In this document: piece by piece, positions 1-64,000 of the stretch
How positions within the stretch are numbered: the first letter of the stretch is position 1
Layout: every line of letters starts with the position of its first letter
UHGV virus genome: UHGV-1430452
Reading direction: 5' to 3' (one strand)
DNA length: 64,000 bases
DNA from: a virus
Notes under the pieces: model-generated
What the model was told of the DNA's origin: nothing
Database searches by the model: none
The model's input: only the letters and a program-made list of their open reading frames with translations
Made by a program: the position numbers and the translations under genes

Positions 1-4
1 TGCA

Positions 5-36
5 GGAGGGGGTGCATTTTTGCAGAGCCCCTCCCC
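5..36 (-). terminator. GC-rich inverted repeat GGAGGGG-N17-CCCCTCC downstream of ORF 42..302; possible terminator stem
   Basis: 7-bp G/C arms read directly; any U-tract would lie outside the window. Confidence 0.25.
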
Positions 37-41
37 CGGTC

Positions 42-302
42 TTAGAAAATAAATGGAATATCCTTTTTTACTTTTTTATAAATTCCTAAAGGATTCAACT
101 CAATTATTTCGTCAATCGCTCTTTCAATCTCTTCATCTTCTTCTTTCTGAGACATATCATCTGTAAGAACAGCAATACGTGCCAGATAGCCACATGTGTT
201 ATAACCTTTCTCTTCATCGAATCTTCTCCAAGAAGTGAAGTCATCGATCGGATCGAAAGGATTGTCCATTGTAGTCAACATGACTTTACTTTCTGTCATC
301 AC
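42..302 (-). CDS. hypothetical protein (86 aa)
   Basis: minus-strand ORF 3 nt downstream of the RNAP-like gene. Confidence 0.65.
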   Translation of the reverse strand: MMTESKVMLTTMDNPFDPIDDFTSWRRFDEEKGYNTCGYLARIAVLTDDMSQKEEDEEIERAIDEIIELNPLGIYKKVKKDIPFIF

Positions 303-304
303 TC

Positions 305-3300
305 TTACTTCACTCCTTTCAAATACTTAGATACTGTCGATGTAGAAACTCCCATCTTCTTAGCAATCTGTTCAAGTGTATAGTTAGATGCAGCCATTGC
401 TTTAGCTCTACTAACTTGTGCACTGCTTAGACTGTTGGTTAGTCTAGGAGTTGCTCGTTCTCTAAGGTTATCGATGTCTGTTGTGTTAAGGATTCTCTTA
501 AGCTGATTCTCACTAACAGCACCAGCTTGTATAGCTTCCCATTCTTTGTCACTGATCTCTATGTTACGATCTCTTCTAGAGATAGAGCCAACCTCTTGTC
601 TATACTTATTCAACGCCTGTTGGCTAAGCTTTCTCAACGGTTCTCCTTTAAGCTCTTCACCATGTTCTTCAAGGTAAGCCTTCTTCTTAGCTGCTATCTC
701 GGAATTAGCTTTTCGTTGAGCAGTTCTTTCTTTAATCTTATTGAGATCTGACTTATCGACTCTCTCCATTAAAGACTTAACCTCATCTCTATACGCAGCC
801 TTAGCACTTGCTGTTGTTTCGATCTTTCCTGTGTTAGCCATAGCTAATCTAGCTTTGTTACCAAGAGCTTTCATCTCATTAGCGTAGTCCGCATAGATAA
901 GTTCCATAGGATGTCTAGCTTTAGATACTAATTTATAAGCATCATCAGTCTCAGCCATCTTAGTACTTTGCTGCATACGGGTTTTAGTACGATATGTAAT
1001 ATCACCAGCGGCATTAGTATAGGTTACTTTCCCAGTGACGGGGTCTTTTTTCTCAATAGGGTTATACCTTTCGTAAGCTGCCTTATCTTTGGGATCATAT
1101 TCAATCTTCTTGCCATCAGCTGTTCGCACGGTAATAAGACCGGTCTTCTTATCTCGTTTTCTATCGACATAATATAGATCGTCGGCCTTCTTCCAAAGCT
1201 TGGCTCCATCTGGTTTGGTGGGGTCATAATCTTTACTACCTGGGATGTTTATTTTATATGAGCCTTGTCTTTTCTCAACTGAATATTGTCCCTTTGATCT
1301 TGATAAAATGGTAGAAGCTCCACCTGATCTTTCATTTCCGTCATCGTCAATACGAACCTGATACTTCTTTTTAAGTGCAGCAATATTGTTATCTATCTCA
1401 CTTTGTTTGTAATCAAGATGATGTTTCTCAGCATCAATAACAACCATGCTATGCTTAACTGCTCTTGCCAATTCTTTTTCATCAGCTCCAGCTAAAGTCA
1501 TATCAGTAATAAGATTGGATACAACACCCATCTGAGTTCCAGTGTTTTTCATGATGGGATATGCTTTTCCATTACGATAATAACGAACATTACCATCTGC
1601 ATCCTTCTTAGCAACACCACCATATTCAACCTTAGGATCAAATCCTTCAAGATCTTCAAGAGGTCGCTTATTAAGAATTTTTACCTTTCCACCTGGATCA
1701 TTGGTAGGAATACACATAACAGTATCGCCATCAAAGTCTGCACCTGAAAGCTGATCAGCAATCTTATGATTAATGCCGACTGCATCGATACTTTGTTTGC
1801 CAATTATTTTATCTCCCAGTGGATTCTTATTGTTAACTGTTAAGATAGGAATTTCAAATCGTCCGCCATGAGGATAACGAATAAGAGCGAGCTTAGTTCC
1901 ACTCTCGTAGTTTGGAGCATATACTTCATTGTCTTTTAAAGAGTTTATTGGAATAATAACGTGGTACTTCTGTCCAGGTAACGCTGCTGCTTTTAAATGT
2001 ACAGCCGCTGCATCGCAGCTATCTGCAAATTTCTCAAGCATATGTTTCTTAATAGTAGGATTAGTAATAGACATATACTCATCAAACTCAGCAAACTTAT
2101 CTTTCTTAGCAAGATCTAACTGTTTCTTAGCTAGAGTCTGTGACTGTTTAGCCAGGAACTGAGATGGTAATGCGTCCTGCCAATCATCCCAATCTCCTTC
2201 ATCGGATCTCTTATTAATGAGACCTAATTTCTTCTTACCGGTCTTAGGATCGTCATACCAATACTGTCCACCCTTGTCAGCATCTTTTATAAGAGAGCCA
2301 AATGGATTGTCTGGATCATCTTTCTTAATATTTTTAAGAACCGTACTTGTTTTATCGCCTAAAGCTGGAGTACCTTTTTTCTTATTCGTATTAAATATGA
2401 CATCTACTCCATCAGGCATGTTGTCAGAATATACTGCCATACCTTTAAGATAATGAGTTCCATCTACAAGAATACGAACCTGTGAATATCGTGAATCACC
2501 GAGATCAAGATCTTTACATCCTCTGCGAAGTTCAATGATACCGTCCTTATCAATACCCTTAAATCCATCAGCACCGACATCGTCTGCATATCGAACCATT
2601 AAACGTTTTGAATCAAGACTTGCAGGATATGTAAACTTCTTCTGGAATGTATCTCCTCCGTCTATTGATTCATAATCGTTAATTGTCTTTACTCTATCGT
2701 AGTCGTAGATTTCTTTATGTGCCGTTCCTGGTTTACAAAGAACTTTCTGGATGGTCTGTTGTCCTTTTGTATTTATCTGAGGAATACCACCAGTATACAC
2801 AGGATAACCTTCTGCTTTCTGTAAGTAATCAAGAGCAGTATTCAATCGTTCTTTGGATATGCCAAGAGATTTTTCAACACCAGCTGTTACATCGATCATA
2901 CCTTTTTGATCAACATGCTCTCGCAGAAAATCTACAGTCTCCATTGCCTGATGCATACGGTCTTCAGACTTAGGATTAAGAAGAGACCTTACTGTGGACT
3001 CTGGAATACCCATTTCTCTACCGATGGCAGTTGCTCCAAGTCCATCTTCTTTTAAAGATTTAGCTCTAGCTACCTGTTGTAATCTTTCTTCATAACCAGC
3101 CCAACTAATCTGCCTTCTATATTCTGTAGTTGTTAAGTCCATGGATTTAGCTATCGCATTATCTCCGGTCCAGGTCTTACCATTATCATCAGTGTAAGTA
3201 AAACCGGCTTTCTTAAGCTCTTTAACTCTTGCGAGGAAATCGGAACCATGTTGGTATCTATCTTTTCCACTTCCATAAGGATACCTACCGCTGCGGCGAG

Positions 3301-3475
3301 GCATACCATAATGCATAAGTTCATCTTCATTCGCGCTGTCTAAGCGATCAGACCAACCAAAATAAGAAAGGATCTCGTCAGCAACGGTGAACTCTTCATC
3401 GCTGTGCTCAAGATCCTCTTCTCCAAATATAGATTCTACAAGTTCGTTCAACGGAGGTTTCTCTAAGAACTCCAT
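305..3475 (-). CDS. large RNA polymerase-like protein (1056 aa): beta-prime-type double-psi beta-barrel motif ADFDGD preceded by IRYPHGGRFEIP; C-terminal HTH
   Basis: ADFDGD hexamer identical to multisubunit RNAP beta-prime NADFDGD; upstream R-x-P-H...F-E-P resembles the beta-prime NRxPTLHR...FEP block; HTH TLEQIAKKMGVSTSTVSKYLKG at C-terminus; start overlaps upstream stop with in-frame GAGGAGG. Confidence 0.85.
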   Translation of the reverse strand: MEFLEKPPLNELVESIFGEEDLEHSDEEFTVADEILSYFGWSDRLDSANEDELMHYGMPRRSGRYPYGSGKDRYQHGSDFLARVKELKKAGFTYTDDNGKTWTGDNAIAKSMDLTTTEYRRQISWAGYEERLQQVARAKSLKEDGLGATAIGREMGIPESTVRSLLNPKSEDRMHQAMETVDFLREHVDQKGMIDVTAGVEKSLGISKERLNTALDYLQKAEGYPVYTGGIPQINTKGQQTIQKVLCKPGTAHKEIYDYDRVKTINDYESIDGGDTFQKKFTYPASLDSKRLMVRYADDVGADGFKGIDKDGIIELRRGCKDLDLGDSRYSQVRILVDGTHYLKGMAVYSDNMPDGVDVIFNTNKKKGTPALGDKTSTVLKNIKKDDPDNPFGSLIKDADKGGQYWYDDPKTGKKKLGLINKRSDEGDWDDWQDALPSQFLAKQSQTLAKKQLDLAKKDKFAEFDEYMSITNPTIKKHMLEKFADSCDAAAVHLKAAALPGQKYHVIIPINSLKDNEVYAPNYESGTKLALIRYPHGGRFEIPILTVNNKNPLGDKIIGKQSIDAVGINHKIADQLSGADFDGDTVMCIPTNDPGGKVKILNKRPLEDLEGFDPKVEYGGVAKKDADGNVRYYRNGKAYPIMKNTGTQMGVVSNLITDMTLAGADEKELARAVKHSMVVIDAEKHHLDYKQSEIDNNIAALKKKYQVRIDDDGNERSGGASTILSRSKGQYSVEKRQGSYKINIPGSKDYDPTKPDGAKLWKKADDLYYVDRKRDKKTGLITVRTADGKKIEYDPKDKAAYERYNPIEKKDPVTGKVTYTNAAGDITYRTKTRMQQSTKMAETDDAYKLVSKARHPMELIYADYANEMKALGNKARLAMANTGKIETTASAKAAYRDEVKSLMERVDKSDLNKIKERTAQRKANSEIAAKKKAYLEEHGEELKGEPLRKLSQQALNKYRQEVGSISRRDRNIEISDKEWEAIQAGAVSENQLKRILNTTDIDNLRERATPRLTNSLSSAQVSRAKAMAASNYTLEQIAKKMGVSTSTVSKYLKGVK

Positions 3476-3478
3476 TCA

Positions 3479-4105
3479 TCACACCTCCTCGTTCATTCGC
3501 TCCAATGTTTTGCTATGCTGAATAATCGCATCCATTACAGGAAGGATTTCTTCTGCTGTAGGATTGTGGAATATAACTTCGTCGTTCTGGTAGATTCGCA
3601 ATTCAGTTTCAATCTCTCCAGGTTTGACTTTATACTCCAAACAAAAAAGAGCCGCATACACAAGTAGCTGCTCCATCTTCGCCGGAATTATACCGGACTT
3701 ATAATCATGTATTCTTAAGAAATTATTTCGGAATGAAATGGCATCTGCTGTACCGAAACAGTAATCAGAGTAATATAAGATCTGTTCCGGTGTTAACTTA
3801 AACCCAATTGCGTCATTAACGTAGGTCATAAAGTTACTGTAAATACGATCCATGTCTATAACATTTCTTGGGATACCGTCATTAAGTAGATGGGACAGTA
3901 CAGTTAACTTATCACCTTTCTTGAGTTTTAAGTTGTTGGATATTAATGTTTCAGCCAACTCGTGAAGCGATGTTCCCATGCTCTGCGCATAACCGCTAGC
4001 ATATTTCTGATAAAGCTGCTCTTCGGTATATCGCAACCAGTGAGGTTGGCTAGGAGCCAGGAAAGCATGTTTACCTCGCAGATTCAAATGCTTTTCGAAA
4101 ATCAT
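3479..4105 (-). CDS. PD-(D/E)XK nuclease, RecB/YqaJ/Cas4-like exonuclease fold
   Basis: HDYKSG...QLLVYAAL matches the D-x-K...Q-x-x-x-Y core of RecB-family nucleases; no C-terminal Cys cluster. Confidence 0.7.
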   Translation of the reverse strand: MIFEKHLNLRGKHAFLAPSQPHWLRYTEEQLYQKYASGYAQSMGTSLHELAETLISNNLKLKKGDKLTVLSHLLNDGIPRNVIDMDRIYSNFMTYVNDAIGFKLTPEQILYYSDYCFGTADAISFRNNFLRIHDYKSGIIPAKMEQLLVYAALFCLEYKVKPGEIETELRIYQNDEVIFHNPTAEEILPVMDAIIQHSKTLERMNEEV

Positions 4106-4119
4106 TTAATGGTTCCTCC

Positions 4120-4410
4120 TTATTTGTTAAATGTTTTTCTGAGATCGTCCAGGACTTGGTCCTTGTTCTCAGGAAATATAAATGCTGAGTGTGACATCTC
4201 ATTCATTTTATCTACATAGTAATCCTGATTTGGCTGATGTTTTGCCGTAGCGCTCTTCTTCACTTCTAATGCGCACCATTTATCTTTGTAGAGAACTAAT
4301 AAGTCCGGAACTCCCTGTAAATATGTTGGATCATTTTTCAGGACCATACATCCTGGGAATTCTTTCTTAAGCTCTTTGATAAGTTTTGCTTGAAATTTGT
4401 TCTCTAACAT
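4120..4410 (-). CDS. VRR-NUC domain nuclease
   Basis: GVPDLLVLYKDKWCALEVKK carries the PD...E-V-K VRR-NUC signature. Confidence 0.75.
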   Translation of the reverse strand: MLENKFQAKLIKELKKEFPGCMVLKNDPTYLQGVPDLLVLYKDKWCALEVKKSATAKHQPNQDYYVDKMNEMSHSAFIFPENKDQVLDDLRKTFNK

Positions 4411-4437
4411 ATGTATTGCCTCCTCACGTAAATCACA

Positions 4438-4511
4438 TGGACCCTCTGGGATTCGAACCCAGGACCGTCCGGTTATGAGCCGGATGCTCTAACCAACTGA
4501 ACTAAAGGTCC
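4438..4511 (-). tRNA. tRNA-Met (anticodon CAT), 74 nt, CCA not encoded
   Basis: hand-folded cloverleaf: acceptor GGACCTT/AGGGTCC, D-loop AGTTGGTTA, anticodon stem TCCGG/CCGGA with loop CTCATAA, T-loop TTCGAAT. Confidence 0.85.
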
Positions 4512-4530
4512 GCCTATTATAAAGAAAAGA

Positions 4531-4733
4531 GAAAAATAGACTTTTCTCTCATAAAAGGGCAAGAAAATTTCGTGAATAGGGTGTGTACTTTTATATGTAA
4601 ATTTAGATAAGACCGGGAGCCATGAAGGACATCCCGGTACGTTCCAAAAATATAAATAGAAAGAAAATAGACCATCTCTCTATAAAAGGGTCAGAAATTT
4701 TCGTGAATAGGGTGTGTACTTTTTATATGTAAA
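4531..4733. repeat. two copies of a ~72-bp direct repeat (4531..4603 and 4663..4733), each containing a variant promoter-like motif (ctcataaaaggg...ttcgtgaata) and separated by a 7-bp-arm hairpin
   Basis: near-identical strings read directly; hairpin ACCGGGA-N13-TCCCGGT between copies. Confidence 0.8.
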
Positions 4734-4757
4734 TATCAATAAATGAGATCGTATGTA

Positions 4758-5195
4758 TTAATCTATAGCTTCAAAGTGTAGACCTTTCGTATTGTTGTAG
4801 AAATCGTAGTTACAGCATTTACTTATTGTGGCTTCGTTCATTCCTATAGCTTTACTGCATTCCCTGATAGATTCATAAACTTCTCCAGTTTCCACAATAC
4901 GAATCTTTTTATTGCATCGCCTCCTTTCCAAATTATCAATTCTATTGTTACGTTTGTTACCATCGATATAACCGACACATGGTTTTCCTGGTTCTTCATC
5001 AAGAAATGCGTCAGCCACTAGTCGACCAACGCGCTTTGTTATTCTTCTGCCGTTCTCCTTGACCTTCACTGTTTCGTAACCCTTGTTATCAAGGCATGGA
5101 GTAAGTATTCTTCCAGTCTTTGAGTTCCTAACTCTTCCTTCGCTGCTTACCTCATATCCTTCAGCAATATTACTATCGATCCATTGTTCTTCCAT
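4758..5195 (-). CDS. HNH endonuclease paralog with degenerate HNH motif
   Basis: NUMOD4-like YEVSSEGRVRN N-terminus; HNH region GYIDGNKRNNRIDNLE lacks the His residues seen in the neighbouring paralog. Confidence 0.65.
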   Translation of the reverse strand: MEEQWIDSNIAEGYEVSSEGRVRNSKTGRILTPCLDNKGYETVKVKENGRRITKRVGRLVADAFLDEEPGKPCVGYIDGNKRNNRIDNLERRRCNKKIRIVETGEVYESIRECSKAIGMNEATISKCCNYDFYNNTKGLHFEAID

Positions 5196-5206
5196 CGATA
5201 ACCTCC

Positions 5207-5713
5207 TTATTCTACTTTCTCAAACGTGTAACCTCCGCAAGTTCTCAATCTTCCTCGTAAATACTGTGACAACATACTTTGACTTATCCCAAGCGTTTTA
5301 GCACATTCGTTCAAAGATTCATATACCTCTCCGTTCTCTTTACATCTAACTTTTATTCGATTACTTCTACCACCACCATATGGTTTCATCAATCCATCTC
5401 GTATGGCGTATTGCACATTTTCTTTTCTTGTACACCATTCAAGATTATCTGCGTGGTTATTTGTTTTATCTCCATCTTTGTGATGAACATCTAGACCTGG
5501 ATAAGGTCCGCCTAGAAATGCTTCGGCCACGAGAATATTAACTCTCTTTTGAAACCCATATCCGCATCTAGATAATGTTACAGTTTTATAACCTTTGCTG
5601 TCAGTTCCTTGTTTTAGAATTCTTCTAGTATCGATATTCCTAACCTTGCCAGTATTACTAACTTCATATTGCGAACCAAAATCATGCACCGCCTCCCATT
5701 CTTCAACTTTCAT
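5207..5713 (-). CDS. HNH homing endonuclease (NUMOD4 + HNH_3-type)
   Basis: YEVSNTGKVRN and HHKDGDKTNNHADNLEW motifs. Confidence 0.8.
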   Translation of the reverse strand: MKVEEWEAVHDFGSQYEVSNTGKVRNIDTRRILKQGTDSKGYKTVTLSRCGYGFQKRVNILVAEAFLGGPYPGLDVHHKDGDKTNNHADNLEWCTRKENVQYAIRDGLMKPYGGGRSNRIKVRCKENGEVYESLNECAKTLGISQSMLSQYLRGRLRTCGGYTFEKVE

Positions 5714-5920
5714 ATAGCCGTTCTCTTCTAACCATTGACAATAATCATAAAATCATCCTTCTTTCTTATACTCTTTCCATTGCTCCAATGGACTCTTTTC
5801 TTCGAAATCATCAAACTCGTCGTACTCGTCATACATAAACGCATTCTCCTTTCTAAATTTGTTTTAATATAAGTTCGAAAACAAAAGAAGAGGTTGAAAA
5901 TATCAATCTCATCTTTCTTT

Positions 5921-5948
5921 CTATAATAGGGCGTGTAATTTTCGCGAG
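5921..5948 (-). promoter_or_regulatory. conserved promoter-like motif copy
   Basis: plus-strand ctataatagggcgtgtaattttcgcga; family consensus. Confidence 0.55.
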
Positions 5949-6022
5949 CCGACTTATCTTATATCAAGATTCGTAGACAAAAAGAAGAGGCCGGGAATCA
6001 ATCCCGAAACCTCCTCATTCTG

Positions 6023-6406
6023 TTAAACTTCTTCGTTTACTCCGATAGATACTACTCCTCCGATCAACTGATCTGGCTTCCAATCGTAAGCATCACATAA
6101 TTCTTTTCCAAAGTTACCGAGTTCTGATAATGGAACTCCGTCTGTCCAAATATCAAACCATTTATCTGGATTGTGACTCGATACTTCTGTTACCCCTTTC
6201 TGTAATAAAGTTTCTGGTACTTCCAGTTTCTTTAGTTTTGGATCAGGAATACTCGGAAGTTTATCCCAGTCAAAATCCTCAAATTTAGGTTTCTTTTTGG
6301 TTACAACGAATATAACTCCACCAGCTATCACTAGCCCGGTTCCAATAAGAATTTCCTTCTTGTGTTCCTTTACAAATATTTTTGCTTTCTCAAGTTTTTC
6401 TTTCAT
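6023..6406 (-). CDS. membrane protein (127 aa), N-terminal TM helix
   Basis: ORF with SD AAGGAG; hydrophobic GTGLVIAGGVIFVVT. Confidence 0.7.
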   Translation of the reverse strand: MKEKLEKAKIFVKEHKKEILIGTGLVIAGGVIFVVTKKKPKFEDFDWDKLPSIPDPKLKKLEVPETLLQKGVTEVSSHNPDKWFDIWTDGVPLSELGNFGKELCDAYDWKPDQLIGGVVSIGVNEEV

Positions 6407-6447
6407 AGTTTTGTTCTCCTTTCGACTTAAACAATTTTGTTTATTTG

Positions 6448-6474
6448 CATAATAGGAGTTGTTTATTTAGCGTA
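6448..6474 (-). promoter_or_regulatory. conserved promoter-like motif copy
   Basis: cataataggagttgtttatttagcg about 40 nt upstream of start at 6406. Confidence 0.55.
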
Positions 6475-6508
6475 AAAAAAAGGAAAGCCCAAGTCGTTTT
6501 GACCTGGG
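6474..6508 (-). terminator. rho-independent terminator
   Basis: minus-strand hairpin GACCCAGGUC-loop-GACUUGGG followed by U9 tract. Confidence 0.7.
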
Positions 6509-6529
6509 TCTTTGCCTTTAGATAATAGT

Positions 6530-7027
6530 TTAAATGATATCTTTATGTTCACCTTTAAACCATAAAGAACCATCCTCGAAACCTTCAATCAGTACACAAG
6601 TTCCGACAATATCGGTTTCGTGCTTATTATGTTCCACAACCAAACGATTACCTACTGTTTTCCATGACGATAAAGCTCGTTCGTATTTTACTTTTGTATT
6701 ATACGCAGACACATATCTCTTTTCGTAACCGTCCAATCTCTGTTTTAATTTCTTTACCTCATCACCATCCGGTTTCTCTTTTTCAGTTTGCTCTTTCAAT
6801 CTGTCAAGAGTTTCCGTGATATTGTAAGGTAATTCCTTCAATCTGTTCTTGGAAGTACTCAAGTTTTTTGCTGCTTGCTTATGTAAATAATTCTCAAGCT
6901 TATCGATCTTGTCGATAATGTTCTTTGCGGTATCAATCACGATCCAATTAGAACCAAGTTTTGTACCTAAATAAATAATTTCGTTTTCTTCCTGTTTCTT
7001 TAAAAAGTTGATAAATGTTGTTTTCAT
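6530..7027 (-). CDS. hypothetical protein (165 aa), coiled-coil rich
   Basis: co-directional ORF with motif 34 nt upstream. Confidence 0.7.
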   Translation of the reverse strand: MKTTFINFLKKQEENEIIYLGTKLGSNWIVIDTAKNIIDKIDKLENYLHKQAAKNLSTSKNRLKELPYNITETLDRLKEQTEKEKPDGDEVKKLKQRLDGYEKRYVSAYNTKVKYERALSSWKTVGNRLVVEHNKHETDIVGTCVLIEGFEDGSLWFKGEHKDII

Positions 7028-7060
7028 AAATATACCCCTTTCTTTAAATAAACTATTTTT

Positions 7061-7088
7061 CTATAAAGGGAGATGTTTATTTAGCGAG
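7061..7088 (-). promoter_or_regulatory. conserved promoter-like motif copy
   Basis: ctataaagggagatgtttatttagcgag. Confidence 0.55.
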
Positions 7089-7529
7089 TTAATCCATGTT
7101 CACTAATTCGTGAATTGAACATTTCAATGCTCTCGCCATTTTTATCAGATTACGAGAATTCGGAGTGGCTAGACCGTTTGTGTATTTACTTATCGTAACC
7201 TGAGTGACACCTATCTTTTCAGCTAATCGATCTTGTGTCATAGCTACGTTTCTCATTTTCCGATTTAGATTACGAGCAAATATCTTTCTCCATTCTTCTT
7301 CTGAAATGTCAATTGAATCTTCGTTGCCTGGATCATGAATCAGATAGGCTTGTCTATTAAGAAAATCATAAGCATACTTTTTACCGCCTTTGATCTTTAC
7401 CGTGATCTCTAATTGTGCACTAGGATACCAATCTAACATTTCTTCCGCTAGATTAGGATAATCCTGACAAAATGCTTCATATACGGGTTTCCAATATTTT
7501 TTACCGTCATTCATCTTAAGTCCCTCCAT
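7089..7529 (-). CDS. XRE-family HTH DNA-binding protein (146 aa)
   Basis: C-terminal HTH QDRLAEKIGVTQVTISKYTNG. Confidence 0.75.
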   Translation of the reverse strand: MEGLKMNDGKKYWKPVYEAFCQDYPNLAEEMLDWYPSAQLEITVKIKGGKKYAYDFLNRQAYLIHDPGNEDSIDISEEEWRKIFARNLNRKMRNVAMTQDRLAEKIGVTQVTISKYTNGLATPNSRNLIKMARALKCSIHELVNMD

Positions 7530-7542
7530 TTCTTAAAGATTG

Positions 7543-7971
7543 AATTATGTGCAGACCGAAATTCGTGAAAAATAAAAAAAATACATTTTTAAATTAATAT
7601 ACAACTACTTTATACTTTGGTTATATAACTAAAGTATAAAGTTACCTTACAACAATATATAAAGAAAAAATTATTTTTTACGAATTATGTGCAGACCGAA
7701 ATTCATTTTTACCGTTTTTAGGGCCAAAATGACCGAAAATAGCCAATTTAGCCCCATTTTTGACGAAAAGTGCCGAATTATTAGCAGACCAAAAATAATT
7801 ATTAGCAGACCAAAATTCTATTTTACCATCATTTTCTTATTTATTAGCAGACCAAAAATACCATTTTCCTATTTATTAGCAGACCGAAATTCGGAATTAT
7901 TAGCAGACCAAAAATAGCAAAAACTGAATTATTAGCAGACCAAAAATAATTATTAGCAGACCAAAATTCGG
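7543..7971. repeat. iteron array: 9 copies of a ~20-bp direct repeat (A)ATTATTAGCAGACCAAAA(T), variants ATTATGTGCAGACCGAAATTCG, irregular spacing
   Basis: copies near 7543, 7683, 7776, 7797, 7837, 7871, 7895, 7927, 7949; flanked by HTH and RHH genes. Confidence 0.85.
7607..7642. promoter_or_regulatory. 12-bp-arm perfect palindrome ACTTTATACTTT-N12-AAAGTATAAAGT upstream of the HTH gene; operator-like
   Basis: inverted repeat read directly. Confidence 0.6.
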
Positions 7972-7977
7972 CATATC

Positions 7978-8262
7978 TTACACATAATCGTCCTCATCTA
8001 TGTCGTCTTCATACTCAAATTCATCATTATAATCGTCACTACCAGATCCATATAACTCTTTTAAAGCTTCTTGACGTTTGTTAATACTATCGATAGATGC
8101 TTTATATGTACTGATTCTGATAAACTCCGACATAGACATTCCGCTAAGTCTAGCTGCCCTCTCTATAGACGAATACTCCTCGTCATTGCATTTAGAGAAA
8201 ATAGGTTTTCTTCTCGCTCCAAACTTCAACGGCCTCCCACGTTTCTTTTTAACTTCTTCCAT
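7978..8262 (-). CDS. ribbon-helix-helix (CopG/MobC-like) DNA-binding protein with acidic tail
   Basis: KRGRPLKFGARRKPIFSKCNDEEYSSIERAARLSGMSMSEFIR resembles RHH family; paralogs at 9504 and 12151. Confidence 0.65.
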   Translation of the reverse strand: MEEVKKKRGRPLKFGARRKPIFSKCNDEEYSSIERAARLSGMSMSEFIRISTYKASIDSINKRQEALKELYGSGSDDYNDEFEYEDDIDEDDYV

Positions 8263-8268
8263 AAAATA

Positions 8269-8430
8269 TCAATCCTCCTCGCGAGCACTAGACGAACCAT
8301 AACGATCTAATTCAATATCTACACCCTGCAAATTATCATAATTATGTATGGTAAGATCTGTCGATACCGTACCACCAAGCAATAAATCACCGATATCCTC
8401 AATACTAAGTTTTACAATAATTCTACTCAT
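8269..8430 (-). CDS. small hypothetical protein (53 aa)
   Basis: ORF missed by track; SD AGGAGG upstream; stop TGA embedded in junction GAGGAGGATTGATATTTT-ATG. Confidence 0.5.
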   Translation of the reverse strand: MSRIIVKLSIEDIGDLLLGGTVSTDLTIHNYDNLQGVDIELDRYGSSSAREED

Positions 8431-8445
8431 AAATATCAATCCTCC

Positions 8446-8820
8446 TTACCACTCATCAAACTCATGATAATCTTCGTCCTTGCAGCCACCCTTAGCCCAC
8501 AACAACACCTGTATCAGACGGTCAATATCATACTCTTCAAATATCAAGAATTGTTTGTAACCAAGGTAGTCATTAGTATCGCCATCATAAATCTCAAATG
8601 TCGCCTTAACAGATTCCTCATCGAACACGCTATCCAGATTCCACGGTTCCAACGGCATAACCCCATTAAAAACCCAATCGAAAATATAAAACATAGGATT
8701 TAATTCTCTACCATGATCGACCTTAATCGCTAATCTCTCTTCCAAAACACACGGAGTATACGGAGCAAATATAGTACCAGCTGGCATACGATTAAATGTT
8801 TTAAAATCTACTATCTTCAT
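8446..8820 (-). CDS. hypothetical protein (124 aa)
   Basis: co-directional ORF. Confidence 0.65.
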   Translation of the reverse strand: MKIVDFKTFNRMPAGTIFAPYTPCVLEERLAIKVDHGRELNPMFYIFDWVFNGVMPLEPWNLDSVFDEESVKATFEIYDGDTNDYLGYKQFLIFEEYDIDRLIQVLLWAKGGCKDEDYHEFDEW

Positions 8821-8823
8821 AAT

Positions 8824-9207
8824 TTATTCCTCCTTATCTTTTTCACACCACATTCCAACAAGATCACTATACACTTCTAGCATTTTTACATCTGGTTTAT
8901 CGTGGGTTTTATTATATTCATCAAAATATTCATTGAATGCACAAATACACTTCCAAATATACATTTGTTTAGAATCATTTGTTTCATCCATTTCAGGTCT
9001 TTTTGCTTCCTCCTTGACATTCACTTTAGCCCAAGCGAAATAATGCTCCATATGCTCTCCAGGACCAAAGCCAACACAACGCGTGCTAACTGATAACGTA
9101 ACATCATCGGGTTTTACTTTGTAACCGTTTCGACAACAATAGTCTGCTATAATCTCACAGACATCATCTTCTGATAAATTAATAGTAATGTTCTTATTAA
9201 TATTCAT
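8824..9207 (-). CDS. hypothetical protein (127 aa)
   Basis: co-directional ORF. Confidence 0.65.
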   Translation of the reverse strand: MNINKNITINLSEDDVCEIIADYCCRNGYKVKPDDVTLSVSTRCVGFGPGEHMEHYFAWAKVNVKEEAKRPEMDETNDSKQMYIWKCICAFNEYFDEYNKTHDKPDVKMLEVYSDLVGMWCEKDKEE

Positions 9208-9221
9208 AACTCTAATCCTCC

Positions 9222-9482
9222 TTATCTCACATCAACGTTGCATCCAAAATTAATCAGATAATCGGTAGTACAACCCAACACATGAGACATTCTAGCGATA
9301 ACATCTATTCTAGGGGTACGTTTACATCTCATATAATTAGACATAGCCGACTCAGATATACCGATTAATTTAGCCAATTCTTTTTGATTAATGCCGCATA
9401 AGTCCATACGGTAATTAAGCTTTTCAACGAAGCGTTTTCGCCATTCAATTTCACTAATAGATTTTATAGGAGTCATTTCCAT
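9222..9482 (-). CDS. XRE/Cro-like HTH protein (86 aa)
   Basis: HTH QKELAKLIGISESAMSNYMRCKR. Confidence 0.7.
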   Translation of the reverse strand: MEMTPIKSISEIEWRKRFVEKLNYRMDLCGINQKELAKLIGISESAMSNYMRCKRTPRIDVIARMSHVLGCTTDYLINFGCNVDVR

Positions 9483-9503
9483 AAAAATATCAATCCTCCT
9501 TAC

Positions 9504-9674
9504 TTACTTCTCTTCTTGGTACATTCTCTCTAAAGCAGTTCTAAATACATCAGCAGCACTCATACCTGTTGACTTACGAACCTTCTCTAAAATATCTAAT
9601 TCTTTCCTATTAACACGAACTAGATATCTTGTATCTCTAGGATCTGCTATCGGTTTTCTACCTCTCTTCGCCAT
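9504..9674 (-). CDS. small RHH-type protein (56 aa), paralog of 12151..12354
   Basis: translation MAKRGRKPIADPRD...TGMSAADVFRTALERMY; missed by track (<60 aa). Confidence 0.6.
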   Translation of the reverse strand: MAKRGRKPIADPRDTRYLVRVNRKELDILEKVRKSTGMSAADVFRTALERMYQEEK

Positions 9675-9771
9675 ACATATCGCCTCCCTTCTATGACAGA
9701 TACCATTAATACGAAAAACAAAAGAAGAGCCTCAACTAAATATCAATCTAGTCAAAGCTCTCCCACATCAA

Positions 9772-9843
9772 TTAATCTTTAAGATAACCAACTTTATATA
9801 AGAATCTTCCTACAACTGCCCAAAACTTCTGTCTGAGTGTCAT
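9772..9843 (-). CDS. possible micro-ORF (23 aa, hydrophobic)
   Basis: AGGAGGG SD 6 nt upstream; promoter-like motif 32 nt upstream. Confidence 0.3.
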   Translation of the reverse strand: MTLRQKFWAVVGRFLYKVGYLKD

Positions 9844-9874
9844 ATAGATCCCTCCTTTCTATTTGGTTTCTTTT

Positions 9875-9902
9875 CATAATAGGCGTTGTTAATATCACGA
9901 AA
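9875..9902 (-). promoter_or_regulatory. conserved promoter-like motif copy
   Basis: cataataggcgttgttaatatcacgaa. Confidence 0.5.
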
Positions 9903-9928
9903 GAAAAAGAGAGAAGAAGTATATCTCA

Positions 9929-10052
9929 GCTACACGTTTCTCTGCATCCATTTAAAGACACATTCACTGGTCAGTTCCAGTCCCACTAATATACTTTGAT
10001 GCTACACGTTTCTCCATACATAAGTATGTTCACTGGTCAGTTCCAGTCCCAC
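9929..10052. repeat. tandem direct repeat (2 units, period ~72 bp): GCTACACGTTTCTC ... TTCACTGGTCAGTTCCAGTCCCAC
   Basis: both blocks recur exactly; each has the hairpin ACTGG-N6-CCAGT; lies between two promoter-like motifs. Confidence 0.8.
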
Positions 10053-10072
10053 ATCAACTTTTATTCTTCTCT

Positions 10073-10100
10073 CATAATATAAAATGTATTTTTCGCGAAT
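10073..10100 (-). promoter_or_regulatory. conserved promoter-like motif copy, directly after a terminator-like hairpin
   Basis: cataatataaaatgtatttttcgcgaa. Confidence 0.5.
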
Positions 10101-10134
10101 AAAAAGAAGAGGCTGTAAAAGCCCCTTACTTGTT

Positions 10135-10518
10135 TTACTTAATTTTAATTGAGTCGTATTCCTCCTTAAATTTATTAAGCTTTTCCGTAAGTTCTTTTAA
10201 CTCCTCTTCATATCTTTGTTTTACTATTAATGACACTTCGGAATTGTGTTTGTCACATCCTTCGATTTTAGAGACTCGATAAGCTATCTTTCTGTTCAGT
10301 GTTCCTATAGCTTCTTCAAGAGCACCTTCTTTTACCACATCTCTCACGAACTCTATAGTTTCAGTGTTATTCTTTATCTGTATATGATTCTTACATATAA
10401 AGAACGTTACCAATCCTATAGAAACACATGAGACACCGGCAATTATTTTGCCATTGTTGTCCATAACCACTTCTTTGAAAGACCTCTTTCCTTTCTCTTT
10501 AACATCGTGCTTCTTCAT
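10135..10518 (-). CDS. membrane protein (127 aa)
   Basis: TM segment IIAGVSCVSIGLVTFFIC. Confidence 0.65.
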   Translation of the reverse strand: MKKHDVKEKGKRSFKEVVMDNNGKIIAGVSCVSIGLVTFFICKNHIQIKNNTETIEFVRDVVKEGALEEAIGTLNRKIAYRVSKIEGCDKHNSEVSLIVKQRYEEELKELTEKLNKFKEEYDSIKIK

Positions 10519-10551
10519 ATCAAATACCTCCTTTAGAAATTAATAGTTTTT

Positions 10552-10577
10552 CATAAAGGGGTATGTAATTTACGCGA
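10552..10577 (-). promoter_or_regulatory. conserved promoter-like motif copy
   Basis: cataaaggggtatgtaatttacgcga. Confidence 0.55.
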
Positions 10578-10595
10578 TCACAAAAACCTCAAATA

Positions 10596-10856
10596 TCAAT
10601 CCTCACTCTCTTTTTCTTCAAACATATCTGGTCTAGCGTATAAAGCTGCTTCAACCTCTTCTTCAGTCATTAGTGGTTTAATAGAACATCTGTCAAAATC
10701 CTGGTCATTAAATCTTACAACCATACCTTTTATCCCTTCATTCTGAGCGTGGATTGCTACAAGATCCATACAGGTTCTGAAAGTCCTCTTATCCACCGAC
10801 AATCCAGCTTTTACTTCTACGTTAACTTCTCCGATAATATTCTTTTTACTTTCCAT
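10596..10856 (-). CDS. hypothetical protein (86 aa)
   Basis: co-directional ORF; C-terminal ESED tail encodes downstream SD. Confidence 0.65.
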   Translation of the reverse strand: MESKKNIIGEVNVEVKAGLSVDKRTFRTCMDLVAIHAQNEGIKGMVVRFNDQDFDRCSIKPLMTEEEVEAALYARPDMFEEKESED

Positions 10857-10859
10857 AAT

Positions 10860-11150
10860 TCAATCCTCCTTCGTTTTATCTGCCATATCTCGAATAAGCA
10901 CAATCTCATTGATATCATCCTCAATACGACGATAAATGCTATCAAATTTTTCCTGATAACGATACATGTCTTGCAAATAGAAACTATGTATACGACTGTC
11001 TCGCTTACCGAAATTGACGATAACAGTTATGTATAAACCATCAAATTGGATATTAATTGGTATATCATTCGCGCACCCAAGATCTCGTAACATCATTAAT
11101 GCGGTAGTTACGTTAGTTATCATGTTGGTTTCATCGTTATAAAACTTCAT
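10860..11150 (-). CDS. hypothetical protein (96 aa)
   Basis: co-directional ORF, coupled junction. Confidence 0.65.
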   Translation of the reverse strand: MKFYNDETNMITNVTTALMMLRDLGCANDIPINIQFDGLYITVIVNFGKRDSRIHSFYLQDMYRYQEKFDSIYRRIEDDINEIVLIRDMADKTKED

Positions 11151-11156
11151 AAAATA

Positions 11157-11417
11157 TCAATCCTCCAATGGCTTACCAGAACAATCCACCTCGATCATCT
11201 CTGGATTAGTATGTAACGTTTTCCCAAACTCCATTAATTCGGTAAGTAATTTGTTAAACTTAATAATAAATTCTTTAAGTGCCTCCTCACGAGTTTCGCC
11301 ATACCCTTCGATAGTATAAATAGTATAGTCATCAAAATCTGCGCTTACGGTATGAGACTGCCACCTACCTTTTCCATCGTCATTATGTGTTAACTTCATA
11401 AACTCAATCCTCCTCAC
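11157..11417 (-). CDS. hypothetical protein (86 aa)
   Basis: co-directional ORF, coupled junction. Confidence 0.65.
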   Translation of the reverse strand: MRRIEFMKLTHNDDGKGRWQSHTVSADFDDYTIYTIEGYGETREEALKEFIIKFNKLLTELMEFGKTLHTNPEMIEVDCSGKPLED

Positions 11418-11695
11418 AACATTTCATCAGCTAATTCCAAACAAATCTCTCTGGCCTGATCCCAAATATCAATCTCAAATGACACTCTCTTATATTCTTC
11501 CGAAAGAGATGTGTATCGGTCACTAAGCTCCATGTATTCACGGTAGCTTAATGATTCTTCACCATCTTTTAGTTTTCTATCAATCTCAATCATCTCTCTC
11601 GATACAGCACATTTCTTTTTAATACACTCTACGTACTTATCGCTCATGGCCTGCCTTACTGCGGTGTTGTATTTGGTGATACTTTCTTTACTCAT
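11414..11695 (-). CDS. hypothetical protein (93 aa)
   Basis: co-directional ORF, 4-nt overlap. Confidence 0.65.
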   Translation of the reverse strand: MSKESITKYNTAVRQAMSDKYVECIKKKCAVSREMIEIDRKLKDGEESLSYREYMELSDRYTSLSEEYKRVSFEIDIWDQAREICLELADEML

Positions 11696-11701
11696 AAAAT
11701 A

Positions 11702-11959
11702 TCAATCCTCCTTCTTGATGACGTCTATGCTAGCCTGAGCTAAAACAAAACCATCCATGTAATCAGTATCGATATCAACTGTAATTTGTTGTTTCAACTG
11801 ATCGGTAAATAACCCTGCGATATCTTCTGAAATACTGTCGGCCGGTGTGTCTGATCTGTAAATTTTATTAACACGATACTTTATAATATCTTTTGTTGGT
11901 TCTTTAAGTCTTTTTAACTCTCTTTTTAACTTTTTATTCTTGATTTTAAGATTACTCAT
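11702..11959 (-). CDS. hypothetical protein (85 aa)
   Basis: co-directional ORF. Confidence 0.65.
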   Translation of the reverse strand: MSNLKIKNKKLKRELKRLKEPTKDIIKYRVNKIYRSDTPADSISEDIAGLFTDQLKQQITVDIDTDYMDGFVLAQASIDVIKKED

Positions 11960-11966
11960 AAAAACA

Positions 11967-12167
11967 TCATTCCTCCTTACTTCTTCTAACTTCCATTTCT
12001 AACCCAGATTGTATCCAACATCTTCTACATTTACTCTCATCATAGCCAGTAACACCACAGTTACAGCGCTCAGATGATTGTAAATCATAATCGTATGGAC
12101 AATTAAACTCGACTAATAAATCGAGCATCGTTTCTTTCTGATTTTCATTATCAAATATCATTTTCAT
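11967..12167 (-). CDS. small Cys-containing protein (66 aa)
   Basis: co-directional ORF; start overlaps upstream stop. Confidence 0.6.
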   Translation of the reverse strand: MKMIFDNENQKETMLDLLVEFNCPYDYDLQSSERCNCGVTGYDESKCRRCWIQSGLEMEVRRSKEE

Positions 12168-12354
12168 CGTTTAACACACCTCGCTCCGATTCCTTCTCAT
12201 ATAACTTCTCCAAAGCCACTCTAAAAACATCGGCCTGTCCCATACCAGTCATCTTGCAGCAATCCTCTAGCATTTTATTTTCTTTATCATTTATACGTAT
12301 CATGTAATGTTTCTTCCTCGGGTCTTTACTATAAGGTCTCCCTCGTCTGCCCAT
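12151..12354 (-). CDS. RHH-type DNA-binding protein (67 aa), paralog of 9504..9674
   Basis: GRRGRPYSKDPRK...TGMGQADVFRVALEKLY. Confidence 0.65.
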   Translation of the reverse strand: MGRRGRPYSKDPRKKHYMIRINDKENKMLEDCCKMTGMGQADVFRVALEKLYEKESERGVLNDENDI

Positions 12355-12392
12355 CGGTAATCACCTCCAATCAAATATGCTTAACTTTAAAT

Positions 12393-12425
12393 GCAAAAAG
12401 AGAAGACCCACATCCGAGCCTTCTC
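12393..12425 (-). terminator. rho-independent terminator
   Basis: 8-bp stem GAGAAGGC/GUCUUCUC with G-U pair, followed by U-rich tract. Confidence 0.55.
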
Positions 12426-12433
12426 CCATCAAT

Positions 12434-12643
12434 TTAACTATTATGTATTTTACCAGCGATAGCGTGTAGCAGATCCCTCTCATACTGTGTACGAAGCAGC
12501 ACGATTTTCTCGATAGCTAAATCACGAACTGCCTTTCTAGTACCAGGACTTTCAACCAAAGATTCGATAAATAAATCGTCTAAAATCTCTTCAAGGCCTT
12601 TCTTGAAATTCTCATTTCTTTCGGTAACACTGTAATCACTCAT
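12434..12643 (-). CDS. hypothetical protein (69 aa)
   Basis: co-directional ORF. Confidence 0.6.
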   Translation of the reverse strand: MSDYSVTERNENFKKGLEEILDDLFIESLVESPGTRKAVRDLAIEKIVLLRTQYERDLLHAIAGKIHNS

Positions 12644-12698
12644 TTTATTATACTAACCTCTTTTCTTGTAACCTACATACGGCTTAATATATGATGCA

Positions 12699-13034
12699 TC
12701 AAATATCGCCTTCTTTTCTATGCTGACTCTTCTCACTGTCAAACCCATCAGGATACCTCTCCATAAGTTTGCATAAGTTAGTCTCCATAATAGTCTGAAG
12801 ATCATAACCGATAGCTTTAGCACTGATTGCCAAATACCAAGCAACATCTCCAAGCTCTTTTGCGATATGCTTTCTATCGAGTTCATGACCCTGAAACAAA
12901 TGCTTCTTGAGAATATCGATACACTCTCCGGCCTCTCCATTAAGACCCATAAGACCATTTTGAAGCTGCTCCATGTCTGTTAACTCCTGGTTTGCTGATC
13001 TCCATGCTCCATCCTGATATGCGTTAATTTCCAT
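12699..13034 (-). CDS. MazG-like nucleoside triphosphate pyrophosphohydrolase
   Basis: LNGEAGECIDILKK ... ELGDVAWYL matches the EExxE/ELGD MazG motifs. Confidence 0.75.
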   Translation of the reverse strand: MEINAYQDGAWRSANQELTDMEQLQNGLMGLNGEAGECIDILKKHLFQGHELDRKHIAKELGDVAWYLAISAKAIGYDLQTIMETNLCKLMERYPDGFDSEKSQHRKEGDI

Positions 13035-13133
13035 TTCTTTCTTTCTCCTTTTCTTATGCTATAATTATTTCGGATAAATAGACAAAACCCCTAGAAACGC
13101 CGTATAAAGCGTCACAGGGGCATTCTTAGAGGG

Positions 13134-13625
13134 TTAATCGCACCACAACACAATCTGTCCAAGTTCTCTAGTTCTCTTTACATCTATAACTCTTTGATTT
13201 GAGCTTCCTCTCCATTTCAACTGTACATCTCTGAGTTTCTCGACATACGGTCCGTCTACCAAAACATCAATGTACTCCATAACCGGTAGATCTTTAACCG
13301 CTTCATATGTATATCCGGTGTAAAGCCAGATCGTTTTGTTTGGGAAAGATGCTTTTACTATTTCGCATAGTGTCAAAATATCCCATCGGTTTCCTTCAAA
13401 CAACGGATCTCCACCCGATAAAGTCAAACCGGAAATATAATCTTCATCGAGTAGATCTTCGAGTTCCTCCCAAGCATTTCCATCAAACAACAATCCATCA
13501 TCAGGGTTCCAAGTAACAGGATTCTGACATCCAGGGCATTCATGATCGCAGCCGGCAACCCATAGGACTACACGAAGACCGTCTCCGTTTTTCATATCGT
13601 CTTTCGTAATATCATGGTATCTCAT
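13134..13625 (-). CDS. nrdG: radical-SAM activating enzyme, NrdG-like (anaerobic ribonucleotide reductase activase family)
   Basis: GDGLRVVLWVAGCDHECPGCQNPVTW with CxxxCxxC cluster and downstream LSGGDPLF. Confidence 0.75.
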   Translation of the reverse strand: MRYHDITKDDMKNGDGLRVVLWVAGCDHECPGCQNPVTWNPDDGLLFDGNAWEELEDLLDEDYISGLTLSGGDPLFEGNRWDILTLCEIVKASFPNKTIWLYTGYTYEAVKDLPVMEYIDVLVDGPYVEKLRDVQLKWRGSSNQRVIDVKRTRELGQIVLWCD

Positions 13626-13660
13626 TTACTATCACCTCCATCATTCAGTTTCACATTTGT

Positions 13661-13900
13661 TTATATATTCCATTCGTCAAGATCATCCTCGTTATTATCA
13701 ATAGCTTTCTTTGCCTCAGCAGTTGATGCCTTGATATGACGATAAATAACTTTGCTAATAACCGCAACGACTAAAACTGGCCATATAGCTATGAGAATCA
13801 ATGATTTAGGCTCTTCTGGATCTTTCTTAGCGACCTCATCAATAAGAGAACCCATACAAAAATATAACAATGCAGCACAAAACCATTCAAAACCTGTCAT
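13661..13900 (-). CDS. small membrane protein (79 aa)
   Basis: two hydrophobic segments. Confidence 0.6.
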   Translation of the reverse strand: MTGFEWFCAALLYFCMGSLIDEVAKKDPEEPKSLILIAIWPVLVVAVISKVIYRHIKASTAEAKKAIDNNEDDLDEWNI

Positions 13901-13913
13901 AATATCTCCTTTC

Positions 13914-14237
13914 TTAATCTACACATTTAACTTCGATGCCTGTCTCTTCTTCAAGTTCGCGGAAATAATCTTCCATTGTTTTACTTCCGTCTTCGATAGC
14001 GCCCATAAGCTCGTCAACGTACTCTAATGTCTTAGCGATACGCTTACTTCCGAATTTATGAATCCTATGTTCAGCCAGTGCGAAACAAGACATCAGGGCC
14101 TCCGTACTAAATGTGGAAGCCCTATCTGAAATATCTTTCTTGATCTTAGCAAGTTCATACTTGTCGATCACGACCTGATTTTTCTTGTTCTCAATCCTTT
14201 CTAATCGTTCGCGCATTCTCCTTTCAGCACGTCCCAT
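13914..14237 (-). CDS. hypothetical protein (107 aa)
   Basis: co-directional ORF. Confidence 0.65.
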   Translation of the reverse strand: MGRAERRMRERLERIENKKNQVVIDKYELAKIKKDISDRASTFSTEALMSCFALAEHRIHKFGSKRIAKTLEYVDELMGAIEDGSKTMEDYFRELEEETGIEVKCVD

Positions 14238-14241
14238 ACTT

Positions 14242-14511
14242 TTAATCCTCCTTTAAAAACGTATCTTCAAACTCCAAATCAGGCATAAAATTAGCGCATA
14301 TACTATCGTAGCGATAATCATAAAACTCGATCTCACTAACGAATATGAATATGCGCCCATCTTTTAAATAAATTATTCGTTCGGATACGTGTAACTCAGC
14401 AATGTCTTGTGCAATGTCACTCTTAGTCATAAACCGTTCAAATATATTTTGTGCCATCCGGTTGGTTCTTGATATTATTATGTATAAATTAGTATTTGGT
14501 TTTTCTGACAT
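14242..14511 (-). CDS. hypothetical protein (89 aa)
   Basis: co-directional ORF. Confidence 0.65.
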   Translation of the reverse strand: MSEKPNTNLYIIISRTNRMAQNIFERFMTKSDIAQDIAELHVSERIIYLKDGRIFIFVSEIEFYDYRYDSICANFMPDLEFEDTFLKED

Positions 14512-14674
14512 TATTTGATCCTTTCAATGCGTAGGGAGTACGATCAAACCATTTTCTAGCTTTCGAATAGTTTTCCTTTTCTCGCCCTAAACTTTCACAT
14601 CTAGAATATTCAGCGTGTTTATTGAAACCTATCACTTTCTTAGAATGGCTTTTGTCCACATCCACATATCTCAT
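14489..14674 (-). CDS. hypothetical protein (61 aa)
   Basis: co-directional ORF. Confidence 0.55.
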   Translation of the reverse strand: MRYVDVDKSHSKKVIGFNKHAEYSRCESLGREKENYSKARKWFDRTPYALKGSNNVRKTKY

Positions 14675-14829
14675 TTCTTTTTCTCCTTGTAATATACAGG
14701 TTTATGAGAGTTAAGATTTGTCGGTTCATCGAGACAATCAAAACACGGATCTTCCCATTCTTCTTTATCCTCATGTCGGCACGATTTACAATACTCAAAA
14801 TAAACCTCTTTTTCATCATTTGGCCGCAT
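14671..14829 (-). CDS. small Cys-rich protein (52 aa), zinc-ribbon-like
   Basis: missed by track; CxxC...CxxC; SD GGAGGAAA; ATGA overlap with next gene. Confidence 0.5.
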   Translation of the reverse strand: MRPNDEKEVYFEYCKSCRHEDKEEWEDPCFDCLDEPTNLNSHKPVYYKEKKK

Positions 14830-14861
14830 CTCGGTTTCCTCCTTTCTAAAAAAGAGAAGCC

Positions 14862-15023
14862 CTAATTGGACTCCTTTTGAGTTACTTCATTCTTTTCGGT
14901 GCTATTCTTTTCTTCGTTTTTGTTACGTTTCCCGCTCGCCATATTCAACGCAAATATAACAGTGGAAACAATACCTGCAATGTAGCTCAGTACGATAATC
15001 GCTAAAATCTCTGTGAATGCCAT
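14862..15023 (-). CDS. small membrane protein (53 aa)
   Basis: missed by track; SD AGGAGG; hydrophobic N-terminus. Confidence 0.5.
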   Translation of the reverse strand: MAFTEILAIIVLSYIAGIVSTVIFALNMASGKRNKNEEKNSTEKNEVTQKESN

Positions 15024-15026
15024 AAT

Positions 15027-15707
15027 TTAATCCTCCTTTTTAGATCCGGTGATAAGTTCTGAATATGGAAGAGTTTCGATCCATCTACAGAATTCTCTCC
15101 ACTCATCGAGCTTGTGGTTTTTTCTCTGGTGATACATGGCTGCCAGGACTTCATAATTGAGCATAACAGTACGTTTCTGGTTATAGCTGCTCGGAAGAAG
15201 CTGAATCATCTGCCACCAACAGCCTTTGTCTTTAGATTTTAAATAAGATTCACGGCACCAGTTTAACTGCTCTATTGTGGTATTAAGAACGGATAATGAT
15301 GCTTTGCATAAATGTTCACAACTAAAATCCTCCAGCGTAAATTCCTTCGCATGAATCTTGTGCATAGTTGAGCAAGAGTTAGCAACAGTACCGATTTTAT
15401 AAGTATCGAACTCCTTCCACCAATACAAAGGCGCTGTAATATCCACATACACAGTAATCATCCGCATAAATTTACGATGCTCTGTACCAGCGTTCCGAAG
15501 TCTTTTCATAAGGTCGAGGTCGTTTGGCCCGATTATAAAACGGCATGTATTACCGCACCAATCCGGTTTGAAACCACACGATTTACAAAGACCAGTATCG
15601 CATCCGTTACTACTATCACTCTTCTCCCAACTATTCATCGGATTCCGCATACCTCTAATGGCAGCTTCCCATCCCATAACTTCTACATTCTCAATTTTAA
15701 TACTCAT
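15027..15707 (-). CDS. Cys-rich protein (226 aa); tentative ThyX-like fold lacking the canonical RHR motif
   Basis: N-terminal VEVMGWEAAIRGMRNPMNS and ITVYVDITAPLYWW loosely resemble ThyX blocks; recalled alignment only. Confidence 0.6.
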   Translation of the reverse strand: MSIKIENVEVMGWEAAIRGMRNPMNSWEKSDSSNGCDTGLCKSCGFKPDWCGNTCRFIIGPNDLDLMKRLRNAGTEHRKFMRMITVYVDITAPLYWWKEFDTYKIGTVANSCSTMHKIHAKEFTLEDFSCEHLCKASLSVLNTTIEQLNWCRESYLKSKDKGCWWQMIQLLPSSYNQKRTVMLNYEVLAAMYHQRKNHKLDEWREFCRWIETLPYSELITGSKKED

Positions 15708-15719
15708 AATTTAATCCTC

Positions 15720-16463
15720 CTATTCAAGCCAATTGTTATCTAAATAATAAAATCCAATTACACAAGCGATAATTAACACAATCCATACTACCCAAAAGAA
15801 TATAAGCCACCCGTTTCCGTATTTTAATGTCTCGTACGTTTCATCAATGCTCATATTGTTATAGAAATTAGTGTTATCAGGTATGGTTCCGTCTTTTAAC
15901 CTGGCAAATATAGTTCCTTTGAATTTGGTTGGTGTACCATAATACTTATATCGAACGTCACTAGATTCCTTAAGGGTATCGATATAATCCGGTGATGGAA
16001 TATTGATTTTACTAGACGGAAAAGTAACACCACAAAATATCAATTCTTTGCAGGTCTTATCCTCGCTTCCAACCCTATCCCATGTCCAGTAGTACTCTGT
16101 TCTTGTATGTGTGGTTCTATTTTTGCCAGAACCGGTAGTATAAGTGACAATTCGAGTATGCATTGTATATCGCTCTTTCACTTTTTCGACATACATATAT
16201 TTTCCGTCTATTTCCGGATAAGTAACCGTGTCAACAGCTTTTAGATTTCCATTCACAAAAGCGTTTCCGACATTGGTCCTCATACCATACTCGAATATAT
16301 CGGACTCTTTGATTTTTACTGCTTTGTTGTAGATCTCATTCTTATCCATTTGGTGCTCCGAAATCTTACTAGAAATCAGAACACCAATAAGTAATAGAAT
16401 GGCTATAATAGAAATACTGGCTAACACTTCCCTTTTAGTTATTTCAATATCATAGTCTCCCAT
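15720..16463 (-). CDS. membrane protein (247 aa), TM helices at both ends; partner of LemA
   Basis: hydrophobic ends; immediately downstream of LemA gene. Confidence 0.65.
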   Translation of the reverse strand: MGDYDIEITKREVLASISIIAILLLIGVLISSKISEHQMDKNEIYNKAVKIKESDIFEYGMRTNVGNAFVNGNLKAVDTVTYPEIDGKYMYVEKVKERYTMHTRIVTYTTGSGKNRTTHTRTEYYWTWDRVGSEDKTCKELIFCGVTFPSSKINIPSPDYIDTLKESSDVRYKYYGTPTKFKGTIFARLKDGTIPDNTNFYNNMSIDETYETLKYGNGWLIFFWVVWIVLIIACVIGFYYLDNNWLE

Positions 16464-16468
16464 ATTAT

Positions 16469-17023
16469 TTACTCCTTGAATAAATCCTGCGGTGCGTCAA
16501 CTGGAGCATCATAATCCAAATATGTATAATCTTGTGTCTCGTATCCTAATAAACTTAAAAATGTTCTTGTCGGGAATTTACGTACATAGCGATTGTATTC
16601 TTTTATCTGCTTATTATAGTTACTACGATATTCCGCGATAAGATTCTCTGTAATAGATAATTCATTCATTAGTTCTTTATAGTTTGAATCTGACTTCAAC
16701 TCAGGATATGCTTCAGATACTGCGGTAATAGCTGTCGTCACATTCTCAATGTCTCCTGTTTTACCTCGGCCTTCCACAATTGACTTAAGAGTCTCTGCTT
16801 CGTGTTTATCGTACTGCTTCACACAATCTGCCAGATTCATAACGAGATCTACTCTTCGTTTTTCCTGAACCTTGATATCAGAATCAGCACTGTTTACTTG
16901 TTCTTCTAGAGCAATTGCTTTGTTCTGAGAACTCTGGACTACAAATACACCTAATAAAATAACTGCCAGAATACCAGCAGCTACGATTAACATTACCTTC
17001 CAATTTTTATTATTTCCTTTCAT
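16469..17023 (-). CDS. lemA: LemA family protein
   Basis: N-terminal TM then RRVDLVMNL...EAYPELKSDSNYKELMNELSITENLIAEYRSNYN matches LemA; likely start at internal ATG (17023), not the TTG used by the track. Confidence 0.75.
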   Translation of the reverse strand: MKGNNKNWKVMLIVAAGILAVILLGVFVVQSSQNKAIALEEQVNSADSDIKVQEKRRVDLVMNLADCVKQYDKHEAETLKSIVEGRGKTGDIENVTTAITAVSEAYPELKSDSNYKELMNELSITENLIAEYRSNYNKQIKEYNRYVRKFPTRTFLSLLGYETQDYTYLDYDAPVDAPQDLFKE

Positions 17024-17199
17024 TTTTTGATCTCCTTTTCTAAATATTTTTTGATTTCTTCGCAACGTTCTGCATGTTTACAAGTAATGTCTGTATTAGT
17101 GCAATATCTACCCATATCGCATTCCAATTCAGCTTTACTAACATACGGATCGAAGTCAGGACAATTATGACAATAATCCTCCACGAATAATTTGATCAT
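17020..17199 (-). CDS. small Cys-rich protein (59 aa)
   Basis: missed by track; multiple Cys pairs; TGA/ATG overlap with lemA. Confidence 0.45.
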   Translation of the reverse strand: MIKLFVEDYCHNCPDFDPYVSKAELECDMGRYCTNTDITCKHAERCEEIKKYLEKEIKK

Positions 17200-17268
17200 G
17201 TAATTCCTCCTTTCTTTAGTTTACTTATACAAAAAGAAAAAGAGCCCCACAATTGAGACTTTAATTCT

Positions 17269-17394
17269 CTAAAATATAAGTTCCAAAATTACATTGATGA
17301 TGCTCACACTGGTCCAAGCAATTGCTCCACCCGCATATAATGCTAATGCAAGTTTTCCTGCCTCAACCAAGTCTTTCTTAATATTTCTCAACAT
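17269..17394 (-). CDS. small membrane peptide (41 aa)
   Basis: SD AAGGAGG; promoter-like motif 25 nt upstream. Confidence 0.45.
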   Translation of the reverse strand: MLRNIKKDLVEAGKLALALYAGGAIAWTSVSIINVILELIF

Positions 17395-17418
17395 ACTTTT
17401 ATCCTCCTTAATATCTTT

Positions 17419-17448
17419 CTATAAAGAAGAATGTTTACTTCGCGAATA
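17419..17448 (-). promoter_or_regulatory. conserved promoter-like motif copy
   Basis: ctataaagaagaatgtttacttcgcgaata. Confidence 0.55.
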
Positions 17449-17573
17449 CGGTCTTCTATAGAAACGTTCTTTCACTTTTTCTTCATGATCTTCATTTGCA
17501 AATTTGCTATATCGTATCGATTTGTTTTTAGATATATCTTCTCTCATGAAACGCTTATCTTTATATTCTTTTG

Positions 17574-17843
17574 TCACTGTTGACTATCCCCTTTCATCGC
17601 CGAACATATACGGCAATCATTGTTAGCTGCTCCGAAACAACCCTCACATTTATCGGTGTTTGTGCAGTCGAGTAATCCTAAGAAAATATAAAGTTTCTTC
17701 ATACAATCATTGCATAGATCAAGTTCGTCTATTACACTGCGGTTTTCTCTCAATATAGCCACCTTTGATGGAACTTCTCCATTTTTTATACTCACATTCT
17801 TGTCGTAATAGTTTCCGCATCTATCACATTTCTTAGCTTTCAT
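17574..17843 (-). CDS. zinc-ribbon protein (89 aa)
   Basis: CDRCGN...CNDC...CEGC...CRIC. Confidence 0.6.
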   Translation of the reverse strand: MKAKKCDRCGNYYDKNVSIKNGEVPSKVAILRENRSVIDELDLCNDCMKKLYIFLGLLDCTNTDKCEGCFGAANNDCRICSAMKGDSQQ

Positions 17844-17895
17844 TTAAACCTCCATTTCACTATAAATAATGAAAAACGAAAAGAGTAGCACCCGA

Positions 17896-18171
17896 TTATT
17901 GAGTGCCACCCTTGTCAATAAAGTACCTGTTAAATATAAATTTACGATACTTGGCTAATACTTCATAAGCTTCATAATCTGTAGAATATCCATGCAGTAT
18001 CCTGTCTGAGAAATTCTCAATAACAACTTTGAATGTCAAATCTTCGCTTTTTCTAACGATTAAGATCTCCAATTTATCATCATTAGTACTTCTCACAAAT
18101 ACACCAGCATGAACTTTTTCCTTCAGTTTTTCATGTAAAGCTTTGCTGAAAATATAACCATAATCTGTCAT
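17896..18171 (-). CDS. hypothetical protein (91 aa)
   Basis: SD AAAAGGAG; motif upstream. Confidence 0.65.
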   Translation of the reverse strand: MTDYGYIFSKALHEKLKEKVHAGVFVRSTNDDKLEILIVRKSEDLTFKVVIENFSDRILHGYSTDYEAYEVLAKYRKFIFNRYFIDKGGTQ

Positions 18172-18199
18172 AAATTTGTTCTCCTTTTTACTGTATTTT

Positions 18200-18229
18200 C
18201 TATAAAGGAGTTTGTTTTATCCGCGAATA
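18200..18229 (-). promoter_or_regulatory. conserved promoter-like motif copy
   Basis: ctataaaggagtttgttttatccgcgaata. Confidence 0.55.
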
Positions 18230-18577
18230 TAACGCGAGCCGTGGAGAATGTTTCTTACGCGTACCATCTACTAACAGATTCATACACATCTACAAGTTCC
18301 TCGTAACCTAGTAGTCTAAGAAAATCACAAAGAATATCATCGGCATTCTCATGATCTTCTTCCGGATTCCCGGTAAAACAGTTGCATTTAATTCGCTCAA
18401 TTACTTCTGCTTCGTCAATCACAGTAAGTCCTCCTTTCTATTCATCCAATTCAAAATCGTCACATGCAGACTGATCAGGTGATACGTCAGTATAAGATCT
18501 ACGGCAATAATGTTCGCCAGTAGCCATATTGTATCGACAGTGCTTGCAATCTAAGCATTCATAGTATTTTTCATCAT

Positions 18578-19231
18578 TCATAACTCAACCTCAATAATTC
18601 TTTCTGGTTCAATGTCACTATCATCATCGATAAACACAGGCATAATCATACAAATACCAATACTTGTCTGAATAGTAATTGGTCTGCGTTTACCGTCAGG
18701 ATGATAAACCATAGCTTCTTTACCGTCATCGATAATTCCATAAGTCGCTTCCAACAATCCAATTTTGTAATAAGTACCGTCATAAAGCATTAGGTACTCA
18801 AACCCAGCTCCAACTTCTTTCTTAGTAAGTTTATAACCTCGACTCCTAGCCTCTGCAAATATCTTACTGAAATCTACTTTCCGTTTAATCCCCTCGAAAC
18901 TAATCAATCTAGTAACGTCAGGGTATTTCAAATTCTCCTTATCAAACAATTCGATTTCACCAATATCTTCGGTAGTTAATACCAAAGACCAAGAGTTAGT
19001 GAAAGAAATATAAGGTTTTCCTTCAAACTCAATTTCACAAGGCTTCTGGCAGCATTCTCTGGCATTGTTAGTATATGAGAAATACTTTTTCATAGCTGTG
19101 TAACGTTTCTTAGCATTCGGTTTAGACTTTAATGAATCTGCATAAATCTCGTCTTGTAATTTAGTCTTTAATTCATCAATCTTACCTTCATTAAGCATTT
19201 CCAATACTTTTACGCTTCTCATGGAAGTCAC
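18578..19231 (-). CDS. hypothetical protein (217 aa)
   Basis: co-directional ORF. Confidence 0.7.
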   Translation of the reverse strand: MTSMRSVKVLEMLNEGKIDELKTKLQDEIYADSLKSKPNAKKRYTAMKKYFSYTNNARECCQKPCEIEFEGKPYISFTNSWSLVLTTEDIGEIELFDKENLKYPDVTRLISFEGIKRKVDFSKIFAEARSRGYKLTKKEVGAGFEYLMLYDGTYYKIGLLEATYGIIDDGKEAMVYHPDGKRRPITIQTSIGICMIMPVFIDDDSDIEPERIIEVEL

Positions 19232-19274
19232 GTCCTTTAGTTATTTTGTCTCGGTCGTGCTAATAACTTATCGT

Positions 19275-19493
19275 TTATTGTTCTTTTCCTAATAAAATAC
19301 GCAATTCGCTAATTATCTGATCGCTCGTAACATCTCGATATGACCATGTACCAACCTCTTCTGGTAAAAATATAGTGGCCATAGTTGGACTTTTAATAAC
19401 GCCAAATAAGACGAGGATTTTATGGAGTTTACTGTTCATGCAGTTCTTTCTCCATAGATTCCATCGCCTTATATGCTTTATCAATTTATTCAT
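19275..19493 (-). CDS. hypothetical protein (~72 aa); track start trimmed to the SD-supported ATG
   Basis: SD TAAAGGAGGTGAG before ATG at 19493. Confidence 0.5.
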   Translation of the reverse strand: MNKLIKHIRRWNLWRKNCMNSKLHKILVLFGVIKSPTMATIFLPEEVGTWSYRDVTSDQIISELRILLGKEQ

Positions 19494-19507
19494 TAATCTC
19501 ACCTCCT

Positions 19508-19768
19508 TTATTTCGGAACCACAATCTTGTGTTTGCCTAACGAGTTCCTTAACACTTTCAATCCACAACTTTTAATTTGATCGAGTCCTTTGTTATACTC
19601 GACCAACTGAGCAGGATTTCCTCTCATATAAATAGCCCACATATCATCCAGGTTCTTCTCAAATTCCTGACGTCGAAACATGATTTCCATCATAAGGGTA
19701 TCCTTATATTCAGATGTGTTTTTATAAGCATCAAATACACCTCCAAAAATATCCTCAAACTGTCCCAT
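19508..19768 (-). CDS. hypothetical protein (86 aa)
   Basis: co-directional ORF. Confidence 0.65.
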   Translation of the reverse strand: MGQFEDIFGGVFDAYKNTSEYKDTLMMEIMFRRQEFEKNLDDMWAIYMRGNPAQLVEYNKGLDQIKSCGLKVLRNSLGKHKIVVPK

Positions 19769-19781
19769 TCACAGATCCTCC

Positions 19782-19997
19782 TTACACTCCATTAACAATC
19801 ATCGTATTAGGTCGTAAATACAAATCCCCATCCTCGGTTTCATCGAAGACAGGTTCACAACCGTTTTCAAAATGTGCTAGATTCAAATGTGATGGTAATA
19901 CCCAGTTACCGTTTTTCTCGTATACGATAACTCTGCCAGTCATACCGTCATAAATAACATTGGTGTGATCTTTGTCACTCATTTTTGCTCTCCTCAC
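19782..19997 (-). CDS. hypothetical protein (71 aa)
   Basis: co-directional ORF. Confidence 0.6.
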   Translation of the reverse strand: MRRAKMSDKDHTNVIYDGMTGRVIVYEKNGNWVLPSHLNLAHFENGCEPVFDETEDGDLYLRPNTMIVNGV

Positions 19998-20379
19998 TAA
20001 CGAGTTTGATTTTGTAACCGAGCTTCTTTTCGATTTCTGCTATAGTCATCTCTTGAGGCTTTTCTTTTAGAGTATTAATGACATAAGCTGCTTTTTCGCA
20101 TTTGAGAGTCACACCATTTTTTCTAACAGCTACATCATCTCGCAATAAGTCAAAAGTATCAGAATCACGATTGATATAATAATCTAAAATAGCCATAGGA
20201 CCTACATGAAAGTCATGTTTAATAATCGGTAAATAGTCTGTTCGAATCTCTAAATCTAATTTAGGAATAATAAGCTCATATACACCACGTTCAGTTTCGT
20301 ACTCGTACACCAGTTTTAAATATAAACGATTATCCTCTTCAAACACTTTACGTTCCTTTAAAACTACATTTTTATTCAT
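19975..20379 (-). CDS. hypothetical protein (134 aa)
   Basis: co-directional ORF. Confidence 0.65.
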   Translation of the reverse strand: MNKNVVLKERKVFEEDNRLYLKLVYEYETERGVYELIIPKLDLEIRTDYLPIIKHDFHVGPMAILDYYINRDSDTFDLLRDDVAVRKNGVTLKCEKAAYVINTLKEKPQEMTIAEIEKKLGYKIKLVSEESKNE

Positions 20380-20592
20380 TTATTTCTCCTTTCTAGTCAG
20401 CACCTTTTCAAATATCAATCTGCCTTTAAATTGTTGTTTTGTCATACAACTTCCGTCATCGTTATCTATTGGATTCTCTATAGTTTCTTCACACTCTTTT
20501 CGGAATGCACAATAAAGACATTCTCGAAGTCTATCTTTATCTTCATCACTAAGAGCACGGATTGCTTTAATGACACTTATCACTTCACTCAT
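20380..20592 (-). CDS. hypothetical Cys-containing protein (70 aa)
   Basis: co-directional ORF. Confidence 0.6.
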   Translation of the reverse strand: MSEVISVIKAIRALSDEDKDRLRECLYCAFRKECEETIENPIDNDDGSCMTKQQFKGRLIFEKVLTRKEK

Positions 20593-20594
20593 CT

Positions 20595-20762
20595 CTACCT
20601 CCTATTTTTCATCATCCGTTCGAAGTCGTTAATAACTTCTTGCTGATGATTGATGATTCCGATCAACTCATTTACTTTTTGAACCAGAATCTTATCGGTA
20701 TGTCCGTATTCGTCTGATACATACCAAGGTTTATTAAGTCTGTTGATTTTCTTTTTAGGCAT
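20595..20762 (-). CDS. small hypothetical protein (55 aa)
   Basis: missed by track; SD AAAAGGAGGG; stop within the next gene's SD. Confidence 0.5.
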   Translation of the reverse strand: MPKKKINRLNKPWYVSDEYGHTDKILVQKVNELIGIINHQQEVINDFERMMKNRR

Positions 20763-20802
20763 AATATCAACCCTCCTTTTTAAATCAGTCTCAGTTCCTT
20801 CA

Positions 20803-20845
20803 AACAGAAAACAAAAAGAGTCCTAATCATTTCTGATTAAGACCC
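20803..20845 (-). terminator. strong rho-independent terminator
   Basis: 12-bp stem GGGUCUUAAUCA/UGAUUAGGACUC (with G-U pairs), loop GAAA, then U-rich tract. Confidence 0.7.
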
Positions 20846-20982
20846 TTTCCAAGAATAAGAATAGAGTTGCGCAAATCTAATGCCTTCGCGAGGGGGCGGC
20901 TTTTACACCGAGGACAGTCGCAACATTAGATATCTCTATCCTAAGCATAACTAATCCCTATCCATTTAATTATGCAGTTTCT
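20846..20982 (-). ncRNA. candidate small non-coding RNA: promoter-like motif, ~135-nt GC-rich structured segment, then terminator
   Basis: only micro-ORFs; 8-bp inverted repeat ATCTAATG/CATTAGAT encloses a GC-rich core; bounded by motif 20983..21009 and terminator 20803..20845. Confidence 0.4.
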
Positions 20983-21009
20983 CATAATAGGAATTGTATT
21001 TATCGCGAA
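20983..21009 (-). promoter_or_regulatory. conserved promoter-like motif copy
   Basis: cataataggaattgtatttatcgcgaa. Confidence 0.55.
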
Positions 21010-21010
21010 T

Positions 21011-21036
21011 AAAGAAAAGCCCCGGATAGAGGGCTT
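21011..21036 (-). terminator. terminator hairpin immediately upstream of promoter motif
   Basis: stem AAGCCC/GGGCUU then UUCUUU. Confidence 0.5.
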
Positions 21037-21041
21037 ATCTA

Positions 21042-21398
21042 TTAAATCTTGTTTTTCTCTAAATAGAGTTCTTCAAGTTGTATAGTTAGTTCTTCTATCC
21101 GTGCTTGCCTTTCTGGAATTCTACTAAATTTATTAATGTTTATAGTATCATCCAATCTGCTTATAGATTCCTTTAACTCGTCAATTTCAAATATCACGCG
21201 CTTTATCTCTCTGTCGATACTTCTTTTTGCTACCGATGTAACCTTTCCTAGTCTAATGTCGATACTGTTCAGAATCTTAGTCTTATGATTCAACTTGCAT
21301 CCCATTATAACTAATCCAGTTCCGGCGACAGCTAATGATATCTCGATTTTATGCTCCTTGATATAGTCTTTAGCTTTGTTAAATTTTTCTTTCAGCAT
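21042..21398 (-). CDS. membrane-anchored coiled-coil protein (118 aa)
   Basis: TM LAVAGTGLVIMGC then coiled coil. Confidence 0.65.
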   Translation of the reverse strand: MLKEKFNKAKDYIKEHKIEISLAVAGTGLVIMGCKLNHKTKILNSIDIRLGKVTSVAKRSIDREIKRVIFEIDELKESISRLDDTININKFSRIPERQARIEELTIQLEELYLEKNKI

Positions 21399-21433
21399 AA
21401 TAAATACCTCCTTTAAATAACTTTAATGATTTC

Positions 21434-21460
21434 CATTAAAGGAGATGTTTACGACGCGAG
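21434..21460 (-). promoter_or_regulatory. conserved promoter-like motif copy
   Basis: cattaaaggagatgtttacgacgcgag; near-identical to copy at 22006. Confidence 0.55.
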
Positions 21461-21524
21461 ATTAACACTTTTAGAAAAAGAAACAAAAAGAAAGACCCCA
21501 GCATTTCTGCCAGAGTCTATCTCT

Positions 21525-21998
21525 TTAAATATAGTCCAATATGTTTCCATCCACATTGAAGTCTAATAATGCCGTATTCTTATAACCATTGATAAAATCG
21601 AAATTACATTCATTCATTAAACCAAAATCTACGAAATTGTCTCCAATAGGATTCTCCTCGTCATAAACCCAGCCAACAACTGCTCCTGCTTTTGTTCTCG
21701 GAATGCCTAACGTATCGTAGACATCATTCAGAAATAAATGTCCTCTTGATCTCAGCAAAACATTACAATATTTCTGCTGATCTTTCAAAAAGTTCATATT
21801 ATACTCTGGATCTTTAATCCACCCAATACAGCTATCATCGAAAAACCTAGCATATTGACTAAAGTTTTCGGTTTTGTCAACCCTGTTTCCTGGATACTCT
21901 TCTTCTGATTTCAGATTGAATAATTTCTTTAATTCCTCATCATCAATTTCAATAGTTACATTAATCTTCATAATTATTCTCCTTTCAAATATAAACAT
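21525..21998 (-). CDS. hypothetical protein (157 aa) sharing a ~110-aa domain with the C-terminus of 44029..44967
   Basis: FFDDSCIGWIKDPEYNMNFLKDQQKY...GDNFVDFG...LLDFNVDGNIL aligns by eye with 44029 C-terminus. Confidence 0.7.
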   Translation of the reverse strand: MFIFERRIIMKINVTIEIDDEELKKLFNLKSEEEYPGNRVDKTENFSQYARFFDDSCIGWIKDPEYNMNFLKDQQKYCNVLLRSRGHLFLNDVYDTLGIPRTKAGAVVGWVYDEENPIGDNFVDFGLMNECNFDFINGYKNTALLDFNVDGNILDYI

Positions 21999-22005
21999 AT
22001 TGTTT

Positions 22006-22032
22006 CATTAAAGGAGATGTTTACGACGCGAG
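22006..22032 (-). promoter_or_regulatory. conserved promoter-like motif copy
   Basis: cattaaaggagatgtttacgacgcgag. Confidence 0.55.
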
Positions 22033-22136
22033 TTATTTATGAAAGCCGATATCGCCGGCAATAGCAAATAAACCAGCAGCTATAATTAATGCAGGTTCAC
22101 TTGTCGCAAGATACAAAAATATTAATATTCCAGAAA

Positions 22137-23423
22137 TTACCCATCCCATTTACACCACCGCCTTTCATTAAATTTTCGCTTTTCATGCAGAGCTCTGGAT
22201 ATTGCTAGGTCAATACCACTCCTACTTTTTAGATGATAGTAATATAAATCTATGAATGGAGAATTAAGTCTATCGATCCTACCCTTTGCCTGGAGTAATG
22301 TCTTGTATGAATATGTTTGCGAATAAAATACGATACAGTTTGTTTTAATGCAATTGAAACCCTCGGCTCCTGCTGAATAATTTACCAGATAAATCCACTT
22401 CTCGCTTTCTGGTATAGCATCATGCTGGTGTCCGTTATATTCTGCAATAACCACATCTTCTCCATAATATAGATTCTTCAAGATATCCAGTTCGTAGTCG
22501 AATGAATAGAACACAATCATTCTTGGATGTTGTTCAAATATCTCTAATAGTTTTATCTGGCGTGATTCATCTGAATTAACGATTCTACGTAGAACATAGC
22601 AAAGCCCAGAAGCTTGTTGGATAGGTTCTTGTTTAAAAGGATCAAAACGAGTTCTAATAGCTTGCTTGTATTTATGGATGTCGTAAGTAGCCGAAATATC
22701 AATGTCATGAGGTACCGTATGTCTCTCGAAATCCATATCAATAAGAATCCGATCTCTTAAACGAATCAATCTCGTCTCATTACGATAACCTTCAACACTA
22801 GGATACTTTGTCCAACGAGAATATATAATGTGCTCTTGCCTGAATTCCGTTCTATTACGAAAGAATCCATTAGCCACAAATACCGTTTCGTAATCTGACC
22901 AATTATCACCTGGACTAGCTGATAGTATGATCCATTCGTTAAATTTAGCTATCTTTAAAAAAGCTTTACACCATGCGCCTTTACCAGTTAGCTTATCTTC
23001 GTCAAATATAAATACAGCATCTCGAACATCTGCATATTTCTTTATGCATTGCCAACTATCGATAAATATTTTGTTCCCATATCTAGTCTTTTTAGTATCT
23101 GGATCAGGATATAAAAGAAACGGCATCAATTCTTCTTCCCATTCAAGATCATTTTTTTTCTTTGCTGTGCTGATAATGTATAAATCTGGTGGATTAGGTT
23201 TCATTGGTTTGTACTCTTTATTACCTATGTATCCTCCGTTTTTAGAGAAATACCAATACAAAGCAGTTCTAGATTTCCCAGAACCTGTGCCACCGTTAAG
23301 AATGCAACCGCTGAACATACGATCTATAGCCTGCTGTTGATGTGGATAGAGAAAATCCGTTTTGGTTTGAGTTTTGTTGTAAGAAATAGTATGTCGATCT
23401 TTATAGCTCACTTCCAAAATCAC
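22137..23423 (-). CDS. SF2 helicase (DEAD/DEAH-like NTPase)
   Basis: motif I GTGSGKS, motif II IFDEDK, motif III SAS, motif VI QAKGRIDR. Confidence 0.75.
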   Translation of the reverse strand: MILEVSYKDRHTISYNKTQTKTDFLYPHQQQAIDRMFSGCILNGGTGSGKSRTALYWYFSKNGGYIGNKEYKPMKPNPPDLYIISTAKKKNDLEWEEELMPFLLYPDPDTKKTRYGNKIFIDSWQCIKKYADVRDAVFIFDEDKLTGKGAWCKAFLKIAKFNEWIILSASPGDNWSDYETVFVANGFFRNRTEFRQEHIIYSRWTKYPSVEGYRNETRLIRLRDRILIDMDFERHTVPHDIDISATYDIHKYKQAIRTRFDPFKQEPIQQASGLCYVLRRIVNSDESRQIKLLEIFEQHPRMIVFYSFDYELDILKNLYYGEDVVIAEYNGHQHDAIPESEKWIYLVNYSAGAEGFNCIKTNCIVFYSQTYSYKTLLQAKGRIDRLNSPFIDLYYYHLKSRSGIDLAISRALHEKRKFNERRWCKWDG

Positions 23424-23605
23424 TCATCCTCCTTACCACTACCGGTCAACTTCCTATACAACTCCATGGCCTCTTCTCCCTGAAAAGCATTCAAAATATC
23501 GATAGTCTCGCCTTTCTTTTTCTTACCAACGACTAAAATAGCTGTATCAGGTCCGCCTTTCATATCAAAATCAACTGATACTAAAATAGAATCTGTTATT
23601 CTCAT
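23420..23605 (-). CDS. hypothetical protein (61 aa)
   Basis: co-directional ORF, 4-nt overlap. Confidence 0.6.
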   Translation of the reverse strand: MRITDSILVSVDFDMKGGPDTAILVVGKKKKGETIDILNAFQGEEAMELYRKLTGSGKEDE

Positions 23606-23865
23606 AATTCGTCCTCCAAATTTAATCTCGGAAAATGTTTATCTAATAGCTCCAAAAGTTTTTCTGCACATTCTGGACACATGTCTAGCCGTAAATGTTT
23701 GTGTCTATTATTTCTATCCTTGATAGTGAGCGATAACCAAGATTCATCATAAATAGGATCTAACGCAATTTTTTCGTCAATGACATGGTCAGCCTCAAAC
23801 CGTATCTTACACATATCGCAAGTATGTTTGATTTTTTTAAATTTTCTTCCTAAATCTGTCGCCAT
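23602..23865 (-). CDS. zinc-finger protein (87 aa)
   Basis: CDMC...CPEC pairs. Confidence 0.6.
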   Translation of the reverse strand: MATDLGRKFKKIKHTCDMCKIRFEADHVIDEKIALDPIYDESWLSLTIKDRNNRHKHLRLDMCPECAEKLLELLDKHFPRLNLEDEL

Positions 23866-23937
23866 TTAAGTTACTCCCTTCTAAAATATAAACAAAAAGA
23901 AAGAGAGTCCAAATTAATGAACCCTCTCCTCCTGAAA

Positions 23938-24099
23938 CTATTCTTCAGTTTTGTTCTTCACGTTATGTCTCGTTTTCGTCACAGATCTCACTGTCTTGCA
24001 AACGTATCGTCCGATGCTCTCAACCACTACTCCCATTGCGAACATACCCCACACTGGAATATCAATTGTTTTGTCACCTTTCTTAATATGCATGTTCAT
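23938..24099 (-). CDS. small membrane protein (53 aa)
   Basis: missed by track; SD AAAGGAG; hydrophobic core. Confidence 0.45.
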   Translation of the reverse strand: MNMHIKKGDKTIDIPVWGMFAMGVVVESIGRYVCKTVRSVTKTRHNVKNKTEE

Positions 24100-24147
24100 A
24101 ATCTGTTTCTCCTTTCATTGTTTGAATTTAACTTTTATGTATAGTTT

Positions 24148-24174
24148 CATAATAGCAAGTGCGAATATCGCGAA
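24148..24174 (-). promoter_or_regulatory. conserved promoter-like motif copy
   Basis: cataatagcaagtgcgaatatcgcgaa. Confidence 0.5.
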
Positions 24175-24215
24175 TTTTTATGAGCGTGTATTTGATATGT
24201 ATTTTGCGCGAAATA

Positions 24216-24848
24216 TCAATATGGAATCTTCCACTTGCCTCCTACTTTCACAGCTCCTGGATGCAACCCCTGTCTACACTGTTTCTGAATTGTAGCTTTT
24301 GTACAACCTAATTTTTCAGCGAGTTCTTCTGCGGTAAGCATGATTACTTTTCTTTCTTCTGTATTGTCCTTGTTAACCGCGATCGAAAGTTTTGGTATAG
24401 TTAAATTATTAAGTGCTTGTTTTAATTCATCCAAAGCCGATAATTCTTCCTCCTCTTTTTCTTCCGGTAACCATTTCTTAAATACTTCATAATAGTTACC
24501 CTTATTTCCAAGAGCCTTCTTAGCAATTGCCATAGCCAGACCTTTCTCCGGATCGTAAATATCATCTTCTCCTGATTTTACGATAGTCTTAGTTCCATCT
24601 TCCCACAGAACTACAGTTACCGGATCATTGAAATATACTTTCTTAATTGTCATAGTGTTTTCTCTCCTCTCTGAACTTTCAACTCCAAACATTTTATTCA
24701 GAGCATGTTTAGCTAACATTTTCATTTCTTTATCAATATCCATAGCAAGTACCGGATTTATTAAAGTATTAGACTCGTAATGACTCCATCCGACACACCC
24801 CCTACATGCATAGGTGTTTTTATTTTTACATCCATAACAACTCAACAT
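24216..24848 (-). CDS. DNA-binding protein with N-terminal Cys cluster and C-terminal excisionase/MerR-type HTH
   Basis: LTAEELAEKLGCTKATIQKQCRQGLHPGAVKVGGKWKIP resembles HTH_17. Confidence 0.65.
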   Translation of the reverse strand: MLSCYGCKNKNTYACRGCVGWSHYESNTLINPVLAMDIDKEMKMLAKHALNKMFGVESSERRENTMTIKKVYFNDPVTVVLWEDGTKTIVKSGEDDIYDPEKGLAMAIAKKALGNKGNYYEVFKKWLPEEKEEEELSALDELKQALNNLTIPKLSIAVNKDNTEERKVIMLTAEELAEKLGCTKATIQKQCRQGLHPGAVKVGGKWKIPY

Positions 24849-24988
24849 AATTTTATTTTCCTTTCTTAAATATCAATCTTTTACATAATGAAGACCCTCC
24901 CAAACTACGAGAGAGCCAAGTTACTCAAACGGATTATCTACCTTTGGCATTGTAAATCCCACTACGCATCACCTCACTTTGTTTTTTT

Positions 24989-25171
24989 TTATTCGTAAGC
25001 AGACATTTTTACAAAAGATTCGTCATGTTTGTTAAACTGTATGCTAGCATGACAATATGGTCCGTAAACTTCGATATATACATGTTTCGGATCAATACAT
25101 TCATAATAGCTATTTTCGTATTTGACACCCCATTTATTTAACCATTCTTTCCATTGTTCTAGATCTGTCAT
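24989..25171 (-). CDS. hypothetical protein (60 aa)
   Basis: co-directional ORF. Confidence 0.55.
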   Translation of the reverse strand: MTDLEQWKEWLNKWGVKYENSYYECIDPKHVYIEVYGPYCHASIQFNKHDESFVKMSAYE

Positions 25172-25206
25172 AATATTATTCTCACTTTCTAAATATCAAC
25201 TCTAAC

Positions 25207-25761
25207 TTAAAACTCAAACGGAATTTGTTCTACATCCCCGCCCTGAACAGTAACGCTCTGCATTAGCTGTCCAGTCTCTTCGTCGTAAAATAAATCATCC
25301 AAGAAATGATCAATGTCATCTTGAACGTCCTGGTCTGCCATTCTCATAACTTCATAGCCTTCAAGACCGATATGACGACGGAGTTTCTTCAAAACAGTAG
25401 CAGTCCATCTTCTGAATTTACGAGCTTCAAGTTTCTTACTAGAATATAAAGCTTCATATATACCGATCTCATTTACCGCCAACATCCAACGGTATCTATT
25501 TTCCCCTTTTGATCTATCCACCTTTGAAAGGTGATCAGATGATTCGTTATACCTTAAAGGTATATCAGATACGTCTACTCTAACTCTCATCATCATATCC
25601 GGATCTAATCTCTGAGATACTTTGAATGTTTTAAGTTCCAAAGCATTACAAATATCTTTCAGGATAGCCCACCATTCACCATCCTGCTCGATAAATCTAA
25701 TATCATATCCCATCCAATTCTCTGTTCTCATTTCGCTCATATTATTCTCCTTTCCTACCAA
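25207..25761 (-). CDS. Bro-N domain antirepressor-like protein
   Basis: YDIRFIEQDGEWWAILKDICNALEL resembles Bro-N. Confidence 0.65.
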   Translation of the reverse strand: MVGKENNMSEMRTENWMGYDIRFIEQDGEWWAILKDICNALELKTFKVSQRLDPDMMMRVRVDVSDIPLRYNESSDHLSKVDRSKGENRYRWMLAVNEIGIYEALYSSKKLEARKFRRWTATVLKKLRRHIGLEGYEVMRMADQDVQDDIDHFLDDLFYDEETGQLMQSVTVQGGDVEQIPFEF

Positions 25762-25966
25762 AACTTCACGTTACGAATCTTTCCACAGATCTTACACCGA
25801 CATCTAAATATGCCTACTTTAAAACCGCAGTAGTCGTAATAAATATCATGCGGTTTGTCTTCGAGTTTTTCCCATTCGTGAATATGAAACATACTATACC
25901 TCTCCTTTCTTATCAAAAATCCCACACTGATAAAATTTTAGTTAAAATAAAAAAAAAGAGGCCAGA

Positions 25967-27535
25967 CTATTTAGCCAAGCCCCTTTCGTTTAGTGCATCC
26001 TCAACTGCGGAATATCGATCTGAGTTAAGTTGCTCTAATAAGCACTCTAGCGGATCGGTGTTATTACTAAGCACCATATTGGTAATAATCGGACTAAATC
26101 CACTTACTAAAGCAACTCCTAGATCGTTCTCTTTTACTGGGATGGTTCCTGTTCTGCTACAAATGTTCCAGAATATCAATCTAGGAAGTTTATAGCCGTA
26201 CTGAGAGTAACGATCTGATATCGTATTAAACAGTGTTTTACTCGGTCTGATATTGCTCCATCTTGAACCTCCTTCGCAACTAGCACAGCTATCAAATTCC
26301 ATATCTGATAAGATAAGTATGTTTTTAGGAATGTCGTTCTGTGACATGTTATTGTTGATTGCTGTTTTGAGAATAAGTTCAAATACAGCTTCGATGTTTG
26401 TGTTAGCCACCTCGTTGTATCTCCTGGCAATTTCGATCTTTTCTCTCAAAGATTCTCCGTTACTAAGATCTACTAAACGAGGATTCATGCTGAATGTAAT
26501 ATATTTGTCTCTGAATTCACCAGAACTTCTTTCAGAAAAATATATTGCAAGAGCATTGGCTACCTCTAAAGCTGTTACACTTGTTCCGCCGACAGGACAG
26601 TCCATACTACCCGATCCGTCCGCAACGCAAATTGTGTTACCGTCTCCGTTTACATAATCGGGAAGTGCTTTCCACAATTCTTCAAGTGTAATGTCATCTT
26701 TACCTTTGAGTTTATTCCCGTACCAAAATTCACCCCGATCAAAGTATTTATGTACAATATCATGCGGGAATAGTACACCAGCATTGATTTTCGTCTCGCC
26801 TTTCTGCAAACTCGCTAAGTAACTACTTCTCCTTTCCTCATCGTTCTTCATAAACGCATTACCATATATAATATTGGCTCTTGATGGAACCGCAGAATAA
26901 TCAATCTTTGACCATTCTTTCTTACACATACTAACTTCCACAACTTTTAAATATGCACGAAGATCCGAAAGCATTTTACGATAGGATTTCTCGTTAATAA
27001 ATAACTTCTGAATCATAAGACGTGCTAGTCGTTTTGTCTCTTTAGACGAAGTGTTTGCAGACGGCATCCATTTAGCTAATAAAGAAATAGGCTCTCCTAG
27101 AGATCTCTTCCTTATATCACTTGTCAACTGTGTAGATACAATTGATACAACGTAGTCTGAAACGTCAGTGTCTAATAAACACCATAAATCATCCCATCTA
27201 CCGTATTCCGGAACCAACGGAATGATTGCCTTTGATATATCGGCATGTTTTTCGGATAGATACTTAAGACAATATCTGAATAATCTTCTTTCTCCGAGAC
27301 CTTCTCGTACATCTCTGGCATAGAACAACCACTTGATAGCAAGCTGTTTGTTTTCGTAGAATGTCTTTACAAACTTGTCTACGATTTCTCCCTCGTCCAT
27401 ATTTCGCATGGATGTTACTGAAAAGTTGATGTCAAGAAGTTCTTTACCAGTAGTACGGTAACCAACTGCTCCATTTTCAGTAAGGCTTGTGTTGAATTCA
27501 TCATTGATTGTTTCTTTCAGATTGTTCATAAACAT
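25967..27535 (-). CDS. vWA-domain protein with MIDAS motif (522 aa); possibly TROVE/Ro60-like or DUF2828-type
   Basis: ICVADGSGSM is a DxSxS MIDAS motif; helical N-terminal region; family assignment tentative. Confidence 0.7.
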   Translation of the reverse strand: MFMNNLKETINDEFNTSLTENGAVGYRTTGKELLDINFSVTSMRNMDEGEIVDKFVKTFYENKQLAIKWLFYARDVREGLGERRLFRYCLKYLSEKHADISKAIIPLVPEYGRWDDLWCLLDTDVSDYVVSIVSTQLTSDIRKRSLGEPISLLAKWMPSANTSSKETKRLARLMIQKLFINEKSYRKMLSDLRAYLKVVEVSMCKKEWSKIDYSAVPSRANIIYGNAFMKNDEERRSSYLASLQKGETKINAGVLFPHDIVHKYFDRGEFWYGNKLKGKDDITLEELWKALPDYVNGDGNTICVADGSGSMDCPVGGTSVTALEVANALAIYFSERSSGEFRDKYITFSMNPRLVDLSNGESLREKIEIARRYNEVANTNIEAVFELILKTAINNNMSQNDIPKNILILSDMEFDSCASCEGGSRWSNIRPSKTLFNTISDRYSQYGYKLPRLIFWNICSRTGTIPVKENDLGVALVSGFSPIITNMVLSNNTDPLECLLEQLNSDRYSAVEDALNERGLAK

Positions 27536-27585
27536 AGTTTTTCTCCTTTCTTACAAGACGGTTTTTAATCCCTTTGTTTTAAATT

Positions 27586-27740
27586 TGCTGTTACCGCCTT
27601 AGGTCAAGATGCTTCATTCTTCTTAATTGCCAACATTAAAAATTGCTGTTAGCATCTTAAAAAAGAAAAGAGAGTAGCTGTTACAAGATACTATAATTCG
27701 CTCATCCAATTGTTTTAATTAGTTGCTGTTAGTATCTTTA
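27586..27740. repeat. four copies of TTGCTGTTA(C/G)NATCTT-like repeat in the 5' leader of the vWA gene
   Basis: copies near 27586, 27641, 27673, 27721. Confidence 0.6.
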
Positions 27741-27759
27741 TTTAACTACTACTCTCTCT

Positions 27760-27784
27760 CATAATAGGTGTTGTAAATTTCGCG
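27760..27784 (-). promoter_or_regulatory. conserved promoter-like motif copy, ~225 nt upstream of vWA gene start
   Basis: cataataggtgttgtaaatttcgcg. Confidence 0.55.
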
Positions 27785-27787
27785 TCT

Positions 27788-27967
27788 CTAGACAAGTACA
27801 TACAACTGTCTTCCGTTCACAACACCACAAGCCTCAAGTTTTCCATAAGCCTTCAAAGTGTCTAAACCGTACTTACCAACCAGACTCACAATATAATCCT
27901 CGTAAATTGAATCCAGTCCTTCGCAGTCTTTCTTTATGATCTCGTAAACAGATTCTTCGTATGTCAT
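27788..27967 (-). CDS. small hypothetical protein (59 aa)
   Basis: missed by track; ATG with SD-like AAAGGGG. Confidence 0.45.
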   Translation of the reverse strand: MTYEESVYEIIKKDCEGLDSIYEDYIVSLVGKYGLDTLKAYGKLEACGVVNGRQLYVLV

Positions 27968-27986
27968 TTTAAGCAGCCCCTTTTAG

Positions 27987-28226
27987 TTAATAATCGCCAA
28001 GACCTCTAAATGAAGACGGGGAATACAAAACACTTCCGTCATCTGGGTTATTCCACCAATGTCCTCCGCCCGAAGTCGTGTAATCATCAGTTCCTATCAT
28101 TCCGTATTTATTTTTAATAACATAATTTCCGCTTTTATCCGGCTTCCCCTTTATAAAATCATTGAATAACGTTTTCCACATTTTATCGTTTCTATAATAT
28201 TTTTTCTTTAAGTCATCAATACTCAT
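27987..28226 (-). CDS. hypothetical protein (79 aa)
   Basis: co-directional ORF. Confidence 0.6.
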   Translation of the reverse strand: MSIDDLKKKYYRNDKMWKTLFNDFIKGKPDKSGNYVIKNKYGMIGTDDYTTSGGGHWWNNPDDGSVLYSPSSFRGLGDY

Positions 28227-28227
28227 T

Positions 28228-28419
28228 TCATTCTCCTTTCAACTTCTTTCCACACATAGGACAGTAATTGATTCTACTAATTAAACCGTTACTTCCAGAT
28301 CCATGAATATCATAGCCGTAAGCATTCAATCTATTAGGATAGTGAATGGCAATACCCTGATCATTTGTTTTACCAGTTACTAAAGGTTTTCCTCCTTCGC
28401 AGTATTCACACATATTCAT
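28228..28419 (-). CDS. zinc-ribbon protein (63 aa)
   Basis: CEYC...CPMC. Confidence 0.6.
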   Translation of the reverse strand: MNMCEYCEGGKPLVTGKTNDQGIAIHYPNRLNAYGYDIHGSGSNGLISRINYCPMCGKKLKGE

Positions 28420-28434
28420 TCTCCTTTCTTTTAG

Positions 28435-28746
28435 TTAAAATAAATAGACCAGAGCCACAATATAATGTAGCACCTGGTCGGTAACGTAATTTATTTTGTT
28501 GTATCGGGCTTTCAATGGATCAATAATCATATGAGCTACAAATATCAATCCAAGCTGCCACGTTAACCCGAATGCTATATAGAACGGTAAAACATATAAT
28601 CCACAATGAACAAATAGATGATACCAGTTTGATCCTTTTGATTTGGCGATAAAGTCAGATTGTAAAACGTAGTCGCCTACTAAGTGACAAAATATAATTA
28701 GTAATATTGTTTCAAACATATCATTCTCCTTTCTTATTAAACACAC
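28435..28746 (-). CDS. membrane protein (103 aa)
   Basis: three hydrophobic segments. Confidence 0.65.
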   Translation of the reverse strand: MCLIRKENDMFETILLIIFCHLVGDYVLQSDFIAKSKGSNWYHLFVHCGLYVLPFYIAFGLTWQLGLIFVAHMIIDPLKARYNKINYVTDQVLHYIVALVYLF

Positions 28747-28981
28747 TCAACATCTCATTCTCCTCATCGCAGAATTTGATACATGGTGGTTCTACTCGCT
28801 TAACACCATCCTCAAATTCAACTAGTCCATATACTCCACTTTGCCCAGACGAATTAGTATAATGCTCCCAGGTATGAAAATATCCATAACTTCCTCTAAC
28901 TGTACAGAGTCGTCGTTCTTGTTTAACTACCATTTCCCAAGCCATGTTATTCTCCTTTCTTATTACATTTGCTACTCTCAC
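28721..28981 (-). CDS. hypothetical protein (86 aa)
   Basis: co-directional ORF. Confidence 0.6.
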   Translation of the reverse strand: MRVANVIRKENNMAWEMVVKQERRLCTVRGSYGYFHTWEHYTNSSGQSGVYGLVEFEDGVKRVEPPCIKFCDEENEMLSVFNKKGE

Positions 28982-29372
28982 AATCGAAATAATTTACAAA
29001 GTTATCTTCCTTGCACTCCTCACACGGATAAATATAAGGATCATGGTTTCGAAAACTTGCTCTATGATATACAGGCCTGCCATAACATTCGCAGCGATGA
29101 TCTTTCTTATAAGAGTTTGCTCCATAAGCTTGCTGCTCTTCTTCTGTAAAGTTCAAATATCCACAATCATTACAGTCTGGCACACGGATATTCATACACT
29201 TTGTTAAGAATTCTGGTGGATTCGACTGCTTTATTTTTTCAGTTATATCCCGCAATTCAGACCAAAGATTATCAATAGCATCTTTCTTCCCGTCTCGATA
29301 ACCTTTATCGTATCCTTCCATAGCAGAAGTAGCGATAAGTTCGTTATACTCTTTGTCCGACAAAACGATCAT
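28947..29372 (-). CDS. Cys-rich protein (141 aa)
   Basis: co-directional ORF; multiple Cys pairs. Confidence 0.65.
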   Translation of the reverse strand: MIVLSDKEYNELIATSAMEGYDKGYRDGKKDAIDNLWSELRDITEKIKQSNPPEFLTKCMNIRVPDCNDCGYLNFTEEEQQAYGANSYKKDHRCECYGRPVYHRASFRNHDPYIYPCEECKEDNFVNYFDCESSKCNKKGE

Positions 29373-29386
29373 TGCTACTCTCCTTT

Positions 29387-29731
29387 CTATAATACTTCCG
29401 TAAGAATCCTGAAATCTTTAAATGTGTTGTTTTCCATAGTTACCTCAACTGGTTTATTCAGAAGTTCTGATACATAATTTACTTTTGCATCTTTTAATAT
29501 CCGGTCAACTTCTTCAATAGATTTTGTGACTGTCGCCTCTCGGTTTAAATCTTTCCATTTGCATTCTGGACTAATATTGACGGTATATTTTCCGCCATCC
29601 ATAACACTACTTCCGCCCATACGAAAGCCGAGCTGCAAACCGATTAGAAACGGATAATCTCTAATAGTTCCAAACTCGGCAAAAGTAATTTTCCCTAATT
29701 CTTTAGTTGTCATTTTGTTCTCCTTTCTCAA
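29387..29731 (-). CDS. hypothetical protein (114 aa)
   Basis: co-directional ORF. Confidence 0.65.
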   Translation of the reverse strand: MRKENKMTTKELGKITFAEFGTIRDYPFLIGLQLGFRMGGSSVMDGGKYTVNISPECKWKDLNREATVTKSIEEVDRILKDAKVNYVSELLNKPVEVTMENNTFKDFRILTEVL

Positions 29732-30312
29732 AAATTGTCAAGGAAATGTTTATCATATCTCCATTTATAAGGTCCGTGTTTCATCTGGTATTTCTTCTTA
29801 TCTTCCTTACTCCAAAACACTGGTCTCATCTCGATTCCAGCATCTCGCAGCTTCTCCCAAATATCACGGTATTCGCCTCTAATTATAGCGGATCTATGAG
29901 AAGGTGCTGGCCTAGTAAAATCAATCGGTTCTTCATTTACAGAAAGAAGCTGATGAAGCATCTCGGCGGTAGTCTTTCCTGTTCTACGACCAGCATAAGC
30001 ACAACCACTAAGAATATAATCCTTCTGCCAACCGAACAGTCGGAAACCTAGAGCCTTTTCTACAGCATCGAAATTTACAGTGCAACAGTACTCTTTAGGT
30101 GCATGATATATCCATTCCGGTGGTTCTTCCTCAATCTTAATACTCATAAAATCCTTCTTACTCGCCTCTTTAAGTCCGTCCGCAATATATGGAAATTCAT
30201 GAGTAAATAAAGGTCTTCCCATGATCTCTTCAGCATAAGCCTGGAAATCACTAAACTCTCCAATCAAATATCCCGTGTAAGCACTTATAATAGCAGCCTC
30301 TCTTTTAGTCAT
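29728..30312 (-). CDS. hypothetical protein (194 aa)
   Basis: co-directional ORF. Confidence 0.7.
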   Translation of the reverse strand: MTKREAAIISAYTGYLIGEFSDFQAYAEEIMGRPLFTHEFPYIADGLKEASKKDFMSIKIEEEPPEWIYHAPKEYCCTVNFDAVEKALGFRLFGWQKDYILSGCAYAGRRTGKTTAEMLHQLLSVNEEPIDFTRPAPSHRSAIIRGEYRDIWEKLRDAGIEMRPVFWSKEDKKKYQMKHGPYKWRYDKHFLDNF

Positions 30313-30688
30313 ACTGTTCTCCTTTCTCAGAAACTATCTCAATACTACAGGAAGCAGGGGTCGCGTCCTTATAAATAGAAGAAGCACAGAATACAATACC
30401 GAATATTAGATCCTCGTCTGCGCCAGTTAACCTTCCTATCGTGACACCGTTCTCATCTTTGATAGGTTTGTTTTCTACTTGTTCCGTCGTTAAGTGGTCG
30501 GTATTATTCATAGCGACATTAACAAACTCTTCAGTACACCAAATATCATCGACAATCATTTTATTCTCCTTTCTAGCTGCATCTAGAAATATCTCATACC
30601 TATAGCAATCCTCACATTCACCCGGATATGGCGAATGCTCATCACATTTCTCTTCATTAAAATATCCACAATCAGGGTATATTTTCAT
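30305..30688 (-). CDS. hypothetical protein (127 aa)
   Basis: co-directional ORF. Confidence 0.65.
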   Translation of the reverse strand: MKIYPDCGYFNEEKCDEHSPYPGECEDCYRYEIFLDAARKENKMIVDDIWCTEEFVNVAMNNTDHLTTEQVENKPIKDENGVTIGRLTGADEDLIFGIVFCASSIYKDATPASCSIEIVSEKGEQYD

Positions 30689-30916
30689 TCACTTTCTCCT
30701 TTCATAACTCTCCTTTACATGATCAATCCTCTTACCATTACCATCCAGAATCATCGGACCTTTTCTACCCATTACGATAGTAGATCCTTCCGGTAAATCG
30801 GCAAATATCTCAAGCATTTTCTTTTGATACACAGTAAGTTTTATGCCGGATACTTTTTCGACGAAATCGACAATATTTAATTCCGGCAATTGTTCAATTA
30901 AAGCTTTTTCTTCCAT
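30689..30916 (-). CDS. hypothetical protein (75 aa)
   Basis: co-directional ORF. Confidence 0.6.
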   Translation of the reverse strand: MEEKALIEQLPELNIVDFVEKVSGIKLTVYQKKMLEIFADLPEGSTIVMGRKGPMILDGNGKRIDHVKESYERRK

Positions 30917-30940
30917 TAAATATCACTTGTTTCTCCTTTT

Positions 30941-31276
30941 CTACTTATCAAAATTCCTAACTTCATTAATACTAAAACCGGCAATATCACAGGCTCCAGT
31001 ATCAGTTGGCGTATACCTTGCACCTTCGATTGACGGATACATGAATTCGATCATTGCAAAGTTAGCCACATCAGCTAGGAACTCTGTATTTCCGGTTTCT
31101 TTGTACTTTTGAATGCGCTTCTCAATATTTCCTAACGCATCCATACACTTGAACTTATCGTAGTTTTCTTTCATAGGTCCGTACTTATAATAAGACATAA
31201 CCATCATATCTTTACGAATCTTATCAAACCTTTCAGAATATTCAGTCTTTAAAATATCTTCTATCGCTTTACTCAT
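30941..31276 (-). CDS. hypothetical protein (111 aa)
   Basis: co-directional ORF. Confidence 0.65.
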   Translation of the reverse strand: MSKAIEDILKTEYSERFDKIRKDMMVMSYYKYGPMKENYDKFKCMDALGNIEKRIQKYKETGNTEFLADVANFAMIEFMYPSIEGARYTPTDTGACDIAGFSINEVRNFDK

Positions 31277-31567
31277 TTAATCCTCCTCGCTATAATCCTC
31301 AATTTTAATTCCTAATAAGATTTTCCACATTTTCTTTTGTAACCAGTTAAAGTGTTGGTTCACTTTAATAATAGTAGCAAAACAATTTTTACCTATAGTC
31401 AGTTTCGAACCATTTTTGATTTTAGGAATATAAATAGTCCCGATTCCTTGTTCTAAAGTTGGTTCTTCTTTCTCGTCTTTAATAGGTCGATTCGCAAAAT
31501 AAACCAATAAGACTATACCGACTATAGCGAAACCAAATAAACCCAAAGCTATTAAAATATCAATCAT
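31277..31567 (-). CDS. membrane protein (96 aa)
   Basis: N-terminal TM IDILIALGLFGFAIVGIVLLV. Confidence 0.65.
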   Translation of the reverse strand: MIDILIALGLFGFAIVGIVLLVYFANRPIKDEKEEPTLEQGIGTIYIPKIKNGSKLTIGKNCFATIIKVNQHFNWLQKKMWKILLGIKIEDYSEED

Positions 31568-31806
31568 TTATTACCTCCAAACGGTGTTCTCACAGTAACA
31601 TCTTCTCTGAACTCTTTACATCGAACAGAGGCCTCAAAAATATCACTAATAGTTTCTCCAAGTTTTTCGATTCCTCTTTTTGCATCCAAGAAATCCTGCT
31701 GATAATCCATTTTGCATACGCTTTTATGAATACATTTTTCACAACTTGTTTCTCCTTTAAATATCATAGTTTTCTCCTTTCTAATAAACACCCATCTTCC
31801 TAGCAA
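31564..31806 (-). CDS. hypothetical protein (80 aa)
   Basis: co-directional ORF. Confidence 0.6.
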   Translation of the reverse strand: MLGRWVFIRKEKTMIFKGETSCEKCIHKSVCKMDYQQDFLDAKRGIEKLGETISDIFEASVRCKEFREDVTVRTPFGGNK

Positions 31807-32122
31807 ACTCTAGTATTTCCTCCATAGTTAACCACTCAGGTTTATCATTCTCGTCGAAAGAATTCCAAATATCTTTCATGTTCTGGATATGCTGCTTTTC
31901 ATCTTTAGCCCAGAGAACGTTAGCACTTCCTCCAATCCTCAAGTAATACTCACAATCCTGTCTCATTCTGTCTAACATCATATATCTGAAACGCTTTTCT
32001 GATTTCAAAATATCTTTCATGGTTAACAGCCCCTTCATTTTTTGTAATAAATCTTTCTTTACCGGAAGAGCAGGTTTTTCTTTAGTTAAATAAAAATAAG
32101 TTACCATAGACATTCCTTTCAT
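31781..32122 (-). CDS. hypothetical protein (113 aa)
   Basis: co-directional ORF. Confidence 0.65.
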   Translation of the reverse strand: MKGMSMVTYFYLTKEKPALPVKKDLLQKMKGLLTMKDILKSEKRFRYMMLDRMRQDCEYYLRIGGSANVLWAKDEKQHIQNMKDIWNSFDENDKPEWLTMEEILEFARKMGVY

Positions 32123-32124
32123 TT

Positions 32125-32337
32125 CTAATCCGTATATTCATGAACTGTATTTAGAACTTTACTAGCACCAGAACAACCGCCTATTTCGATAGATAACGTG
32201 GCTAAATGTTCTGTTAAATACGTCGCAGCTTCAATATCGTTAACGTATTTGTTACATATGATCTGACAGGCTGCGATTCGTTTAAGCAATTCGTCCTGTT
32301 TATTTTTAGTTAATAGTTTCATAACCTCTCCTTTCAT
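32125..32337 (-). CDS. hypothetical protein (70 aa)
   Basis: co-directional ORF. Confidence 0.6.
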   Translation of the reverse strand: MKGEVMKLLTKNKQDELLKRIAACQIICNKYVNDIEAATYLTEHLATLSIEIGGCSGASKVLNTVHEYTD

Positions 32338-32705
32338 TTGTATTCAAATAGCACTTGCGTATCTGGACTGCATTCTTTTCGTTCTTCTTTTTCGCAATAT
32401 GGGCAACCAAACTTGTCGTAGTTTAGATGCTTACAAAATTCACAAGTTCTTAAAAACGGAACTGGAAAATTACCAAAATCCCAGAAAGATATCTCCCCGC
32501 ACTTAGAACATTTATACTTAATGATTCCGTCATTATCCTCTATAAATTGTCCATTTTTAATAAGTTCGTTGATGCACTTAGGACAATATATGAAGGTATG
32601 TTGTTTGTTCTTATTTCCATGTTTGATAATGAAGTCTAACATTATAGACCACACCATAATGATTATCACTGCTATTAAAATATCAATCATACTTACTCCT
32701 TTCAT
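32334..32705 (-). CDS. membrane-anchored zinc-ribbon protein (123 aa)
   Basis: N-terminal TM; CPKC...CSKC...CEFC...CPYC. Confidence 0.65.
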   Translation of the reverse strand: MKGVSMIDILIAVIIIMVWSIMLDFIIKHGNKNKQHTFIYCPKCINELIKNGQFIEDNDGIIKYKCSKCGEISFWDFGNFPVPFLRTCEFCKHLNYDKFGCPYCEKEERKECSPDTQVLFEYK

Positions 32706-33205
32706 CTATGCTGATCGCAGCACCCATTATCGTAATCGAATTCTTCTCGATCTAATGCGCAGTAATAGCCAGATATGTTATCGCAAGTCTCTTCATCATA
32801 ATAGTCTTCAAAATCACAATGAACACACTCCCCGCAGCAATGTTTTTCTCTAATATCTTCAACATTCGCATACTCATCATCTCCGGTTAAACGTAATAAT
32901 TCTTTAATCTCATCGTCTGTTAAATCGAGTTCACCAGAGTTAAGTCTACTTCTCAAATATTCTGAAAATACAACATCCGAATTACTTGTATAATCAGAAA
33001 TGATATCACCTAACTTGTCATAAGCATCCGGTCCTTCTCCATATTCCTCAGCACATTTCTTACTATTCGGAATATAGTACATACACTGATCTCCGGAAAC
33101 ATCACAATAGTATCTTCCTTCATCCGGATCAAATTTTGCAGCTTTACAAGACATAGTTTTCTCCTTTCTACAATTAACAAAATTCAAGTCCATACCAAGT
33201 ATCAT
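32702..33205 (-). CDS. acidic Cys-rich protein (167 aa)
   Basis: co-directional ORF. Confidence 0.65.
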   Translation of the reverse strand: MILGMDLNFVNCRKEKTMSCKAAKFDPDEGRYYCDVSGDQCMYYIPNSKKCAEEYGEGPDAYDKLGDIISDYTSNSDVVFSEYLRSRLNSGELDLTDDEIKELLRLTGDDEYANVEDIREKHCCGECVHCDFEDYYDEETCDNISGYYCALDREEFDYDNGCCDQHR

Positions 33206-33458
33206 TGATTTTAGTTACTTTTAATTTGTCTTCATAATACTCGTTTTTATAATTATCAATCAGCTTCTTTTTAGCTTTTGATAAATTTGTAAACCATTCC
33301 TTATCATACATATCGTAATCCCATTCCCAACTGTCTGGTTCAGTCGCTGTACCGAAGCTATCAATAATAAAGCTATCCTTGCCTAAGAACCCGACAGTAT
33401 CGACTAAGATACCATCGTCGTAAATACAATATACTTTTCTACCAAGCTTTGGTTTCAT
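33174..33458 (-). CDS. hypothetical protein (94 aa)
   Basis: co-directional ORF. Confidence 0.6.
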   Translation of the reverse strand: MKPKLGRKVYCIYDDGILVDTVGFLGKDSFIIDSFGTATEPDSWEWDYDMYDKEWFTNLSKAKKKLIDNYKNEYYEDKLKVTKINDTWYGLEFC

Positions 33459-33471
33459 AGTTTCCCCTTTC

Positions 33472-33615
33472 CTATTTATTGCTCTTTAATTCGTTAGATA
33501 ACGATAACACGATAAGTCCAGCAAATATCAACCAAGCATCCGGTGAAATATTTGAAGTCTGTGCGTTAGTTCCAAAGACAAAACATAAAATTAATAGTAT
33601 TAATATAGTAATCAT
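33472..33615 (-). CDS. small membrane peptide (47 aa)
   Basis: missed by track; strongly hydrophobic. Confidence 0.4.
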   Translation of the reverse strand: MITILILLILCFVFGTNAQTSNISPDAWLIFAGLIVLSLSNELKSNK

Positions 33616-33638
33616 ATATTTATTCGAATCCTTTCCGT

Positions 33639-33687
33639 AAAAATAAAACAAAAGAGTCTCAACTAAATATCAATCTAGTTAAGACTC
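33639..33687 (-). terminator. rho-independent terminator
   Basis: stem GAGTCT/AGACTC extended by AACTA/TAGTT, then U-rich tract. Confidence 0.65.
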
Positions 33688-33701
33688 CTTTGTGTGATAA
33701 A

Positions 33702-33917
33702 TCATCTTTTTTTAGTAATCGGAATATTCAAATTCATACCACTCTCTTTCAAATCCTTACGGACATTATCGAATTCCTCTTTCCACTTATCAGTCCAGTC
33801 TCCGGCCTTTGTCTTTTCAGGTCTTGTGAACCTGATTTTAGACAGATCGCATCCCTTTTCTTTAAGTCCGTTTGCTACTTCGATAATTTCCTTAATAATT
33901 TTTCCATCAGTATTCAT
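33702..33917 (-). CDS. hypothetical protein (71 aa)
   Basis: SD AAAGGAGGA; motif upstream. Confidence 0.65.
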   Translation of the reverse strand: MNTDGKIIKEIIEVANGLKEKGCDLSKIRFTRPEKTKAGDWTDKWKEEFDNVRKDLKESGMNLNIPITKKR

Positions 33918-33952
33918 TTCAATTCCTCCTTTAATAAAAAAATGTTTTATTT

Positions 33953-33977
33953 CATTAAAGTAGATGTTTTTTACGCG
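33953..33977 (-). promoter_or_regulatory. conserved promoter-like motif copy
   Basis: cattaaagtagatgttttttacgcg. Confidence 0.5.
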
Positions 33978-34235
33978 TTATTTCCTAATAAACTGTCCAC
34001 ATGATCCGCAATAATGATCATACTCAGCTGTAGGTATTGGTGCCTCGCATGTCGGACATAATTTAAGAGATCCCTGGTCTGGATCGTCCGCCACTCGATA
34101 TTTTAATTCACTAACTACTTCTGTAAAAAGATCGGCGTTAGGTCCACCGTTTTTAATTTCCAAATCTCTAAGTTCTCTCATTCTATTTACAATATTGATT
34201 ACTCTCTGATTTCTTTCTTCTAAATATTTTTTCAT
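33978..34235 (-). CDS. zinc-ribbon protein (85 aa)
   Basis: CPTC...CGSC. Confidence 0.6.
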   Translation of the reverse strand: MKKYLEERNQRVINIVNRMRELRDLEIKNGGPNADLFTEVVSELKYRVADDPDQGSLKLCPTCEAPIPTAEYDHYCGSCGQFIRK

Positions 34236-34236
34236 C

Positions 34237-34851
34237 TTATTTCTCCTTTCTTACTACCCTAGCTCTCTCAAAAATATAATTGTTAATATTATCAGGACCG
34301 TTACCATAGCGTTGTACATATGGCACTCCTAAAACATTTCTACCATTTACAAATCTATGTTCTCCGATCCCGATAACTTCGTGTTTCTCATATCGTCCAC
34401 TACTATTCATAATGAACACAATATCACCGACTTTAATCTCATTTACTGGAGTTTCTACAGCATCTAGGAATTCTCCGAGCTGTTCTTTTAATGGTTGACG
34501 AATATCAATCTCTTTAAGGAATTCGTCTAGATCATAACCTTCATGATAGTCTTCACCACCAACATGTCTAACAATATCCCAGTCTTTTACGACATAAATA
34601 CCATTATCCAACCAGTAATCCTCGACTTCACTTTCCCTTACATCAGTCTCAATTCCGATAGATAAGTTTCCACCAAAGAAATTACCTACGACCTGACAGA
34701 ATCTAGCCATACCGTAGGAATCATCAAATCCTCTATGCTCTTTTAACTCACAGTATTTAAGAAATGCAGTAACGCTATCAATACCTCCATTCCAATGCAA
34801 ATATACTCCGATGTCTTTTCCTTCTGGTTTTACGATAGCTCTGTTACCCAT
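34237..34851 (-). CDS. hypothetical protein (204 aa)
   Basis: co-directional ORF. Confidence 0.7.
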   Translation of the reverse strand: MGNRAIVKPEGKDIGVYLHWNGGIDSVTAFLKYCELKEHRGFDDSYGMARFCQVVGNFFGGNLSIGIETDVRESEVEDYWLDNGIYVVKDWDIVRHVGGEDYHEGYDLDEFLKEIDIRQPLKEQLGEFLDAVETPVNEIKVGDIVFIMNSSGRYEKHEVIGIGEHRFVNGRNVLGVPYVQRYGNGPDNINNYIFERARVVRKEK

Positions 34852-34874
34852 GTTAAGTCAGCTCCTAAGTTGAT

Positions 34875-35075
34875 TTATTTTAAAATGCCTTTATGTCTAC
34901 ATAACTCTAGCAACATTTCATTCTCTTCTTGTAAAGCCTCTAATTTATCGGCAGCATTCTTACAGTAAATATGAATCGCATTAGACATTTTATCCGTTTC
35001 ATCCAACGGAACTTTCGTTAATGGAAACATATTTACAAGCCAACGTAGAGACTTAGCTTCTGGTACTTCTTTCAT
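34875..35075 (-). CDS. hypothetical protein (66 aa)
   Basis: co-directional ORF. Confidence 0.55.
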   Translation of the reverse strand: MKEVPEAKSLRWLVNMFPLTKVPLDETDKMSNAIHIYCKNAADKLEALQEENEMLLELCRHKGILK

Positions 35076-35106
35076 TCGTTTCTCCTTTCAAATATCAGCT
35101 CCTAAT

Positions 35107-35256
35107 TTAGTCTATCTTTACTATTTGTTCTATGCCGCCATCCCTAAGCTCACGATTTACAACTTGTGCTCCGTAAATTTCAAAATAGTCTGATTCTACA
35201 ATTTGCAAATCCTTTGGCAATTGTTCTAAAATATCGATAAGTTCACCTACTGTCAT
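35107..35256 (-). CDS. small hypothetical protein (49 aa)
   Basis: missed by track; SD AAAGGAGAAACT. Confidence 0.45.
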   Translation of the reverse strand: MTVGELIDILEQLPKDLQIVESDYFEIYGAQVVNRELRDGGIEQIVKID

Positions 35257-35281
35257 TTAGTTTCTCCTTTCAAATATCAAC

Positions 35282-35632
35282 TCACAAATCCTCATAGCTA
35301 TGAGCAATCAATGCGTAAATACTTTTATCTAAAACAAACGCATTATCGCCATCATTTCCGAAACCGATTACTCTATGATTCTTCAAGTTGTCACCGTGGA
35401 ATTTCGCATCAATACAACTTTCATCTTTGCTAGTCTGCATAACACAAAAAGTGACATAATTATCGTTAGGAAGTTTTATAGATATAGTGTTCATCCAGTC
35501 TTTAGATTTATGGTCCAAATGAGACATATCAACTGTATAGTGATTACATTTGTTGAATGTCGGATAACCTAATTTCTCAGCTTCCTCGATTGAACATTTA
35601 GTAAATATCAATTCTTTTTGTGTTGCTTCCAT
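35282..35632 (-). CDS. hypothetical protein (116 aa)
   Basis: co-directional ORF. Confidence 0.65.
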   Translation of the reverse strand: MEATQKELIFTKCSIEEAEKLGYPTFNKCNHYTVDMSHLDHKSKDWMNTISIKLPNDNYVTFCVMQTSKDESCIDAKFHGDNLKNHRVIGFGNDGDNAFVLDKSIYALIAHSYEDL

Positions 35633-35721
35633 TGTTGGTCAGCTCCCTAAGTTAGTTTTAATGCTTAACATTAAATATAAAAAGAAGAAGCCCCAGCTAA
35701 ATATAGCCAGAGCTTCATACT

Positions 35722-35976
35722 TTACTTGCAATGAAATCCCATTACTACTTTTTCTTCAGATTCATTTTCCTTATTTTCTTCCGGTTCAACTTTGATTTTC
35801 GCTTTCTCGCATACCTCCTGTGCGATTTCGTTACCTTCTTTAGCAGCAAACTTCAATGTACCAAGGCCGATACCTGTAATAACTGCCTGAGCCATTTCCG
35901 CTGCAAACTTACCCATAGCAACTCCAAATGACACTGCAAATGCTGCTTTGCGTAAATCTTTAAATTGTCCATTCAT
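35722..35976 (-). CDS. small glycine-zipper membrane protein (84 aa)
   Basis: AFAVSFGVAMGKFAAEMAQAVITGIGLG; motif upstream. Confidence 0.65.
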   Translation of the reverse strand: MNGQFKDLRKAAFAVSFGVAMGKFAAEMAQAVITGIGLGTLKFAAKEGNEIAQEVCEKAKIKVEPEENKENESEEKVVMGFHCK

Positions 35977-36012
35977 TTTAAGTTCCTCCTTTAAGAAATA
36001 TAGACTTCATTC

Positions 36013-36037
36013 CATTAAAGGCGATGTTTATGTCGCG
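36013..36037 (-). promoter_or_regulatory. conserved promoter-like motif copy
   Basis: cattaaaggcgatgtttatgtcgcg. Confidence 0.55.
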
Positions 36038-36039
36038 TA

Positions 36040-36369
36040 TTATCTATTTTTCTTACCGTAAGCGGAATAATCCCTACGCTTTGGAGTTACTGGTGCTTCT
36101 GGTTTTTCCGGACTTTCTTCCACCACCTCAACAGCATCGACGGGAGTGTCTGGCTTCTCTTCTTTTTTGACTTCTCCGTATGCGCTGCTAGTCTCGACTT
36201 TCTTACCGTTAACTCTTTTCTTCCATTCACAATCAAACTCTTCATCGATGCCAGACTTGTAAGAAAACGTGCAAATATACTCCTGTCCTGTTTTTGAATC
36301 TGTGTAAATATCACCGATAGCTCCTTCTGTTCTTCTTGTTGGTGCTCCTACTCCTGTTAATTTAGCCAT
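36040..36369 (-). CDS. hypothetical protein (109 aa)
   Basis: co-directional ORF. Confidence 0.65.
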   Translation of the reverse strand: MAKLTGVGAPTRRTEGAIGDIYTDSKTGQEYICTFSYKSGIDEEFDCEWKKRVNGKKVETSSAYGEVKKEEKPDTPVDAVEVVEESPEKPEAPVTPKRRDYSAYGKKNR

Positions 36370-36388
36370 TGATATTATCCTCCATAAT

Positions 36389-36607
36389 TTAAACTTTTTC
36401 TATTTTGCATTCATCACTGAGTAACCAGTTAAGACTTACTCCAGATAAACAAGGGTGTGGTGCAAAACCAGGTAATTTGATTAATGAACCCTGCTTACTA
36501 TCGAAATAATAAATATCGTTACTCTTCTGATTTGTAAATCTGAAGTATTCAGACGGCCCAATACCGAGCCGCCTTCTGATTAAAAATATAATTAATCTAT
36601 TTAACAT
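36389..36607 (-). CDS. hypothetical protein (72 aa)
   Basis: co-directional ORF. Confidence 0.55.
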   Translation of the reverse strand: MLNRLIIFLIRRRLGIGPSEYFRFTNQKSNDIYYFDSKQGSLIKLPGFAPHPCLSGVSLNWLLSDECKIEKV

Positions 36608-36622
36608 ATCGCTCCTTTCTGA

Positions 36623-37120
36623 TTACTCTTCCGGATGTTCCTCCGCTGCAAATCTGGATGAGAATCTGTCAATATCCTGAGTTACACACATTGACTGCAA
36701 ATATGCTGCACGGAATGGTTTACCGTTAATCTCAGAATCATACGGTCTGATATCAAGATCGACACTTGCAATATCAATTTCGTCGAGCATGGATACTGTT
36801 TCTTCATCAAGTTTGACTCTATTTCTACCAGACTGAAGATATACAATAGGGCCTCTGTCGTTAAATTTGACTTTAACTGGAAGATAGATAAATGGTTCAT
36901 CTCCATCTTCTCTTGGCGGTTTGATCTTTACATTCCATCCTGCTCCAAACTTATTTACATCATTCTGCAAAGCTTCTGCCATTTCTTCGTTAGGGATAAT
37001 CAAAGCGAAGTTACGGTCTCCTTCTTTGTTGAATTTACCGCCTTCTCCTCTGAAGTTTCTGAAAATGATTCTTGCGTCATCGATCTGTAATACTCCTCTT
37101 GGTGCGAATGTTAATTCCAT
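36623..37120 (-). CDS. hypothetical protein (165 aa); possibly ssDNA-binding by position next to the replicase
   Basis: location in replication module; no motif confirmed. Confidence 0.6.
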   Translation of the reverse strand: MELTFAPRGVLQIDDARIIFRNFRGEGGKFNKEGDRNFALIIPNEEMAEALQNDVNKFGAGWNVKIKPPREDGDEPFIYLPVKVKFNDRGPIVYLQSGRNRVKLDEETVSMLDEIDIASVDLDIRPYDSEINGKPFRAAYLQSMCVTQDIDRFSSRFAAEEHPEE

Positions 37121-37228
37121 AATGTTAATCTCCTTTTAAATAAATATAGTTTTTAATGGATTTGATTTAATTGCTGCGTTGGACTTTTGTTTAACTTCCT
37201 CGCATATGATTGCTCCTTTCTTGTGATA

Positions 37229-37268
37229 GAAAAACAAAAAGAGTCTCAACCATAATCGGTCAAGACTC
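37229..37268 (-). terminator. terminator-like hairpin with U-tract, immediately downstream of a promoter-like motif
   Basis: 9-bp stem GAGUCUUGA/UUGAGACUC then UUUUUGUUUUUC. Confidence 0.55.
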
Positions 37269-37278
37269 CTTATCTCTT

Positions 37279-37304
37279 CATTAAAGCCGTTGTATTTTTC
37301 GCGA
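37279..37304 (-). promoter_or_regulatory. conserved promoter-like motif copy followed by a hairpin (attenuator-like)
   Basis: cattaaagccgttgtatttttcgcga. Confidence 0.45.
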
Positions 37305-37310
37305 TTCGTA

Positions 37311-37601
37311 CTATCGTAAAGATTTTGGGACAAGGCTTTTGATAATCTTTTTCTGATGCTCGTCCAGATCGTGATATAGAGTGAAACCCGTTGCCCCATT
37401 ATACTCATCGCCAAACTGTTTGTAGTACATAGATTGTTTCCATAACTCCGGATACTCTTTTTTGTACTTTGCGAGTTCTTTTGCTTTCTTGTCATACTGT
37501 TTATCCGAAATTATATTATTATCTAACTCGTAATAAATATATGAATGAAGTATGATATATCTTTGCAAGTAATCTATGTATTCGAGGGTTGTTAGTTCCA
37601 T
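37311..37601 (-). CDS. hypothetical protein (96 aa)
   Basis: start overlaps replicase stop; preferred over overlapping ORF 37136..37495. Confidence 0.6.
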   Translation of the reverse strand: MELTTLEYIDYLQRYIILHSYIYYELDNNIISDKQYDKKAKELAKYKKEYPELWKQSMYYKQFGDEYNGATGFTLYHDLDEHQKKIIKSLVPKSLR

Positions 37602-40600
37602 GGCAGCTCTACATCTTCATCATCGAATGGAATTTCCTCAGGAGATCCTTCCGGTATGTTCATGAAGTCTGGTAAATGAGAATCTCTAAAAGGAGGTTCA
37701 TGCCGATCTGAAGCATCCCAAGGCGGAGTACCAACATATGGATCGTCTGATATGAACCACTCAGCGTCTCCGTATTGACCAATAGTTTCAAGAGCATCAT
37801 CCACAAGCTTTCGATAATATGAACGATCAATATTTTCTTCATTTCCCGGAGACATCATTAACTCGGATTCAAGCCAACGGAAACCAGTTGTTCCTGTAGC
37901 TGCATAATATTTACCGTTCTGTTCTCGCATCAATAGTCCTCCACCCTTTCCAGGCTTAACCGGACAAAATTGCCCAACTTTACCTACGAAATGATAGTCA
38001 TGACCTTCAGCTATTAAATCGTTTAATCTTCGACACTCACTTTCGAAAGTTGTGTCCGATAACTTACCTTTCCTGTACTTATCTTCAAGTTTGGATAGTT
38101 CTTTTTCATACTCGGATACATCTGGAAGTTTTTCGTTCATATCCAAATATAAAGCAGATTTTACTGAGAATGCTTCGCACATATCTTTCAACTCAATTGG
38201 TTCTTTACTGAACAGTGTTTTAAATACATACGGAACTGCAAACTGTTTTCCAGTAGCTGTCCATTCTCCGGCATTCTTTCCATCTTTAAACCTAGCCACG
38301 TACACAGCATCATTTACTAAACAGAATTTTTCAAAGTTAGCCTCTGTTTCAAATGTATATCCGTATTCTTTACCGAATTTGGTTACGAAATCAATAATAT
38401 CAGGAGTAGCATCGGGTATCTTTATGGAATCTGTCTTGATATGACAAACAGTAAATCCTCGTTTCTGAACTTCTCTTTTCAATAATGTCATGAAGAGAGC
38501 TCCTCTTTTGGCAACAATGTTATCCTTATTTCTAGGATCTCTAAATTCATTTACGAAGCCAGCTGATGTCAAACCATAAATGGAATTGATAACAATCTTA
38601 AGTGCCTGCGCTAAATCAGCAGCCTGTTCTTCATTTAAGTATGGTTTCAACGCTCCACCTAATAATTGTCCAGCTGTTTCAAAGTCTTTATGCTTAATTG
38701 CAACACGAGCTTTTACAATATCCTCAAACCGTTTTGTATATTCTGGTCCAAATAGACATTCGAATATAATACTGTGAGGATGCTGAGAAGCAATGTCTCC
38801 ATCCCATACATTACCGTAATGCCCAGGTTCAGAGTAAACCCGACCGCCTTCTCCAATGGCTTCGCCTAAATATGTTGATTTACCAAACTCAAAAGTATAG
38901 CCTTTAAAGAATGGAAGAATGCTATAACCTTCTGGAAGCTTTTCGCCAGGAACGTAAGATCGATATAATGGAAGACCCTCAGAATCAAATACTCTGAAAT
39001 CATAATCATCTCCGAATTTAATTCTATATTCATCATAACGATCTGAGCTAACCGGTTCCGCCAAGTATCTATAGTTGAATACATTCTGCGGTTTTTTATT
39101 ATTTCCAAATATAATTCTTTTAGAAAGAGTATTTGTCGTATCATTAACTGTAACGTTTGTAATATCATGTAAGAGTTTTACAAGATCAACCTGAATCTGT
39201 CTAGCAACAAAGTCTGCTTTTCTTGCATTGAATACAGCTTCCGTCGCAATGACATCATTATCGCAATACTCAGCAACCTTTGCCCATAATTCTTCTGGAA
39301 CTGGTTGATCCCAAGGAAGACCAAGCTCTTGATGATGAATACCCAGTTCAATCTCCCATTTCTTTAAACTCTGTTTCACAGTTGACATATCATATACATC
39401 AATGTAACCAAGATTATATGCCTCACCAAACATGCCATTATCACGGCTTCCCTTTGGAGCATTAATAATTCTTTGAGATAACTTATATATTTCCTCATTT
39501 GTGTATCCCATAAGTCTAGCATAAATGATATGTCTGTCGTATTTACGTCCATTAAAATCAACAAGTTTAAACTTTAGAAGATTTTCTATTTCTGCTGGTG
39601 TAGGATTAATTAATCTAACTACTGTTTTTCCTTCTCCAGCAAACTTATAGTTTACCAAAAATAAATTTGGGAATACCTCACAATCATAGAATACAAGATC
39701 GTCAGTATCACCCTCATTACTTGTCTCTGAAGCCTCTTCACTCTTAAACGCCATCTGATTAACTAACTTCAAACACTCATCAGCCTGGTTACTACTACTC
39801 GCCGCCAAAGCAAATACAGCATTTTTCATATCAGACACATCATATCCAATACCACTCTCATAAGCCTCATCCAAAAGTTTCTTAATCATTTGAATACTTG
39901 GAGCTGTGTTACCCATAATTTCTTTATTCAGATGTTTCTTAAGAACGGATCTCAAATATTTCTCATTCTTAATACCATCAAAGTTAATCACATTTTTCAC
40001 CTCTTTCAACGGAAGACCTGAGCTAATTGTACGAATAACAAGATTGACACACTTAGTAAGTTTTCTTCTAAGAGATGTTTTACCGGTAAATACCTTAATC
40101 TCGATATCCTCATCAAATATACGACTTAATTCACTCACATCACCGTTATAAATATAATGAAGATGAATACCTCCACCACTTTTGCTTAACTCAGCATATG
40201 TTGGAGGCCATTTACTAGCTGCTTCAAGATTCTTCTCGAAACATTTATTACCATTCTCGTCCTTAATATCAAAGTCAATAACTACATGATTTTCAGGGAC
40301 CTTGACGTAATGAAGTTTTGATGTGTCAAGTTCTGATAGGGTAGTTGAAACTTCATCCCATGGCTTCGTCGGAGTTTCTTTTGAAGTAGCATATTGAGCT
40401 GGACAATCAGAACATTCTTTATCAAAAATAGACTCCTGTTCTTCAAATATAAGCCAGCTCTCAGTTTTCTCATCTCCAATAGGTTTCTCTGCTTTAACCT
40501 TTTTCTTCCCACCAATAGAGTCTTCGAAAATATCAGTCTTAAAACCGTCGTAATAACTCAGCAGCTTACTTCCATCTTCTTTCTCCACCTTCTCATCAAA

Positions 40601-41818
40601 TTCCAAAAAATAGTTTCTCAACTCGTCTTTGAATTTTGTCTTAGAAAATGGATACGGCACTTTTGCTTCCTCACAGTAGTTTTTATACATCTCCCATGCT
40701 GCTTTTAGCGTAGTACCATCTTCTTTCTTGAAGACACTGAATGAATCACATACGAAGTTATAAAAGTCATTAGAAGCCATAAGCATGTCCTTCGGAGCGT
40801 AAGTATCGTAATACTCTGGATCTTCTTTAAAGACTTGTAAACAATGATATGCGATTGCTCCCAACTCAAAATCAACCTGTTTGGTCAATCTACGATATTC
40901 TCGAATCGGTATCTTGTTTCCAGTAGGACGAACGTCAATCAAACGCCTTAGTAAACCAGACTTAGCATCAGTGATCTTAACAGGTGTGTTTGTACCCATA
41001 AATAAAAAACATTTGAATCTTGTTTCATATTGTCCTTTAAATTTTTCATTCATGGTCATTATCTCGTGTGAAATCACCGAGTTTAAGCGCGTATTATCTT
41101 CGATTTTTGATAAATCACCATCATGTTGTATCGCTACAAGAGGGTTATTCTTAAACGGTTCCAGAGCGAAAACATTATTCGGATTACCCAAAGCTTTTGC
41201 GTCAAAAGAACAACAATATCCTTCAAATAATTTCTCGATAATATTTATGATAGTTGATTTACCAGTACCACCAGCTCCGTAAAGCACCAGGAACTTTTGA
41301 AGTATTTTTGATTCCCCAGATACAACGGAGCCGATAGCCCATTCTATTTTACGTCGTTCTTCTTCGGAATATAGAGTACCGATGAGTTTATCCCATGCAG
41401 AAATATCGCCAGGTTCGAGAGGATACGGGAGTCTCTTGCTTGCGAAATTCTCTCTGCTTAATTCTGTGTTTGAAAATATAAGTTCATCATCGAGTACAGC
41501 AAAGTTATCACGCATCTGTTTCTGACAATATTTATGGAACTTATCGATTGAGCCACTGTCAGCATCCCACATATACTTAATTACAGGAGTACCTTCAAGA
41601 CGTCCTTCATTTTCAGCGACATATCTATCAAGTTCTCTATCTACAAGACGGGTTACATCGTCTTCATCTGTACTCCACATCTTTCGATCTTCATCCCAGA
41701 TAGCGTAAAAGTCCCTACCTCGAATCATGAGATCTTTAGATTTCAACATTTTGAACTTAGGAGAAACATCAACACTGCTTTTATTCGTCTTCGTTGATAC
41801 TGTCATGAAGTCCAACAT
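37592..41818 (-). CDS. multidomain replicase (1408 aa): SF3 helicase-type NTPase + primase-polymerase (AEP) domain + family B DNA polymerase with 3'-5' exonuclease
   Basis: Walker A VLYGAGGTGKST and motif C FMGTNTP; AEP motifs VVIDFDIKD and GGGIHLHY; exonuclease FYDCEVF and YCDNDVIATEAVF; PolB motif A DIASQHPHS, motif B KIVINSIYG, motif C HIKTDS. Confidence 0.9.
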   Translation of the reverse strand: MLDFMTVSTKTNKSSVDVSPKFKMLKSKDLMIRGRDFYAIWDEDRKMWSTDEDDVTRLVDRELDRYVAENEGRLEGTPVIKYMWDADSGSIDKFHKYCQKQMRDNFAVLDDELIFSNTELSRENFASKRLPYPLEPGDISAWDKLIGTLYSEEERRKIEWAIGSVVSGESKILQKFLVLYGAGGTGKSTIINIIEKLFEGYCCSFDAKALGNPNNVFALEPFKNNPLVAIQHDGDLSKIEDNTRLNSVISHEIMTMNEKFKGQYETRFKCFLFMGTNTPVKITDAKSGLLRRLIDVRPTGNKIPIREYRRLTKQVDFELGAIAYHCLQVFKEDPEYYDTYAPKDMLMASNDFYNFVCDSFSVFKKEDGTTLKAAWEMYKNYCEEAKVPYPFSKTKFKDELRNYFLEFDEKVEKEDGSKLLSYYDGFKTDIFEDSIGGKKKVKAEKPIGDEKTESWLIFEEQESIFDKECSDCPAQYATSKETPTKPWDEVSTTLSELDTSKLHYVKVPENHVVIDFDIKDENGNKCFEKNLEAASKWPPTYAELSKSGGGIHLHYIYNGDVSELSRIFDEDIEIKVFTGKTSLRRKLTKCVNLVIRTISSGLPLKEVKNVINFDGIKNEKYLRSVLKKHLNKEIMGNTAPSIQMIKKLLDEAYESGIGYDVSDMKNAVFALAASSSNQADECLKLVNQMAFKSEEASETSNEGDTDDLVFYDCEVFPNLFLVNYKFAGEGKTVVRLINPTPAEIENLLKFKLVDFNGRKYDRHIIYARLMGYTNEEIYKLSQRIINAPKGSRDNGMFGEAYNLGYIDVYDMSTVKQSLKKWEIELGIHHQELGLPWDQPVPEELWAKVAEYCDNDVIATEAVFNARKADFVARQIQVDLVKLLHDITNVTVNDTTNTLSKRIIFGNNKKPQNVFNYRYLAEPVSSDRYDEYRIKFGDDYDFRVFDSEGLPLYRSYVPGEKLPEGYSILPFFKGYTFEFGKSTYLGEAIGEGGRVYSEPGHYGNVWDGDIASQHPHSIIFECLFGPEYTKRFEDIVKARVAIKHKDFETAGQLLGGALKPYLNEEQAADLAQALKIVINSIYGLTSAGFVNEFRDPRNKDNIVAKRGALFMTLLKREVQKRGFTVCHIKTDSIKIPDATPDIIDFVTKFGKEYGYTFETEANFEKFCLVNDAVYVARFKDGKNAGEWTATGKQFAVPYVFKTLFSKEPIELKDMCEAFSVKSALYLDMNEKLPDVSEYEKELSKLEDKYRKGKLSDTTFESECRRLNDLIAEGHDYHFVGKVGQFCPVKPGKGGGLLMREQNGKYYAATGTTGFRWLESELMMSPGNEENIDRSYYRKLVDDALETIGQYGDAEWFISDDPYVGTPPWDASDRHEPPFRDSHLPDFMNIPEGSPEEIPFDDEDVELPWN

Positions 41819-42029
41819 TCATCTTATGGCCTCCTTTCATTTTTTTAATATATGATTCTAATGTTTCATAGCACCAGTCATAAAAATTATGGTAAGTAAA
41901 AACAAAATCCGAGCCGCTTTTTATGCGAACTCGGACACTATCTTTACCGTTGGGGAACCAGTCTTCTACATGAATTGCAATTTCCGGAAATTGTTTGCTA
42001 AATTGTTTATATACATCTTCGTGCTTCAT
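41781..42029 (-). CDS. hypothetical protein (82 aa)
   Basis: co-directional ORF. Confidence 0.6.
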   Translation of the reverse strand: MKHEDVYKQFSKQFPEIAIHVEDWFPNGKDSVRVRIKSGSDFVFTYHNFYDWCYETLESYIKKMKGGHKMNVGLHDSINEDE

Positions 42030-42038
42030 ATCTTACCT

Positions 42039-42593
42039 CTAAACAAAAGTATCTAAATACCATAACATTTGAATCCAGATTTCAAATTTACGTAAGTCAT
42101 GATCGCAATTCTTAACTCTGAATAATCCACCGCGGCCGTCGGGTTCATATTCACGTTTGAGAAATGTGTTGATCACTTCTCTAACATACTTTTTATCAAA
42201 CCTGGAATCATACATACCGCCCAAACCGAGATTTACGATCATCTTCCAGAACCATTGTCCTGTTCTATCGCCGACACTCGGATCGTCCATAATATCTTCG
42301 CAACGAATTGCAAGAGCTATTATCATTTCTAGGATACTACATGGACGAGATAACATATCGACGATAACTTCTCGGCTTTCAGGGCTGTATATTTCATAAG
42401 CAAACCGACTTCTCAGATTTTCTCCGTCAGTTTCTCTGTTCTCATCTTTTGGGATGCTGTATCTGAATTCAATCTCATGTAAATATTCCAAAAGCTTTTT
42501 ATATGAATTTGCTTTGGCATATCTACCACTGCATACCAGATTATACATCCACTCGAAATATTCTATCTCAATTTCAGTCCTCGTCACCGCCAA
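42039..42593 (-). CDS. hypothetical protein (184 aa)
   Basis: co-directional ORF. Confidence 0.7.
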   Translation of the reverse strand: MAVTRTEIEIEYFEWMYNLVCSGRYAKANSYKKLLEYLHEIEFRYSIPKDENRETDGENLRSRFAYEIYSPESREVIVDMLSRPCSILEMIIALAIRCEDIMDDPSVGDRTGQWFWKMIVNLGLGGMYDSRFDKKYVREVINTFLKREYEPDGRGGLFRVKNCDHDLRKFEIWIQMLWYLDTFV

Positions 42594-43167
42594 CTACCTC
42601 GCTGTAACTTCCGTAATCTCTAAGGATTTCGTAATATGACTTAAAATTAGGATTTTTGATATACACAGTATCGTCTTCATACTCTCCGAAATGGGAAGCG
42701 AAATCCTCTCCTACCATCTCGTCAATATTACCAATTATTCTGTCACGTTCATCCGCGAGCACTCCATCACCTTCATAATATGTCAGAGTGATCATCGGAT
42801 AATCCTGCTCCCATGTCTCTTCTGGAGCAATTACTTCAGGTCCGCCCATGTCATCTGCTTCCTCCTTTTCTTTCTCTTTCATAGCCTGCTCGTTAATATA
42901 ACCGAGCTCCTGTACTTTATCTCTGATTTCCTGAACAGTAAGTTTATCCGGATTTTCAATACCATCTTTTAAACCTTCCGTTAAAGCCTCTCCAACTTTT
43001 TTACAAGCTTTGCTCTCAGAATAGCGATCCCTAAGGAATTCATTCTCTTCGGTTTTGTCAGCAATGATCTGCTCGTACTTGGTTTTAACTAACTTCCATG
43101 TTACTACCGAACCGATTGCACCTCCAGCTAAGAATATCATTCCTTTAATTAATAAATTCTTGTTCAT
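42574..43167 (-). CDS. membrane-anchored acidic protein (197 aa)
   Basis: N-terminal TM then acidic domain. Confidence 0.65.
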   Translation of the reverse strand: MNKNLLIKGMIFLAGGAIGSVVTWKLVKTKYEQIIADKTEENEFLRDRYSESKACKKVGEALTEGLKDGIENPDKLTVQEIRDKVQELGYINEQAMKEKEKEEADDMGGPEVIAPEETWEQDYPMITLTYYEGDGVLADERDRIIGNIDEMVGEDFASHFGEYEDDTVYIKNPNFKSYYEILRDYGSYSEVVGGDED

Positions 43168-43179
43168 TTGTTTCTCCTT

Positions 43180-43377
43180 TCACTCAGAGTATATAAGTTC
43201 GTACTCACCGCTATCATTTTGTTCCTCGTTTGGATCAGTCTTTACCGATAACACCGTCACTGCTAGTCCACCGAATAACAGTGAAATACTCATAAGAATC
43301 CCTCCTGCGATATGACGTCTTTTCTTTGTATTTAACGAATGGTCTATCATTGATAGAATTCTTCCGAGCTTCTCCAC
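43180..43377 (-). CDS. small membrane protein (65 aa)
   Basis: TM HIAGGILMSISLLFGGLAVTVL. Confidence 0.6.
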   Translation of the reverse strand: MEKLGRILSMIDHSLNTKKRRHIAGGILMSISLLFGGLAVTVLSVKTDPNEEQNDSGEYELIYSE

Positions 43378-43521
43378 TTATATCTCTCCCTTTGTTTTAT
43401 TTAGTTGCTGTTGTAGTTTTTAAAATATGCGAATTCCCCTCAATAGGATGAGTAAGAATCATAAGTCCACTGACAAAACAAATCCCAGCAATAGTGGCAA
43501 ACGTAATTGATAACTTTTCTT

Positions 43522-43773
43522 TCACGTTAAGTCAGTCCTTTCATTCTTTTCGAACGGATTTGGTTGCAACGCTAAAACAAAGTAGTCATCGACGATTTTA
43601 GCACCTTTTACTTTGCCGATTTCAATCATTGCTTTAACTGTTGCAGTTCCACAATTCCATCTCACAGCTGCTTTTTCTGCTGAGATAAATAACGGCGTAA
43701 GATTCTGACTGAATAACTCTTTGTCTTCCAAACCGTTCTCCAAAATATAAATGATTAACTCTCTACCGGTCAT
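43522..43773 (-). CDS. hypothetical protein (83 aa)
   Basis: co-directional ORF. Confidence 0.6.
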   Translation of the reverse strand: MTGRELIIYILENGLEDKELFSQNLTPLFISAEKAAVRWNCGTATVKAMIEIGKVKGAKIVDDYFVLALQPNPFEKNERTDLT

Positions 43774-43925
43774 AAATCTCTCTCCATTTTTGATATATAC
43801 TCTTCAGGAAATATGGAATCGATAGACTTCAAGATGTCATTTAGATCATCTTCATCCATCGGTTCACTTAGAGTACAGGCTACTGCAATTTTTAAGTTAT
43901 TGAGTCTTTCTCGTAAATCGGTCAT
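43770..43925 (-). CDS. small acidic protein (51 aa)
   Basis: missed by track; SD AAGGAGAA; ATGA overlap with next gene. Confidence 0.45.
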   Translation of the reverse strand: MTDLRERLNNLKIAVACTLSEPMDEDDLNDILKSIDSIFPEEYISKMERDL

Positions 43926-44028
43926 TCAATTCTCCTTATACTTACCCTCAGCCTCATGCACGAAGCCAAGGGTAGTCAAACATATCTCTGTAGGGATTCC
44001 CAGACCCGAGATTATCGAGTCCTGACAT

Positions 44029-44967
44029 TCAAATCATGTTGAGAATATCCCCATCCACATTGAAATCAAGAAGAATAGTTCTCTCATAACCGTTCACGAA
44101 GTTACGATTTGCCTCGTTGTAAGTGTTATAGATTCCGAAATCTACGAAATTATCACCTACTGGATGTTTCTCGTCATAAATCCATCCAACAATCTGACCT
44201 GCCTGTGTACGCGGGATTCCGAGCATATCATATACTTCATTCAGGAACAGATGACCTTTCGTTTTCAACATGTCATTTGCATAACGCTGCTGATCTTTAA
44301 GGAACATTAGATTGAATTCAGGATCTTTAGTCCATCCTGTACATCCATCATCGAAGAATTTAGCATAATCGCTGTAACTGTCGAGAGTTGCTACATTTGC
44401 TGTTTTCTTAACAGTAGTTTCTGTACCATCTTCATTTACAACAGTCTCTTCGATTTCTTTTGCTTTGATGTTGTACTTCAGTTCTTTATCAAGCTCTTCA
44501 CCAAATCTCTCAATAACACGACCACGATATTCCTTGAAGCCTTTGTCAATAGTTGCATAAGCGGCTGCAAGTGCTAAGTTACGTTTACGAAGAATATGAT
44601 GACCACTAAGAATAGCAGCGATAGAAACTGTTCCAAGGATTACTGCTGGAGCATAAAGTTTTGCTACCTTTACGGCTGTTTGAGTATACATGATAGTTAA
44701 ATCTTTCTTACCATCTTCTTCTGTGTACTCTTTACCTTCTGGAACCATATCTGGATTTTCCATAAATTCATGAATTTTCTCGATTTTTTCTTTTGGCTCA
44801 GCGAGCACCTCATCGAGTTTAGTAGTTGCTTTACATGCCATTACAGCAGAGCCAACTACACCAACAATACCTGCGCCAACCAAGATTTCAGGGCTATGCT
44901 TTTTAAATTTAAAACCTACACGATGGAGGCTTCTAGTTACTGTGTTCATAATTTCTAATTTTGCCAT
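44029..44967 (-). CDS. two-TM-anchored modular protein (312 aa), paralog family A (N-terminal domain shared with 47042 and 49330; C-terminal domain shared with 21525)
   Basis: N-terminal ...PEILVGAGIVGVVGSAVMACKAT... and C-terminal FFDDGCTGWTKDPEFNLMFLKDQQRY blocks. Confidence 0.75.
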   Translation of the reverse strand: MAKLEIMNTVTRSLHRVGFKFKKHSPEILVGAGIVGVVGSAVMACKATTKLDEVLAEPKEKIEKIHEFMENPDMVPEGKEYTEEDGKKDLTIMYTQTAVKVAKLYAPAVILGTVSIAAILSGHHILRKRNLALAAAYATIDKGFKEYRGRVIERFGEELDKELKYNIKAKEIEETVVNEDGTETTVKKTANVATLDSYSDYAKFFDDGCTGWTKDPEFNLMFLKDQQRYANDMLKTKGHLFLNEVYDMLGIPRTQAGQIVGWIYDEKHPVGDNFVDFGIYNTYNEANRNFVNGYERTILLDFNVDGDILNMI

Positions 44968-44969
44968 GA

Positions 44970-45416
44970 TTATTTACTCTCCTTTTCTAATTCTTTACAA
45001 AATTCCATTAAACTTTTACCGCGAATAAGAATATCGTTTGGTGTTAAAACAATATCAGGTTCCTTGCTCTTATTCGGATTCTCAACATATTCAATAAGCC
45101 TATTGAGATACCACTGAGCTTTCTTTAAGTCCTCAATGCCGTTTTTCTTTTTCCAGCGACATAAATACTTCATTGCATTACCTGTACAAAATGCTTCTAA
45201 TCCGTTAAGACCATCACAAAAGGCCTCGATAACGTCGATAGTTTCGAGACCTGATTTTGACTGATAATGATCCGGATGATTCACCATATCGTTTTTGGCA
45301 ACCCATTGTGTCGGAATACAAAAAGGATCATCGCTCGTTATACAGTGTTTACAAGCTTCCGATCCCATTGTACGACCACAATTGTCACAATCATATTTGC
45401 TTTTTGTTATACTCAT
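44970..45416 (-). CDS. DUF3310-like phage protein
   Basis: NHPDHY...GLETIDVIEAF...GNAMKYLCRWKKK resembles the DUF3310 HPxHY signature. Confidence 0.6.
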   Translation of the reverse strand: MSITKSKYDCDNCGRTMGSEACKHCITSDDPFCIPTQWVAKNDMVNHPDHYQSKSGLETIDVIEAFCDGLNGLEAFCTGNAMKYLCRWKKKNGIEDLKKAQWYLNRLIEYVENPNKSKEPDIVLTPNDILIRGKSLMEFCKELEKESK

Positions 45417-45426
45417 AGTTTTCCTT

Positions 45427-45735
45427 TCAAATATAATCTTTTACCTTCTTGCCAGTGTTATAAATCTCTCGTTCGATTCCTAGACCAAAAGGTAATCTAA
45501 CACTCTCTAATTCAGACAGCATTACATAACCCCATTCCCATTCAAAAAGATGACAATAACCGTATAATAACCAGTCACCGTCATCTTGTTTTTCACCTTC
45601 TGTAATTAACCAGGTACCTGTTCCAGTTGGATTAAAATACTTAACTACTACATCAGCTTCTTCCATCTTTCCTTCCTGAGAACCAATCGGATAATTTTCA
45701 AAAGTTTTCTCCAATTCATCGGTCATTAGTAGCAT
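45427..45735 (-). CDS. conserved phage protein (102 aa)
   Basis: co-directional ORF; motifs YFNPTGTGTWLITE, WEWGYV. Confidence 0.65.
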   Translation of the reverse strand: MLLMTDELEKTFENYPIGSQEGKMEEADVVVKYFNPTGTGTWLITEGEKQDDGDWLLYGYCHLFEWEWGYVMLSELESVRLPFGLGIEREIYNTGKKVKDYI

Positions 45736-45767
45736 CGTAACGACACATCCTTATTGTGTATTTTTAT

Positions 45768-46376
45768 TTAGTCAATTGGCATAGCTTTTGGCAACTTAAG
45801 AACATATCCATCTTTAATTCTCACAGTCTCGGCAGTACGAATGTTTGTCCATCCGTATTTGTTACTTGTATACGGTGCTGGAAGAGCAGCCATATCATAC
45901 ATATCAGCTACAGTAACAAAGCCATATGTGTCTATAAGATCTACCATCTGTTCTCTTACAGCCTCACATTCACCGCGAGAATCAAACACAAGATCATCAT
46001 AATCAAACCGGCCTTTTGCACGTAGACCACCATCACGTCGATCGTCTTTCTTATCGTCATAATAACTTCGGTAAGATATCTTGTTCCCAGTCTTACGCTT
46101 ATTACTTCCAGAACCGCCGTAAAGAATCATGTCGGCACCATCAGTAACAATATCCAAGATTGCTTTCTTAATTGCTGGAATCAAAACATCCAAGACAATA
46201 TATGATTTAACATTAGCTGCATCTTCGGAAATGAACATGCTTGCTAATTTACGTCCTTCGTTTTTCTTCGTTTTCACTTTACCATTAACAACTTTCTGCA
46301 CCCTCTTTTCTTTCGTAGGCGCTTCAGTTGCTTTTTCTTCTTTGCTCTTATGAGAATTCGGTTGATATTCTCTCAT
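45768..46376 (-). CDS. hypothetical basic protein (202 aa)
   Basis: co-directional ORF. Confidence 0.7.
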   Translation of the reverse strand: MREYQPNSHKSKEEKATEAPTKEKRVQKVVNGKVKTKKNEGRKLASMFISEDAANVKSYIVLDVLIPAIKKAILDIVTDGADMILYGGSGSNKRKTGNKISYRSYYDDKKDDRRDGGLRAKGRFDYDDLVFDSRGECEAVREQMVDLIDTYGFVTVADMYDMAALPAPYTSNKYGWTNIRTAETVRIKDGYVLKLPKAMPID

Positions 46377-46390
46377 TTTCTTATCACCTC

Positions 46391-46594
46391 TTAATTAACC
46401 ATTTTGATTTCACCAGGCAATGTTATCCTCACACCTGGCAATAAATTTAATTGTTTCTTAGCCTGATAAGTTAAGTTACTCCTGGCTTTTTGTTTTGATG
46501 AAGCACTTGTTTCACCCTTCCAACGATCGATCATGCATTTATCAAACGACATTACAGGACCTTCGTATGTGTATTTGTCATACTCTTCGTTCAT
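46391..46594 (-). CDS. hypothetical protein (67 aa)
   Basis: co-directional ORF. Confidence 0.55.
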   Translation of the reverse strand: MNEEYDKYTYEGPVMSFDKCMIDRWKGETSASSKQKARSNLTYQAKKQLNLLPGVRITLPGEIKMVN

Positions 46595-46666
46595 TGTTAC
46601 CTCCTAGAAACAAAAAGAGAAGAGTCCCATAATTGAGACCCGTCTCTTTTTCGAATACTTTAAATG

Positions 46667-46972
46667 TTATTTCTCGGCTGCTTCCTCGTCGATTTCTTCC
46701 TCGATAACGGATTCATCTTCAGGTTCATCAACCTCTTCAACCTCGACCCATTTCAGTCTTTTCTTGGCTTTCTTCTTTTTAGGCTGCTCGTCTTTCTTTT
46801 TGGATTTGATTTTCTTGTAAGCTGCTGCTCCTAATGCAACTGCTCCAGCAATCAATCCTACTGTCAGACCGATAGCCTTTCCAGATCCACCTTCTTCTAC
46901 TGAATAGTCTTCCGGCTCCAGGTCAATAACCTCAACCTCGTTATCCATTACTTCGTCTTTGATTTCGCTCAT
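46667..46972 (-). CDS. membrane protein with Lys-rich tail (~101 aa); start trimmed to SD-supported ATG
   Basis: SD AAAGGAGGA before ATG at 46972; TM LTVGLIAGAVALGAAAY. Confidence 0.6.
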   Translation of the reverse strand: MSEIKDEVMDNEVEVIDLEPEDYSVEEGGSGKAIGLTVGLIAGAVALGAAAYKKIKSKKKDEQPKKKKAKKRLKWVEVEEVDEPEDESVIEEEIDEEAAEK

Positions 46973-47011
46973 AGCAAGATCCTCCTTTAAAATAATTTTA
47001 AGTATTTTCTT

Positions 47012-47036
47012 CATAAAGCACTGTGTATTTTTCGCG
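47012..47036 (-). promoter_or_regulatory. conserved promoter-like motif copy
   Basis: cataaagcactgtgtatttttcgcg. Confidence 0.5.
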
Positions 47037-47041
47037 TATGA

Positions 47042-47869
47042 TTAATAGTAGCTATCGAAACCATATTCCGGAGGCATCAGATGATCAATAACAATACACG
47101 GTTCATTATCTTCCGTAATTTGAGCACTATATCTCACATCGATTTTGCCTTTATCGATTCTCCAACCGATGCTATTACCAACTTCGGTATGCTTAAGACC
47201 AATTTCGTCATAGAAATCATTCAGAGAAATATACATCTCGTTACCGTTGATCATTCTCTCATTAAGAGTAAGAACAGCATTTTTAATCTTGTCGATATCC
47301 GATCTGAAATATCTGTCGGAATGACTGTCATAACACAACGTGTTACCTTTACCTGTCATGATAATCTGAGTGTCTGCAACCGGATGTTCTTCAACTTGCT
47401 TCTTAGCGACTTTATCTCTGATGTTATTTTCCTTCTTCTCTCCGATAGTCTCTACCACTTTCTCTCTGTAGTCAGACAGTGCTGTTGTAGATAACTGATA
47501 TGCTGTTGCCAATGCTGCGTTACGTCTTACATGTACGGAATTAGCACCGATAAGACAAGCGACTGACGCAATGCCAGTGATAGCTGCTGGAATATAAGGT
47601 TTCCAAGCTGCTTTTACTGTTTCGACAGGTGTGAGATTTAAAGCGTTTCTTTCGTCTTCTTCTGTGAAAATACCGCCTTCATGAGCTTCTTTCTCTTTAA
47701 ACTTCTTCTCTTCCTCGATTAACTCCATAGCTTTTGGTGTTGCTTTTACTGCAAGCACAACAGTAGATATCATACCTGCGATACCAATGCCAGTAAGAAT
47801 TTCCGGACTGCGTTTTTTCATTACATATTTTGCAGTGTTTAAAAATTTTGTTACATTTGGTTTGTTCAT
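47042..47869 (-). CDS. two-TM-anchored modular protein, paralog family A (275 aa)
   Basis: N-terminal domain aligns with 44029 and 49330. Confidence 0.75.
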   Translation of the reverse strand: MNKPNVTKFLNTAKYVMKKRSPEILTGIGIAGMISTVVLAVKATPKAMELIEEEKKFKEKEAHEGGIFTEEDERNALNLTPVETVKAAWKPYIPAAITGIASVACLIGANSVHVRRNAALATAYQLSTTALSDYREKVVETIGEKKENNIRDKVAKKQVEEHPVADTQIIMTGKGNTLCYDSHSDRYFRSDIDKIKNAVLTLNERMINGNEMYISLNDFYDEIGLKHTEVGNSIGWRIDKGKIDVRYSAQITEDNEPCIVIDHLMPPEYGFDSYY

Positions 47870-47957
47870 TTTTTATCTCCTTTCATGAACAGTTAAATTG
47901 TTTTTACCAAAAATCCCACTCGGGAAAATTTTGATCTTGAAAAAATAGAAATCGAAA

Positions 47958-48029
47958 AGAAACAGTGTAGGACTCGAACCCACAACCTACAGATATAAGT
48001 CTGTTGCTCTACCAATTGAGCTAACTGTT
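47958..48029 (-). tRNA. tRNA with atypical anticodon loop, probable anticodon TAT (Ile)
   Basis: acceptor AAACAGT/ACTGTTT, D-arm GCTC-AATTGGTA-GAGC, T-loop TTCGAGT; anticodon stem ACAG/CTGT with loop containing CTTATAT (6 or 8 nt by hand). Confidence 0.6.
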
Positions 48030-48034
48030 TCTTC

Positions 48035-48061
48035 TCATAATAGCGCTTGTAAATTTCGCGA
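48035..48061 (-). promoter_or_regulatory. conserved promoter-like motif copy directly upstream of the tRNA
   Basis: cataatagcgcttgtaaatttcgcgaa. Confidence 0.55.
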
Positions 48062-48106
48062 ATATAGATCTTCAGAAACAAAAAAGAAGAACCCCGAAGG
48101 ATTCTC

Positions 48107-48277
48107 CTAGACTTTCTTCTGAAGCTCAGAAACTGCTTTCTTCAACTCTTCAAACTCCTTTTCTTTTTTCTGATCTGATAATGCACCTGCTATAGCCATA
48201 ATACCTGTTACTACAACACCTGCATATTTTCCGACAGACTTCAGAAGCGGATTATTGATAATACCTTTGAATTTCAT
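48107..48277 (-). CDS. small glycine-zipper membrane protein (56 aa)
   Basis: missed by track; SD AAGGAGACGAG; KYAGVVVTGIMAIAGALS. Confidence 0.5.
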   Translation of the reverse strand: MKFKGIINNPLLKSVGKYAGVVVTGIMAIAGALSDQKKEKEFEELKKAVSELQKKV

Positions 48278-48301
48278 TTTTCTCGTCTCCTTTCTTCATT
48301 C

Positions 48302-48327
48302 CATTAAAGGAAATGTTTTTGTCGCGA
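48302..48327 (-). promoter_or_regulatory. conserved promoter-like motif copy
   Basis: cattaaaggaaatgtttttgtcgcga. Confidence 0.55.
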
Positions 48328-48364
48328 TACCGGTTTCGCTATATCAAAATATCATCGTTTATCG

Positions 48365-48853
48365 TCACCCGTGTATGGGTAAATCCATTTTGATTTTGTC
48401 AGGATTCATAATGAGGATACTATCGCAGTCCCAGCCATACAGATCCCAATATAACTGATGATCAGCTGATAAATTTAACTCGATGGCATCATAGCCAAGT
48501 TCAATGCATTTCTCGAAATCTATCAGTGTACTTATTGATTTCCATACCGGGTCAGCAATTGTTGGAAGTTCCTTTAATTTTTCTACGGAATCTATAACGA
48601 ATATATTGGCTTCCGGAAGAGTGAATATGAAACTATTTTCTTCAATACATTCACGAAAATTTTCTCTTTCACACCAGTCTTTCCAACCTAATTTGGCATC
48701 TATCGGACTAGCCCAAAGACCTCCTCTAGGTTTAACCCAGCATTGCTCATTTTGAATAGGTTTAAATAAGTTTGGATTAAAAGTTGCATGTCCGTAATGA
48801 ATATAAATCTTGTCTTGCATATTACTATCCTTTCGTTCAAAAACATATGTCAC
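48365..48853 (-). CDS. hypothetical protein (162 aa)
   Basis: co-directional ORF. Confidence 0.7.
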   Translation of the reverse strand: MTYVFERKDSNMQDKIYIHYGHATFNPNLFKPIQNEQCWVKPRGGLWASPIDAKLGWKDWCERENFRECIEENSFIFTLPEANIFVIDSVEKLKELPTIADPVWKSISTLIDFEKCIELGYDAIELNLSADHQLYWDLYGWDCDSILIMNPDKIKMDLPIHG

Positions 48854-48860
48854 TTAGTAA

Positions 48861-48893
48861 CAAAAAGAAAAGAGGCCCCTATTTCAGGACCTC
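48861..48893 (-). terminator. rho-independent terminator overlapping the stop of 48879..49082
   Basis: stem GAGGUCC/GGGCCUC then UUUUCUUUUUG. Confidence 0.6.
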
Positions 48894-49082
48894 AAATTTC
48901 TCTTTTTTATTTTTCTTGATTTTATTCTCAACGGATTCTTTCCATTGATTCGCTTTAGTTGCCACTGCCTGTCTGACTTCTGGAATAGCAAGTGCCGAAC
49001 CGACAACCGTTACTGCCGGCACAACAATCTGTCCAATCCAAAGTCTTACTTCTCTCATAGCATCAATATTTTTGCGTTTCAT
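48879..49082 (-). CDS. small membrane protein (67 aa)
   Basis: TM IVVPAVTVVGSALAI; own motif and terminator. Confidence 0.65.
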   Translation of the reverse strand: MKRKNIDAMREVRLWIGQIVVPAVTVVGSALAIPEVRQAVATKANQWKESVENKIKKNKKEKFEVLK

Positions 49083-49114
49083 AGTTTTATCCTCCTTTAA
49101 AAATATAATCTTTT

Positions 49115-49140
49115 CATTAAAGGCGTTGTTTATTTAGCGA
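49115..49140 (-). promoter_or_regulatory. conserved promoter-like motif copy
   Basis: cattaaaggcgttgtttatttagcga. Confidence 0.55.
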
Positions 49141-49349
49141 GTGTAATGGATATGCTCATTGTTTAATTCGTCGAGATGTTTAATAAAATCTAAATATCTT
49201 TTATTTCGTCTATTCTCCACAAAGTTTATAACTAACCAAGCAATCCCTACGATAGGCAAGCCAACGAATACTAATAGAAATAGTAAGCATGTAATCATAG
49301 AAACAAGCGTATTCATAAATCTTCTCCTTTCAATACTCTTCGTAATCAA
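49134..49349 (-). CDS. small membrane protein (71 aa)
   Basis: two hydrophobic segments; track start may overextend into the motif. Confidence 0.55.
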   Translation of the reverse strand: MITKSIERRRFMNTLVSMITCLLFLLVFVGLPIVGIAWLVINFVENRRNKRYLDFIKHLDELNNEHIHYTR

Positions 49350-50106
49350 TGAACGGCTCTGTGAAATCTACAATATAACATTCAATACCGTCGTCCATTT
49401 CTACTTTTGTATGGTGGAAATATAGCCAACCATCCCAGTACATTTCATACATCTGAGCTGCGGACCAACCCATAAATTCACCGTAATCCTGTCGATCAAT
49501 CTCTAGTAAATCGTAATAATCGTTTAAAGATGCACCACCGGATTGAGATAGCATTTTATTAATCTCATACTCTGCTCTCAATTGAGTTTCTTTCGTCACA
49601 CGGTAATAACGTTTGGAATATTCATCGTAGAATAGTGTTTTGCCATCCTCGTATTCGTCGTCATATTCTTCTTTGTCTTCTTCCTCGTAATGGTCTTTTG
49701 CTACAGCAGCACGAATGAGTTTGTCTCCGTCTTCACCATATAACTTTTTAACTTTGTTTTTGTACTCTTTGTGAGTTTGGTCTAGTAAGGCATAAGCAGA
49801 TGCGATGGCTGCTTGGGAATGTTTGTTTAATAGATTCGCGCCAAATATGCAAGCTAGGGTTCCTGTTCCAATCAATAAGGAAGGAATATATGTTGGTCCT
49901 GCTACTCGAATAGTCTCCCATTTTGTTAATTCATCTCCTTTCTCTTCTTCAGCTAGTTCAATAAGTTCCATTGCTTTCGGAGTAGCTTTAACCGCCATTA
50001 CAGCTGTACCTACCACTCCGGCAGCTCCTAATACTGTTAATATAGTAGAGCTGTTTTTCTTTACGAATCTTTTCGAAACTGTTAGTAAGTCATTCATTTC
50101 CAGCAC
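49330..50106 (-). CDS. two-TM-anchored modular protein, paralog family A (258 aa)
   Basis: N-terminal domain aligns with 44029 and 47042. Confidence 0.75.
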   Translation of the reverse strand: MLEMNDLLTVSKRFVKKNSSTILTVLGAAGVVGTAVMAVKATPKAMELIELAEEEKGDELTKWETIRVAGPTYIPSLLIGTGTLACIFGANLLNKHSQAAIASAYALLDQTHKEYKNKVKKLYGEDGDKLIRAAVAKDHYEEEDKEEYDDEYEDGKTLFYDEYSKRYYRVTKETQLRAEYEINKMLSQSGGASLNDYYDLLEIDRQDYGEFMGWSAAQMYEMYWDGWLYFHHTKVEMDDGIECYIVDFTEPFIDYEEY

Positions 50107-50218
50107 GCTCCTTGGCGATAAATTTGGTAAAAATAAAAAGAGAAAGAAAAGAGTCAGCTTGTTGTGTAAACCAAGTCTAACTCAATTCTTTTTGTCATTA
50201 TCCGAAATAACAATATCC

Positions 50219-50245
50219 CATAACAGGTGATGTAATTTTCGCGAA
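50219..50245 (-). promoter_or_regulatory. conserved promoter-like motif copy
   Basis: cataacaggtgatgtaattttcgcgaa. Confidence 0.55.
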
Positions 50246-50248
50246 TCC

Positions 50249-50479
50249 CTACTGCTCAAAAAATAAAACTACATCTACCGGATCTTTGAAGTGCTGCTCC
50301 TCCACTACTTCTTTAAATTCTTCAAATGATTCCGGTTCGTATTCTTGTAAATATAAAATCTGTTCAAGCAATCTTCCGTAAAATCCTTGAGAATTAGATA
50401 GCATTTTTACCACACCAATGACTTGTTCAACATCATAACCGTCTGCTTTCTTTTCCATAGCGTTTGCCATTTTGAACAC
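50249..50479 (-). CDS. hypothetical acidic protein (76 aa)
   Basis: SD AAAGGAG; preceded by long structured leader. Confidence 0.65.
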   Translation of the reverse strand: MFKMANAMEKKADGYDVEQVIGVVKMLSNSQGFYGRLLEQILYLQEYEPESFEEFKEVVEEQHFKDPVDVVLFFEQ

Positions 50480-50648
50480 TCCTTTAATTGGTTTTTGATA
50501 AAAATAAAAAGAGAATACAATGACTTCAGGGTCGGCCCAACGAAAACCGTTGCCCGGTGGGTAGCATGTTTTATTACGTTATTACGTGCCGCTACGCCTT
50601 CGTGTCTCACCACTGGATTTCCACCAGTATCTATCCATTGCTTTCTCT
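50480..50648 (-). ncRNA. candidate structured 5' leader / cis-regulatory RNA (~165 nt, GC-rich) between promoter motif and start of 50249..50479
   Basis: hairpins ACTGG-N7-CCAGT and CAACG-N5-CGTTG, followed by U-rich tract just upstream of the SD. Confidence 0.35.
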
Positions 50649-50675
50649 CATAATAGGTGATGTAATTTTCGCGAA
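50649..50675 (-). promoter_or_regulatory. conserved promoter-like motif copy (consensus match)
   Basis: cataataggtgatgtaattttcgcgaa. Confidence 0.55.
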
Positions 50676-50702
50676 TAGAAAAAGAAAATGCCTAGTTTTT
50701 AA

Positions 50703-50966
50703 CTAGACAAATTCTTTAATAATTATTGTTCCACCAACTACATCGATTTTTATTTTATTCATCGCTTTCAACATACTAGCCACTTTTTGCACTGGTAACT
50801 TACTTGTGAAACCATAGAACACCAAGTCGCCCATGGTATATACATGCCCTACTGAATACTTAACTTCAATATCGGCTGTATATTTGCCAAGGCAATCCAT
50901 TGCTCCTAAATTTTTCACAACTTCGTTTTTATTCGCGCATAAAGTAATTTCATATTTAGTAAACAT
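50703..50966 (-). CDS. hypothetical protein (87 aa)
   Basis: SD AAGGAGGA; motif upstream. Confidence 0.65.
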   Translation of the reverse strand: MFTKYEITLCANKNEVVKNLGAMDCLGKYTADIEVKYSVGHVYTMGDLVFYGFTSKLPVQKVASMLKAMNKIKIDVVGGTIIIKEFV

Positions 50967-51001
50967 ATAAATTCCTCCTTATTCGATTTCATTGTTTTTC
51001 T

Positions 51002-51028
51002 CATAATAGGTGATGTAATTTTCGCGAA
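51002..51028 (-). promoter_or_regulatory. conserved promoter-like motif copy
   Basis: cataataggtgatgtaattttcgcgaa, identical to 50649 copy. Confidence 0.55.
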
Positions 51029-51050
51029 AACAAAAGAGAAAGGGCCCATG

Positions 51051-51191
51051 TTACTGAGCCACTTTCGCTTTCTTATGATTTTTAACTGCTTTCTTAGAAA
51101 CCTCTACTGCTTTATTCACTGCATCACTTGCCAAACTACCGACTACCAATCCGCCAGCAATCTCAATAATGTGTCTAACTAAAACATTCAT
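51051..51191 (-). CDS. small glycine-zipper membrane protein (46 aa)
   Basis: missed by track; SD AGGAGGAA; IIEIAGGLVVGSLAS. Confidence 0.5.
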   Translation of the reverse strand: MNVLVRHIIEIAGGLVVGSLASDAVNKAVEVSKKAVKNHKKAKVAQ

Positions 51192-51227
51192 TTTAGATTC
51201 CTCCTGTTAAGCAATTTATTATCTTTC

Positions 51228-51254
51228 CATAATAGGACTTGTAATTTTCGCGAA
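51228..51254 (-). promoter_or_regulatory. conserved promoter-like motif copy
   Basis: cataataggacttgtaattttcgcgaa. Confidence 0.55.
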
Positions 51255-51256
51255 TT

Positions 51257-51285
51257 AAAAGAAAAGACACCGTGTTTCAGGTGCC
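51257..51285 (-). terminator. rho-independent terminator directly followed by promoter motif
   Basis: stem GGCACC/GGUGUC (G-U) then UUUUCUUUU. Confidence 0.6.
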
Positions 51286-51512
51286 TAATCCTCTGAATCA
51301 ACCATTTGTTCAATTTTCAGTAATACTTTCTGATCAATTTCTCCATCCGCATTGATATGAAATCGTATTTTACCATCCTTCATCTCAGCTTCTATCTCAC
51401 TAATACGGATGTCTGGTTTGACTCCAATATTTTTGTATATAGCTCTAGATATAAGTTTGGCTACCATACCTCTCATAAATCTAGTAGATAATTTAATTTT
51501 CATTTCGTCCAT
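51285..51512 (-). CDS. hypothetical protein (75 aa)
   Basis: co-directional ORF. Confidence 0.65.
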   Translation of the reverse strand: MDEMKIKLSTRFMRGMVAKLISRAIYKNIGVKPDIRISEIEAEMKDGKIRFHINADGEIDQKVLLKIEQMVDSED

Positions 51513-51539
51513 AATTACCTCCTCCTTCTAGGTTGTTTC

Positions 51540-51567
51540 CTATAATAGGGGAAGTTTAAGTCGCGAA
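51540..51567 (-). promoter_or_regulatory. conserved promoter-like motif copy
   Basis: ctataataggggaagtttaagtcgcgaa. Confidence 0.55.
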
Positions 51568-51598
51568 AACAAAAGAAAGAGCAGTGGGTGACACCGCT

Positions 51599-51706
51599 CT
51601 AACTGTTTCTCAAAAATCGAATGAGAATCCATACAAGCCATAATCCTCCGGTTGCAAATACTAATACAAAGTCGATAAGCAATCCGAATAATCCACGCTT
51701 TTTCAT
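51599..51706 (-). CDS. small membrane peptide (35 aa)
   Basis: missed by track; SD AAAGGAGAAG; terminator hairpin overlaps its 3' end. Confidence 0.45.
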   Translation of the reverse strand: MKKRGLFGLLIDFVLVFATGGLWLVWILIRFLRNS

Positions 51707-51733
51707 GATTATCTTCTCCTTTCATTTTCTTTT

Positions 51734-51758
51734 CACAATAGGAGAAGTTTTTATCGCG
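51734..51758 (-). promoter_or_regulatory. conserved promoter-like motif copy
   Basis: cacaataggagaagtttttatcgcg. Confidence 0.5.
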
Positions 51759-51809
51759 TGCATTATCAGTTCCTTCAAATACAAAATAAAAGAGACCAAT
51801 CGGCCTCTC

Positions 51810-51959
51810 TTACATGTTTCGTTTAGAAAGTTCTTCTGCTACCTTCTTTGCAATCTTTTCATCCAATAACTTATCTGTACTTTGTTTCCCTGCGAATGTT
51901 AATCCCGCACTAACAATAGCTGTTATAAGCTTTGCAATTCTAATTACTTTTGGTGACAT
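51810..51959 (-). CDS. small glycine-zipper membrane protein (49 aa)
   Basis: missed by track; SD AAGGAGGT; KLITAIVSAGLTFAG. Confidence 0.5.
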   Translation of the reverse strand: MSPKVIRIAKLITAIVSAGLTFAGKQSTDKLLDEKIAKKVAEELSKRNM

Positions 51960-51974
51960 AAATATACCTCCTTT

Positions 51975-52000
51975 CTATAATAGAAGAGGTTTAAATCGCG
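51975..52000 (-). promoter_or_regulatory. conserved promoter-like motif copy
   Basis: ctataatagaagaggtttaaatcgcg. Confidence 0.5.
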
Positions 52001-52350
52001 CGTCTATCGAAGCAAGTTTCCCATCGTTCTCGCTTAACTGGCTTCATTTTCATAGTCCACATCATTTGTCGGACCGTTACGGTGGGATATAAACCGTTCT
52101 CAGGTTCTCCCGATCTATCCTCGAAGAACTCCAGGAATCTTTCATGTAAATATAAAGTGTCTGTCAGCCACGGATCAATCTCGCCCCACCAGGTATTTTT
52201 CGTCGCTGGATCATATCGCTGCTGAATAACAGCTAGTCCTTTTCGTCCCATTTTGAATAAAGTACATTTACTGTAAACTGGATGATCACATTCATAAGTT
52301 TCTCCGTACATCGATACATAAACTTTTGGCTTTTCGTAGTGATAACGCAT
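51991..52350 (-). CDS. hypothetical protein (119 aa)
   Basis: co-directional ORF. Confidence 0.65.
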   Translation of the reverse strand: MRYHYEKPKVYVSMYGETYECDHPVYSKCTLFKMGRKGLAVIQQRYDPATKNTWWGEIDPWLTDTLYLHERFLEFFEDRSGEPENGLYPTVTVRQMMWTMKMKPVKRERWETCFDRRAI

Positions 52351-52445
52351 ATTACTATTATCCTTTCTTTAACTTTAGTTATATAACTTTTGTTTAAACT
52401 CTCGCGTTAGGAAATATAAAAGAAGAAAAAAAAAGAAAAGACTAT

Positions 52446-52525
52446 GGGAATAGCGCGGGATTCGAACCCACGACGTTGAGTTTCCTCTTATTCTTCCATT
52501 AGAACTAACCGTCTTAACTATTCCA
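52446..52525 (-). other. tRNA-like element: canonical acceptor stem and T-arm (GGGTTCGAATCCC) but no resolvable anticodon arm; pseudo-tRNA or tRNA-derived structured RNA
   Basis: acceptor GGAATAG/CTATTCC and T-loop TTCGAAT found; every 5-bp/7-nt anticodon-arm register checked by hand fails; promoter motif directly upstream. Confidence 0.4.
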
Positions 52526-52572
52526 GAGACTTCTTCCGATATATTGCTATACGGGAATTGTTCTCTTCTTTT

Positions 52573-52600
52573 CTATAATAGGAAATGTTTATTTAGCGAA
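52573..52600 (-). promoter_or_regulatory. conserved promoter-like motif copy upstream of the tRNA-like element
   Basis: ctataataggaaatgtttatttagcgaa. Confidence 0.55.
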
Positions 52601-52643
52601 AGAAAATAGCCCAGGCGTTTAACCCGAGCTAATTCTCTTAAAC

Positions 52644-53012
52644 TTATTCGTTACCATTGAGTTTCTCAATAGCTTCAACCTTCCTGCTGTCAAACATCGT
52701 AGAATTTACAATACTCATCACAGCTTTGTAATATGTTTTCGGCTGATCCTTCTTGAGCAACTCTATCGCCTGAACTTTACGACTATCAAACATGCTGCTG
52801 TTCATTATCGAAGCTACCGCACTGTCATAATCTGCTGTGCTAAATATATCCGCTAATAAATCAACTTCATATGTGTCCTGTTTTCGTTTCTTTTCACGCA
52901 ATACAACTGCCACAATTGGAATCGCAATACCAATCCCATTTGCTACATATTCTGTGATTTTCCATAAACTCTCTTTTGTTTTCTCGCTAGTTAAAACTTC
53001 TTTGATTTTCAT
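52644..53012 (-). CDS. membrane-anchored protein with internal sequence repeat (122 aa)
   Basis: duplicated block MNSSMFDSRKVQAIELL / VNSTMFDSRKVEAIEKL. Confidence 0.65.
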   Translation of the reverse strand: MKIKEVLTSEKTKESLWKITEYVANGIGIAIPIVAVVLREKKRKQDTYEVDLLADIFSTADYDSAVASIMNSSMFDSRKVQAIELLKKDQPKTYYKAVMSIVNSTMFDSRKVEAIEKLNGNE

Positions 53013-53039
53013 ATCAATAACCTCCTATAAGTTTATTCT

Positions 53040-53066
53040 CATAACAGGCGTTGTAATAATAGCGAA
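53040..53066 (-). promoter_or_regulatory. conserved promoter-like motif copy
   Basis: cataacaggcgttgtaataatagcgaa. Confidence 0.5.
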
Positions 53067-53112
53067 AAAGAAGAGCCTAAGTCATTTCGACTCAAGCCCT
53101 TCCATTTTGAAA

Positions 53113-53496
53113 TTACTTTTTTGGGAGTAACTTCTGAATGAATCCTCGACCCATTATTGTTGTGATGGTTCCAGTCTCTTCGAATTTGATAGACTTGATT
53201 GTGCCCCAGATAGTAACCGCTGTCGGTATAACAATACCCGCTCCTGTTAAGCAATTCTTAACAACTCGATCTTTTCGTTCATCTTTAAGCTGCTCTGCTC
53301 TTAATTCAGCATCAACATTTTGCTGATCCTTTTTAAGTTCTTGTTCAGCCTTAATTTTCTCAAGTTCGATTGCTCGATCACATAACTTTGTCAGGCCGTC
53401 TACCGTATTTTTGTACTTATCTGTACCTACTTCAAGTTTTCCTAACTCTTCGAATTCGTCCTGAATCTCATCTTTTAATAATGTTTCAATACTCAT
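53113..53496 (-). CDS. coiled-coil membrane protein (~127 aa); start at SD-supported second ATG
   Basis: SD AAGGAGGAG before ATG at 53496; C-terminal TM. Confidence 0.65.
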   Translation of the reverse strand: MSIETLLKDEIQDEFEELGKLEVGTDKYKNTVDGLTKLCDRAIELEKIKAEQELKKDQQNVDAELRAEQLKDERKDRVVKNCLTGAGIVIPTAVTIWGTIKSIKFEETGTITTIMGRGFIQKLLPKK

Positions 53497-53523
53497 TTTG
53501 AACTCCTCCTTATATTCGTATTT

Positions 53524-53549
53524 CATAATAGGGAATGTTATTTTTGCGA
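53524..53549 (-). promoter_or_regulatory. conserved promoter-like motif copy
   Basis: cataatagggaatgttatttttgcga. Confidence 0.5.
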
Positions 53550-53747
53550 CAGATCTACTCTAAGCATTACGTGTTTATCTTTTCGTAGCTTATATGCCTT
53601 ACCACTATCTATTTCTAAAAATAAATACGGTGCTGAGTCTGGATCTGAGCTGTCTACTTTCAGTGTGCCGATTGGCTTTTTTACTAAGAGTGTCGTTGCC
53701 ACAACTGCACCTATCAGCATACCTACTAATAAAAATAAAAGTTCCAC
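53538..53747 (-). CDS. small membrane protein (~70 aa); probable GTG start after SD AAGGAGGAAG
   Basis: track start lacks SD and overlaps motif; TM LLFLLVGMLIGAVVATTLLV. Confidence 0.5.
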   Translation of the reverse strand: MELLFLLVGMLIGAVVATTLLVKKPIGTLKVDSSDPDSAPYLFLEIDSGKAYKLRKDKHVMLRVDLSQK

Positions 53748-53861
53748 TACGCTACTTCCTCCTTTCTTCAATAGAATTGTTTTATCGAAAACTCCCTCCC
53801 GGGAAATTTTCACTTTAGAATTTTAATATTGTTTCCTGTCACCTATGTACGGAATATCTAT

Positions 53862-53890
53862 TCTAGATTAGAGTTTGTTTTAATCTAGGT
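53862..53890. promoter_or_regulatory. 8-bp-arm palindrome CTAGATTA-N10-TAATCTAG; operator-like
   Basis: perfect inverted repeat read directly. Confidence 0.45.
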
Positions 53891-53891
53891 T

Positions 53892-53918
53892 AAAGAAAAA
53901 AGAGAGCCTAAGCCCTCT
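53892..53918 (-). terminator. rho-independent terminator
   Basis: stem GAGGGC/GCUCUC loop UUAG then U6. Confidence 0.55.
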
Positions 53919-54144
53919 TATCTGTCATAAAACTTGGTAACTGAAGTTCTGGTTTATAAGTCATTAACTCTGCTTCATATAGCCTCATGATAATAGCTAT
54001 CTCATCTTCATGAATACTTTTTATCAACTTAAAGACTTTATCATAATCAACATCTGATTTATTCTTCATTTGACAAATATAATCCACGAGTCTGGTATAC
54101 TTATCATCCGCAGTTCCTATCATTGCCGCAAATTTAACTTCCAT
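53908..54144 (-). CDS. hypothetical protein (78 aa)
   Basis: co-directional ORF. Confidence 0.65.
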   Translation of the reverse strand: MEVKFAAMIGTADDKYTRLVDYICQMKNKSDVDYDKVFKLIKSIHEDEIAIIMRLYEAELMTYKPELQLPSFMTDKRA

Positions 54145-54178
54145 AATTTATCCTCCTTAAATTTAAAGTTTTATGTTT

Positions 54179-54206
54179 CTATAAAGTAGTATGTATTTTT
54201 GGCGAA
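54179..54206 (-). promoter_or_regulatory. conserved promoter-like motif copy
   Basis: ctataaagtagtatgtatttttggcgaa. Confidence 0.5.
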
Positions 54207-54225
54207 AAAGAAAAGAAGAGACCGA

Positions 54226-54426
54226 TTAGGCCTCCTCTTTAAATAACTCAGGGTATTTCTCCATCAGTTCTTTTCTGTCTCGTTCAATGTCTTTTTCTAT
54301 ATGCTCGATTTCTGCTTCCAATTTACCTGTGCTTTTACCTAAACGGTAACCCAGATAAGATCCTACAGCATAAACCAATCCGGCATATAAACCAAAACCT
54401 AAACCAGCTTTTAAATTAGCTTTCAT
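54226..54426 (-). CDS. small glycine-zipper membrane protein, YtxH-like (66 aa)
   Basis: GLGFGLYAGLVYAVGSYLGYRLG then coiled coil. Confidence 0.65.
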   Translation of the reverse strand: MKANLKAGLGFGLYAGLVYAVGSYLGYRLGKSTGKLEAEIEHIEKDIERDRKELMEKYPELFKEEA

Positions 54427-54452
54427 GATAGATCACTCCTATAATTTATTCT

Positions 54453-54478
54453 CATAATAGGCGTTGTTTTAGTCGCGA
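54453..54478 (-). promoter_or_regulatory. conserved promoter-like motif copy
   Basis: cataataggcgttgttttagtcgcga. Confidence 0.55.
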
Positions 54479-54657
54479 TCATCAAACGGTACTTCTATGT
54501 TTTCAATCTCGTCAGAAATAATCTCCCCGTCACCGATAAGTAGTTCTCTTTTGTTTATTTGATTAACGCTAGTTCGATATATACCCTCAGCTACTGCTAG
54601 TCCGATAAATGTACTTACTCCCCAAAGAATTCCTTTGATTAATTTATTAGTATCCAT
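54469..54657 (-). CDS. small membrane protein (~62 aa); start trimmed to internal ATG
   Basis: SD-like GAGGAAAA before ATG at 54657; TM ILWGVSTFIGLAVAEGIY. Confidence 0.5.
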   Translation of the reverse strand: MDTNKLIKGILWGVSTFIGLAVAEGIYRTSVNQINKRELLIGDGEIISDEIENIEVPFDDRD

Positions 54658-54737
54658 TTTGAATTTTCCTCTCATGATATATTCTCTATTGGAAATCAAA
54701 AGGAAGAGTATCTGCATAGATACCCGCCTTTTTGTTT

Positions 54738-54953
54738 TTAATTATTGCTTGTGGTCCAACCCATGTTGTTCTGTGTGAATGAGTTGTTAATGCCGTTGAT
54801 AGTTCTTACTCTATCCTCGTACAATGAATTGTCGCTAATGATGCTAACTCCGAATTTCCATTTGAAGTCTGGAATTTCGTTAGCTGCTTTCATAGCTTCA
54901 TCCCATTTCTCAAGGAAGACTTCTATCGCATATCCTCTCTCTACACTATCCAT
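54738..54953 (-). CDS. hypothetical protein (71 aa)
   Basis: co-directional ORF; motif upstream. Confidence 0.6.
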   Translation of the reverse strand: MDSVERGYAIEVFLEKWDEAMKAANEIPDFKWKFGVSIISDNSLYEDRVRTINGINNSFTQNNMGWTTSNN

Positions 54954-54980
54954 GTCGTTACCCTCCTTTATAATAATTTT

Positions 54981-55008
54981 CTATAAAGGAGCGTGTAATT
55001 TTCGCGAA
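54981..55008 (-). promoter_or_regulatory. conserved promoter-like motif copy
   Basis: ctataaaggagcgtgtaattttcgcgaa. Confidence 0.55.
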
Positions 55009-55056
55009 TATCTAATCCCGTGCATTAATCAACTTCAGATTCTCACTTCGTTCTAA

Positions 55057-55476
55057 TCAATCCCTAGCATTCGATAGCAGCCAAAAGAACCTTCTGTACC
55101 TGTCGTAATACATGTCTCTACCGCACGGAATATCTAACTTTGACCGCAGGTAAGTATACGATAAACCCTCTGTAACCGCTTTTAAAATGTAATCGTACAA
55201 ATAACGGTCTGCATCCAAAGCTATCCTCTCGATTAGATCGATTTTCTCTTTATAATAAGCTCTCAAGATTGCTCTCTTACCTGTTGGATCACCAGGCATA
55301 TTGCTCGTTGGGATTTTCTCGATCATGGATAACGGTACAGAATGATCGTTAAAAGCAGCATAAGCACTCTTCCATATCGGATACTGTAAACAAAAATGTT
55401 TTAGTTCGTAATATCGATGTTTGCTAATCCAGTATTTGTTGTTCTCAGACAGCTCTGGACGTATTCTTGTTGCCAT
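55057..55476 (-). CDS. hypothetical protein (139 aa)
   Basis: SD GAAGGAGAAAAA. Confidence 0.7.
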   Translation of the reverse strand: MATRIRPELSENNKYWISKHRYYELKHFCLQYPIWKSAYAAFNDHSVPLSMIEKIPTSNMPGDPTGKRAILRAYYKEKIDLIERIALDADRYLYDYILKAVTEGLSYTYLRSKLDIPCGRDMYYDRYRRFFWLLSNARD

Positions 55477-55617
55477 TTTGATTTTTCTCCTTCAATTTAT
55501 TCTTCCTGCATTTATCTGCTTTCTTCATAAATTTAACAGTGGCTTTTTCCAACTTCTCTCTATCAACTTCTCCATAAACATTAACGATAGCATTCTTATA
55601 ACGGTATGTTTCCATCA

Positions 55618-55836
55618 CTATTTACTCCGTGATAAGAATATGTCCAATGCTTCTAGGTTAGTTAATCCAAGAACCTCTTTTAACTTAGCCGCTTCATTTA
55701 CCGTAAATGCATCAAATCCATTTAGCTTACGATAAAAAGAAGATCTGTTGATGTCGATCAGATCAGCGGTCTTAGCCACGTTCAATCCCTTTTCGACTAT
55801 CTTGCCTTTTAATTTATTCGCATTCATGCACATCAC
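55618..55836 (-). CDS. Cro/XRE-type HTH regulator (72 aa), divergent from plus-strand regulator
   Basis: HTH VAKTADLIDINRSSFYRKLNG. Confidence 0.7.
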   Translation of the reverse strand: MMCMNANKLKGKIVEKGLNVAKTADLIDINRSSFYRKLNGFDAFTVNEAAKLKEVLGLTNLEALDIFLSRSK

Positions 55837-56052
55837 CTCTCGCTGTATTTGTCGCTTATCTGCAACAACACGAGAATATCACCAGCTTACTTTTTCTGTC
55901 AATAACTTTTTCGCATAAAACGAAAACGATTTATTCTAGAATACAATTTATTTGCATATATGCGATTTTGTGTGTATCATATGGATTGATAAGAGAAGAA
56001 TAAGAAAGAGTCCTAAGACTCATCTTCGCGATAGTATAAAGGAGTTAACCGA
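55837..56052. promoter_or_regulatory. divergent-promoter/operator region of the lysogeny switch; contains palindromes GCATATATGC, ATTCTAGAAT and GAGTC-CTAA-GACTC
   Basis: intergenic between divergently oriented HTH genes; palindromes read directly. Confidence 0.55.
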
Positions 56053-56649
56053 ATGACAATAGGACAAAAAATAAAAGAATTACGCAATCAACTTAATATG
56101 TCGGTGGATGATCTTGCTGTGAAACTGGGTAAGAACCGTGCGACTATCTACCGCTATGAACGAGGAGATATCGAGAACCTCCCTCTCGATGTACTAGAAC
56201 CATTAGCAAATGCTCTTGAGACCACACCTGGTTATTTAATGGGATGGGAAGAAACTACGAAAAAGAAAGAGCCTTCAATTATCGATGAAGTTACCATGGG
56301 TGACGTTTTTAAAGCGTTACGTCTAGGAAGTAATTTATCGATAGAGGAATTTTCGCATGAGATTGGATTATCTGCCCAAGACATAAGCAATTATGAAGCA
56401 GGAAAGACTCCTATACCTGTAAATATAATTAATCTTGTTGCTGATTTCTTTGGCATATCAATAGCGGAAATAGTTAAGGCACACAAAAACAGCGAAAATA
56501 GAACGCCTTCTGGTTTCGAAATGAAAAAGGAACGATTTGAACGTTTTAAAGTTTGGAATAAAGAGTTTGGACGAATACATTTTACTGATGAAGAAATCAA
56601 TAAAATAATGGAATATACAAGGTTCTTACTTAGCCAAAGAAGACAGTAA
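56053..56649 (+). CDS. XRE-family transcriptional regulator with two HTH domains (198 aa), CI-like
   Basis: HTHs LNMSVDDLAVKLGKNRATIYRYERG and LSIEEFSHEIGLSAQDISNYEAG; SD AAAGGAG. Confidence 0.8.
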   Translation: MTIGQKIKELRNQLNMSVDDLAVKLGKNRATIYRYERGDIENLPLDVLEPLANALETTPGYLMGWEETTKKKEPSIIDEVTMGDVFKALRLGSNLSIEEFSHEIGLSAQDISNYEAGKTPIPVNIINLVADFFGISIAEIVKAHKNSENRTPSGFEMKKERFERFKVWNKEFGRIHFTDEEINKIMEYTRFLLSQRRQ

Positions 56650-56734
56650 GTCTACATAGGTTTACTCTATTTAAAGGAGGTGATGCCTGAATTCAGTTCA
56701 TCGTAGAATTTACATCAAAGGAAAGGTGGAACCA

Positions 56735-58312
56735 ATGACAACGTTTGATATGAACAACGCTGTAGACAATGCGTTCGGTATGGACGTATATGCTATCTAT
56801 CTTCGGAAAAGTCGAGCCGATGTAGAAGCAGAAAAACTTGGAGAAGGAGAAACACTAGCAAGGCATAGAAAGATACTAACAGAACTTGCTGCTAGAAAAG
56901 GATTGTATATCGGTAAGATTTACGAGGAAATTGTATCTGGTGAAACAATCGAAGCTAGACCTGAAATACAAAAACTGATAGAAGATTGTTATAAAGGGAA
57001 ATATAGAGGAATCCTAATAGTAGAAGTTACTCGTCTATCTCGTGGTAATCAAGGAGACGCTCAAAAAATACTCGACTGTCTCAAATATTCGAATAGAAAC
57101 AATGGTGTATTAGTTATCACTCCTACTAAGACTTATGACGTTGCACACAGCCAAGAAGACGAAGAATATATGGAGTTTGAATTGTTTATGTCTCGTCGAG
57201 AATATAAGATGATTCAAAAGCGTATGGATCGTGGCCGTAAACAAGCAGTCGTAGAAGGAAACTTCATGGGTAGTTACCGTCCCTATGGATATGACATCTT
57301 AAAAACCAAGACCGGACGAACACTTATACCGAATGAAGATGAAGCTCCTATCGTGAAAATGATTTACGAATGGACAGTTAACGATAATTTATCTCCTTTC
57401 AAGATAGCTGAGCGTTTAACTAATATGGGTGTTCCTACTTATTATGGTGAGAAGGATTGGTCTAAAGAAACAGTTAAAACCATTTTGACGAATCAGACAT
57501 ACATGGGTAAAGTTCGTTGGAATGATCGAATGACTGTTAAGACTATGGTCGACGGAGAACTTAAAGCTACACGACCTCGTTCAAATCATTCCGATCACTT
57601 CATGCTATATGATGGAAAACATATGAAACACGCACTCGTCGACGAAGAAACATTCAAAGCAGCCTCCTCTCGCTTTCATAACGATAGGACAAGATCAAAT
57701 CTAAAACTTGTTAATCCTCTTGCAGGACTTCTATTTTGTAAGAAATGTGGTAAATCTATGGGTTATCAATCATATAGACATAAGAAAAACGGACCAATGG
57801 ATCGATACAATCATAGACAGTCTGCTAATGGATGCAAGGTTAAGTCAGCAGTTGCTGAGGATGTTATAAAAGCTGTTATACATGCTTTGAAACTTTATAT
57901 AGAAGATTTCGAATTTAAGTTAGACAACACTCCAGATGTTGACGAAAATTCAATCAATACGCAGCTCGAAGCTTTACAAAAAGAAATACGAAAATCCGAA
58001 CGAAAACTTGCTAAGCTATTCGATTCTTGGGAAGATGAGAAGATAACAGATAATGAATTTGTTCAAAGGAAAGCCGTCCATAATCAGAAGATAGAAAATA
58101 TAAAGAGGCAAATGGAAGAACTCGAATATTCGATACCAGAAAGAGAAGAATATGAGGATAAAATAATATTGCTGTCTGAAGCACTTGTCGCTATCACAGA
58201 CGAATCGCTTGACGCAGATATTAAGAACGAGTATCTTAAAAGAATCATTGATAGAATAGAGTTTAGTAGAGAGAATAACTCAGAGTTTATACTAGATATA
58301 GACTTATGCTAA
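56735..58312 (+). CDS. large serine recombinase (phage integrase)
   Basis: N-terminal YAIYLRKSRAD catalytic-Ser motif, zinc ribbon CKKCGKS...C, C-terminal coiled coil; start moved to ATG with SD AAAGGTGGA. Confidence 0.85.
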   Translation: MTTFDMNNAVDNAFGMDVYAIYLRKSRADVEAEKLGEGETLARHRKILTELAARKGLYIGKIYEEIVSGETIEARPEIQKLIEDCYKGKYRGILIVEVTRLSRGNQGDAQKILDCLKYSNRNNGVLVITPTKTYDVAHSQEDEEYMEFELFMSRREYKMIQKRMDRGRKQAVVEGNFMGSYRPYGYDILKTKTGRTLIPNEDEAPIVKMIYEWTVNDNLSPFKIAERLTNMGVPTYYGEKDWSKETVKTILTNQTYMGKVRWNDRMTVKTMVDGELKATRPRSNHSDHFMLYDGKHMKHALVDEETFKAASSRFHNDRTRSNLKLVNPLAGLLFCKKCGKSMGYQSYRHKKNGPMDRYNHRQSANGCKVKSAVAEDVIKAVIHALKLYIEDFEFKLDNTPDVDENSINTQLEALQKEIRKSERKLAKLFDSWEDEKITDNEFVQRKAVHNQKIENIKRQMEELEYSIPEREEYEDKIILLSEALVAITDESLDADIKNEYLKRIIDRIEFSRENNSEFILDIDLC

Positions 58313-58373
58313 ATGGTGGCTTTGCTGCCTGTAAGACCTGCACTAAAATGGTGTAGGTAACTTTTTCCCCGAC

Positions 58374-58421
58374 ATATATATCATGGTTGTGTTTCTTTTA
58401 TATCGCCACCATGATATATAT
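58374..58421. other. candidate attP: perfect 14-bp inverted arms ATATATATCATGGT / ACCATGATATATAT flanking a 20-bp asymmetric core
   Basis: read directly, 62 bp downstream of the integrase stop; no U-tract so unlikely a terminator. Confidence 0.4.
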
Positions 58422-58468
58422 CACAGGGAAACTATTCTAAACGTTGATATATCAAGGAGGAGATATAC

Positions 58469-58720
58469 ATGAGAATAGTATGGAAAGACAGTGCGCCTAA
58501 AACAAAACCTTGGTTGACGTTCAAATATAGAGAACATATCGTTAGCCAATATGGAGATGGATGGATTACCGATATACCTGGTGATAACAATATCTATTTT
58601 CCGAGAGAGTGTGCTTATAATGCAATCGATAAGTCTCTAGGTGGAAAGACACGAAAAGCTAATCCTCAAAGACATAAATTAGGAATAAAAGTTATTGGTA
58701 GAAAGGACGATGTATCATGA
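58469..58720 (+). CDS. small protein (83 aa), tandem paralog 1 (MRIVWKDS family)
   Basis: SD AAGGAGGAG; shares MRIVWKDS...GDNN.Y...NAID...G.K.IG.K.D with the next ORF. Confidence 0.7.
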   Translation: MRIVWKDSAPKTKPWLTFKYREHIVSQYGDGWITDIPGDNNIYFPRECAYNAIDKSLGGKTRKANPQRHKLGIKVIGRKDDVS

Positions 58721-58968
58721 GAATCGTATGGAAAGATAGTCATAAGCCAAAAGAATATGAACCTATGAAATATCGAAATATTTACATCTTCGGTACTCCT
58801 GAAGGATGGGAAGTAAATATAAAAGGAGATAATAATCTATACAAGACTCATTACTGTGCTATGAATGCGATTGATGATTACTTTGGAGATTTTGGAGAAC
58901 GTGGTACAGAAAAACGTAAACGATATGGAATACAAATAATAGGTAAGAAAAATGATGAGACTGCATGA
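58717..58968 (+). CDS. small protein (83 aa), tandem paralog 2
   Basis: ATGA overlap with paralog 1. Confidence 0.7.
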   Translation: MRIVWKDSHKPKEYEPMKYRNIYIFGTPEGWEVNIKGDNNLYKTHYCAMNAIDDYFGDFGERGTEKRKRYGIQIIGKKNDETA

Positions 58969-59016
58969 ATCTCAAAAGCCACTTCCTTTTCTGGAGGTGG
59001 CATATTTTTATCTAGG

Positions 59017-59568
59017 TTAGACATTTCTATTTTCGTATGACGTAAATTTTACATTTGTGTACTCGTTAACCAAAAAGCTACATGCTTCATTAACTGTTTT
59101 AACGACGGATTCCCCTTCTATATAACTCTGATAATTCCTTCTTTGATTTTCAAATTTAAGATCAGGTTCAACCATGGTATCTACACTTAACCATATTAGT
59201 TCCGTAGTATAGTCTTCGGTAAAATATCCTTTTATAAAAACCTCTTTCTTTCCAACCGTTCCGATTAGTTTTATAAACGACATATCATGCTTCGTCAGAT
59301 TAAACGCATATCTTATTCCTTTTACATATTGCCCGCCAAGTTTCCTCGACTTAATTGTTTCATAGTAATTATCTTTATTGTTGTTCTTTTTATGCCACTC
59401 ATCCGATATACAAATCCACATTAAAAGTTCGCTTAAAGTTGCAACCATGGATATGCTATTTTGTTTGTCGCTTGTGCTTAAATATTCATGAAATCTTTTA
59501 TGAGATTCTCTTAATCCATGGTTTATATACATTAGCCTAAATTCTTCGACACTATTCATTATCTGCAT
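59017..59568 (-). CDS. hypothetical protein (183 aa), stand-alone unit between integrase region and lysis genes
   Basis: isolated minus-strand ORF. Confidence 0.65.
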   Translation of the reverse strand: MQIMNSVEEFRLMYINHGLRESHKRFHEYLSTSDKQNSISMVATLSELLMWICISDEWHKKNNNKDNYYETIKSRKLGGQYVKGIRYAFNLTKHDMSFIKLIGTVGKKEVFIKGYFTEDYTTELIWLSVDTMVEPDLKFENQRRNYQSYIEGESVVKTVNEACSFLVNEYTNVKFTSYENRNV

Positions 59569-59625
59569 TCCTCCTTTTATCGTAATATTCGACCATATAG
59601 GAGAAATTTCCTTTTAACCATATGA

Positions 59626-59657
59626 AGAAAAATAAAAGGGGCTGTTTTATTCGCCCC
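59626..59657 (-). terminator. rho-independent terminator
   Basis: stem GGGGC/GCCCC loop 10 nt then UUUUAUUUUUC. Confidence 0.65.
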
Positions 59658-59664
59658 AATTATT

Positions 59665-59973
59665 TTACATCTTGTGTGAAATCTCCTCGCAATGCTTTTC
59701 CAATGATTTGATTCGTTCTTCGTGACCCTGATTTTGAATTTTCAGCTCGTCTATTTCAGATCCATGATTCGTAACCCGAGTCTTCAAGTTATTAATCATC
59801 TCGGTCAAGAAGTTTATAGTCGCGTTGAGTTTGATTATGTTTTCGTTTAGCTTTTCGATAGGCTCATTTTTAGAATGTTCTTCCTGAGTAATATCCTTCC
59901 TCAGTTTCATATAGAAAGCGAACACTGAGCCTATGACTGTTAAGACAATGATTATAACTTGATTCTCTGCCAT
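59665..59973 (-). CDS. membrane-anchored coiled-coil protein (102 aa), lysis-associated by position
   Basis: N-terminal TM IIIVLTVIGSVFAFY then coiled coil. Confidence 0.6.
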   Translation of the reverse strand: MAENQVIIIVLTVIGSVFAFYMKLRKDITQEEHSKNEPIEKLNENIIKLNATINFLTEMINNLKTRVTNHGSEIDELKIQNQGHEERIKSLEKHCEEISHKM

Positions 59974-59975
59974 AG

Positions 59976-60269
59976 TTATTTTTCCTTCGCTGTATTATTA
60001 TCGTCTTTCTTACCTTCTACAAATCTACTAAATCCCTGATGTAGACCTGTAGATGCCAGACCCATAACTGCACCATATACGATGGAATCGACAGAGATGC
60101 CGCTTACTGCCGTATTCAATGCTGCGCCGACAACAGCCAGGATGACTGGAATATCGTCGTTAGGGATACGTTTTAAAAAAGTCGCATGTTTGATGATATA
60201 TCCAACCACCAGACAAGCGACCATTACTACAAGTACGAAATGTTCAGTTAAAATTTTTGCGAAATCCAT
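59976..60269 (-). CDS. putative phage holin (97 aa)
   Basis: two TM helices, charged C-terminal tail; sits just downstream of tail fibre genes. Confidence 0.65.
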   Translation of the reverse strand: MDFAKILTEHFVLVVMVACLVVGYIIKHATFLKRIPNDDIPVILAVVGAALNTAVSGISVDSIVYGAVMGLASTGLHQGFSRFVEGKKDDNNTAKEK

Positions 60270-60293
60270 TTTGAATTACCTTCCTTTCTTTTA

Positions 60294-60929
60294 CTAATTA
60301 ACTTTTTCCCATCCAGCAGGATATGCCTCAGGGGAGTACACGTTGTTATCGATAAGTGAAACGTACTTCTCGTTATTGAATGTTATCTTATCTCCCTTTT
60401 TATATGCCGTCTCAGCGTTGATCGGCTGTTTAAATTCTGGATACTCAACGTTAGGATCTGAGATTTCAACATACAAGGACGGAGAAACATCCGGCTTCCA
60501 TTCTTCAGTAGATGTGAACGGATCTGACGCGACAACCTTATAGAATTTATCCTGATAGATAAAGCGATCTCCTTTGCTATATGTAACTCCCACAACATAT
60601 TCCGGATACATATATCTCATAATATAAGCATCTTTGTCAGAAGCTTGTTTAAGTGTAAGATCGAACTGCAACTCTTCAAGTTTCTTAGTTCCTTCTTCGA
60701 TAGCTGCTTCTTTTTCTTTTTCTTTCAGGATATTATTGTAATGCTCTTCGTCATAAACTAGATGGTATTTCTTATCCTCTTCGTTAAGTTTCAAAGCATA
60801 ACAATGTAATTTGGAAAGATCCACAACAGTATCATCGAGAATCGCACAAATATAATTATTGCGTAATTGACGAAGAGAAATGTTAGTTATCTCTCCATTG
60901 ACGTTTTCCGCTTCAACATAAACATTCAT
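60294..60929 (-). CDS. hypothetical protein (211 aa), possibly tail-fibre associated
   Basis: co-directional ORF downstream of tail fibre gene. Confidence 0.65.
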   Translation of the reverse strand: MNVYVEAENVNGEITNISLRQLRNNYICAILDDTVVDLSKLHCYALKLNEEDKKYHLVYDEEHYNNILKEKEKEAAIEEGTKKLEELQFDLTLKQASDKDAYIMRYMYPEYVVGVTYSKGDRFIYQDKFYKVVASDPFTSTEEWKPDVSPSLYVEISDPNVEYPEFKQPINAETAYKKGDKITFNNEKYVSLIDNNVYSPEAYPAGWEKVN

Positions 60930-60945
60930 TGCTCATCACCTCCCC

Positions 60946-61281
60946 TTAAACATCAACAGCCCCCGTATAGGAAGGCTGAGTTTTTAACCAATCGTATGCA
61001 TTTTGAATTAGATCGCCTATAAGTAGTTTCTGAGCCTCATCCCATTCAATGCTAAGATAATCCATGTTGGTGTATGGAAAAGATGGCTCTCCTATGATTC
61101 TACCAGCCATATAATCCTTATCGTATTGACGACCTTCTTTATCAATGTACGATTCTACAATAATAGTAGCTCGCTGATTAATTTCTACGTTAATGGCGGC
61201 AATATGATGATAGCTTACTACTACACCATTAGCGGTTTTAATGTTTACTTCTATAGCCAAAATATCACTCCTAAACTCCAA
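60946..61281 (-). CDS. hypothetical protein (111 aa), possible tail-fibre assembly factor
   Basis: overlaps tail fibre gene end by 11 nt. Confidence 0.6.
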   Translation of the reverse strand: MEFRSDILAIEVNIKTANGVVVSYHHIAAINVEINQRATIIVESYIDKEGRQYDKDYMAGRIIGEPSFPYTNMDYLSIEWDEAQKLLIGDLIQNAYDWLKTQPSYTGAVDV

Positions 61282-63703
61282 TTACTTGTCTAAGAACAAA
61301 CCTGTTATTGGTATAAGCAACTCCATTGTTTCCCTGTCCGGTATAGTTATTTTCAACCCCACCGGTGAGTTTGCCATCAGATATGTTCAATACTTTAACA
61401 CTCGCATATCCGCAAACTTCAGACATAAGCGTGAAACACCACGGTTTTCCTGAGTATGTAGAAACAGCGCTTTTAGGCACGAAGAAGCTATGTAATCTTG
61501 TATTAGTAGCAGACCCATTATAATAGTCAGAGAATATCAATACGATTCCATGAGGTTGATTTGATACAGGGCTACTAAAAGTTATGGTATGAGTATTACT
61601 CGGCCATAAACTTCCGGTCCATAGTGTATTATTTGTAAACCTTTCGGTAACTGAACCTCTTACAAAGCCATTATCAGCAGTAAACGTCATAGCAGTTCTG
61701 ATACTGTGAGGGGAATATGAATCTGTTGGGGTCATGAGAAAATAATTTTCGCTACTCCCATCAACTTTTCTAGCAAACATTTTTACTGTAGGACTGACTC
61801 CTCCTCTATCCCCTTTAACGCTAACATAAGAAGCCACACCATCGTGTGACTCAAAATTTGCTAACATATCAGCAATATCTGCTCTTAATACCACGCGATA
61901 CTCTCCATCATAGCGGCTAGTGTAAATTGTTTCAGTAGTTGAGGCAGCATTAGCTTCGTATGTAATGATTGGATCATCATCATCTTCGAAATAAACGAGA
62001 ACATCGTCTGTAAATGCTTCATCGTTTTCGATGACTAAAGTACCTTTTACAGTAGATATCTTACCTCTACCGTTATTCATGGATATTACTGTATTATCTG
62101 AATTTTTCCCGAGATCTATTAACGATTCACCAAAAGTAGCCAACTCAGTAATTCCGTTTCTCATTTCGATGTCTGTACTACTAATAAGAATATTTCTGCC
62201 AAGAGTTGATGTTCTCTTATCAGCAACCATAAGTCCATTAGCATCGAAACCGAGGAAGTTTGTAGCGGTTTTAGCAGCTTCTACAGCCTGACCATAAGGA
62301 TCAATCCAGCTACTCCATGTTGAAGTTGAAGTTCCAACACGCCAATATTCTTTTCCAGTACCTTCGACTTTGGCTGTCTGTCTCGGATATCCTCCGCTAG
62401 TATCTTTGTACGGCATATCAGTTCGTAAATGACAGTAAGTCCCTACTCCAGACAATCCTATAGTAGAACAATACTTGAATTCGGCAACTGATGTACTAGG
62501 ATAATTATTTATGTAATATAGCGGCGGGTAATTCGAATTTTTGGTATCTTTTACGTCAAGTCCGTCGCCTTTTGGTCCTTGTGGTCCAGTAGGTCCTTGT
62601 GGTCCTGTTGCGCCTGTACTACCAGTTTCTCCTCGTGGTCCAGTAGGTCCTTGTGGTCCAGTGGCTCCTGTGGCTCCGGTGTTACCAGTAATACATACAC
62701 CATTAGATGATGGAGTATATGATGTAGTGTTGTCTGTGTACGTTACCAGTGTTCTTCTCCAAATATACTTTCCATCAGCCCACGTAGGTTGACTCGTACT
62801 CCATGATCCACCTGTTAATGTTGTCGGGGAATTGGATGAATAGAACTGTTCTTGTGTACTTTTTATGGTAGAACCCAGTGTTACGCTCAATCCATTAGCA
62901 GTCTGTTCTAGAGTAGAGACCTCGCCTTCCAAATCTGTTACTTTCGAACTTAAACCACTGGCAGTCTGTTCTACCGTACTAACCCTGTTTCCAAGAGAAG
63001 TAGTTTCCTGTACATTTGCTTCTATTCTGTCAGCATTTTGATCGATACTGGATTTAGCGTTTGTTAGATCTGTAGTGAGCTTCGATACATCCGAAGTTAA
63101 GCCATCAGCAGTCTGTTCAAGCGTGCTTGTCCTGACACCTAATTCATTTGTGGCGTTCACATTTGCTGTAATACGTTCTCTTTCTATGTTCAGATCAGCT
63201 TCGTACTCCGTTCTGAGGTCATTCACGGCTTCCCATGAACTATCACAAACTGGGCTTGTGTATGCATTTGACGTTGGGTTCTTATACGTAATGAGATATC
63301 TCGTCCATAAATACATACCAGTAGACCAGGTAGGCATGGAAGTTACCCATGACCCGCCTGTCTGTGTTGTTTTGGAAGTGCTTAAATAATATTGCTGAGT
63401 GATGCTATCAATGCCAGTACCAGTAGGACCCTGAGATCCTGTTGCCCCGTCGGTTCCATTCTTAGGTATGTAAGATACTGAATATGTTGTAGATGTATCA
63501 CCCTCTGTATATGTAATGACGGTTCTGCTCCACAAATACTGTCCAGGTGATACAGAGGGGATTGTCGTACTCCATGTACCGTTTGGAGGATTTGTGCCTG
63601 ACGTACCAGCCTGATAAGTTATGACTGTGGATGTAATTCCCTTGCCGTCTATTCCGTCTATAATGTCCGAGATAGTAACCTCGGCTTTAGCTATCACAGC
63701 CAA
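61271..63703 (-). CDS. tail fibre protein with collagen-like Gly-X-Y repeats (810 aa)
   Basis: GNTGATGATGPQGPTGPRGETGSTGATGPQGPTGPQGPKGDG plus shorter GxY runs; coiled-coil/Thr-rich segments. Confidence 0.85.
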   Translation of the reverse strand: MAVIAKAEVTISDIIDGIDGKGITSTVITYQAGTSGTNPPNGTWSTTIPSVSPGQYLWSRTVITYTEGDTSTTYSVSYIPKNGTDGATGSQGPTGTGIDSITQQYYLSTSKTTQTGGSWVTSMPTWSTGMYLWTRYLITYKNPTSNAYTSPVCDSSWEAVNDLRTEYEADLNIERERITANVNATNELGVRTSTLEQTADGLTSDVSKLTTDLTNAKSSIDQNADRIEANVQETTSLGNRVSTVEQTASGLSSKVTDLEGEVSTLEQTANGLSVTLGSTIKSTQEQFYSSNSPTTLTGGSWSTSQPTWADGKYIWRRTLVTYTDNTTSYTPSSNGVCITGNTGATGATGPQGPTGPRGETGSTGATGPQGPTGPQGPKGDGLDVKDTKNSNYPPLYYINNYPSTSVAEFKYCSTIGLSGVGTYCHLRTDMPYKDTSGGYPRQTAKVEGTGKEYWRVGTSTSTWSSWIDPYGQAVEAAKTATNFLGFDANGLMVADKRTSTLGRNILISSTDIEMRNGITELATFGESLIDLGKNSDNTVISMNNGRGKISTVKGTLVIENDEAFTDDVLVYFEDDDDPIITYEANAASTTETIYTSRYDGEYRVVLRADIADMLANFESHDGVASYVSVKGDRGGVSPTVKMFARKVDGSSENYFLMTPTDSYSPHSIRTAMTFTADNGFVRGSVTERFTNNTLWTGSLWPSNTHTITFSSPVSNQPHGIVLIFSDYYNGSATNTRLHSFFVPKSAVSTYSGKPWCFTLMSEVCGYASVKVLNISDGKLTGGVENNYTGQGNNGVAYTNNRFVLRQVIGV
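62570..62705 (-). repeat. collagen-like Gly-X-Y triplet repeat region within the tail fibre gene
   Basis: GPxGPxG periodicity; produces a mirror ORF on the plus strand. Confidence 0.8.
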
Positions 63704-63723
63704 ATAACATCACTGTCCTTTCT

Positions 63724-64000
63724 CTAAATATCTGTAGCTCCCTCGAATTCAGGAAGTGTTTTAAGATACTCATATGCAAGTTCAATTGTCATATTAGGAC
63801 TATAATCTGTCTCATAAGTCTTGCTCTTTTTATAAGCAACAGAATCGAATGTGTCTTTTTCGTCATTCCTTGCATGTTCATCAATGTATGAGAGAACCGC
63901 TATGGAATTCTGCCGATTGATTGTCGACTGAATAAATAAGATTCTATGATAGTTTGTAGTAACGCCGTCCAGTTGTTTAATAGCTTTACATAATGCCATA
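63724..64000 (-). CDS. hypothetical protein, 5'-truncated by window edge
   Basis: minus-strand ORF running off the window end. Confidence 0.55.
   Translation of the reverse strand, partial: MALCKAIKQLDGVTTNYHRILFIQSTINRQNSIAVLSYIDEHARNDEKDTFDSVAYKKSKTYETDYSPNMTIELAYEYLKTLPEFEGATDI

Follow-up and report, generated by a model that had tools for sequence, protein, structure and literature searches.

The window analysed here, a 64,000-nucleotide (64-kb) stretch of the virus genome UHGV-1430452, contains a repeat-rich spacer between the gene for a 94-aa ribbon-helix-helix (RHH) protein, RHH94, and the gene for a helix-turn-helix (HTH) protein, HTH146 (Table 1). The window corresponds, in reverse complement, to the final 64 kb of a 96.5-kb contig from a human-gut metagenome, ERZ27333792:k113_23120. 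The initial annotation had named an RHH and an HTH gene on the two flanks, and both assignments were confirmed by Pfam. Nearly all genes between 300 and 55,500 are located on the minus strand, including all genes at the iteron locus. Because the RHH and HTH genes are both on this strand, the RHH gene lies upstream of the repeat array, and the array occupies the leader or promoter of the HTH operon. From 5' to 3' on this strand, the locus is composed of RHH94, seven iterons, an A-tract block, one iteron, an AT-rich segment with a dyad, one further iteron, a GGAGG ribosome-binding site (RBS) and HTH146. The strand of the two genes had been overlooked in the earlier reading, as had the half-repeats at 7705-7774.

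Table 1. Coordinates of the iteron locus and of related elements in the 64-kb window.
Feature	Position	Strand	Basis or remark
RHH94	7978..8262	-	Pfam NikA-like
Seven-iteron direct array, 23 bp each	7775..7969	-	repeat finder
Decayed half-iterons and phased A/T tracts (CTTTTCGTCAAAAATGGGGCTAAATTGGCTATTTTCGGTCATTTTGGCCCTAAAAACGG)	7705..7774	-	sequence inspection
Distal bracketing iteron (GAATTTCGGTCTGCACATAATTC)	7682..7704	-	93 bp from last array iteron
AT-rich segment between bracketing iterons, 117 bp	7565..7681		composition and stability scan
36-bp dyad ACTTTATACTTT(A/G)GTTATATAAC(C/T)AAAGTATAAAGT	7607..7642		one mismatched pair
Proximal bracketing iteron	7542..7564	-	140 bp from distal bracketing iteron
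HTH146/141 (HTH_3)	7089..7514/7529	-	Pfam; start most likely 7514
1056-aa putative RNA polymerase, last large gene of operon	305..3475	-	phrog_4291
Second dyad copy (GAGAGTTTAAACAAAAGTTATATAACTAAAGTTAAAG)	52354..52412	-	nhmmer profile, E=1.5e-11

The array of nine repeats proposed previously is real. A repeat finder delineated nine copies of a 23-nt unit, all in the same orientation (7542-7564, 7682-7704, 7775-7797, 7796-7818, 7838-7860, 7870-7892, 7894-7916, 7926-7948 and 7947-7969). The motif TTAGCAGACCRAAA was observed seven times against 0.06 matches expected, and none of 100 shuffles gave seven or more. TTATNNGCAGACC is exact at each of the nine sites and absent elsewhere in the 64-kb window, in which about 0.8 matches would be expected by chance with up to one mismatch allowed. 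The iteron motif is thus restricted to 7542-7969, and a repeat scan of the whole window detected no second iteron-like cluster. Two iteron subtypes do exist, as had been noted, but the real ones are divided differently from the initial description: the core is GGTCTGCTAATAA in the seven copies of the array and GGTCTGCACATAA in the two copies that flank the AT-rich segment. On the minus strand, an array iteron reads (G/T)A(A/T)TTT(T/C)GGTCTGCTAATAA(A/T)T.

The spacing of the iterons had been described as irregular and is in fact quantised. The successive start-to-start steps are 21, 32, 24, 32, 42 and 21 bp, then 93 and finally 140 bp; with steps of 21, 24, 32 and 42 bp, most of the iteron spacings correspond to whole helical turns. 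A 44-nt unit is duplicated inside the array (7775-7818 and 7926-7969, 100% identity), and in a spacer alignment the positions of the array iterons are in register with those of two relatives, L029 and L031 (the loci of relatives are numbered with the prefix L). The adjoining block of half-iterons and phased A/T tracts, which by its letters is probably intrinsically bent DNA, also occurs in L029, L038, L041, L044 and L049, and a different segment is found in its place in L031 and L047/48. About 15 nt separate the proximal bracketing iteron from the GGAGG ribosome-binding site that follows it and serves the HTH gene.

The segment between the bracketing iterons stands out in both composition and stability. 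The most AT-rich 120 bp of the window are at 7569-7688 (85.8% A+T), and its least stable 100 bp are at 7580-7679, with -101.3 kcal/mol per 100 bp as compared with a window mean of -125.5 (sd 5.3; z about 4.6) and with -106.2 kcal/mol for the runner-up segment. The palindrome ACTTTATACTTT-N12-AAAGTATAAAGT reported earlier is present in this segment, and its N12 part is itself nearly palindromic. The centre of the dyad (7624/7625) is the midpoint of the two bracketing iterons, which are centred at 7693 and 7553. A profile of the dyad region, searched with nhmmer, had two matches only in the window, one at 7596-7653 and the other being the second copy, which is located directly upstream of the RBS of the gene at 51991-52350. 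Since this second copy precedes another gene and iterons are absent there, the dyad is an independent element, separate from the iterons. Its core TAGTTATATAAC is kept in nearly all relatives, irrespective of their iteron type, and the dyad is a candidate operator or promoter core.

The best Pfam match of RHH94 was the NikA-like family (35.3 bits with a cut-off of 27; 1.3e-8), RHH_1 and TacA1 being weaker, and a profile search against the PDB returned the RHH proteins TacA, KacA and NikA. The protein begins with KKKRGRP, of which KKRGRP is nearly invariant in an alignment of relatives, and the KRGRP motif looks like an AT-hook. In the AF2 model, residues 1-26 are extended and include the beta-strand (residues 19-26, KPIFSKCN); they are followed by helices at 27-40 and 44-71 and by a disordered, acidic and Tyr-rich tail at 75-94. 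Position 25 is an invariant Cys, and if residues 21, 23 and 25 face the protein core, residues 22 and 24 of the strand would face outward. No match to RHH94 was found by tblastn in 72,556 plasmids (PLSDB). In IMG/VR there were no relatives of RHH94, and the exact iteron motif occurred there as single chance matches only. As regards transcription of the gene, a cassette consisting of a hairpin and T-run followed by TTCGCGAAAATTACATCACCTATTATGAGAG is present six times in the window (at 9868, 10066, 50642, 50995, 51221 and 51534). Such terminator-plus-promoter cassettes stand at the beginning of other operons, and two of them lie upstream of RHH56, so that RHH56 through RHH94 apparently form a single operon that has start signals of its own. 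Between RHH94 and the iterons no terminator was predicted, and transcription therefore probably runs into the array.

On the other side of the spacer, HTH146 comprises an N-terminal alpha/beta domain (two helices and four strands, confidently modelled) and a C-terminal Xre/P22 C2-like HTH domain whose recognition helix is almost invariant in 26 homologues; only generic HTH matches were obtained in IMG/VR. Because the dyad and the recognition helix are both conserved, HTH146 is a candidate dyad binder, a suggestion that we offer as a guess. The operon that begins with HTH146 continues on the same strand with two small genes, two HNH endonucleases, a tRNA-Met, a 96-aa gene, a DUF2800 nuclease and the 1056-aa protein. 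The 96-aa product (4120-4410) had no Pfam match and may be read as VRR-NUC-like. The 1056-aa protein matched phrog_4291, which is annotated as an RNA-dependent RNA polymerase, with E=0 and 1140 bits; its homologue in Faecalibacterium phage FP_oengus is annotated as 'putative RNA polymerase', and no sequence relative was found in the PDB. Its designation as a putative RNA polymerase is only as good as the PHROG label and the FP_oengus annotation. In FP_oengus the terminase follows about 5 kb after the polymerase gene, which would place the HTH146-polymerase operon just before the structural genes. It is likely that the putative polymerase is the payload under the control of the iteron locus.

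Among the other genes of the window are a primase-helicase-DNA polymerase fusion (37592-41818, phrog_4210) and a helicase (22137-23423). The plus strand encodes a CI-like double-HTH protein (56053-56649) and a large serine recombinase, or integrase (56726-58312). Since both a serine integrase and a CI-like repressor are present, the phage is temperate and probably integrative, with a genome of about 94 kb.

Relatives of the locus were collected by exact-protein look-ups and one metagenome scan. The layout of RHH gene, iterons, dyad, iteron and HTH gene is conserved in about 15 loci from human-gut metagenomes. INPHARED had no DNA match for 7000-8400, and scans of GTDB genomes yielded no relatives and a single dyad match, in a Bacteroidia MAG. 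The number of iterons ranges from 4 to 15 among relatives, from 3+1 in L055-L060 up to 12+3 in L042. The internal spacings of 21, 24, 32 and 42 bp are repeated in the relatives, and the 93-bp step to the distal iteron is shared by L029, L038, L041, L044 and L054. For the distance between the bracketing iterons, the values are 136-142 bp among the loci of the close clade and 144-146 bp in a distant clade whose HTH protein is only 46% identical; in L042 the distance is 130 bp. In all relatives the proximal iteron is found 10-35 nt before the RBS; in the loci of the L055-L060 type, the 3+1 iterons occupy a 240-bp spacer and the last site abuts the RBS. The proximal iteron of L058 is precisely reversed in orientation while its surroundings are unchanged, and two of the copies in L042 are inverted, which suits a binding site more than a directional signal. 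The gene upstream of the RHH gene differs between relatives and is never an NTPase.

One relative lies mid-way in a 244-kb contig, and the related contigs of 93.7-96.5 kb start at different points. Some contigs end (at 7616 and 7623) or start (at about 7618) near the dyad centre. The possibility of physical ends or of hairpin telomeres at this position was rejected, because a protelomerase was not seen, other contigs read through, and the contigs of about 94 kb start variously. An apparent prophage-host junction at 7654 in L024/L025, leading into S3, L22 and S19 genes, probably arose from chimeric assembly; the two parts meet in a short AT-rich stretch that also encodes the S3 peptide EYIKKKL. 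One further contig, L052, is devoid of the entire AT-rich segment, which may be an assembly collapse.

To find which protein the iterons follow, the strand residues of the RHH protein were compared with the iteron core across about 12 relatives. The core varies between relatives, and the copies within one relative change jointly, with two partial exceptions. RHH proteins with IFSKC or VFSKC at residues 21-25 are associated with GGTCTGCTAATAA (the window, L031 and L040/41), and IFAKC mostly with GGTCTGCACATAA (L038). MVSSC is accompanied by GGTATGCA(T/C)A(A/T)AA in L045, and VVFSC or IVFSC by a core of the same type (GGTATGCA.A.AA) in L047/48 and L049; V22 and S24 are common to these strands. 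In L029, VVFRC is combined with GGTATGACAATAA in nine of nine copies, and in L042, whose iteron sequence is GGGCTGGACG, FQLKM is combined with the core AGGGCTGGACGAAAA. In the distant clade, the strand RQLNVRV is found with TGTATAGCA (L055-59) and RRIDIRV with TGTACGGCA (L060). At least seven RHH strand types are paired with distinct iteron cores.

HTH146 had been considered as the iteron binder, as suggested by the changes that distinguish the window from L029 and that cluster in the HTH motif. Over the stretch from about 7790 down to 6000 the two are 98-100% identical except for local dips, among them both bracketing iteron cores and a small number of codons in the HTH motif; identity is only 50-65% in the RHH gene and the array, upstream of 7790. 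L044 and L049 have the HTH motif in common and differ in their iterons. Between L055-59 and L060 the HTH domains are identical, whereas the RHH strand and all four iterons differ, including the one adjacent to the RBS. HTH146 was therefore rejected as the iteron binder in view of these two comparisons. Because the changes in the iterons track the RHH strand despite identical HTH domains, the iterons follow the RHH and not the HTH protein. RHH94 is almost certainly the iteron binder, and its residues 20, 22 and 24 would read the core, which lends support to the earlier proposal that the adjacent RHH protein binds the array. The window and L040/41 are imperfect in this respect: their bracketing iterons are of another subtype than the array, so that a single protein need not occupy all sites. 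The L040 locus has the appearance of a recombinant whose array has been truncated.

The covariation with the RHH strand points to duplex DNA, and a reading of the spacer as RNA was rejected. A scan of the iteron region against Rfam gave no match. The folding energy of the whole spacer is low (z = -5.6), which is probably an effect of the repeats.

From the observed anatomy, its conservation and the covariation, we infer that RHH94 physically binds the spacer, that a loop is formed, and in which direction the regulation works. Our preferred reading, which we hold tentatively and at a little less than probable, is that an RHH nucleoprotein loop or roadblock gates the operon of the HTH, nuclease and putative RNA polymerase genes. 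The 430-bp spacer would be a dedicated assembly site for RHH94 made from the upstream operon. RHH dimers would read the variable core of each 23-bp iteron by means of strand residues 20, 22 and 24, and the invariant KRGRP arm would probably be seated in the A/T-rich iteron flanks. RHH94 would fill the seven phased sites, which are two, three or four helical turns apart. It would also occupy the bracketing pair, whose members stand about 140 bp from each other on either side of the AT-rich segment and its central dyad. The DNA would thereby be wrapped or looped, and this complex, which includes a site about 15 nt before the RBS, might then gate transcription into the next operon, that is, both read-through and the activity of a promoter at the dyad. 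A sigma-70 scan of the AT-rich segment gave no convincing promoter, so we infer the gated site as well. The gate would most likely repress or delay the operon from HTH146 to the polymerase, and HTH146 itself would probably act on the dyad, which recurs at 52.4 kb. With joint diversification of iteron core and RHH strand, each phage lineage may possess a lock and key of its own, in the manner of determinants of immunity or incompatibility.

Parts of such an arrangement are known from other systems. The omega protein of pSM19035/inc18 is a small RHH dimer with a flexible N-terminal arm, and its binding to 7-10 promoter repeats, direct or inverted, is cooperative; the omega heptads, 7-bp units that adjoin one another, are present at three promoters and also serve as the centromere for the ParA protein delta. 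Occupancy by omega switches promoters on or off (PMC4627068). The RHH fold with an N-terminal arm, the many repeats and the flexible orientation of sites are shared by the locus described here. Unlike the omega system, it has 23-bp units placed 2-4 helical turns apart at a single locus, two sites that bracket 140 bp, an AT-hook-like KRGRP arm with an acidic tail, and no ParA partner. In the gal repressosome, GalR bound at OE and OI (about -60/-80 and +55/+60) brackets the promoter, with HU at the apex. Similarly, iterons centred at 7693 and 7553 bracket a central dyad (7624/5), their -/+ positions being presumed here; the fold of the binder, the extra seven-site array and the 140-bp loop are different. 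In phage SPbeta, the 15-bp SPBRE motif is distributed over about ten promoters and is bound by the recombinase-like MrpR (PMC10516654), and a phage repressor site lies upstream of the yonP-yonO region, which includes the phage RNA polymerase gene (PMC10516654, PMC5467207). The window likewise has a candidate repressor site ahead of a putative phage RNA polymerase operon, the 1056-aa protein having no recognised sequence relationship to YonO. However, the SPBRE analogy was rejected: SPBRE sites are dispersed, whereas the iterons are confined to one locus and track an RHH protein.

Against gating, 9-15 sites are many for a simple operator, and bracketed DNA of least stability fits a replication origin equally well. 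As an origin, which we consider possible but rather unlikely, the iterons would serve to load the RHH protein as an initiator or factor of origin specificity, which would melt the bracketed AT-rich segment; RHH94 would recruit the phage primase-helicase-polymerase, and the array and the bent block would aid melting or copy control. Iteron origins such as R6K gamma ori/pi, P1 oriR-incA/RepA, lambda ori/O and SaPI ori/Rep combine phased direct repeats of 17-23 bp with an AT-rich unwinding region, which the repeats adjoin or bracket, and with bent DNA, a specificity of binder and iterons that diversifies between relatives, and a downstream gene whose promoter lies among the sites. Phased direct repeats are indeed located here beside and around the least stable segment, with the A-tract block between the array and the AT-rich region, and they form the sole iteron-like cluster in 64 kb that also carry replication genes. 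The iteron count differs between strains, and binder and iterons diversify together like Rep-iteron or O-ori pairs. Against this, the proposed binder is a 94-aa RHH protein rather than a winged-helix Rep, an O-type initiator or a helicase; the other adjacent protein, an Xre HTH, does not belong to a known initiator family either, and the downstream gene is not that of the binder. The DnaA box TTATNCACA had no match in the window where 3.7 were expected, although DnaA boxes are common, not universal, at iteron origins. Neither the GC skew nor the four-fold-site skew of the window has an interpretable step at 7.6 kb, and the replication genes are 15-30 kb away, the primase-helicase-polymerase gene at 30 kb. 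The short spacers with 3+1 iterons and a last site at the RBS look regulatory, as does the reuse of the dyad before another gene without iterons, and the L052 contig, perhaps collapsed in assembly, does without the AT-rich segment. It is likewise possible but rather unlikely that an AT-hook RHH protein represents a new kind of phage origin-specificity factor, which would read private iterons on both sides of a melting region and whose acidic tail would recruit the primase-helicase-polymerase.

The initial annotation had also considered a partition centromere of a phage-plasmid, in which RHH94 would serve as a ParR-, ParG- or omega-like adaptor that couples a parC-like array to a motor. Centromeres of types Ib and II are characterised by an RHH adaptor together with an array of direct repeats, as in ParR/parC of R1 and pSK41 and ParG/parH of TP228, and in R1 parC the repeats flank the promoter core and ParR autoregulates. 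A phage precedent is available in Bacillus phage B83, which has ParM, an RHH protein and iterons (PMC6669507), and the acidic C-terminal tail in the RHH94 model could be a partner-binding peptide. Nevertheless, such a role of the array appears very unlikely. The search for ParA- or ParM-like ATPases that had been recommended was run on the 64-kb window and found none: ORFs of at least about 200 aa gave no ParA, ParM or TubZ family match, no deviant Walker A motif (KGGxGK[ST]) is present, and Walker A motifs are limited to the helicase, the polymerase fusion and a 194-aa ORF. Unlike in ParR/parC and ParG/parH, the array follows the RHH gene and precedes an unrelated HTH operon, and the upstream neighbour of the RHH gene is variable and free of NTPase domains. 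The integrase and CI-like repressor, the lack of RHH94 matches among sequenced plasmids in PLSDB, and the relative located inside the 244-kb contig also argue against a plasmid-like element. More improbable still is a pac site read by a small terminase-like RHH protein, or a relaxosome-type oriT bound by a NikA-like one. The Pfam match, the protein-specific and diversifying nature that pac sites and oriTs likewise have, and the several metagenome contigs that end within the iteron region are consistent with it. However, no relaxase was found among window ORFs longer than 250 aa, the gene content is that of a phage, and by the FP_oengus layout the terminase is expected about 7 kb past the repeats. 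Repeats and palindromes are places where contigs can be expected to break, the contigs of about 94 kb start at different points, and the fixed position just upstream of the RBS of the HTH gene would be left unexplained.

RHH proteins that bind repeat arrays are familiar; apparently new is the combination of an AT-hook RHH protein, 4-15 phased 23-bp sites and a conserved bracket of about 140 bp around a dyad, together with its location before a putative polymerase operon of uncultured gut phages and a natural series of protein/site specificities. With gating of this operon as the preferred reading, an uncultured human-gut phage family with genomes of about 94 kb gains a control locus with a predicted binder and predicted contact residues. 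The at least eight natural matched protein/site pairs form a test set for an RHH recognition code and can supply orthogonal protein-operator pairs. That all sites turn over jointly with the protein points to selection for private specificity beyond the classical repressor switch, at a step that would be either the entry into polymerase and late gene expression or the initiation of replication. If RHH94 is an origin factor, lineage-specific replication (incompatibility) types would be set by three beta-strand residues; in a weaker form, the locus would be a second, late-stage immunity determinant that isolates the polymerase operon of each lineage from co-resident relatives. Either step would tell how related temperate phages that share a host avoid cross-talk.

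Among the loci related to the window, the repeat array varied in copy number and in the orientation of single repeats. Contig L052 (1329-1500) shares its RHH and HTH proteins with the window but has a spacer of only ~170 bp and an array collapsed to two repeats versus seven. Its AT-rich/dyad segment is lost altogether, by a deletion that exactly spans the interval from one bracketing repeat to the other, and this variant is either a real recombinant or an artefact of repeat collapse. Contig L027 also lacks 7819-7925 (window coordinates). In two other relatives, single repeats are inverted while the flanks stay collinear (L058, ~1458-1478; L042, 2730-2751 and 2956-2977), and the comparison of L058 with L055 and L056 revealed that the promoter-proximal repeat is the only one flipped.

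In contig L053, which carries a Nextera adapter/transposase end at its start (1-40, …AGATGTGTATAAGAGACAG), the dyad (60-96) has a G…T mismatch that is the mirror image of the A…C mismatch of the window; in both, a single transition would restore the perfect A…T palindrome of most relatives. The second dyad copy of the window is preceded by a tRNA-like remnant (both within 52354-52540, minus strand). The remnant shows an acceptor stem (GGAATAG/CTATTCC) as well as a T-arm (GTGGGTTCGAATCCCGC) and finishes in a CCA-like sequence; neither ARAGORN nor Rfam gave a call for it. For the tRNA gene listed in the table, ARAGORN returned 'tRNA-???' without amino-acid identity and printed the anticodon as 'ta'; its anticodon loop may be unusual.

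In two low-coverage contigs, L024 and L025, the phage sequence gives way to bacterial DNA, a ribosomal protein operon (S19-L22-S3). The join falls in a few AT-rich nucleotides from which the S3 peptide EYIKKKL can also be read, so that it is probably a product of chimeric assembly rather than an attachment site.

Another segment takes the place of the A-tract block (7705-7774) in L031 (~1865-1925), L047 (~1955-2005) and L048 (~1985-2035), where it contains a mini-ORF of eight codons opening with GTG CGT TTT TCG (V/M-R-F-S...), together with a strong RBS (AAGGAGGTGA). In the Faecalibacterium phage FP_oengus, the operon that encodes the cas4-nuclease and RNA polymerase has 870 bp of non-coding DNA upstream of it, and several TTTGGCCAAAAA-type palindromic repeats were found within this gap (26900-27090, corresponding to 5300-5490 of the FP_oengus piece L061). 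These repeats resemble the T-tract-GGCC-A-tract pieces of the A-tract block in the window.

Other duplicated elements observed in the window were the DUF6353/phrog_2152 paralogues and a direct duplication of ~131 bp (4518-4742) that separates tRNA-Met from the first HNH endonuclease gene, its copies (4551-4610 and 4682-4742) being 86-93% identical.

Features located in the window and in related contigs (window coordinates unless stated)
Feature	Position	Strand	Remark
tRNA gene	47958-48031	minus	Rfam, 62 bits
Cassette, six copies	9868-9908, 10066-10106, 50642-50682, 50995-51035, 51221-51261, 51534-51574	minus	
DUF6353/phrog_2152 paralogues	44029-44967, 47042-47869, 49330-50106, 21525-21998		three full, one partial
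Phage/ribosomal join	L024, 7481 onward; L025, 3802 onward		window 7654; within S3 gene
Second RHH-then-HTH pair (RHH56, HTH86) with preceding spacer	9222-9674 and 9675-10134		

The window also has another RHH gene followed by an HTH gene (RHH56 and HTH86), and the N-terminus of this RHH protein likewise reads KRGRKP. The 460-bp spacer before this pair has its own repeats, a 24-nt unit and a 14-nt unit, each occurring twice with spacings of 66 and 72 bp, respectively; judged from the coordinates of called genes, this spacer is ~66 bp shorter in L025 than in L026.

All six copies of the cassette precede a gene and share one order, in which a GC-rich hairpin is followed by a T-run and then by TTCGCGAAAATTACATCACCTATTATGAGAG. 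The cassettes look like terminator-plus-promoter units in which a palindromic TTCGCGAA box takes the place of a normal -35.

Follow-up and report, generated by a model that had tools for sequence, protein, structure and literature searches.

Several neighboring genes of a temperate Lachnospiraceae phage with a YonO-type RNA polymerase are joined by nearly the same short sequence, in which an SD sequence, a TGA and the next ATG are packed together. Is this repeated junction a device for coupling translation between adjacent genes, as the initial annotation proposed, or does it carry a signal of another kind? We examined a stretch of 64,000 nucleotides of viral DNA (UHGV-1430452; hereafter the window), together with related loci that were gathered by using the phage RNA polymerase as the anchor.

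The repeated junction is real and occurs far above chance, although the nine sites originally grouped under it are not one kind of thing (Table 1). Its full form, [A/T]GGAGGATTGATATTT(T0-2)ATG, spans 19-21 nucleotides and occurs five times in the window, always between 8.26 and 11.71 kb; GGAGGATTGATATTT is present in five copies on the minus strand and in none on the plus strand. If one mismatch is tolerated, AGGAGGATTGA yields 17 matches where 2.0 are expected, and all of these reside on the minus strand, as do all the genes concerned. The anatomy first described, wherein the upstream gene stops at the TGA of GATTGA and an ATG follows six nucleotides later, applies to three of the nine sites (8263, 11151 and 11696). 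The other six depart from it: two have an upstream gene that ends at TAA, one has no downstream ATG, two carry the motif past the ATG, and one carries it before the SD.

Table 1. Junctions, motif variants and associated features of the window.
Feature	Position	Strand	Initially annotated at	Details
Full junction AGGAGGATTGATATTTTATG	8260..8279	-	8263	Upstream 53-aa gene (58-codon ORF) ends REED; stop is internal TGA 8269-8271; ATG 6 nt past stop; downstream 94-aa gene starts at 8262
Junction AGGAGGATTGATATTTATG	8428..8446	-	8431	SD-motif-ATG; upstream gene (8446-8820) ends HEFDEW, its TAA stop overlapping the first A of the SD; motif TGA is not the stop
Junction AGGAGGATTGATATTTTTATG	9480..9500	-	9483	SD-motif-ATG; upstream gene ends MYQEEK, stop is TAA 3 nt 5′ of SD; motif TGA closes no gene
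Full junction TGGAGGATTGATATTTTATG	11148..11167	-	11151	Upstream 88-codon ORF ends PLED at internal TGA; ATG 6 nt past stop; downstream 96-aa gene starts at 11150
Full junction AGGAGGATTGATATTTTATG	11693..11712	-	11696	Upstream 98-codon ORF ends KKED at internal TGA; ATG 6 nt past stop; downstream 93-aa gene starts at 11695
GAGGATTGATATTTGAGG	10587..10604	-	10578	Motif TGA closes 87-codon ORF (ends ESED); no following start codon; next gene uses its own SD, 72 nt further on
ATGATTGATATTTTAATAGC	31548..31567	-	31556	Motif 3′ of ATG, as codons 2-4; Met-Ile-Asp-Ile-Leu
Same 20-mer ATGATTGATATTTTAATAGC	32671-32690	-	32681	Starts a gene non-homologous to that at 31548..31567
TGATATTTGAAAGGAGAAACTAAATG	35254..35279	-	35270 (TTGATATTTGAAAGGAGAAACTAAATG)	Motif directly 5′ of SD
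Motif-then-SD layout, further copies	35073-35097, 25169-25198, 24846-24875, 23863-23891, 21969-21994, 49080-49108
Partial variant AGGAGGATTGAATTATG	10854..10870	-		Upstream gene ends TKED at TGA; TATTT half of the motif missing from spacer
Partial variant AGGAGGATTGAGTTTATG	11397..11414	-		Upstream stop is a TGA overlapping the 5′ end of the SD
TAA variant AGGAGGATTAAAAGTATG	14235..14252	-		Upstream gene ends LKED; SD in last codons; lacks TGATATTT
Further TAA variants	15021-15037, 15705-15721, 31274-31287			SD in last codons; lack TGATATTT; first ends KKED, last ends SEED
Intrinsic-terminator-like hairpin	33648..33693	-		GATTGATATTT in upper stem and loop
Similar hairpin	9723-9764
Related hairpin	35687-35716			CTATATTT in loop
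Early/middle gene block	4655..55830	-		Contains 69 of the window's 75 T[GT]ATATTT sites, every one in sense orientation
Single-subunit two-barrel RNA polymerase gene	305..3475	-		GADFDGDTV motif; C-terminal HTH resembling sigma region 4

The recurrent KED and EED C termini were correctly attributed to translation of GGAGGAT, the final codons of the upstream gene doubling as the SD. Our gene calls are heuristic and the junction counts therefore approximate, but the SD begins inside the upstream ORF at 34 of the 65 junctions in the window with a gap of 25 nucleotides or less, and SDs so placed set the tails KED, EED, LED, KEE, KGE and KEK. These genes form long same-strand runs, and at the junctions listed the stop codons fall between -8 and +7 nucleotides from the next ATG; two larger overlaps at tight junctions are probably miscalls of the heuristic. 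The SD-encoded KED and EED tails are thus ordinary, representing one case of a general pattern. Coupled junctions in general likewise place the SD within the upstream ORF and the stop near the next start, with tripeptides dictated by the SD. However, they need no given spacer, whereas the spacer of 8-11 nucleotides seen here is conserved across the clade and is also found away from junctions.

This spacer is the feature that the proposed coupling leaves unexplained. Coupled translation can be inferred from the tight same-strand packing, which fits it, but coupling does not account for the conservation of the spacer: about half of the junctions do not stop at the TGA of the motif. Of the 87 junctions found in the clade, 43 use this TGA to close an ORF of 40 or more codons and the other 44 do not, and it is likewise unused as a stop at two of the five in the window. 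Termination followed by reinitiation probably takes place at the three perfect junctions, but as a by-product of gene packing rather than as the cause of spacer conservation.

The behavior of the motif core, T[GT]ATATTT, establishes that the spacer holds a signal that is separable from the SD and strictly polar. Across the early genes 70 copies are on the sense strand and none on the opposite strand. Of the 75 copies in the window, six fall outside the block 4655-55830, one of them at 4181 and the other five past 55830. The longer form TTGATATTT is confined to 4.7-35.6 kb. Similarly, GATTGATATTT has 15 sense-strand copies and none on the opposite strand, against an expectation of 0.12, and these reside in SD-ATG spacers, 5′ of SDs, past ATGs, within coding sequence and in terminator hairpins.

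Selection on this motif acts at the level of nucleotides, as demonstrated by its frequency within genes, where T[GT]ATATTT is present 45 times compared to 13.0 ± 2.9 in synonymous-codon shuffles. The coding sequences of 3.5-36 kb hold 11 copies of TTGATATTT versus 2.35 after shuffling, and those of 36-56 kb hold none. In-gene copies use both stop-free frames, and the third frame is seen only as a stop codon at gene ends because the motif contains TGA.

The motif is also anchored to start codons. Among 432 non-redundant sites, TGATATTT ends 0, 1, 2 or 3 nucleotides before an ATG in 29, 30, 9 and 3 cases, respectively, overlaps the ATG in 22, and lies 14-22 nucleotides upstream in 31. The first 30 nucleotides of genes hold 42 of the 229 coding-sequence copies, and roughly two thirds of all motif copies are within coding regions and away from start codons.

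Comparison with related phages confirms that the element is conserved across this clade of gut Lachnospiraceae phages and marks the early gene class. Of 98 related loci in phages or prophages, 71 show at least threefold enrichment of the motif, Lachnospiraceae prophages among them, and the 8-mer is retained across phages whose polymerases are only ~50% identical. On the early side of the relatives we counted 1071 copies versus 214 expected. Their late side, which includes the terminase and portal genes, holds 101 copies versus 46 expected, with a 2.2-fold sense-strand excess and a density about fivefold lower than on the early side. In the window, the motif-rich zone stops just upstream of the polymerase operon, which carries one copy in 4.4 kb, and the 5-kb late end carries two. 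The polymerase gene, which is followed by no other large gene up to the genome end, has none.

An anatomy that is composite, start-associated and class-specific is therefore very probable. The junction would consist of two separable signals that overlap at the very tight gene boundaries of early and middle operons. The first is a strong SD (AGGAGG) carried by the final upstream codons, which yields the K/E-E-D, K-G-E and K-E-K tails. The second is a lineage- and strand-specific element with the core T[GT]ATATTT, here usually RGATTGATATTT, or in extended form (GAT)TGATATTT, which is anchored 0-2 nucleotides before the ATG, directly 5′ of the SD or over the ATG, and which is under selection inside early coding regions as well. 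When the motif occupies the SD-ATG spacer and the frame permits (about half of cases), its TGA serves as the upstream stop, and this produces the '...E-D-stop, 6 nt, ATG' appearance. A stop at this TGA thus exploits one of the two overlapping signals opportunistically.

What reads the second signal is a more tentative matter. Possibly, a trans-acting factor of phage or host origin recognizes the motif on early mRNAs, in or beside the ribosome-binding region, although we regard this as less likely than not. Such a reader would control the translation or decay of the early class at the switch to the polymerase operon and late genes. The whole reading, in which an SD is joined by a separate start-associated, class-specific element with an RNA-level reader, strikes us as evenly poised between right and wrong. 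Predicted RNA accessibility at motif sites equals that of same-composition controls (0.396 versus 0.381, p=0.57) and gives no positive pointer to RNA recognition, and the copies inside coding regions away from starts are not needed by a pure translational operator. The sense-strand excess that persists among late genes of the relatives also counts against this reading.

The closest functional parallel, on our best reading, may be the SAS elements of Cluster K mycobacteriophages, with which the motif would be the same kind of thing. SAS are asymmetric, occur in one orientation 3-7 bp before start codons, contain the SD core, are found only in the non-structural half of the genome and sometimes include the upstream stop (Pope et al., 2011; PMC3203893). 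Both elements are thus short, asymmetric, multi-copy sequences in a single orientation, located a few bases before the starts of unrelated genes and overlapping the SD. They are confined to the non-structural half, are conserved across sub-lineages and sometimes have the upstream stop inside. They differ in sequence (GGGATAGGAGCCC for SAS, SD plus GATTGATATTT here) and in host phylum. Moreover, the conserved part here is separable from the SD and lies between SD and ATG, whereas in SAS it surrounds the SD; two thirds of the copies here are in coding regions and some are in terminator hairpins. The extended SAS has a partner inverted repeat, and none is seen here.

A precedent for shutoff of an early class is provided by phage T4, whose RegB cuts GGAG within the SD and whose RegA recognizes AU-rich sites of loose consensus that cover the AUG. 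Like the motif, these targets are short and reside in the ribosome-binding regions of many early, but not late, mRNAs. However, a Pfam scan of 116 early proteins offered no candidate reader: the 25 families listed, out of 30, included no sigma factor, no obvious RNA-binding family and no RegA/RegB-like protein, and so no homologue of either T4 protein.

The strongest competitor to an RNA-level reader is a polar signal in DNA, which we regard as unlikely but deserving of serious weight. It could take three forms: a -10-like element for an unrecognized phage specificity factor (compare GATATT of SPO1 late promoters and TATAAATA of T4 late promoters), orientation-dependent repressor sites that stop elongation as L5 stoperators do, or a site of defined sequence at which the phage polymerase pauses or terminates and is thereby kept out of the early region, as in the T7 class II signal. 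Strict strand polarity is in keeping with all of this, as are the end of the motif-rich zone upstream of the polymerase operon and the sparseness of the motif in late genes. The core [G/T]ATATT makes a good -10-like hexamer; TATAAT is depleted in coding sequence (12 versus 20.4), and the sole classical sigma-A-type early promoter (TTGACA-N16-GATATT, ~55880) itself carries GATATT. The reverse complement of the motif is avoided on the sense strand (0 copies, where a Markov model predicts 8.7 and codon shuffling 3.9), which hints at selection on DNA. Also, some genes have the order terminator, motif, SD and ATG (23863-23929 and 24846-24917) with no space for a further promoter.

Several observations weigh against these DNA-level forms. 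No partner element is conserved between -45 and +50 of the motif, and the same-DNA-strand excess at the opposite-strand lysogeny genes of related loci is weak (22 versus 9.8). For a promoter, the commonest start-linked position is also unsuitable: at 71 sites the motif lies between SD and ATG and at 22 it lies over the ATG, and a transcript that begins 6-8 nucleotides downstream of such a motif would miss the gene's own start. About 14 long promoter-like elements, ATTCGCGAAAATTACA..CTATTATGAGA, are located directly past terminators and already account for the transcription units, and no sigma factor was found, including among the Pfam families listed for the early proteins. L5 stoperators resemble the motif as numerous asymmetric, transcription-oriented sites within narrow gaps between genes, close to starts and stops, in a temperate phage. 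However, they are 13 bp long, match the early-promoter operator, occupy both genome arms and are bound by repressor, whereas here a core of 8-11 nucleotides largely spares the late genes and has many coding-sequence copies.

It is considerably less likely that the 20-mer as a whole forms a cassette intrinsically optimal for ribosome binding and coupling, in which a ribosome that has terminated at the TGA is retained by the SD just behind it and reinitiates at the ATG six nucleotides on, and the conserved spacer is merely the one that works best. The stop does fall inside the spacer at the three perfect window junctions and the 43 clade junctions noted above, and the motif is fixed in position relative to the ATG, but the TGA goes unused at half of the junctions. 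The usual 3′ end of Firmicute 16S rRNA is GGAUCACCUCC, such that UGAU immediately after GGAGG would lengthen the pairing, and an unbroken GGAGGTGATATTT is indeed present in a few relatives; however, the offset from GGAG(G) to TGAT varies from 0 to 3 nucleotides, and therefore this pairing is not conserved. Spacing also runs contrary to an optimized site, since the median distance from GGAG to ATG in these phages is 11-12 nucleotides with the motif and 8.5-9 without it, or 2-3 nucleotides above the phage's own norm. Nor does such a cassette fit the copies that precede SDs or lie within coding regions and hairpins. Finally, an intrinsic translation or coupling device is expected to serve late genes too, whereas the late side, with its highly expressed genes, has a motif density about fivefold lower.

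Recombination linkers, that is, short shared boundary sequences that aid module exchange and are spread by it, seem improbable. Homology between the window and its closest relative (L003, on an 89.5-kb contig) breaks at cassettes (window positions 9492, inside the motif, 8424 and 8279-8231), the relative joins different genes through the same cassette, and the five exact copies all lie within 3.5 kb. However, mosaic joints survive selection at gene boundaries anyway, an identity of 19-21 nucleotides is short for homologous exchange, and linkers explain neither the polarity and coding-sequence copies nor the position relative to the ATG and the conservation of the 8-mer. The PeSL of T4-type phages, which combine an early promoter with a stem-loop over several tens of bp, are likewise repeated regulatory sequences between small ORFs at mosaic boundaries of a plastic early region, but the element here is 19-21 nucleotides long and has neither promoter nor hairpin.

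Finally, that the junction is a tandem-duplication remnant copied along with paralogous genes is highly improbable even though its copies cluster among consecutive small genes of similar size at 8-12 kb, and debris of this kind is ruled out to the sensitivity of BLASTP by unrelated flanking genes and differing flanks. An all-against-all comparison found no paralogy among the genes beside the five exact cassettes except for a small family with three related members, of which one is encoded after a cassette and another before one. This family does not track the cassettes, and the sequences immediately beside the cassettes are unrelated. The junction is thus spread over unrelated genes rather than restricted to duplicated ones, and the same junction links unrelated genes in many relatives.

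The repeat found at gene junctions of the early block (4655-55830, minus strand) is a real feature, yet the interpretation headlined in the initial annotation is only partly right. That annotation ascribed to nine sites an anatomy in which the Shine-Dalgarno sequence (SD) lies in the last codons of one gene, the TGA within GATTGA is its stop codon, and the next ATG follows closely. The repeat is non-random, as AGGAGGATTGA with at most one mismatch occurs 17 times, always on the minus strand, compared with 2 copies expected, and the full junction [A/T]GGAGGATTGATATTT(T0-2)ATG is present five times (see the table). The complete anatomy is found at only three of the nine sites (8263, 11151 and 11696), where upstream open reading frames (ORFs) of 58-98 codons end in ..E-D at the TGA of GATTGA and 6 nt separate stop and ATG. 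[quoted passage not shown] At 8431 and 9483 a TAA ends the upstream gene earlier; at 10578 the gene ends at the TGA with no ATG after it; at 31556 and 32681 the ATG comes first and the motif follows (ATGATTGATATTTTAATAGC); and at 35270 the motif is 5′ of the SD. Across the clade, the TGA of the motif acts as the upstream stop in 43 of 87 non-redundant SD-TGATATTT-ATG junctions and does not do so in the rest. The identical 20-mer ATGATTGATATTTTAATAGC opens two genes whose sequences diverge beyond it; both begin MIDILIA..., their N-termini are apparently hydrophobic, and no similarity between the two proteins was detectable.

The junction anatomy is the classical, textbook architecture of translational coupling, with the SD in the last upstream codons and the stop beside the next start. 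According to our own heuristic gene caller, on which the junction counts rest, the early block contains about 125 same-strand junctions, among which 65 have gaps of 25 nt or less and 37 overlap or have gaps of 10 nt or less; the SD starts inside the upstream ORF at 34 of those 65. The recurring C-terminal tails do derive from the SD, as had been proposed: KED, EED and LED are encoded by GGAGGAT plus TGA or TAA, and KGE (AAAGGAGAATGA), KEK and KEE arise likewise. The tails are simply translated SDs, an ordinary outcome of tight packing and strong SDs. The check named in the initial annotation, confinement of the junction to duplicated genes, did not refute the finding: all-against-all BLASTP revealed no paralogy of flanking genes apart from a single small family, whose three related members do not follow the distribution of the cassettes, and the DNA flanking the cassettes is unrelated. 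Recent tandem duplication is rejected on the same grounds.

The spacer of these junctions is a motif independent of the SD. Of its core, T[GT]ATATTT, the window carries 75 copies on the sense strand and none on the other; for the early block the numbers are 70 and none. The form GATTGATATTT has 15 sense-strand copies and none on the other strand, with 0.12 expected, and occupies SD-ATG spacers, positions after ATGs, coding regions, sites directly 5′ of SDs, and terminator-like hairpins, where it falls in the loop and the upper part of the stem. A longer form, TTGATATTT, occurs only within 4.7-35.6 kb. Inside genes, 45 copies of T[GT]ATATTT are present versus 13.0 ± 2.9 expected from synonymous-codon shuffles that preserve protein sequence and codon usage, a 3.5-fold excess. 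The coding copies use both stop-free frames, one of which (TTG ATA TTT) uses the AUA codon; the third frame contains TGA and is seen only as a stop codon, and for this reason the upstream protein often ‘ends inside’ the motif. The reverse complement of the motif is absent from the sense strand (0 versus 8.7 or 3.9 expected), an avoidance that hints at selection at the DNA level. A literature search for the motif sequence gave no relevant hit, and Rfam matched only two tRNAs.

Among 432 non-redundant TGATATTT sites from the window and its relatives, the motif ends 0, 1, 2 or 3 nt before the start codon at 29, 30, 9 and 3 sites, respectively, which constitutes a strong register (71 of 432). At 22 sites the ATG overlaps the motif (ATGATATTT), and at 31 the motif is 14-22 nt upstream of it, immediately on the 5′ side of the SD. 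This last placement is favoured by the form TTATATTT, most start-linked copies of which are 14-22 nt before the ATG. Overall, 93 sites lie over the ATG or between SD and ATG, and coding-sequence copies cluster within the first 30 nt of genes (42 of 229). Between -45 and +50, no conserved positions other than the motif were found. The motif keeps a fixed register to the ATG but a variable distance of 0-3 nt from GGAG(G), with a GGAG-to-ATG spacing of 11-12 nt in motif-bearing genes versus 8.5-9 nt in others. The motif is squeezed into the SD-ATG spacer and is not an optimised spacer.

The window derives from a temperate phage, and between 1 and 56 kb almost all of its genes are on the minus strand. 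The encoded proteins include a helicase, a single-strand annealing protein and an exonuclease. Its 1056-aa protein carries GADFDGDTV, the metal-binding motif of two-barrel polymerases, and a C-terminal helix-turn-helix (HTH) that resembles sigma region 4. Judging from the PHROG label, this motif and established knowledge, the protein is probably a YonO-type single-subunit RNA polymerase. A PDB sequence search with it returned no relative. The protein is only distantly YonO-like, and an identity of the window with SPbeta was rejected. The promoter of YonO itself was left undefined in the YonO paper.

Features of the window and their coordinates
Feature	Position	Strand	Remark
1056-aa protein, PHROG 4291	305-3475	minus	very end of window; GADFDGDTV and C-terminal HTH
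Primase-polymerase	37592-41818		1408 aa
Serine integrase	56726-58312	plus	
Tail-fibre gene	61271-63703		
Full junctions	8260-8279, 8428-8446, 9480-9500, 11148-11167, 11693-11712		[A/T]GGAGGATTGATATTT(T0-2)ATG
ATGATTGATATTTTAATAGC 20-mer	32671-32690, 31548-31567	minus	opens two genes
GATTGATATTT directly 5′ of SDs	35279, 35097, 25198, 24875		
GATTGATATTT in terminator-like hairpins	33648-33693, 9723-9764		upper stem and loop
ATTCGCGAAAATTACAnnnnCTATTATGAGA element (starts)	55008, 51567, 51254, 51028, 50675, 50245, 48062, 24174, 21009, 17446, 10099, 5945, 4707, 4576	minus	promoter-like
Phage tRNA genes	47958-48031, 4438-4511	minus	
HTH repressor-like gene	7089-7514		
T(T/C)GGTCTGCTAATAA array	7778-7964	minus	seven direct copies in about 190 bp
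GTGGGACTGGAACTGACCAGTGAA(C/T) direct repeat	9960-10060	minus	two copies about 55 nt apart
NUMOD4/HNH_3-type genes	4758-5713	minus	two adjacent genes
PHROG 2152 paralogues	49330-50097, 47042-47869, 44029-44967, 21525-21971	minus	

Relatives are abundant: about 600 IMG/VR contigs match, and prophages of this kind are present in Lachnospiraceae and further Clostridia, among them Hungatella hathewayi, Eubacterium ramulus and Lachnospira hominis. In the closest relative, the 89.5-kb contig L003, the polymerase is 90% identical, and the permuted sequence continues past the polymerase gene into late genes for an HNH endonuclease, terminase and portal. Many independent contigs (L004, L008, L009, L012, L036, L040 and others) end 100-350 nt past the polymerase gene, as does the window, where the terminal stretch (1-305) is GC-rich (...GGGGGAGGGGCTCTGCAAAAATGCACCCCCTCC), a pattern suggestive of a physical end of the genome shortly after that gene. 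Near-identical DNA matching 8-16 kb was not found among GenBank phages, and the closest deposited record, MT835495.1, with a GC content of 45% and no more than 2 copies of TTGATATTT, was uninformative.

For a comparison across the clade, 98 related loci were split into regions upstream (early) and downstream (late) of the polymerase gene, the late side holding terminase and portal genes. Upstream, 1071 motif copies were observed versus 214 expected in the sense orientation and 140 versus 184 in antisense; downstream, the sense count was 101 versus 46. The motif is about 5-fold less dense in late genes, and within the window there is one copy of T[GT]ATATTT in the 4.4-kb polymerase operon and two in the 5-kb late end. 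Enrichment is at least 3-fold in 71 of the 98 loci, and some lineages carry TTATATTT, AGATATTT or GGATATTT in place of the main form. Whereas an intrinsic device for translation or coupling should serve late genes as well, the motif behaves as a mark of the early/middle gene class. Loci L022-L031, L071 and L077, whose polymerase identity is about 62%, are without TGATATTT excess. In its place, the region before their polymerase gene contains TGCCCACTTTT in 4-7 copies, some on both strands, which may be a different regulatory repeat.

A separable motif of 8-11 nt that is strictly polar, anchored to starts, specific to a gene class, conserved across the clade and selected at the nucleotide level even in coding regions is worth keeping. 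Tentatively, it is possible that the motif is a cis element for a trans-acting reader, serving either as a translational operator or as a nuclease tag. A ribosome at initiation covers about -20 to +15, and T4 RegA and RegB are precedents for these two roles. The preference of the motif for this region, in three registers, would be as expected of either. Searches for the reader with PHROGs (20 mid-sized proteins) and Pfam (116 early proteins) found no sigma factor, RegA or RegB among the matches listed, which comprised an exonuclease, a single-strand annealing protein, an ssDNA-binding protein, an anti-repressor, HTH proteins, a LemA-family protein, HNH/NUMOD4 endonuclease domains and a ribonucleotide-reductase activase. 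Predicted RNA accessibility did not differ between motif sites and same-composition controls. We count against an RNA-level reader this want of a candidate protein, the control-like accessibility, the copies distant from starts and the avoidance of the reverse complement. A more specific form of the proposal, which we judge improbable, is that T[GT]ATATTT is a class tag of early transcripts in a large and mostly uncultured group of Lachnospiraceae phages, read by a putative phage factor that switches early genes off. Such a factor would be phage-encoded and not related to T4 RegA or RegB, and would block or cut the transcripts in their ribosome-binding regions, in terminator loops and within coding sequence, with early shut-off coming as the YonO-type RNA polymerase takes over.

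The main rival, which we consider unlikely though not remote, is a polar signal at the DNA level, which could be a promoter element of -10-like type, a site resembling a stoperator or a signal that stops the phage polymerase. TATAAT is depleted whereas the motif hexamer [G/T]ATATT is -10-like, the sole classical early promoter is TTGACA-N16-GATATT, and in two genes the succession of terminator, motif, SD and ATG is such that another promoter would not fit. However, the prevailing start-linked position of the motif is between SD and ATG, there is no partner element, and about 14 long promoter-like repeats, ATTCGCGAAAATTACA..CTATTATGAGA, directly follow terminators, with a tRNA gene immediately after two of these repeats. 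Promoters of the -10-only type (T4 late, SPO1 late) lie upstream of the ribosome-binding site and use a dedicated specificity factor; 31 TGATATTT sites are in such a position and 93 are between SD and ATG or over the ATG, and no conserved flank or sigma factor was found. On the oppositely transcribed lysogeny genes, the motif shows a weak excess on the DNA strand it otherwise occupies (22 versus 9.8), dominated by one conserved site in loci that are related and non-independent. A scan for sigma-70-type promoters gave fewer hits than shuffled sequence (52 versus 71 and 64 versus 73). L5-type stoperators share the polarity of the present motif but occur throughout the genome, including the late arm, where the motif is about 5-fold sparser. 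Stoperators are bound by the phage repressor and match the operator of the early promoter; the only hint of this for the present motif is TGATATTC, which overlies the -10 of the sigma-A-like promoter near 55880. The polymerase of this phage probably lacks the domains that serve hairpin termination, and in an equally novel alternative to the class tag, the motif might instead halt this enzyme in a sequence-specific way.

Blocks of homology shared by the window and L003 end at cassettes, and the same cassette joins other genes in L003. This pattern probably results from exchange at gene boundaries, which the common 19-21 nt may have aided. Recombination cannot be the primary explanation, because it leaves polarity, coding-sequence copies and register unaccounted for. 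Neither the NusG pause motif TTNTTT nor the GGA sites of CsrA match the conserved positions of the motif. A Chi-like or replication-priming role is not favoured, as few copies fall in the polymerase gene beside the genome end or in same-strand late genes, with no reversed polarity beyond the polymerase gene.

The nearest known system is the start-associated sequence (SAS) of Cluster K mycobacteriophages, an asymmetric repeat of 13 bp that is present 11-19 times in a single orientation, located 3-7 bp before the starts of unrelated genes in the non-structural half only, and including the SD core and sometimes the upstream stop (PMC3203893). The present motif is similarly short, asymmetric, present in many copies in one orientation and largely confined to the non-structural part (early 1071 versus 214; late 101 versus 46). 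It sits a few nucleotides upstream of the starts of unrelated genes at 71 of 432 TGATATTT sites, and about two-thirds of copies are away from starts. In contrast to SAS, whose consensus 5′-GGGATAGGAGCCC is not that of the present motif, it is separable from the SD, has many coding-region copies, and resides in phages of Lachnospiraceae and other Clostridia. By analogy, the element may function like SAS, of which it is not a member by sequence or host, and it is most suitably classed among the start-associated repeats, as a variant from phages of gut Lachnospiraceae that encode a YonO-type polymerase. These results do not overturn expectations, but the motif is clean and widespread, distinguishes early genes throughout a widespread group of phages and prophages that have this polymerase and infect gut Lachnospiraceae, and represents a second, independent case of the unexplained SAS phenomenon. 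For annotation, it could mark early versus late gene class in these phages. What reads such elements is open to experiment because related prophages, with varying motif enrichment, are present in lysogens that can be cultured: Hungatella hathewayi DSM 13479 (around 205-228 kb of NZ_CP102274.1), Lachnospira hominis (NSJ-43) and Eubacterium ramulus (strain 21 contig61, L106), the last with a clear excess of the motif upstream of its polymerase gene.

Several other elements were observed in the window. The promoter-like element ATTCGCGAAAATTACAnnnnCTATTATGAGA, of approximately 30 bp and in about 14 copies, usually lies directly behind a terminator T-tract, has no TTGACA-like -35 at normal spacing, and may represent the promoter class of early/middle units. 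Two variant copies, TTCACGAAA(A/T)TTTCT..., precede the polymerase operon, and TTCGCGAA recurs in some relatives (L048, L067). One phage tRNA is tRNA-Met(CAT); the other was not assigned by ARAGORN, and its 7-nt loop, CTTATAT, reads as anticodon TAT, that of a tRNA-Ile decoding AUA. Situated between the HTH repressor-like gene and a gene whose end is at 7978, the T(T/C)GGTCTGCTAATAA repeats resemble a set of operators or iterons, and GGTCTGC is also present in the promoter region of the HTH gene. Small DNA-binding proteins are encoded in the 7-12.4 kb region. The GTGGGACTGGAACTGACCAGTGAA repeat sits in a 460-nt non-coding stretch with a terminator and a short unannotated ORF. Just upstream of the polymerase operon, two adjacent genes have Pfam matches of the homing-endonuclease type, and the corresponding stretch of L003 is only 75% identical, versus 84% for the adjoining polymerase block. 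Finally, the PHROG 2152 family has four paralogues across the early block, which are probably the four DUF6353 Pfam matches.
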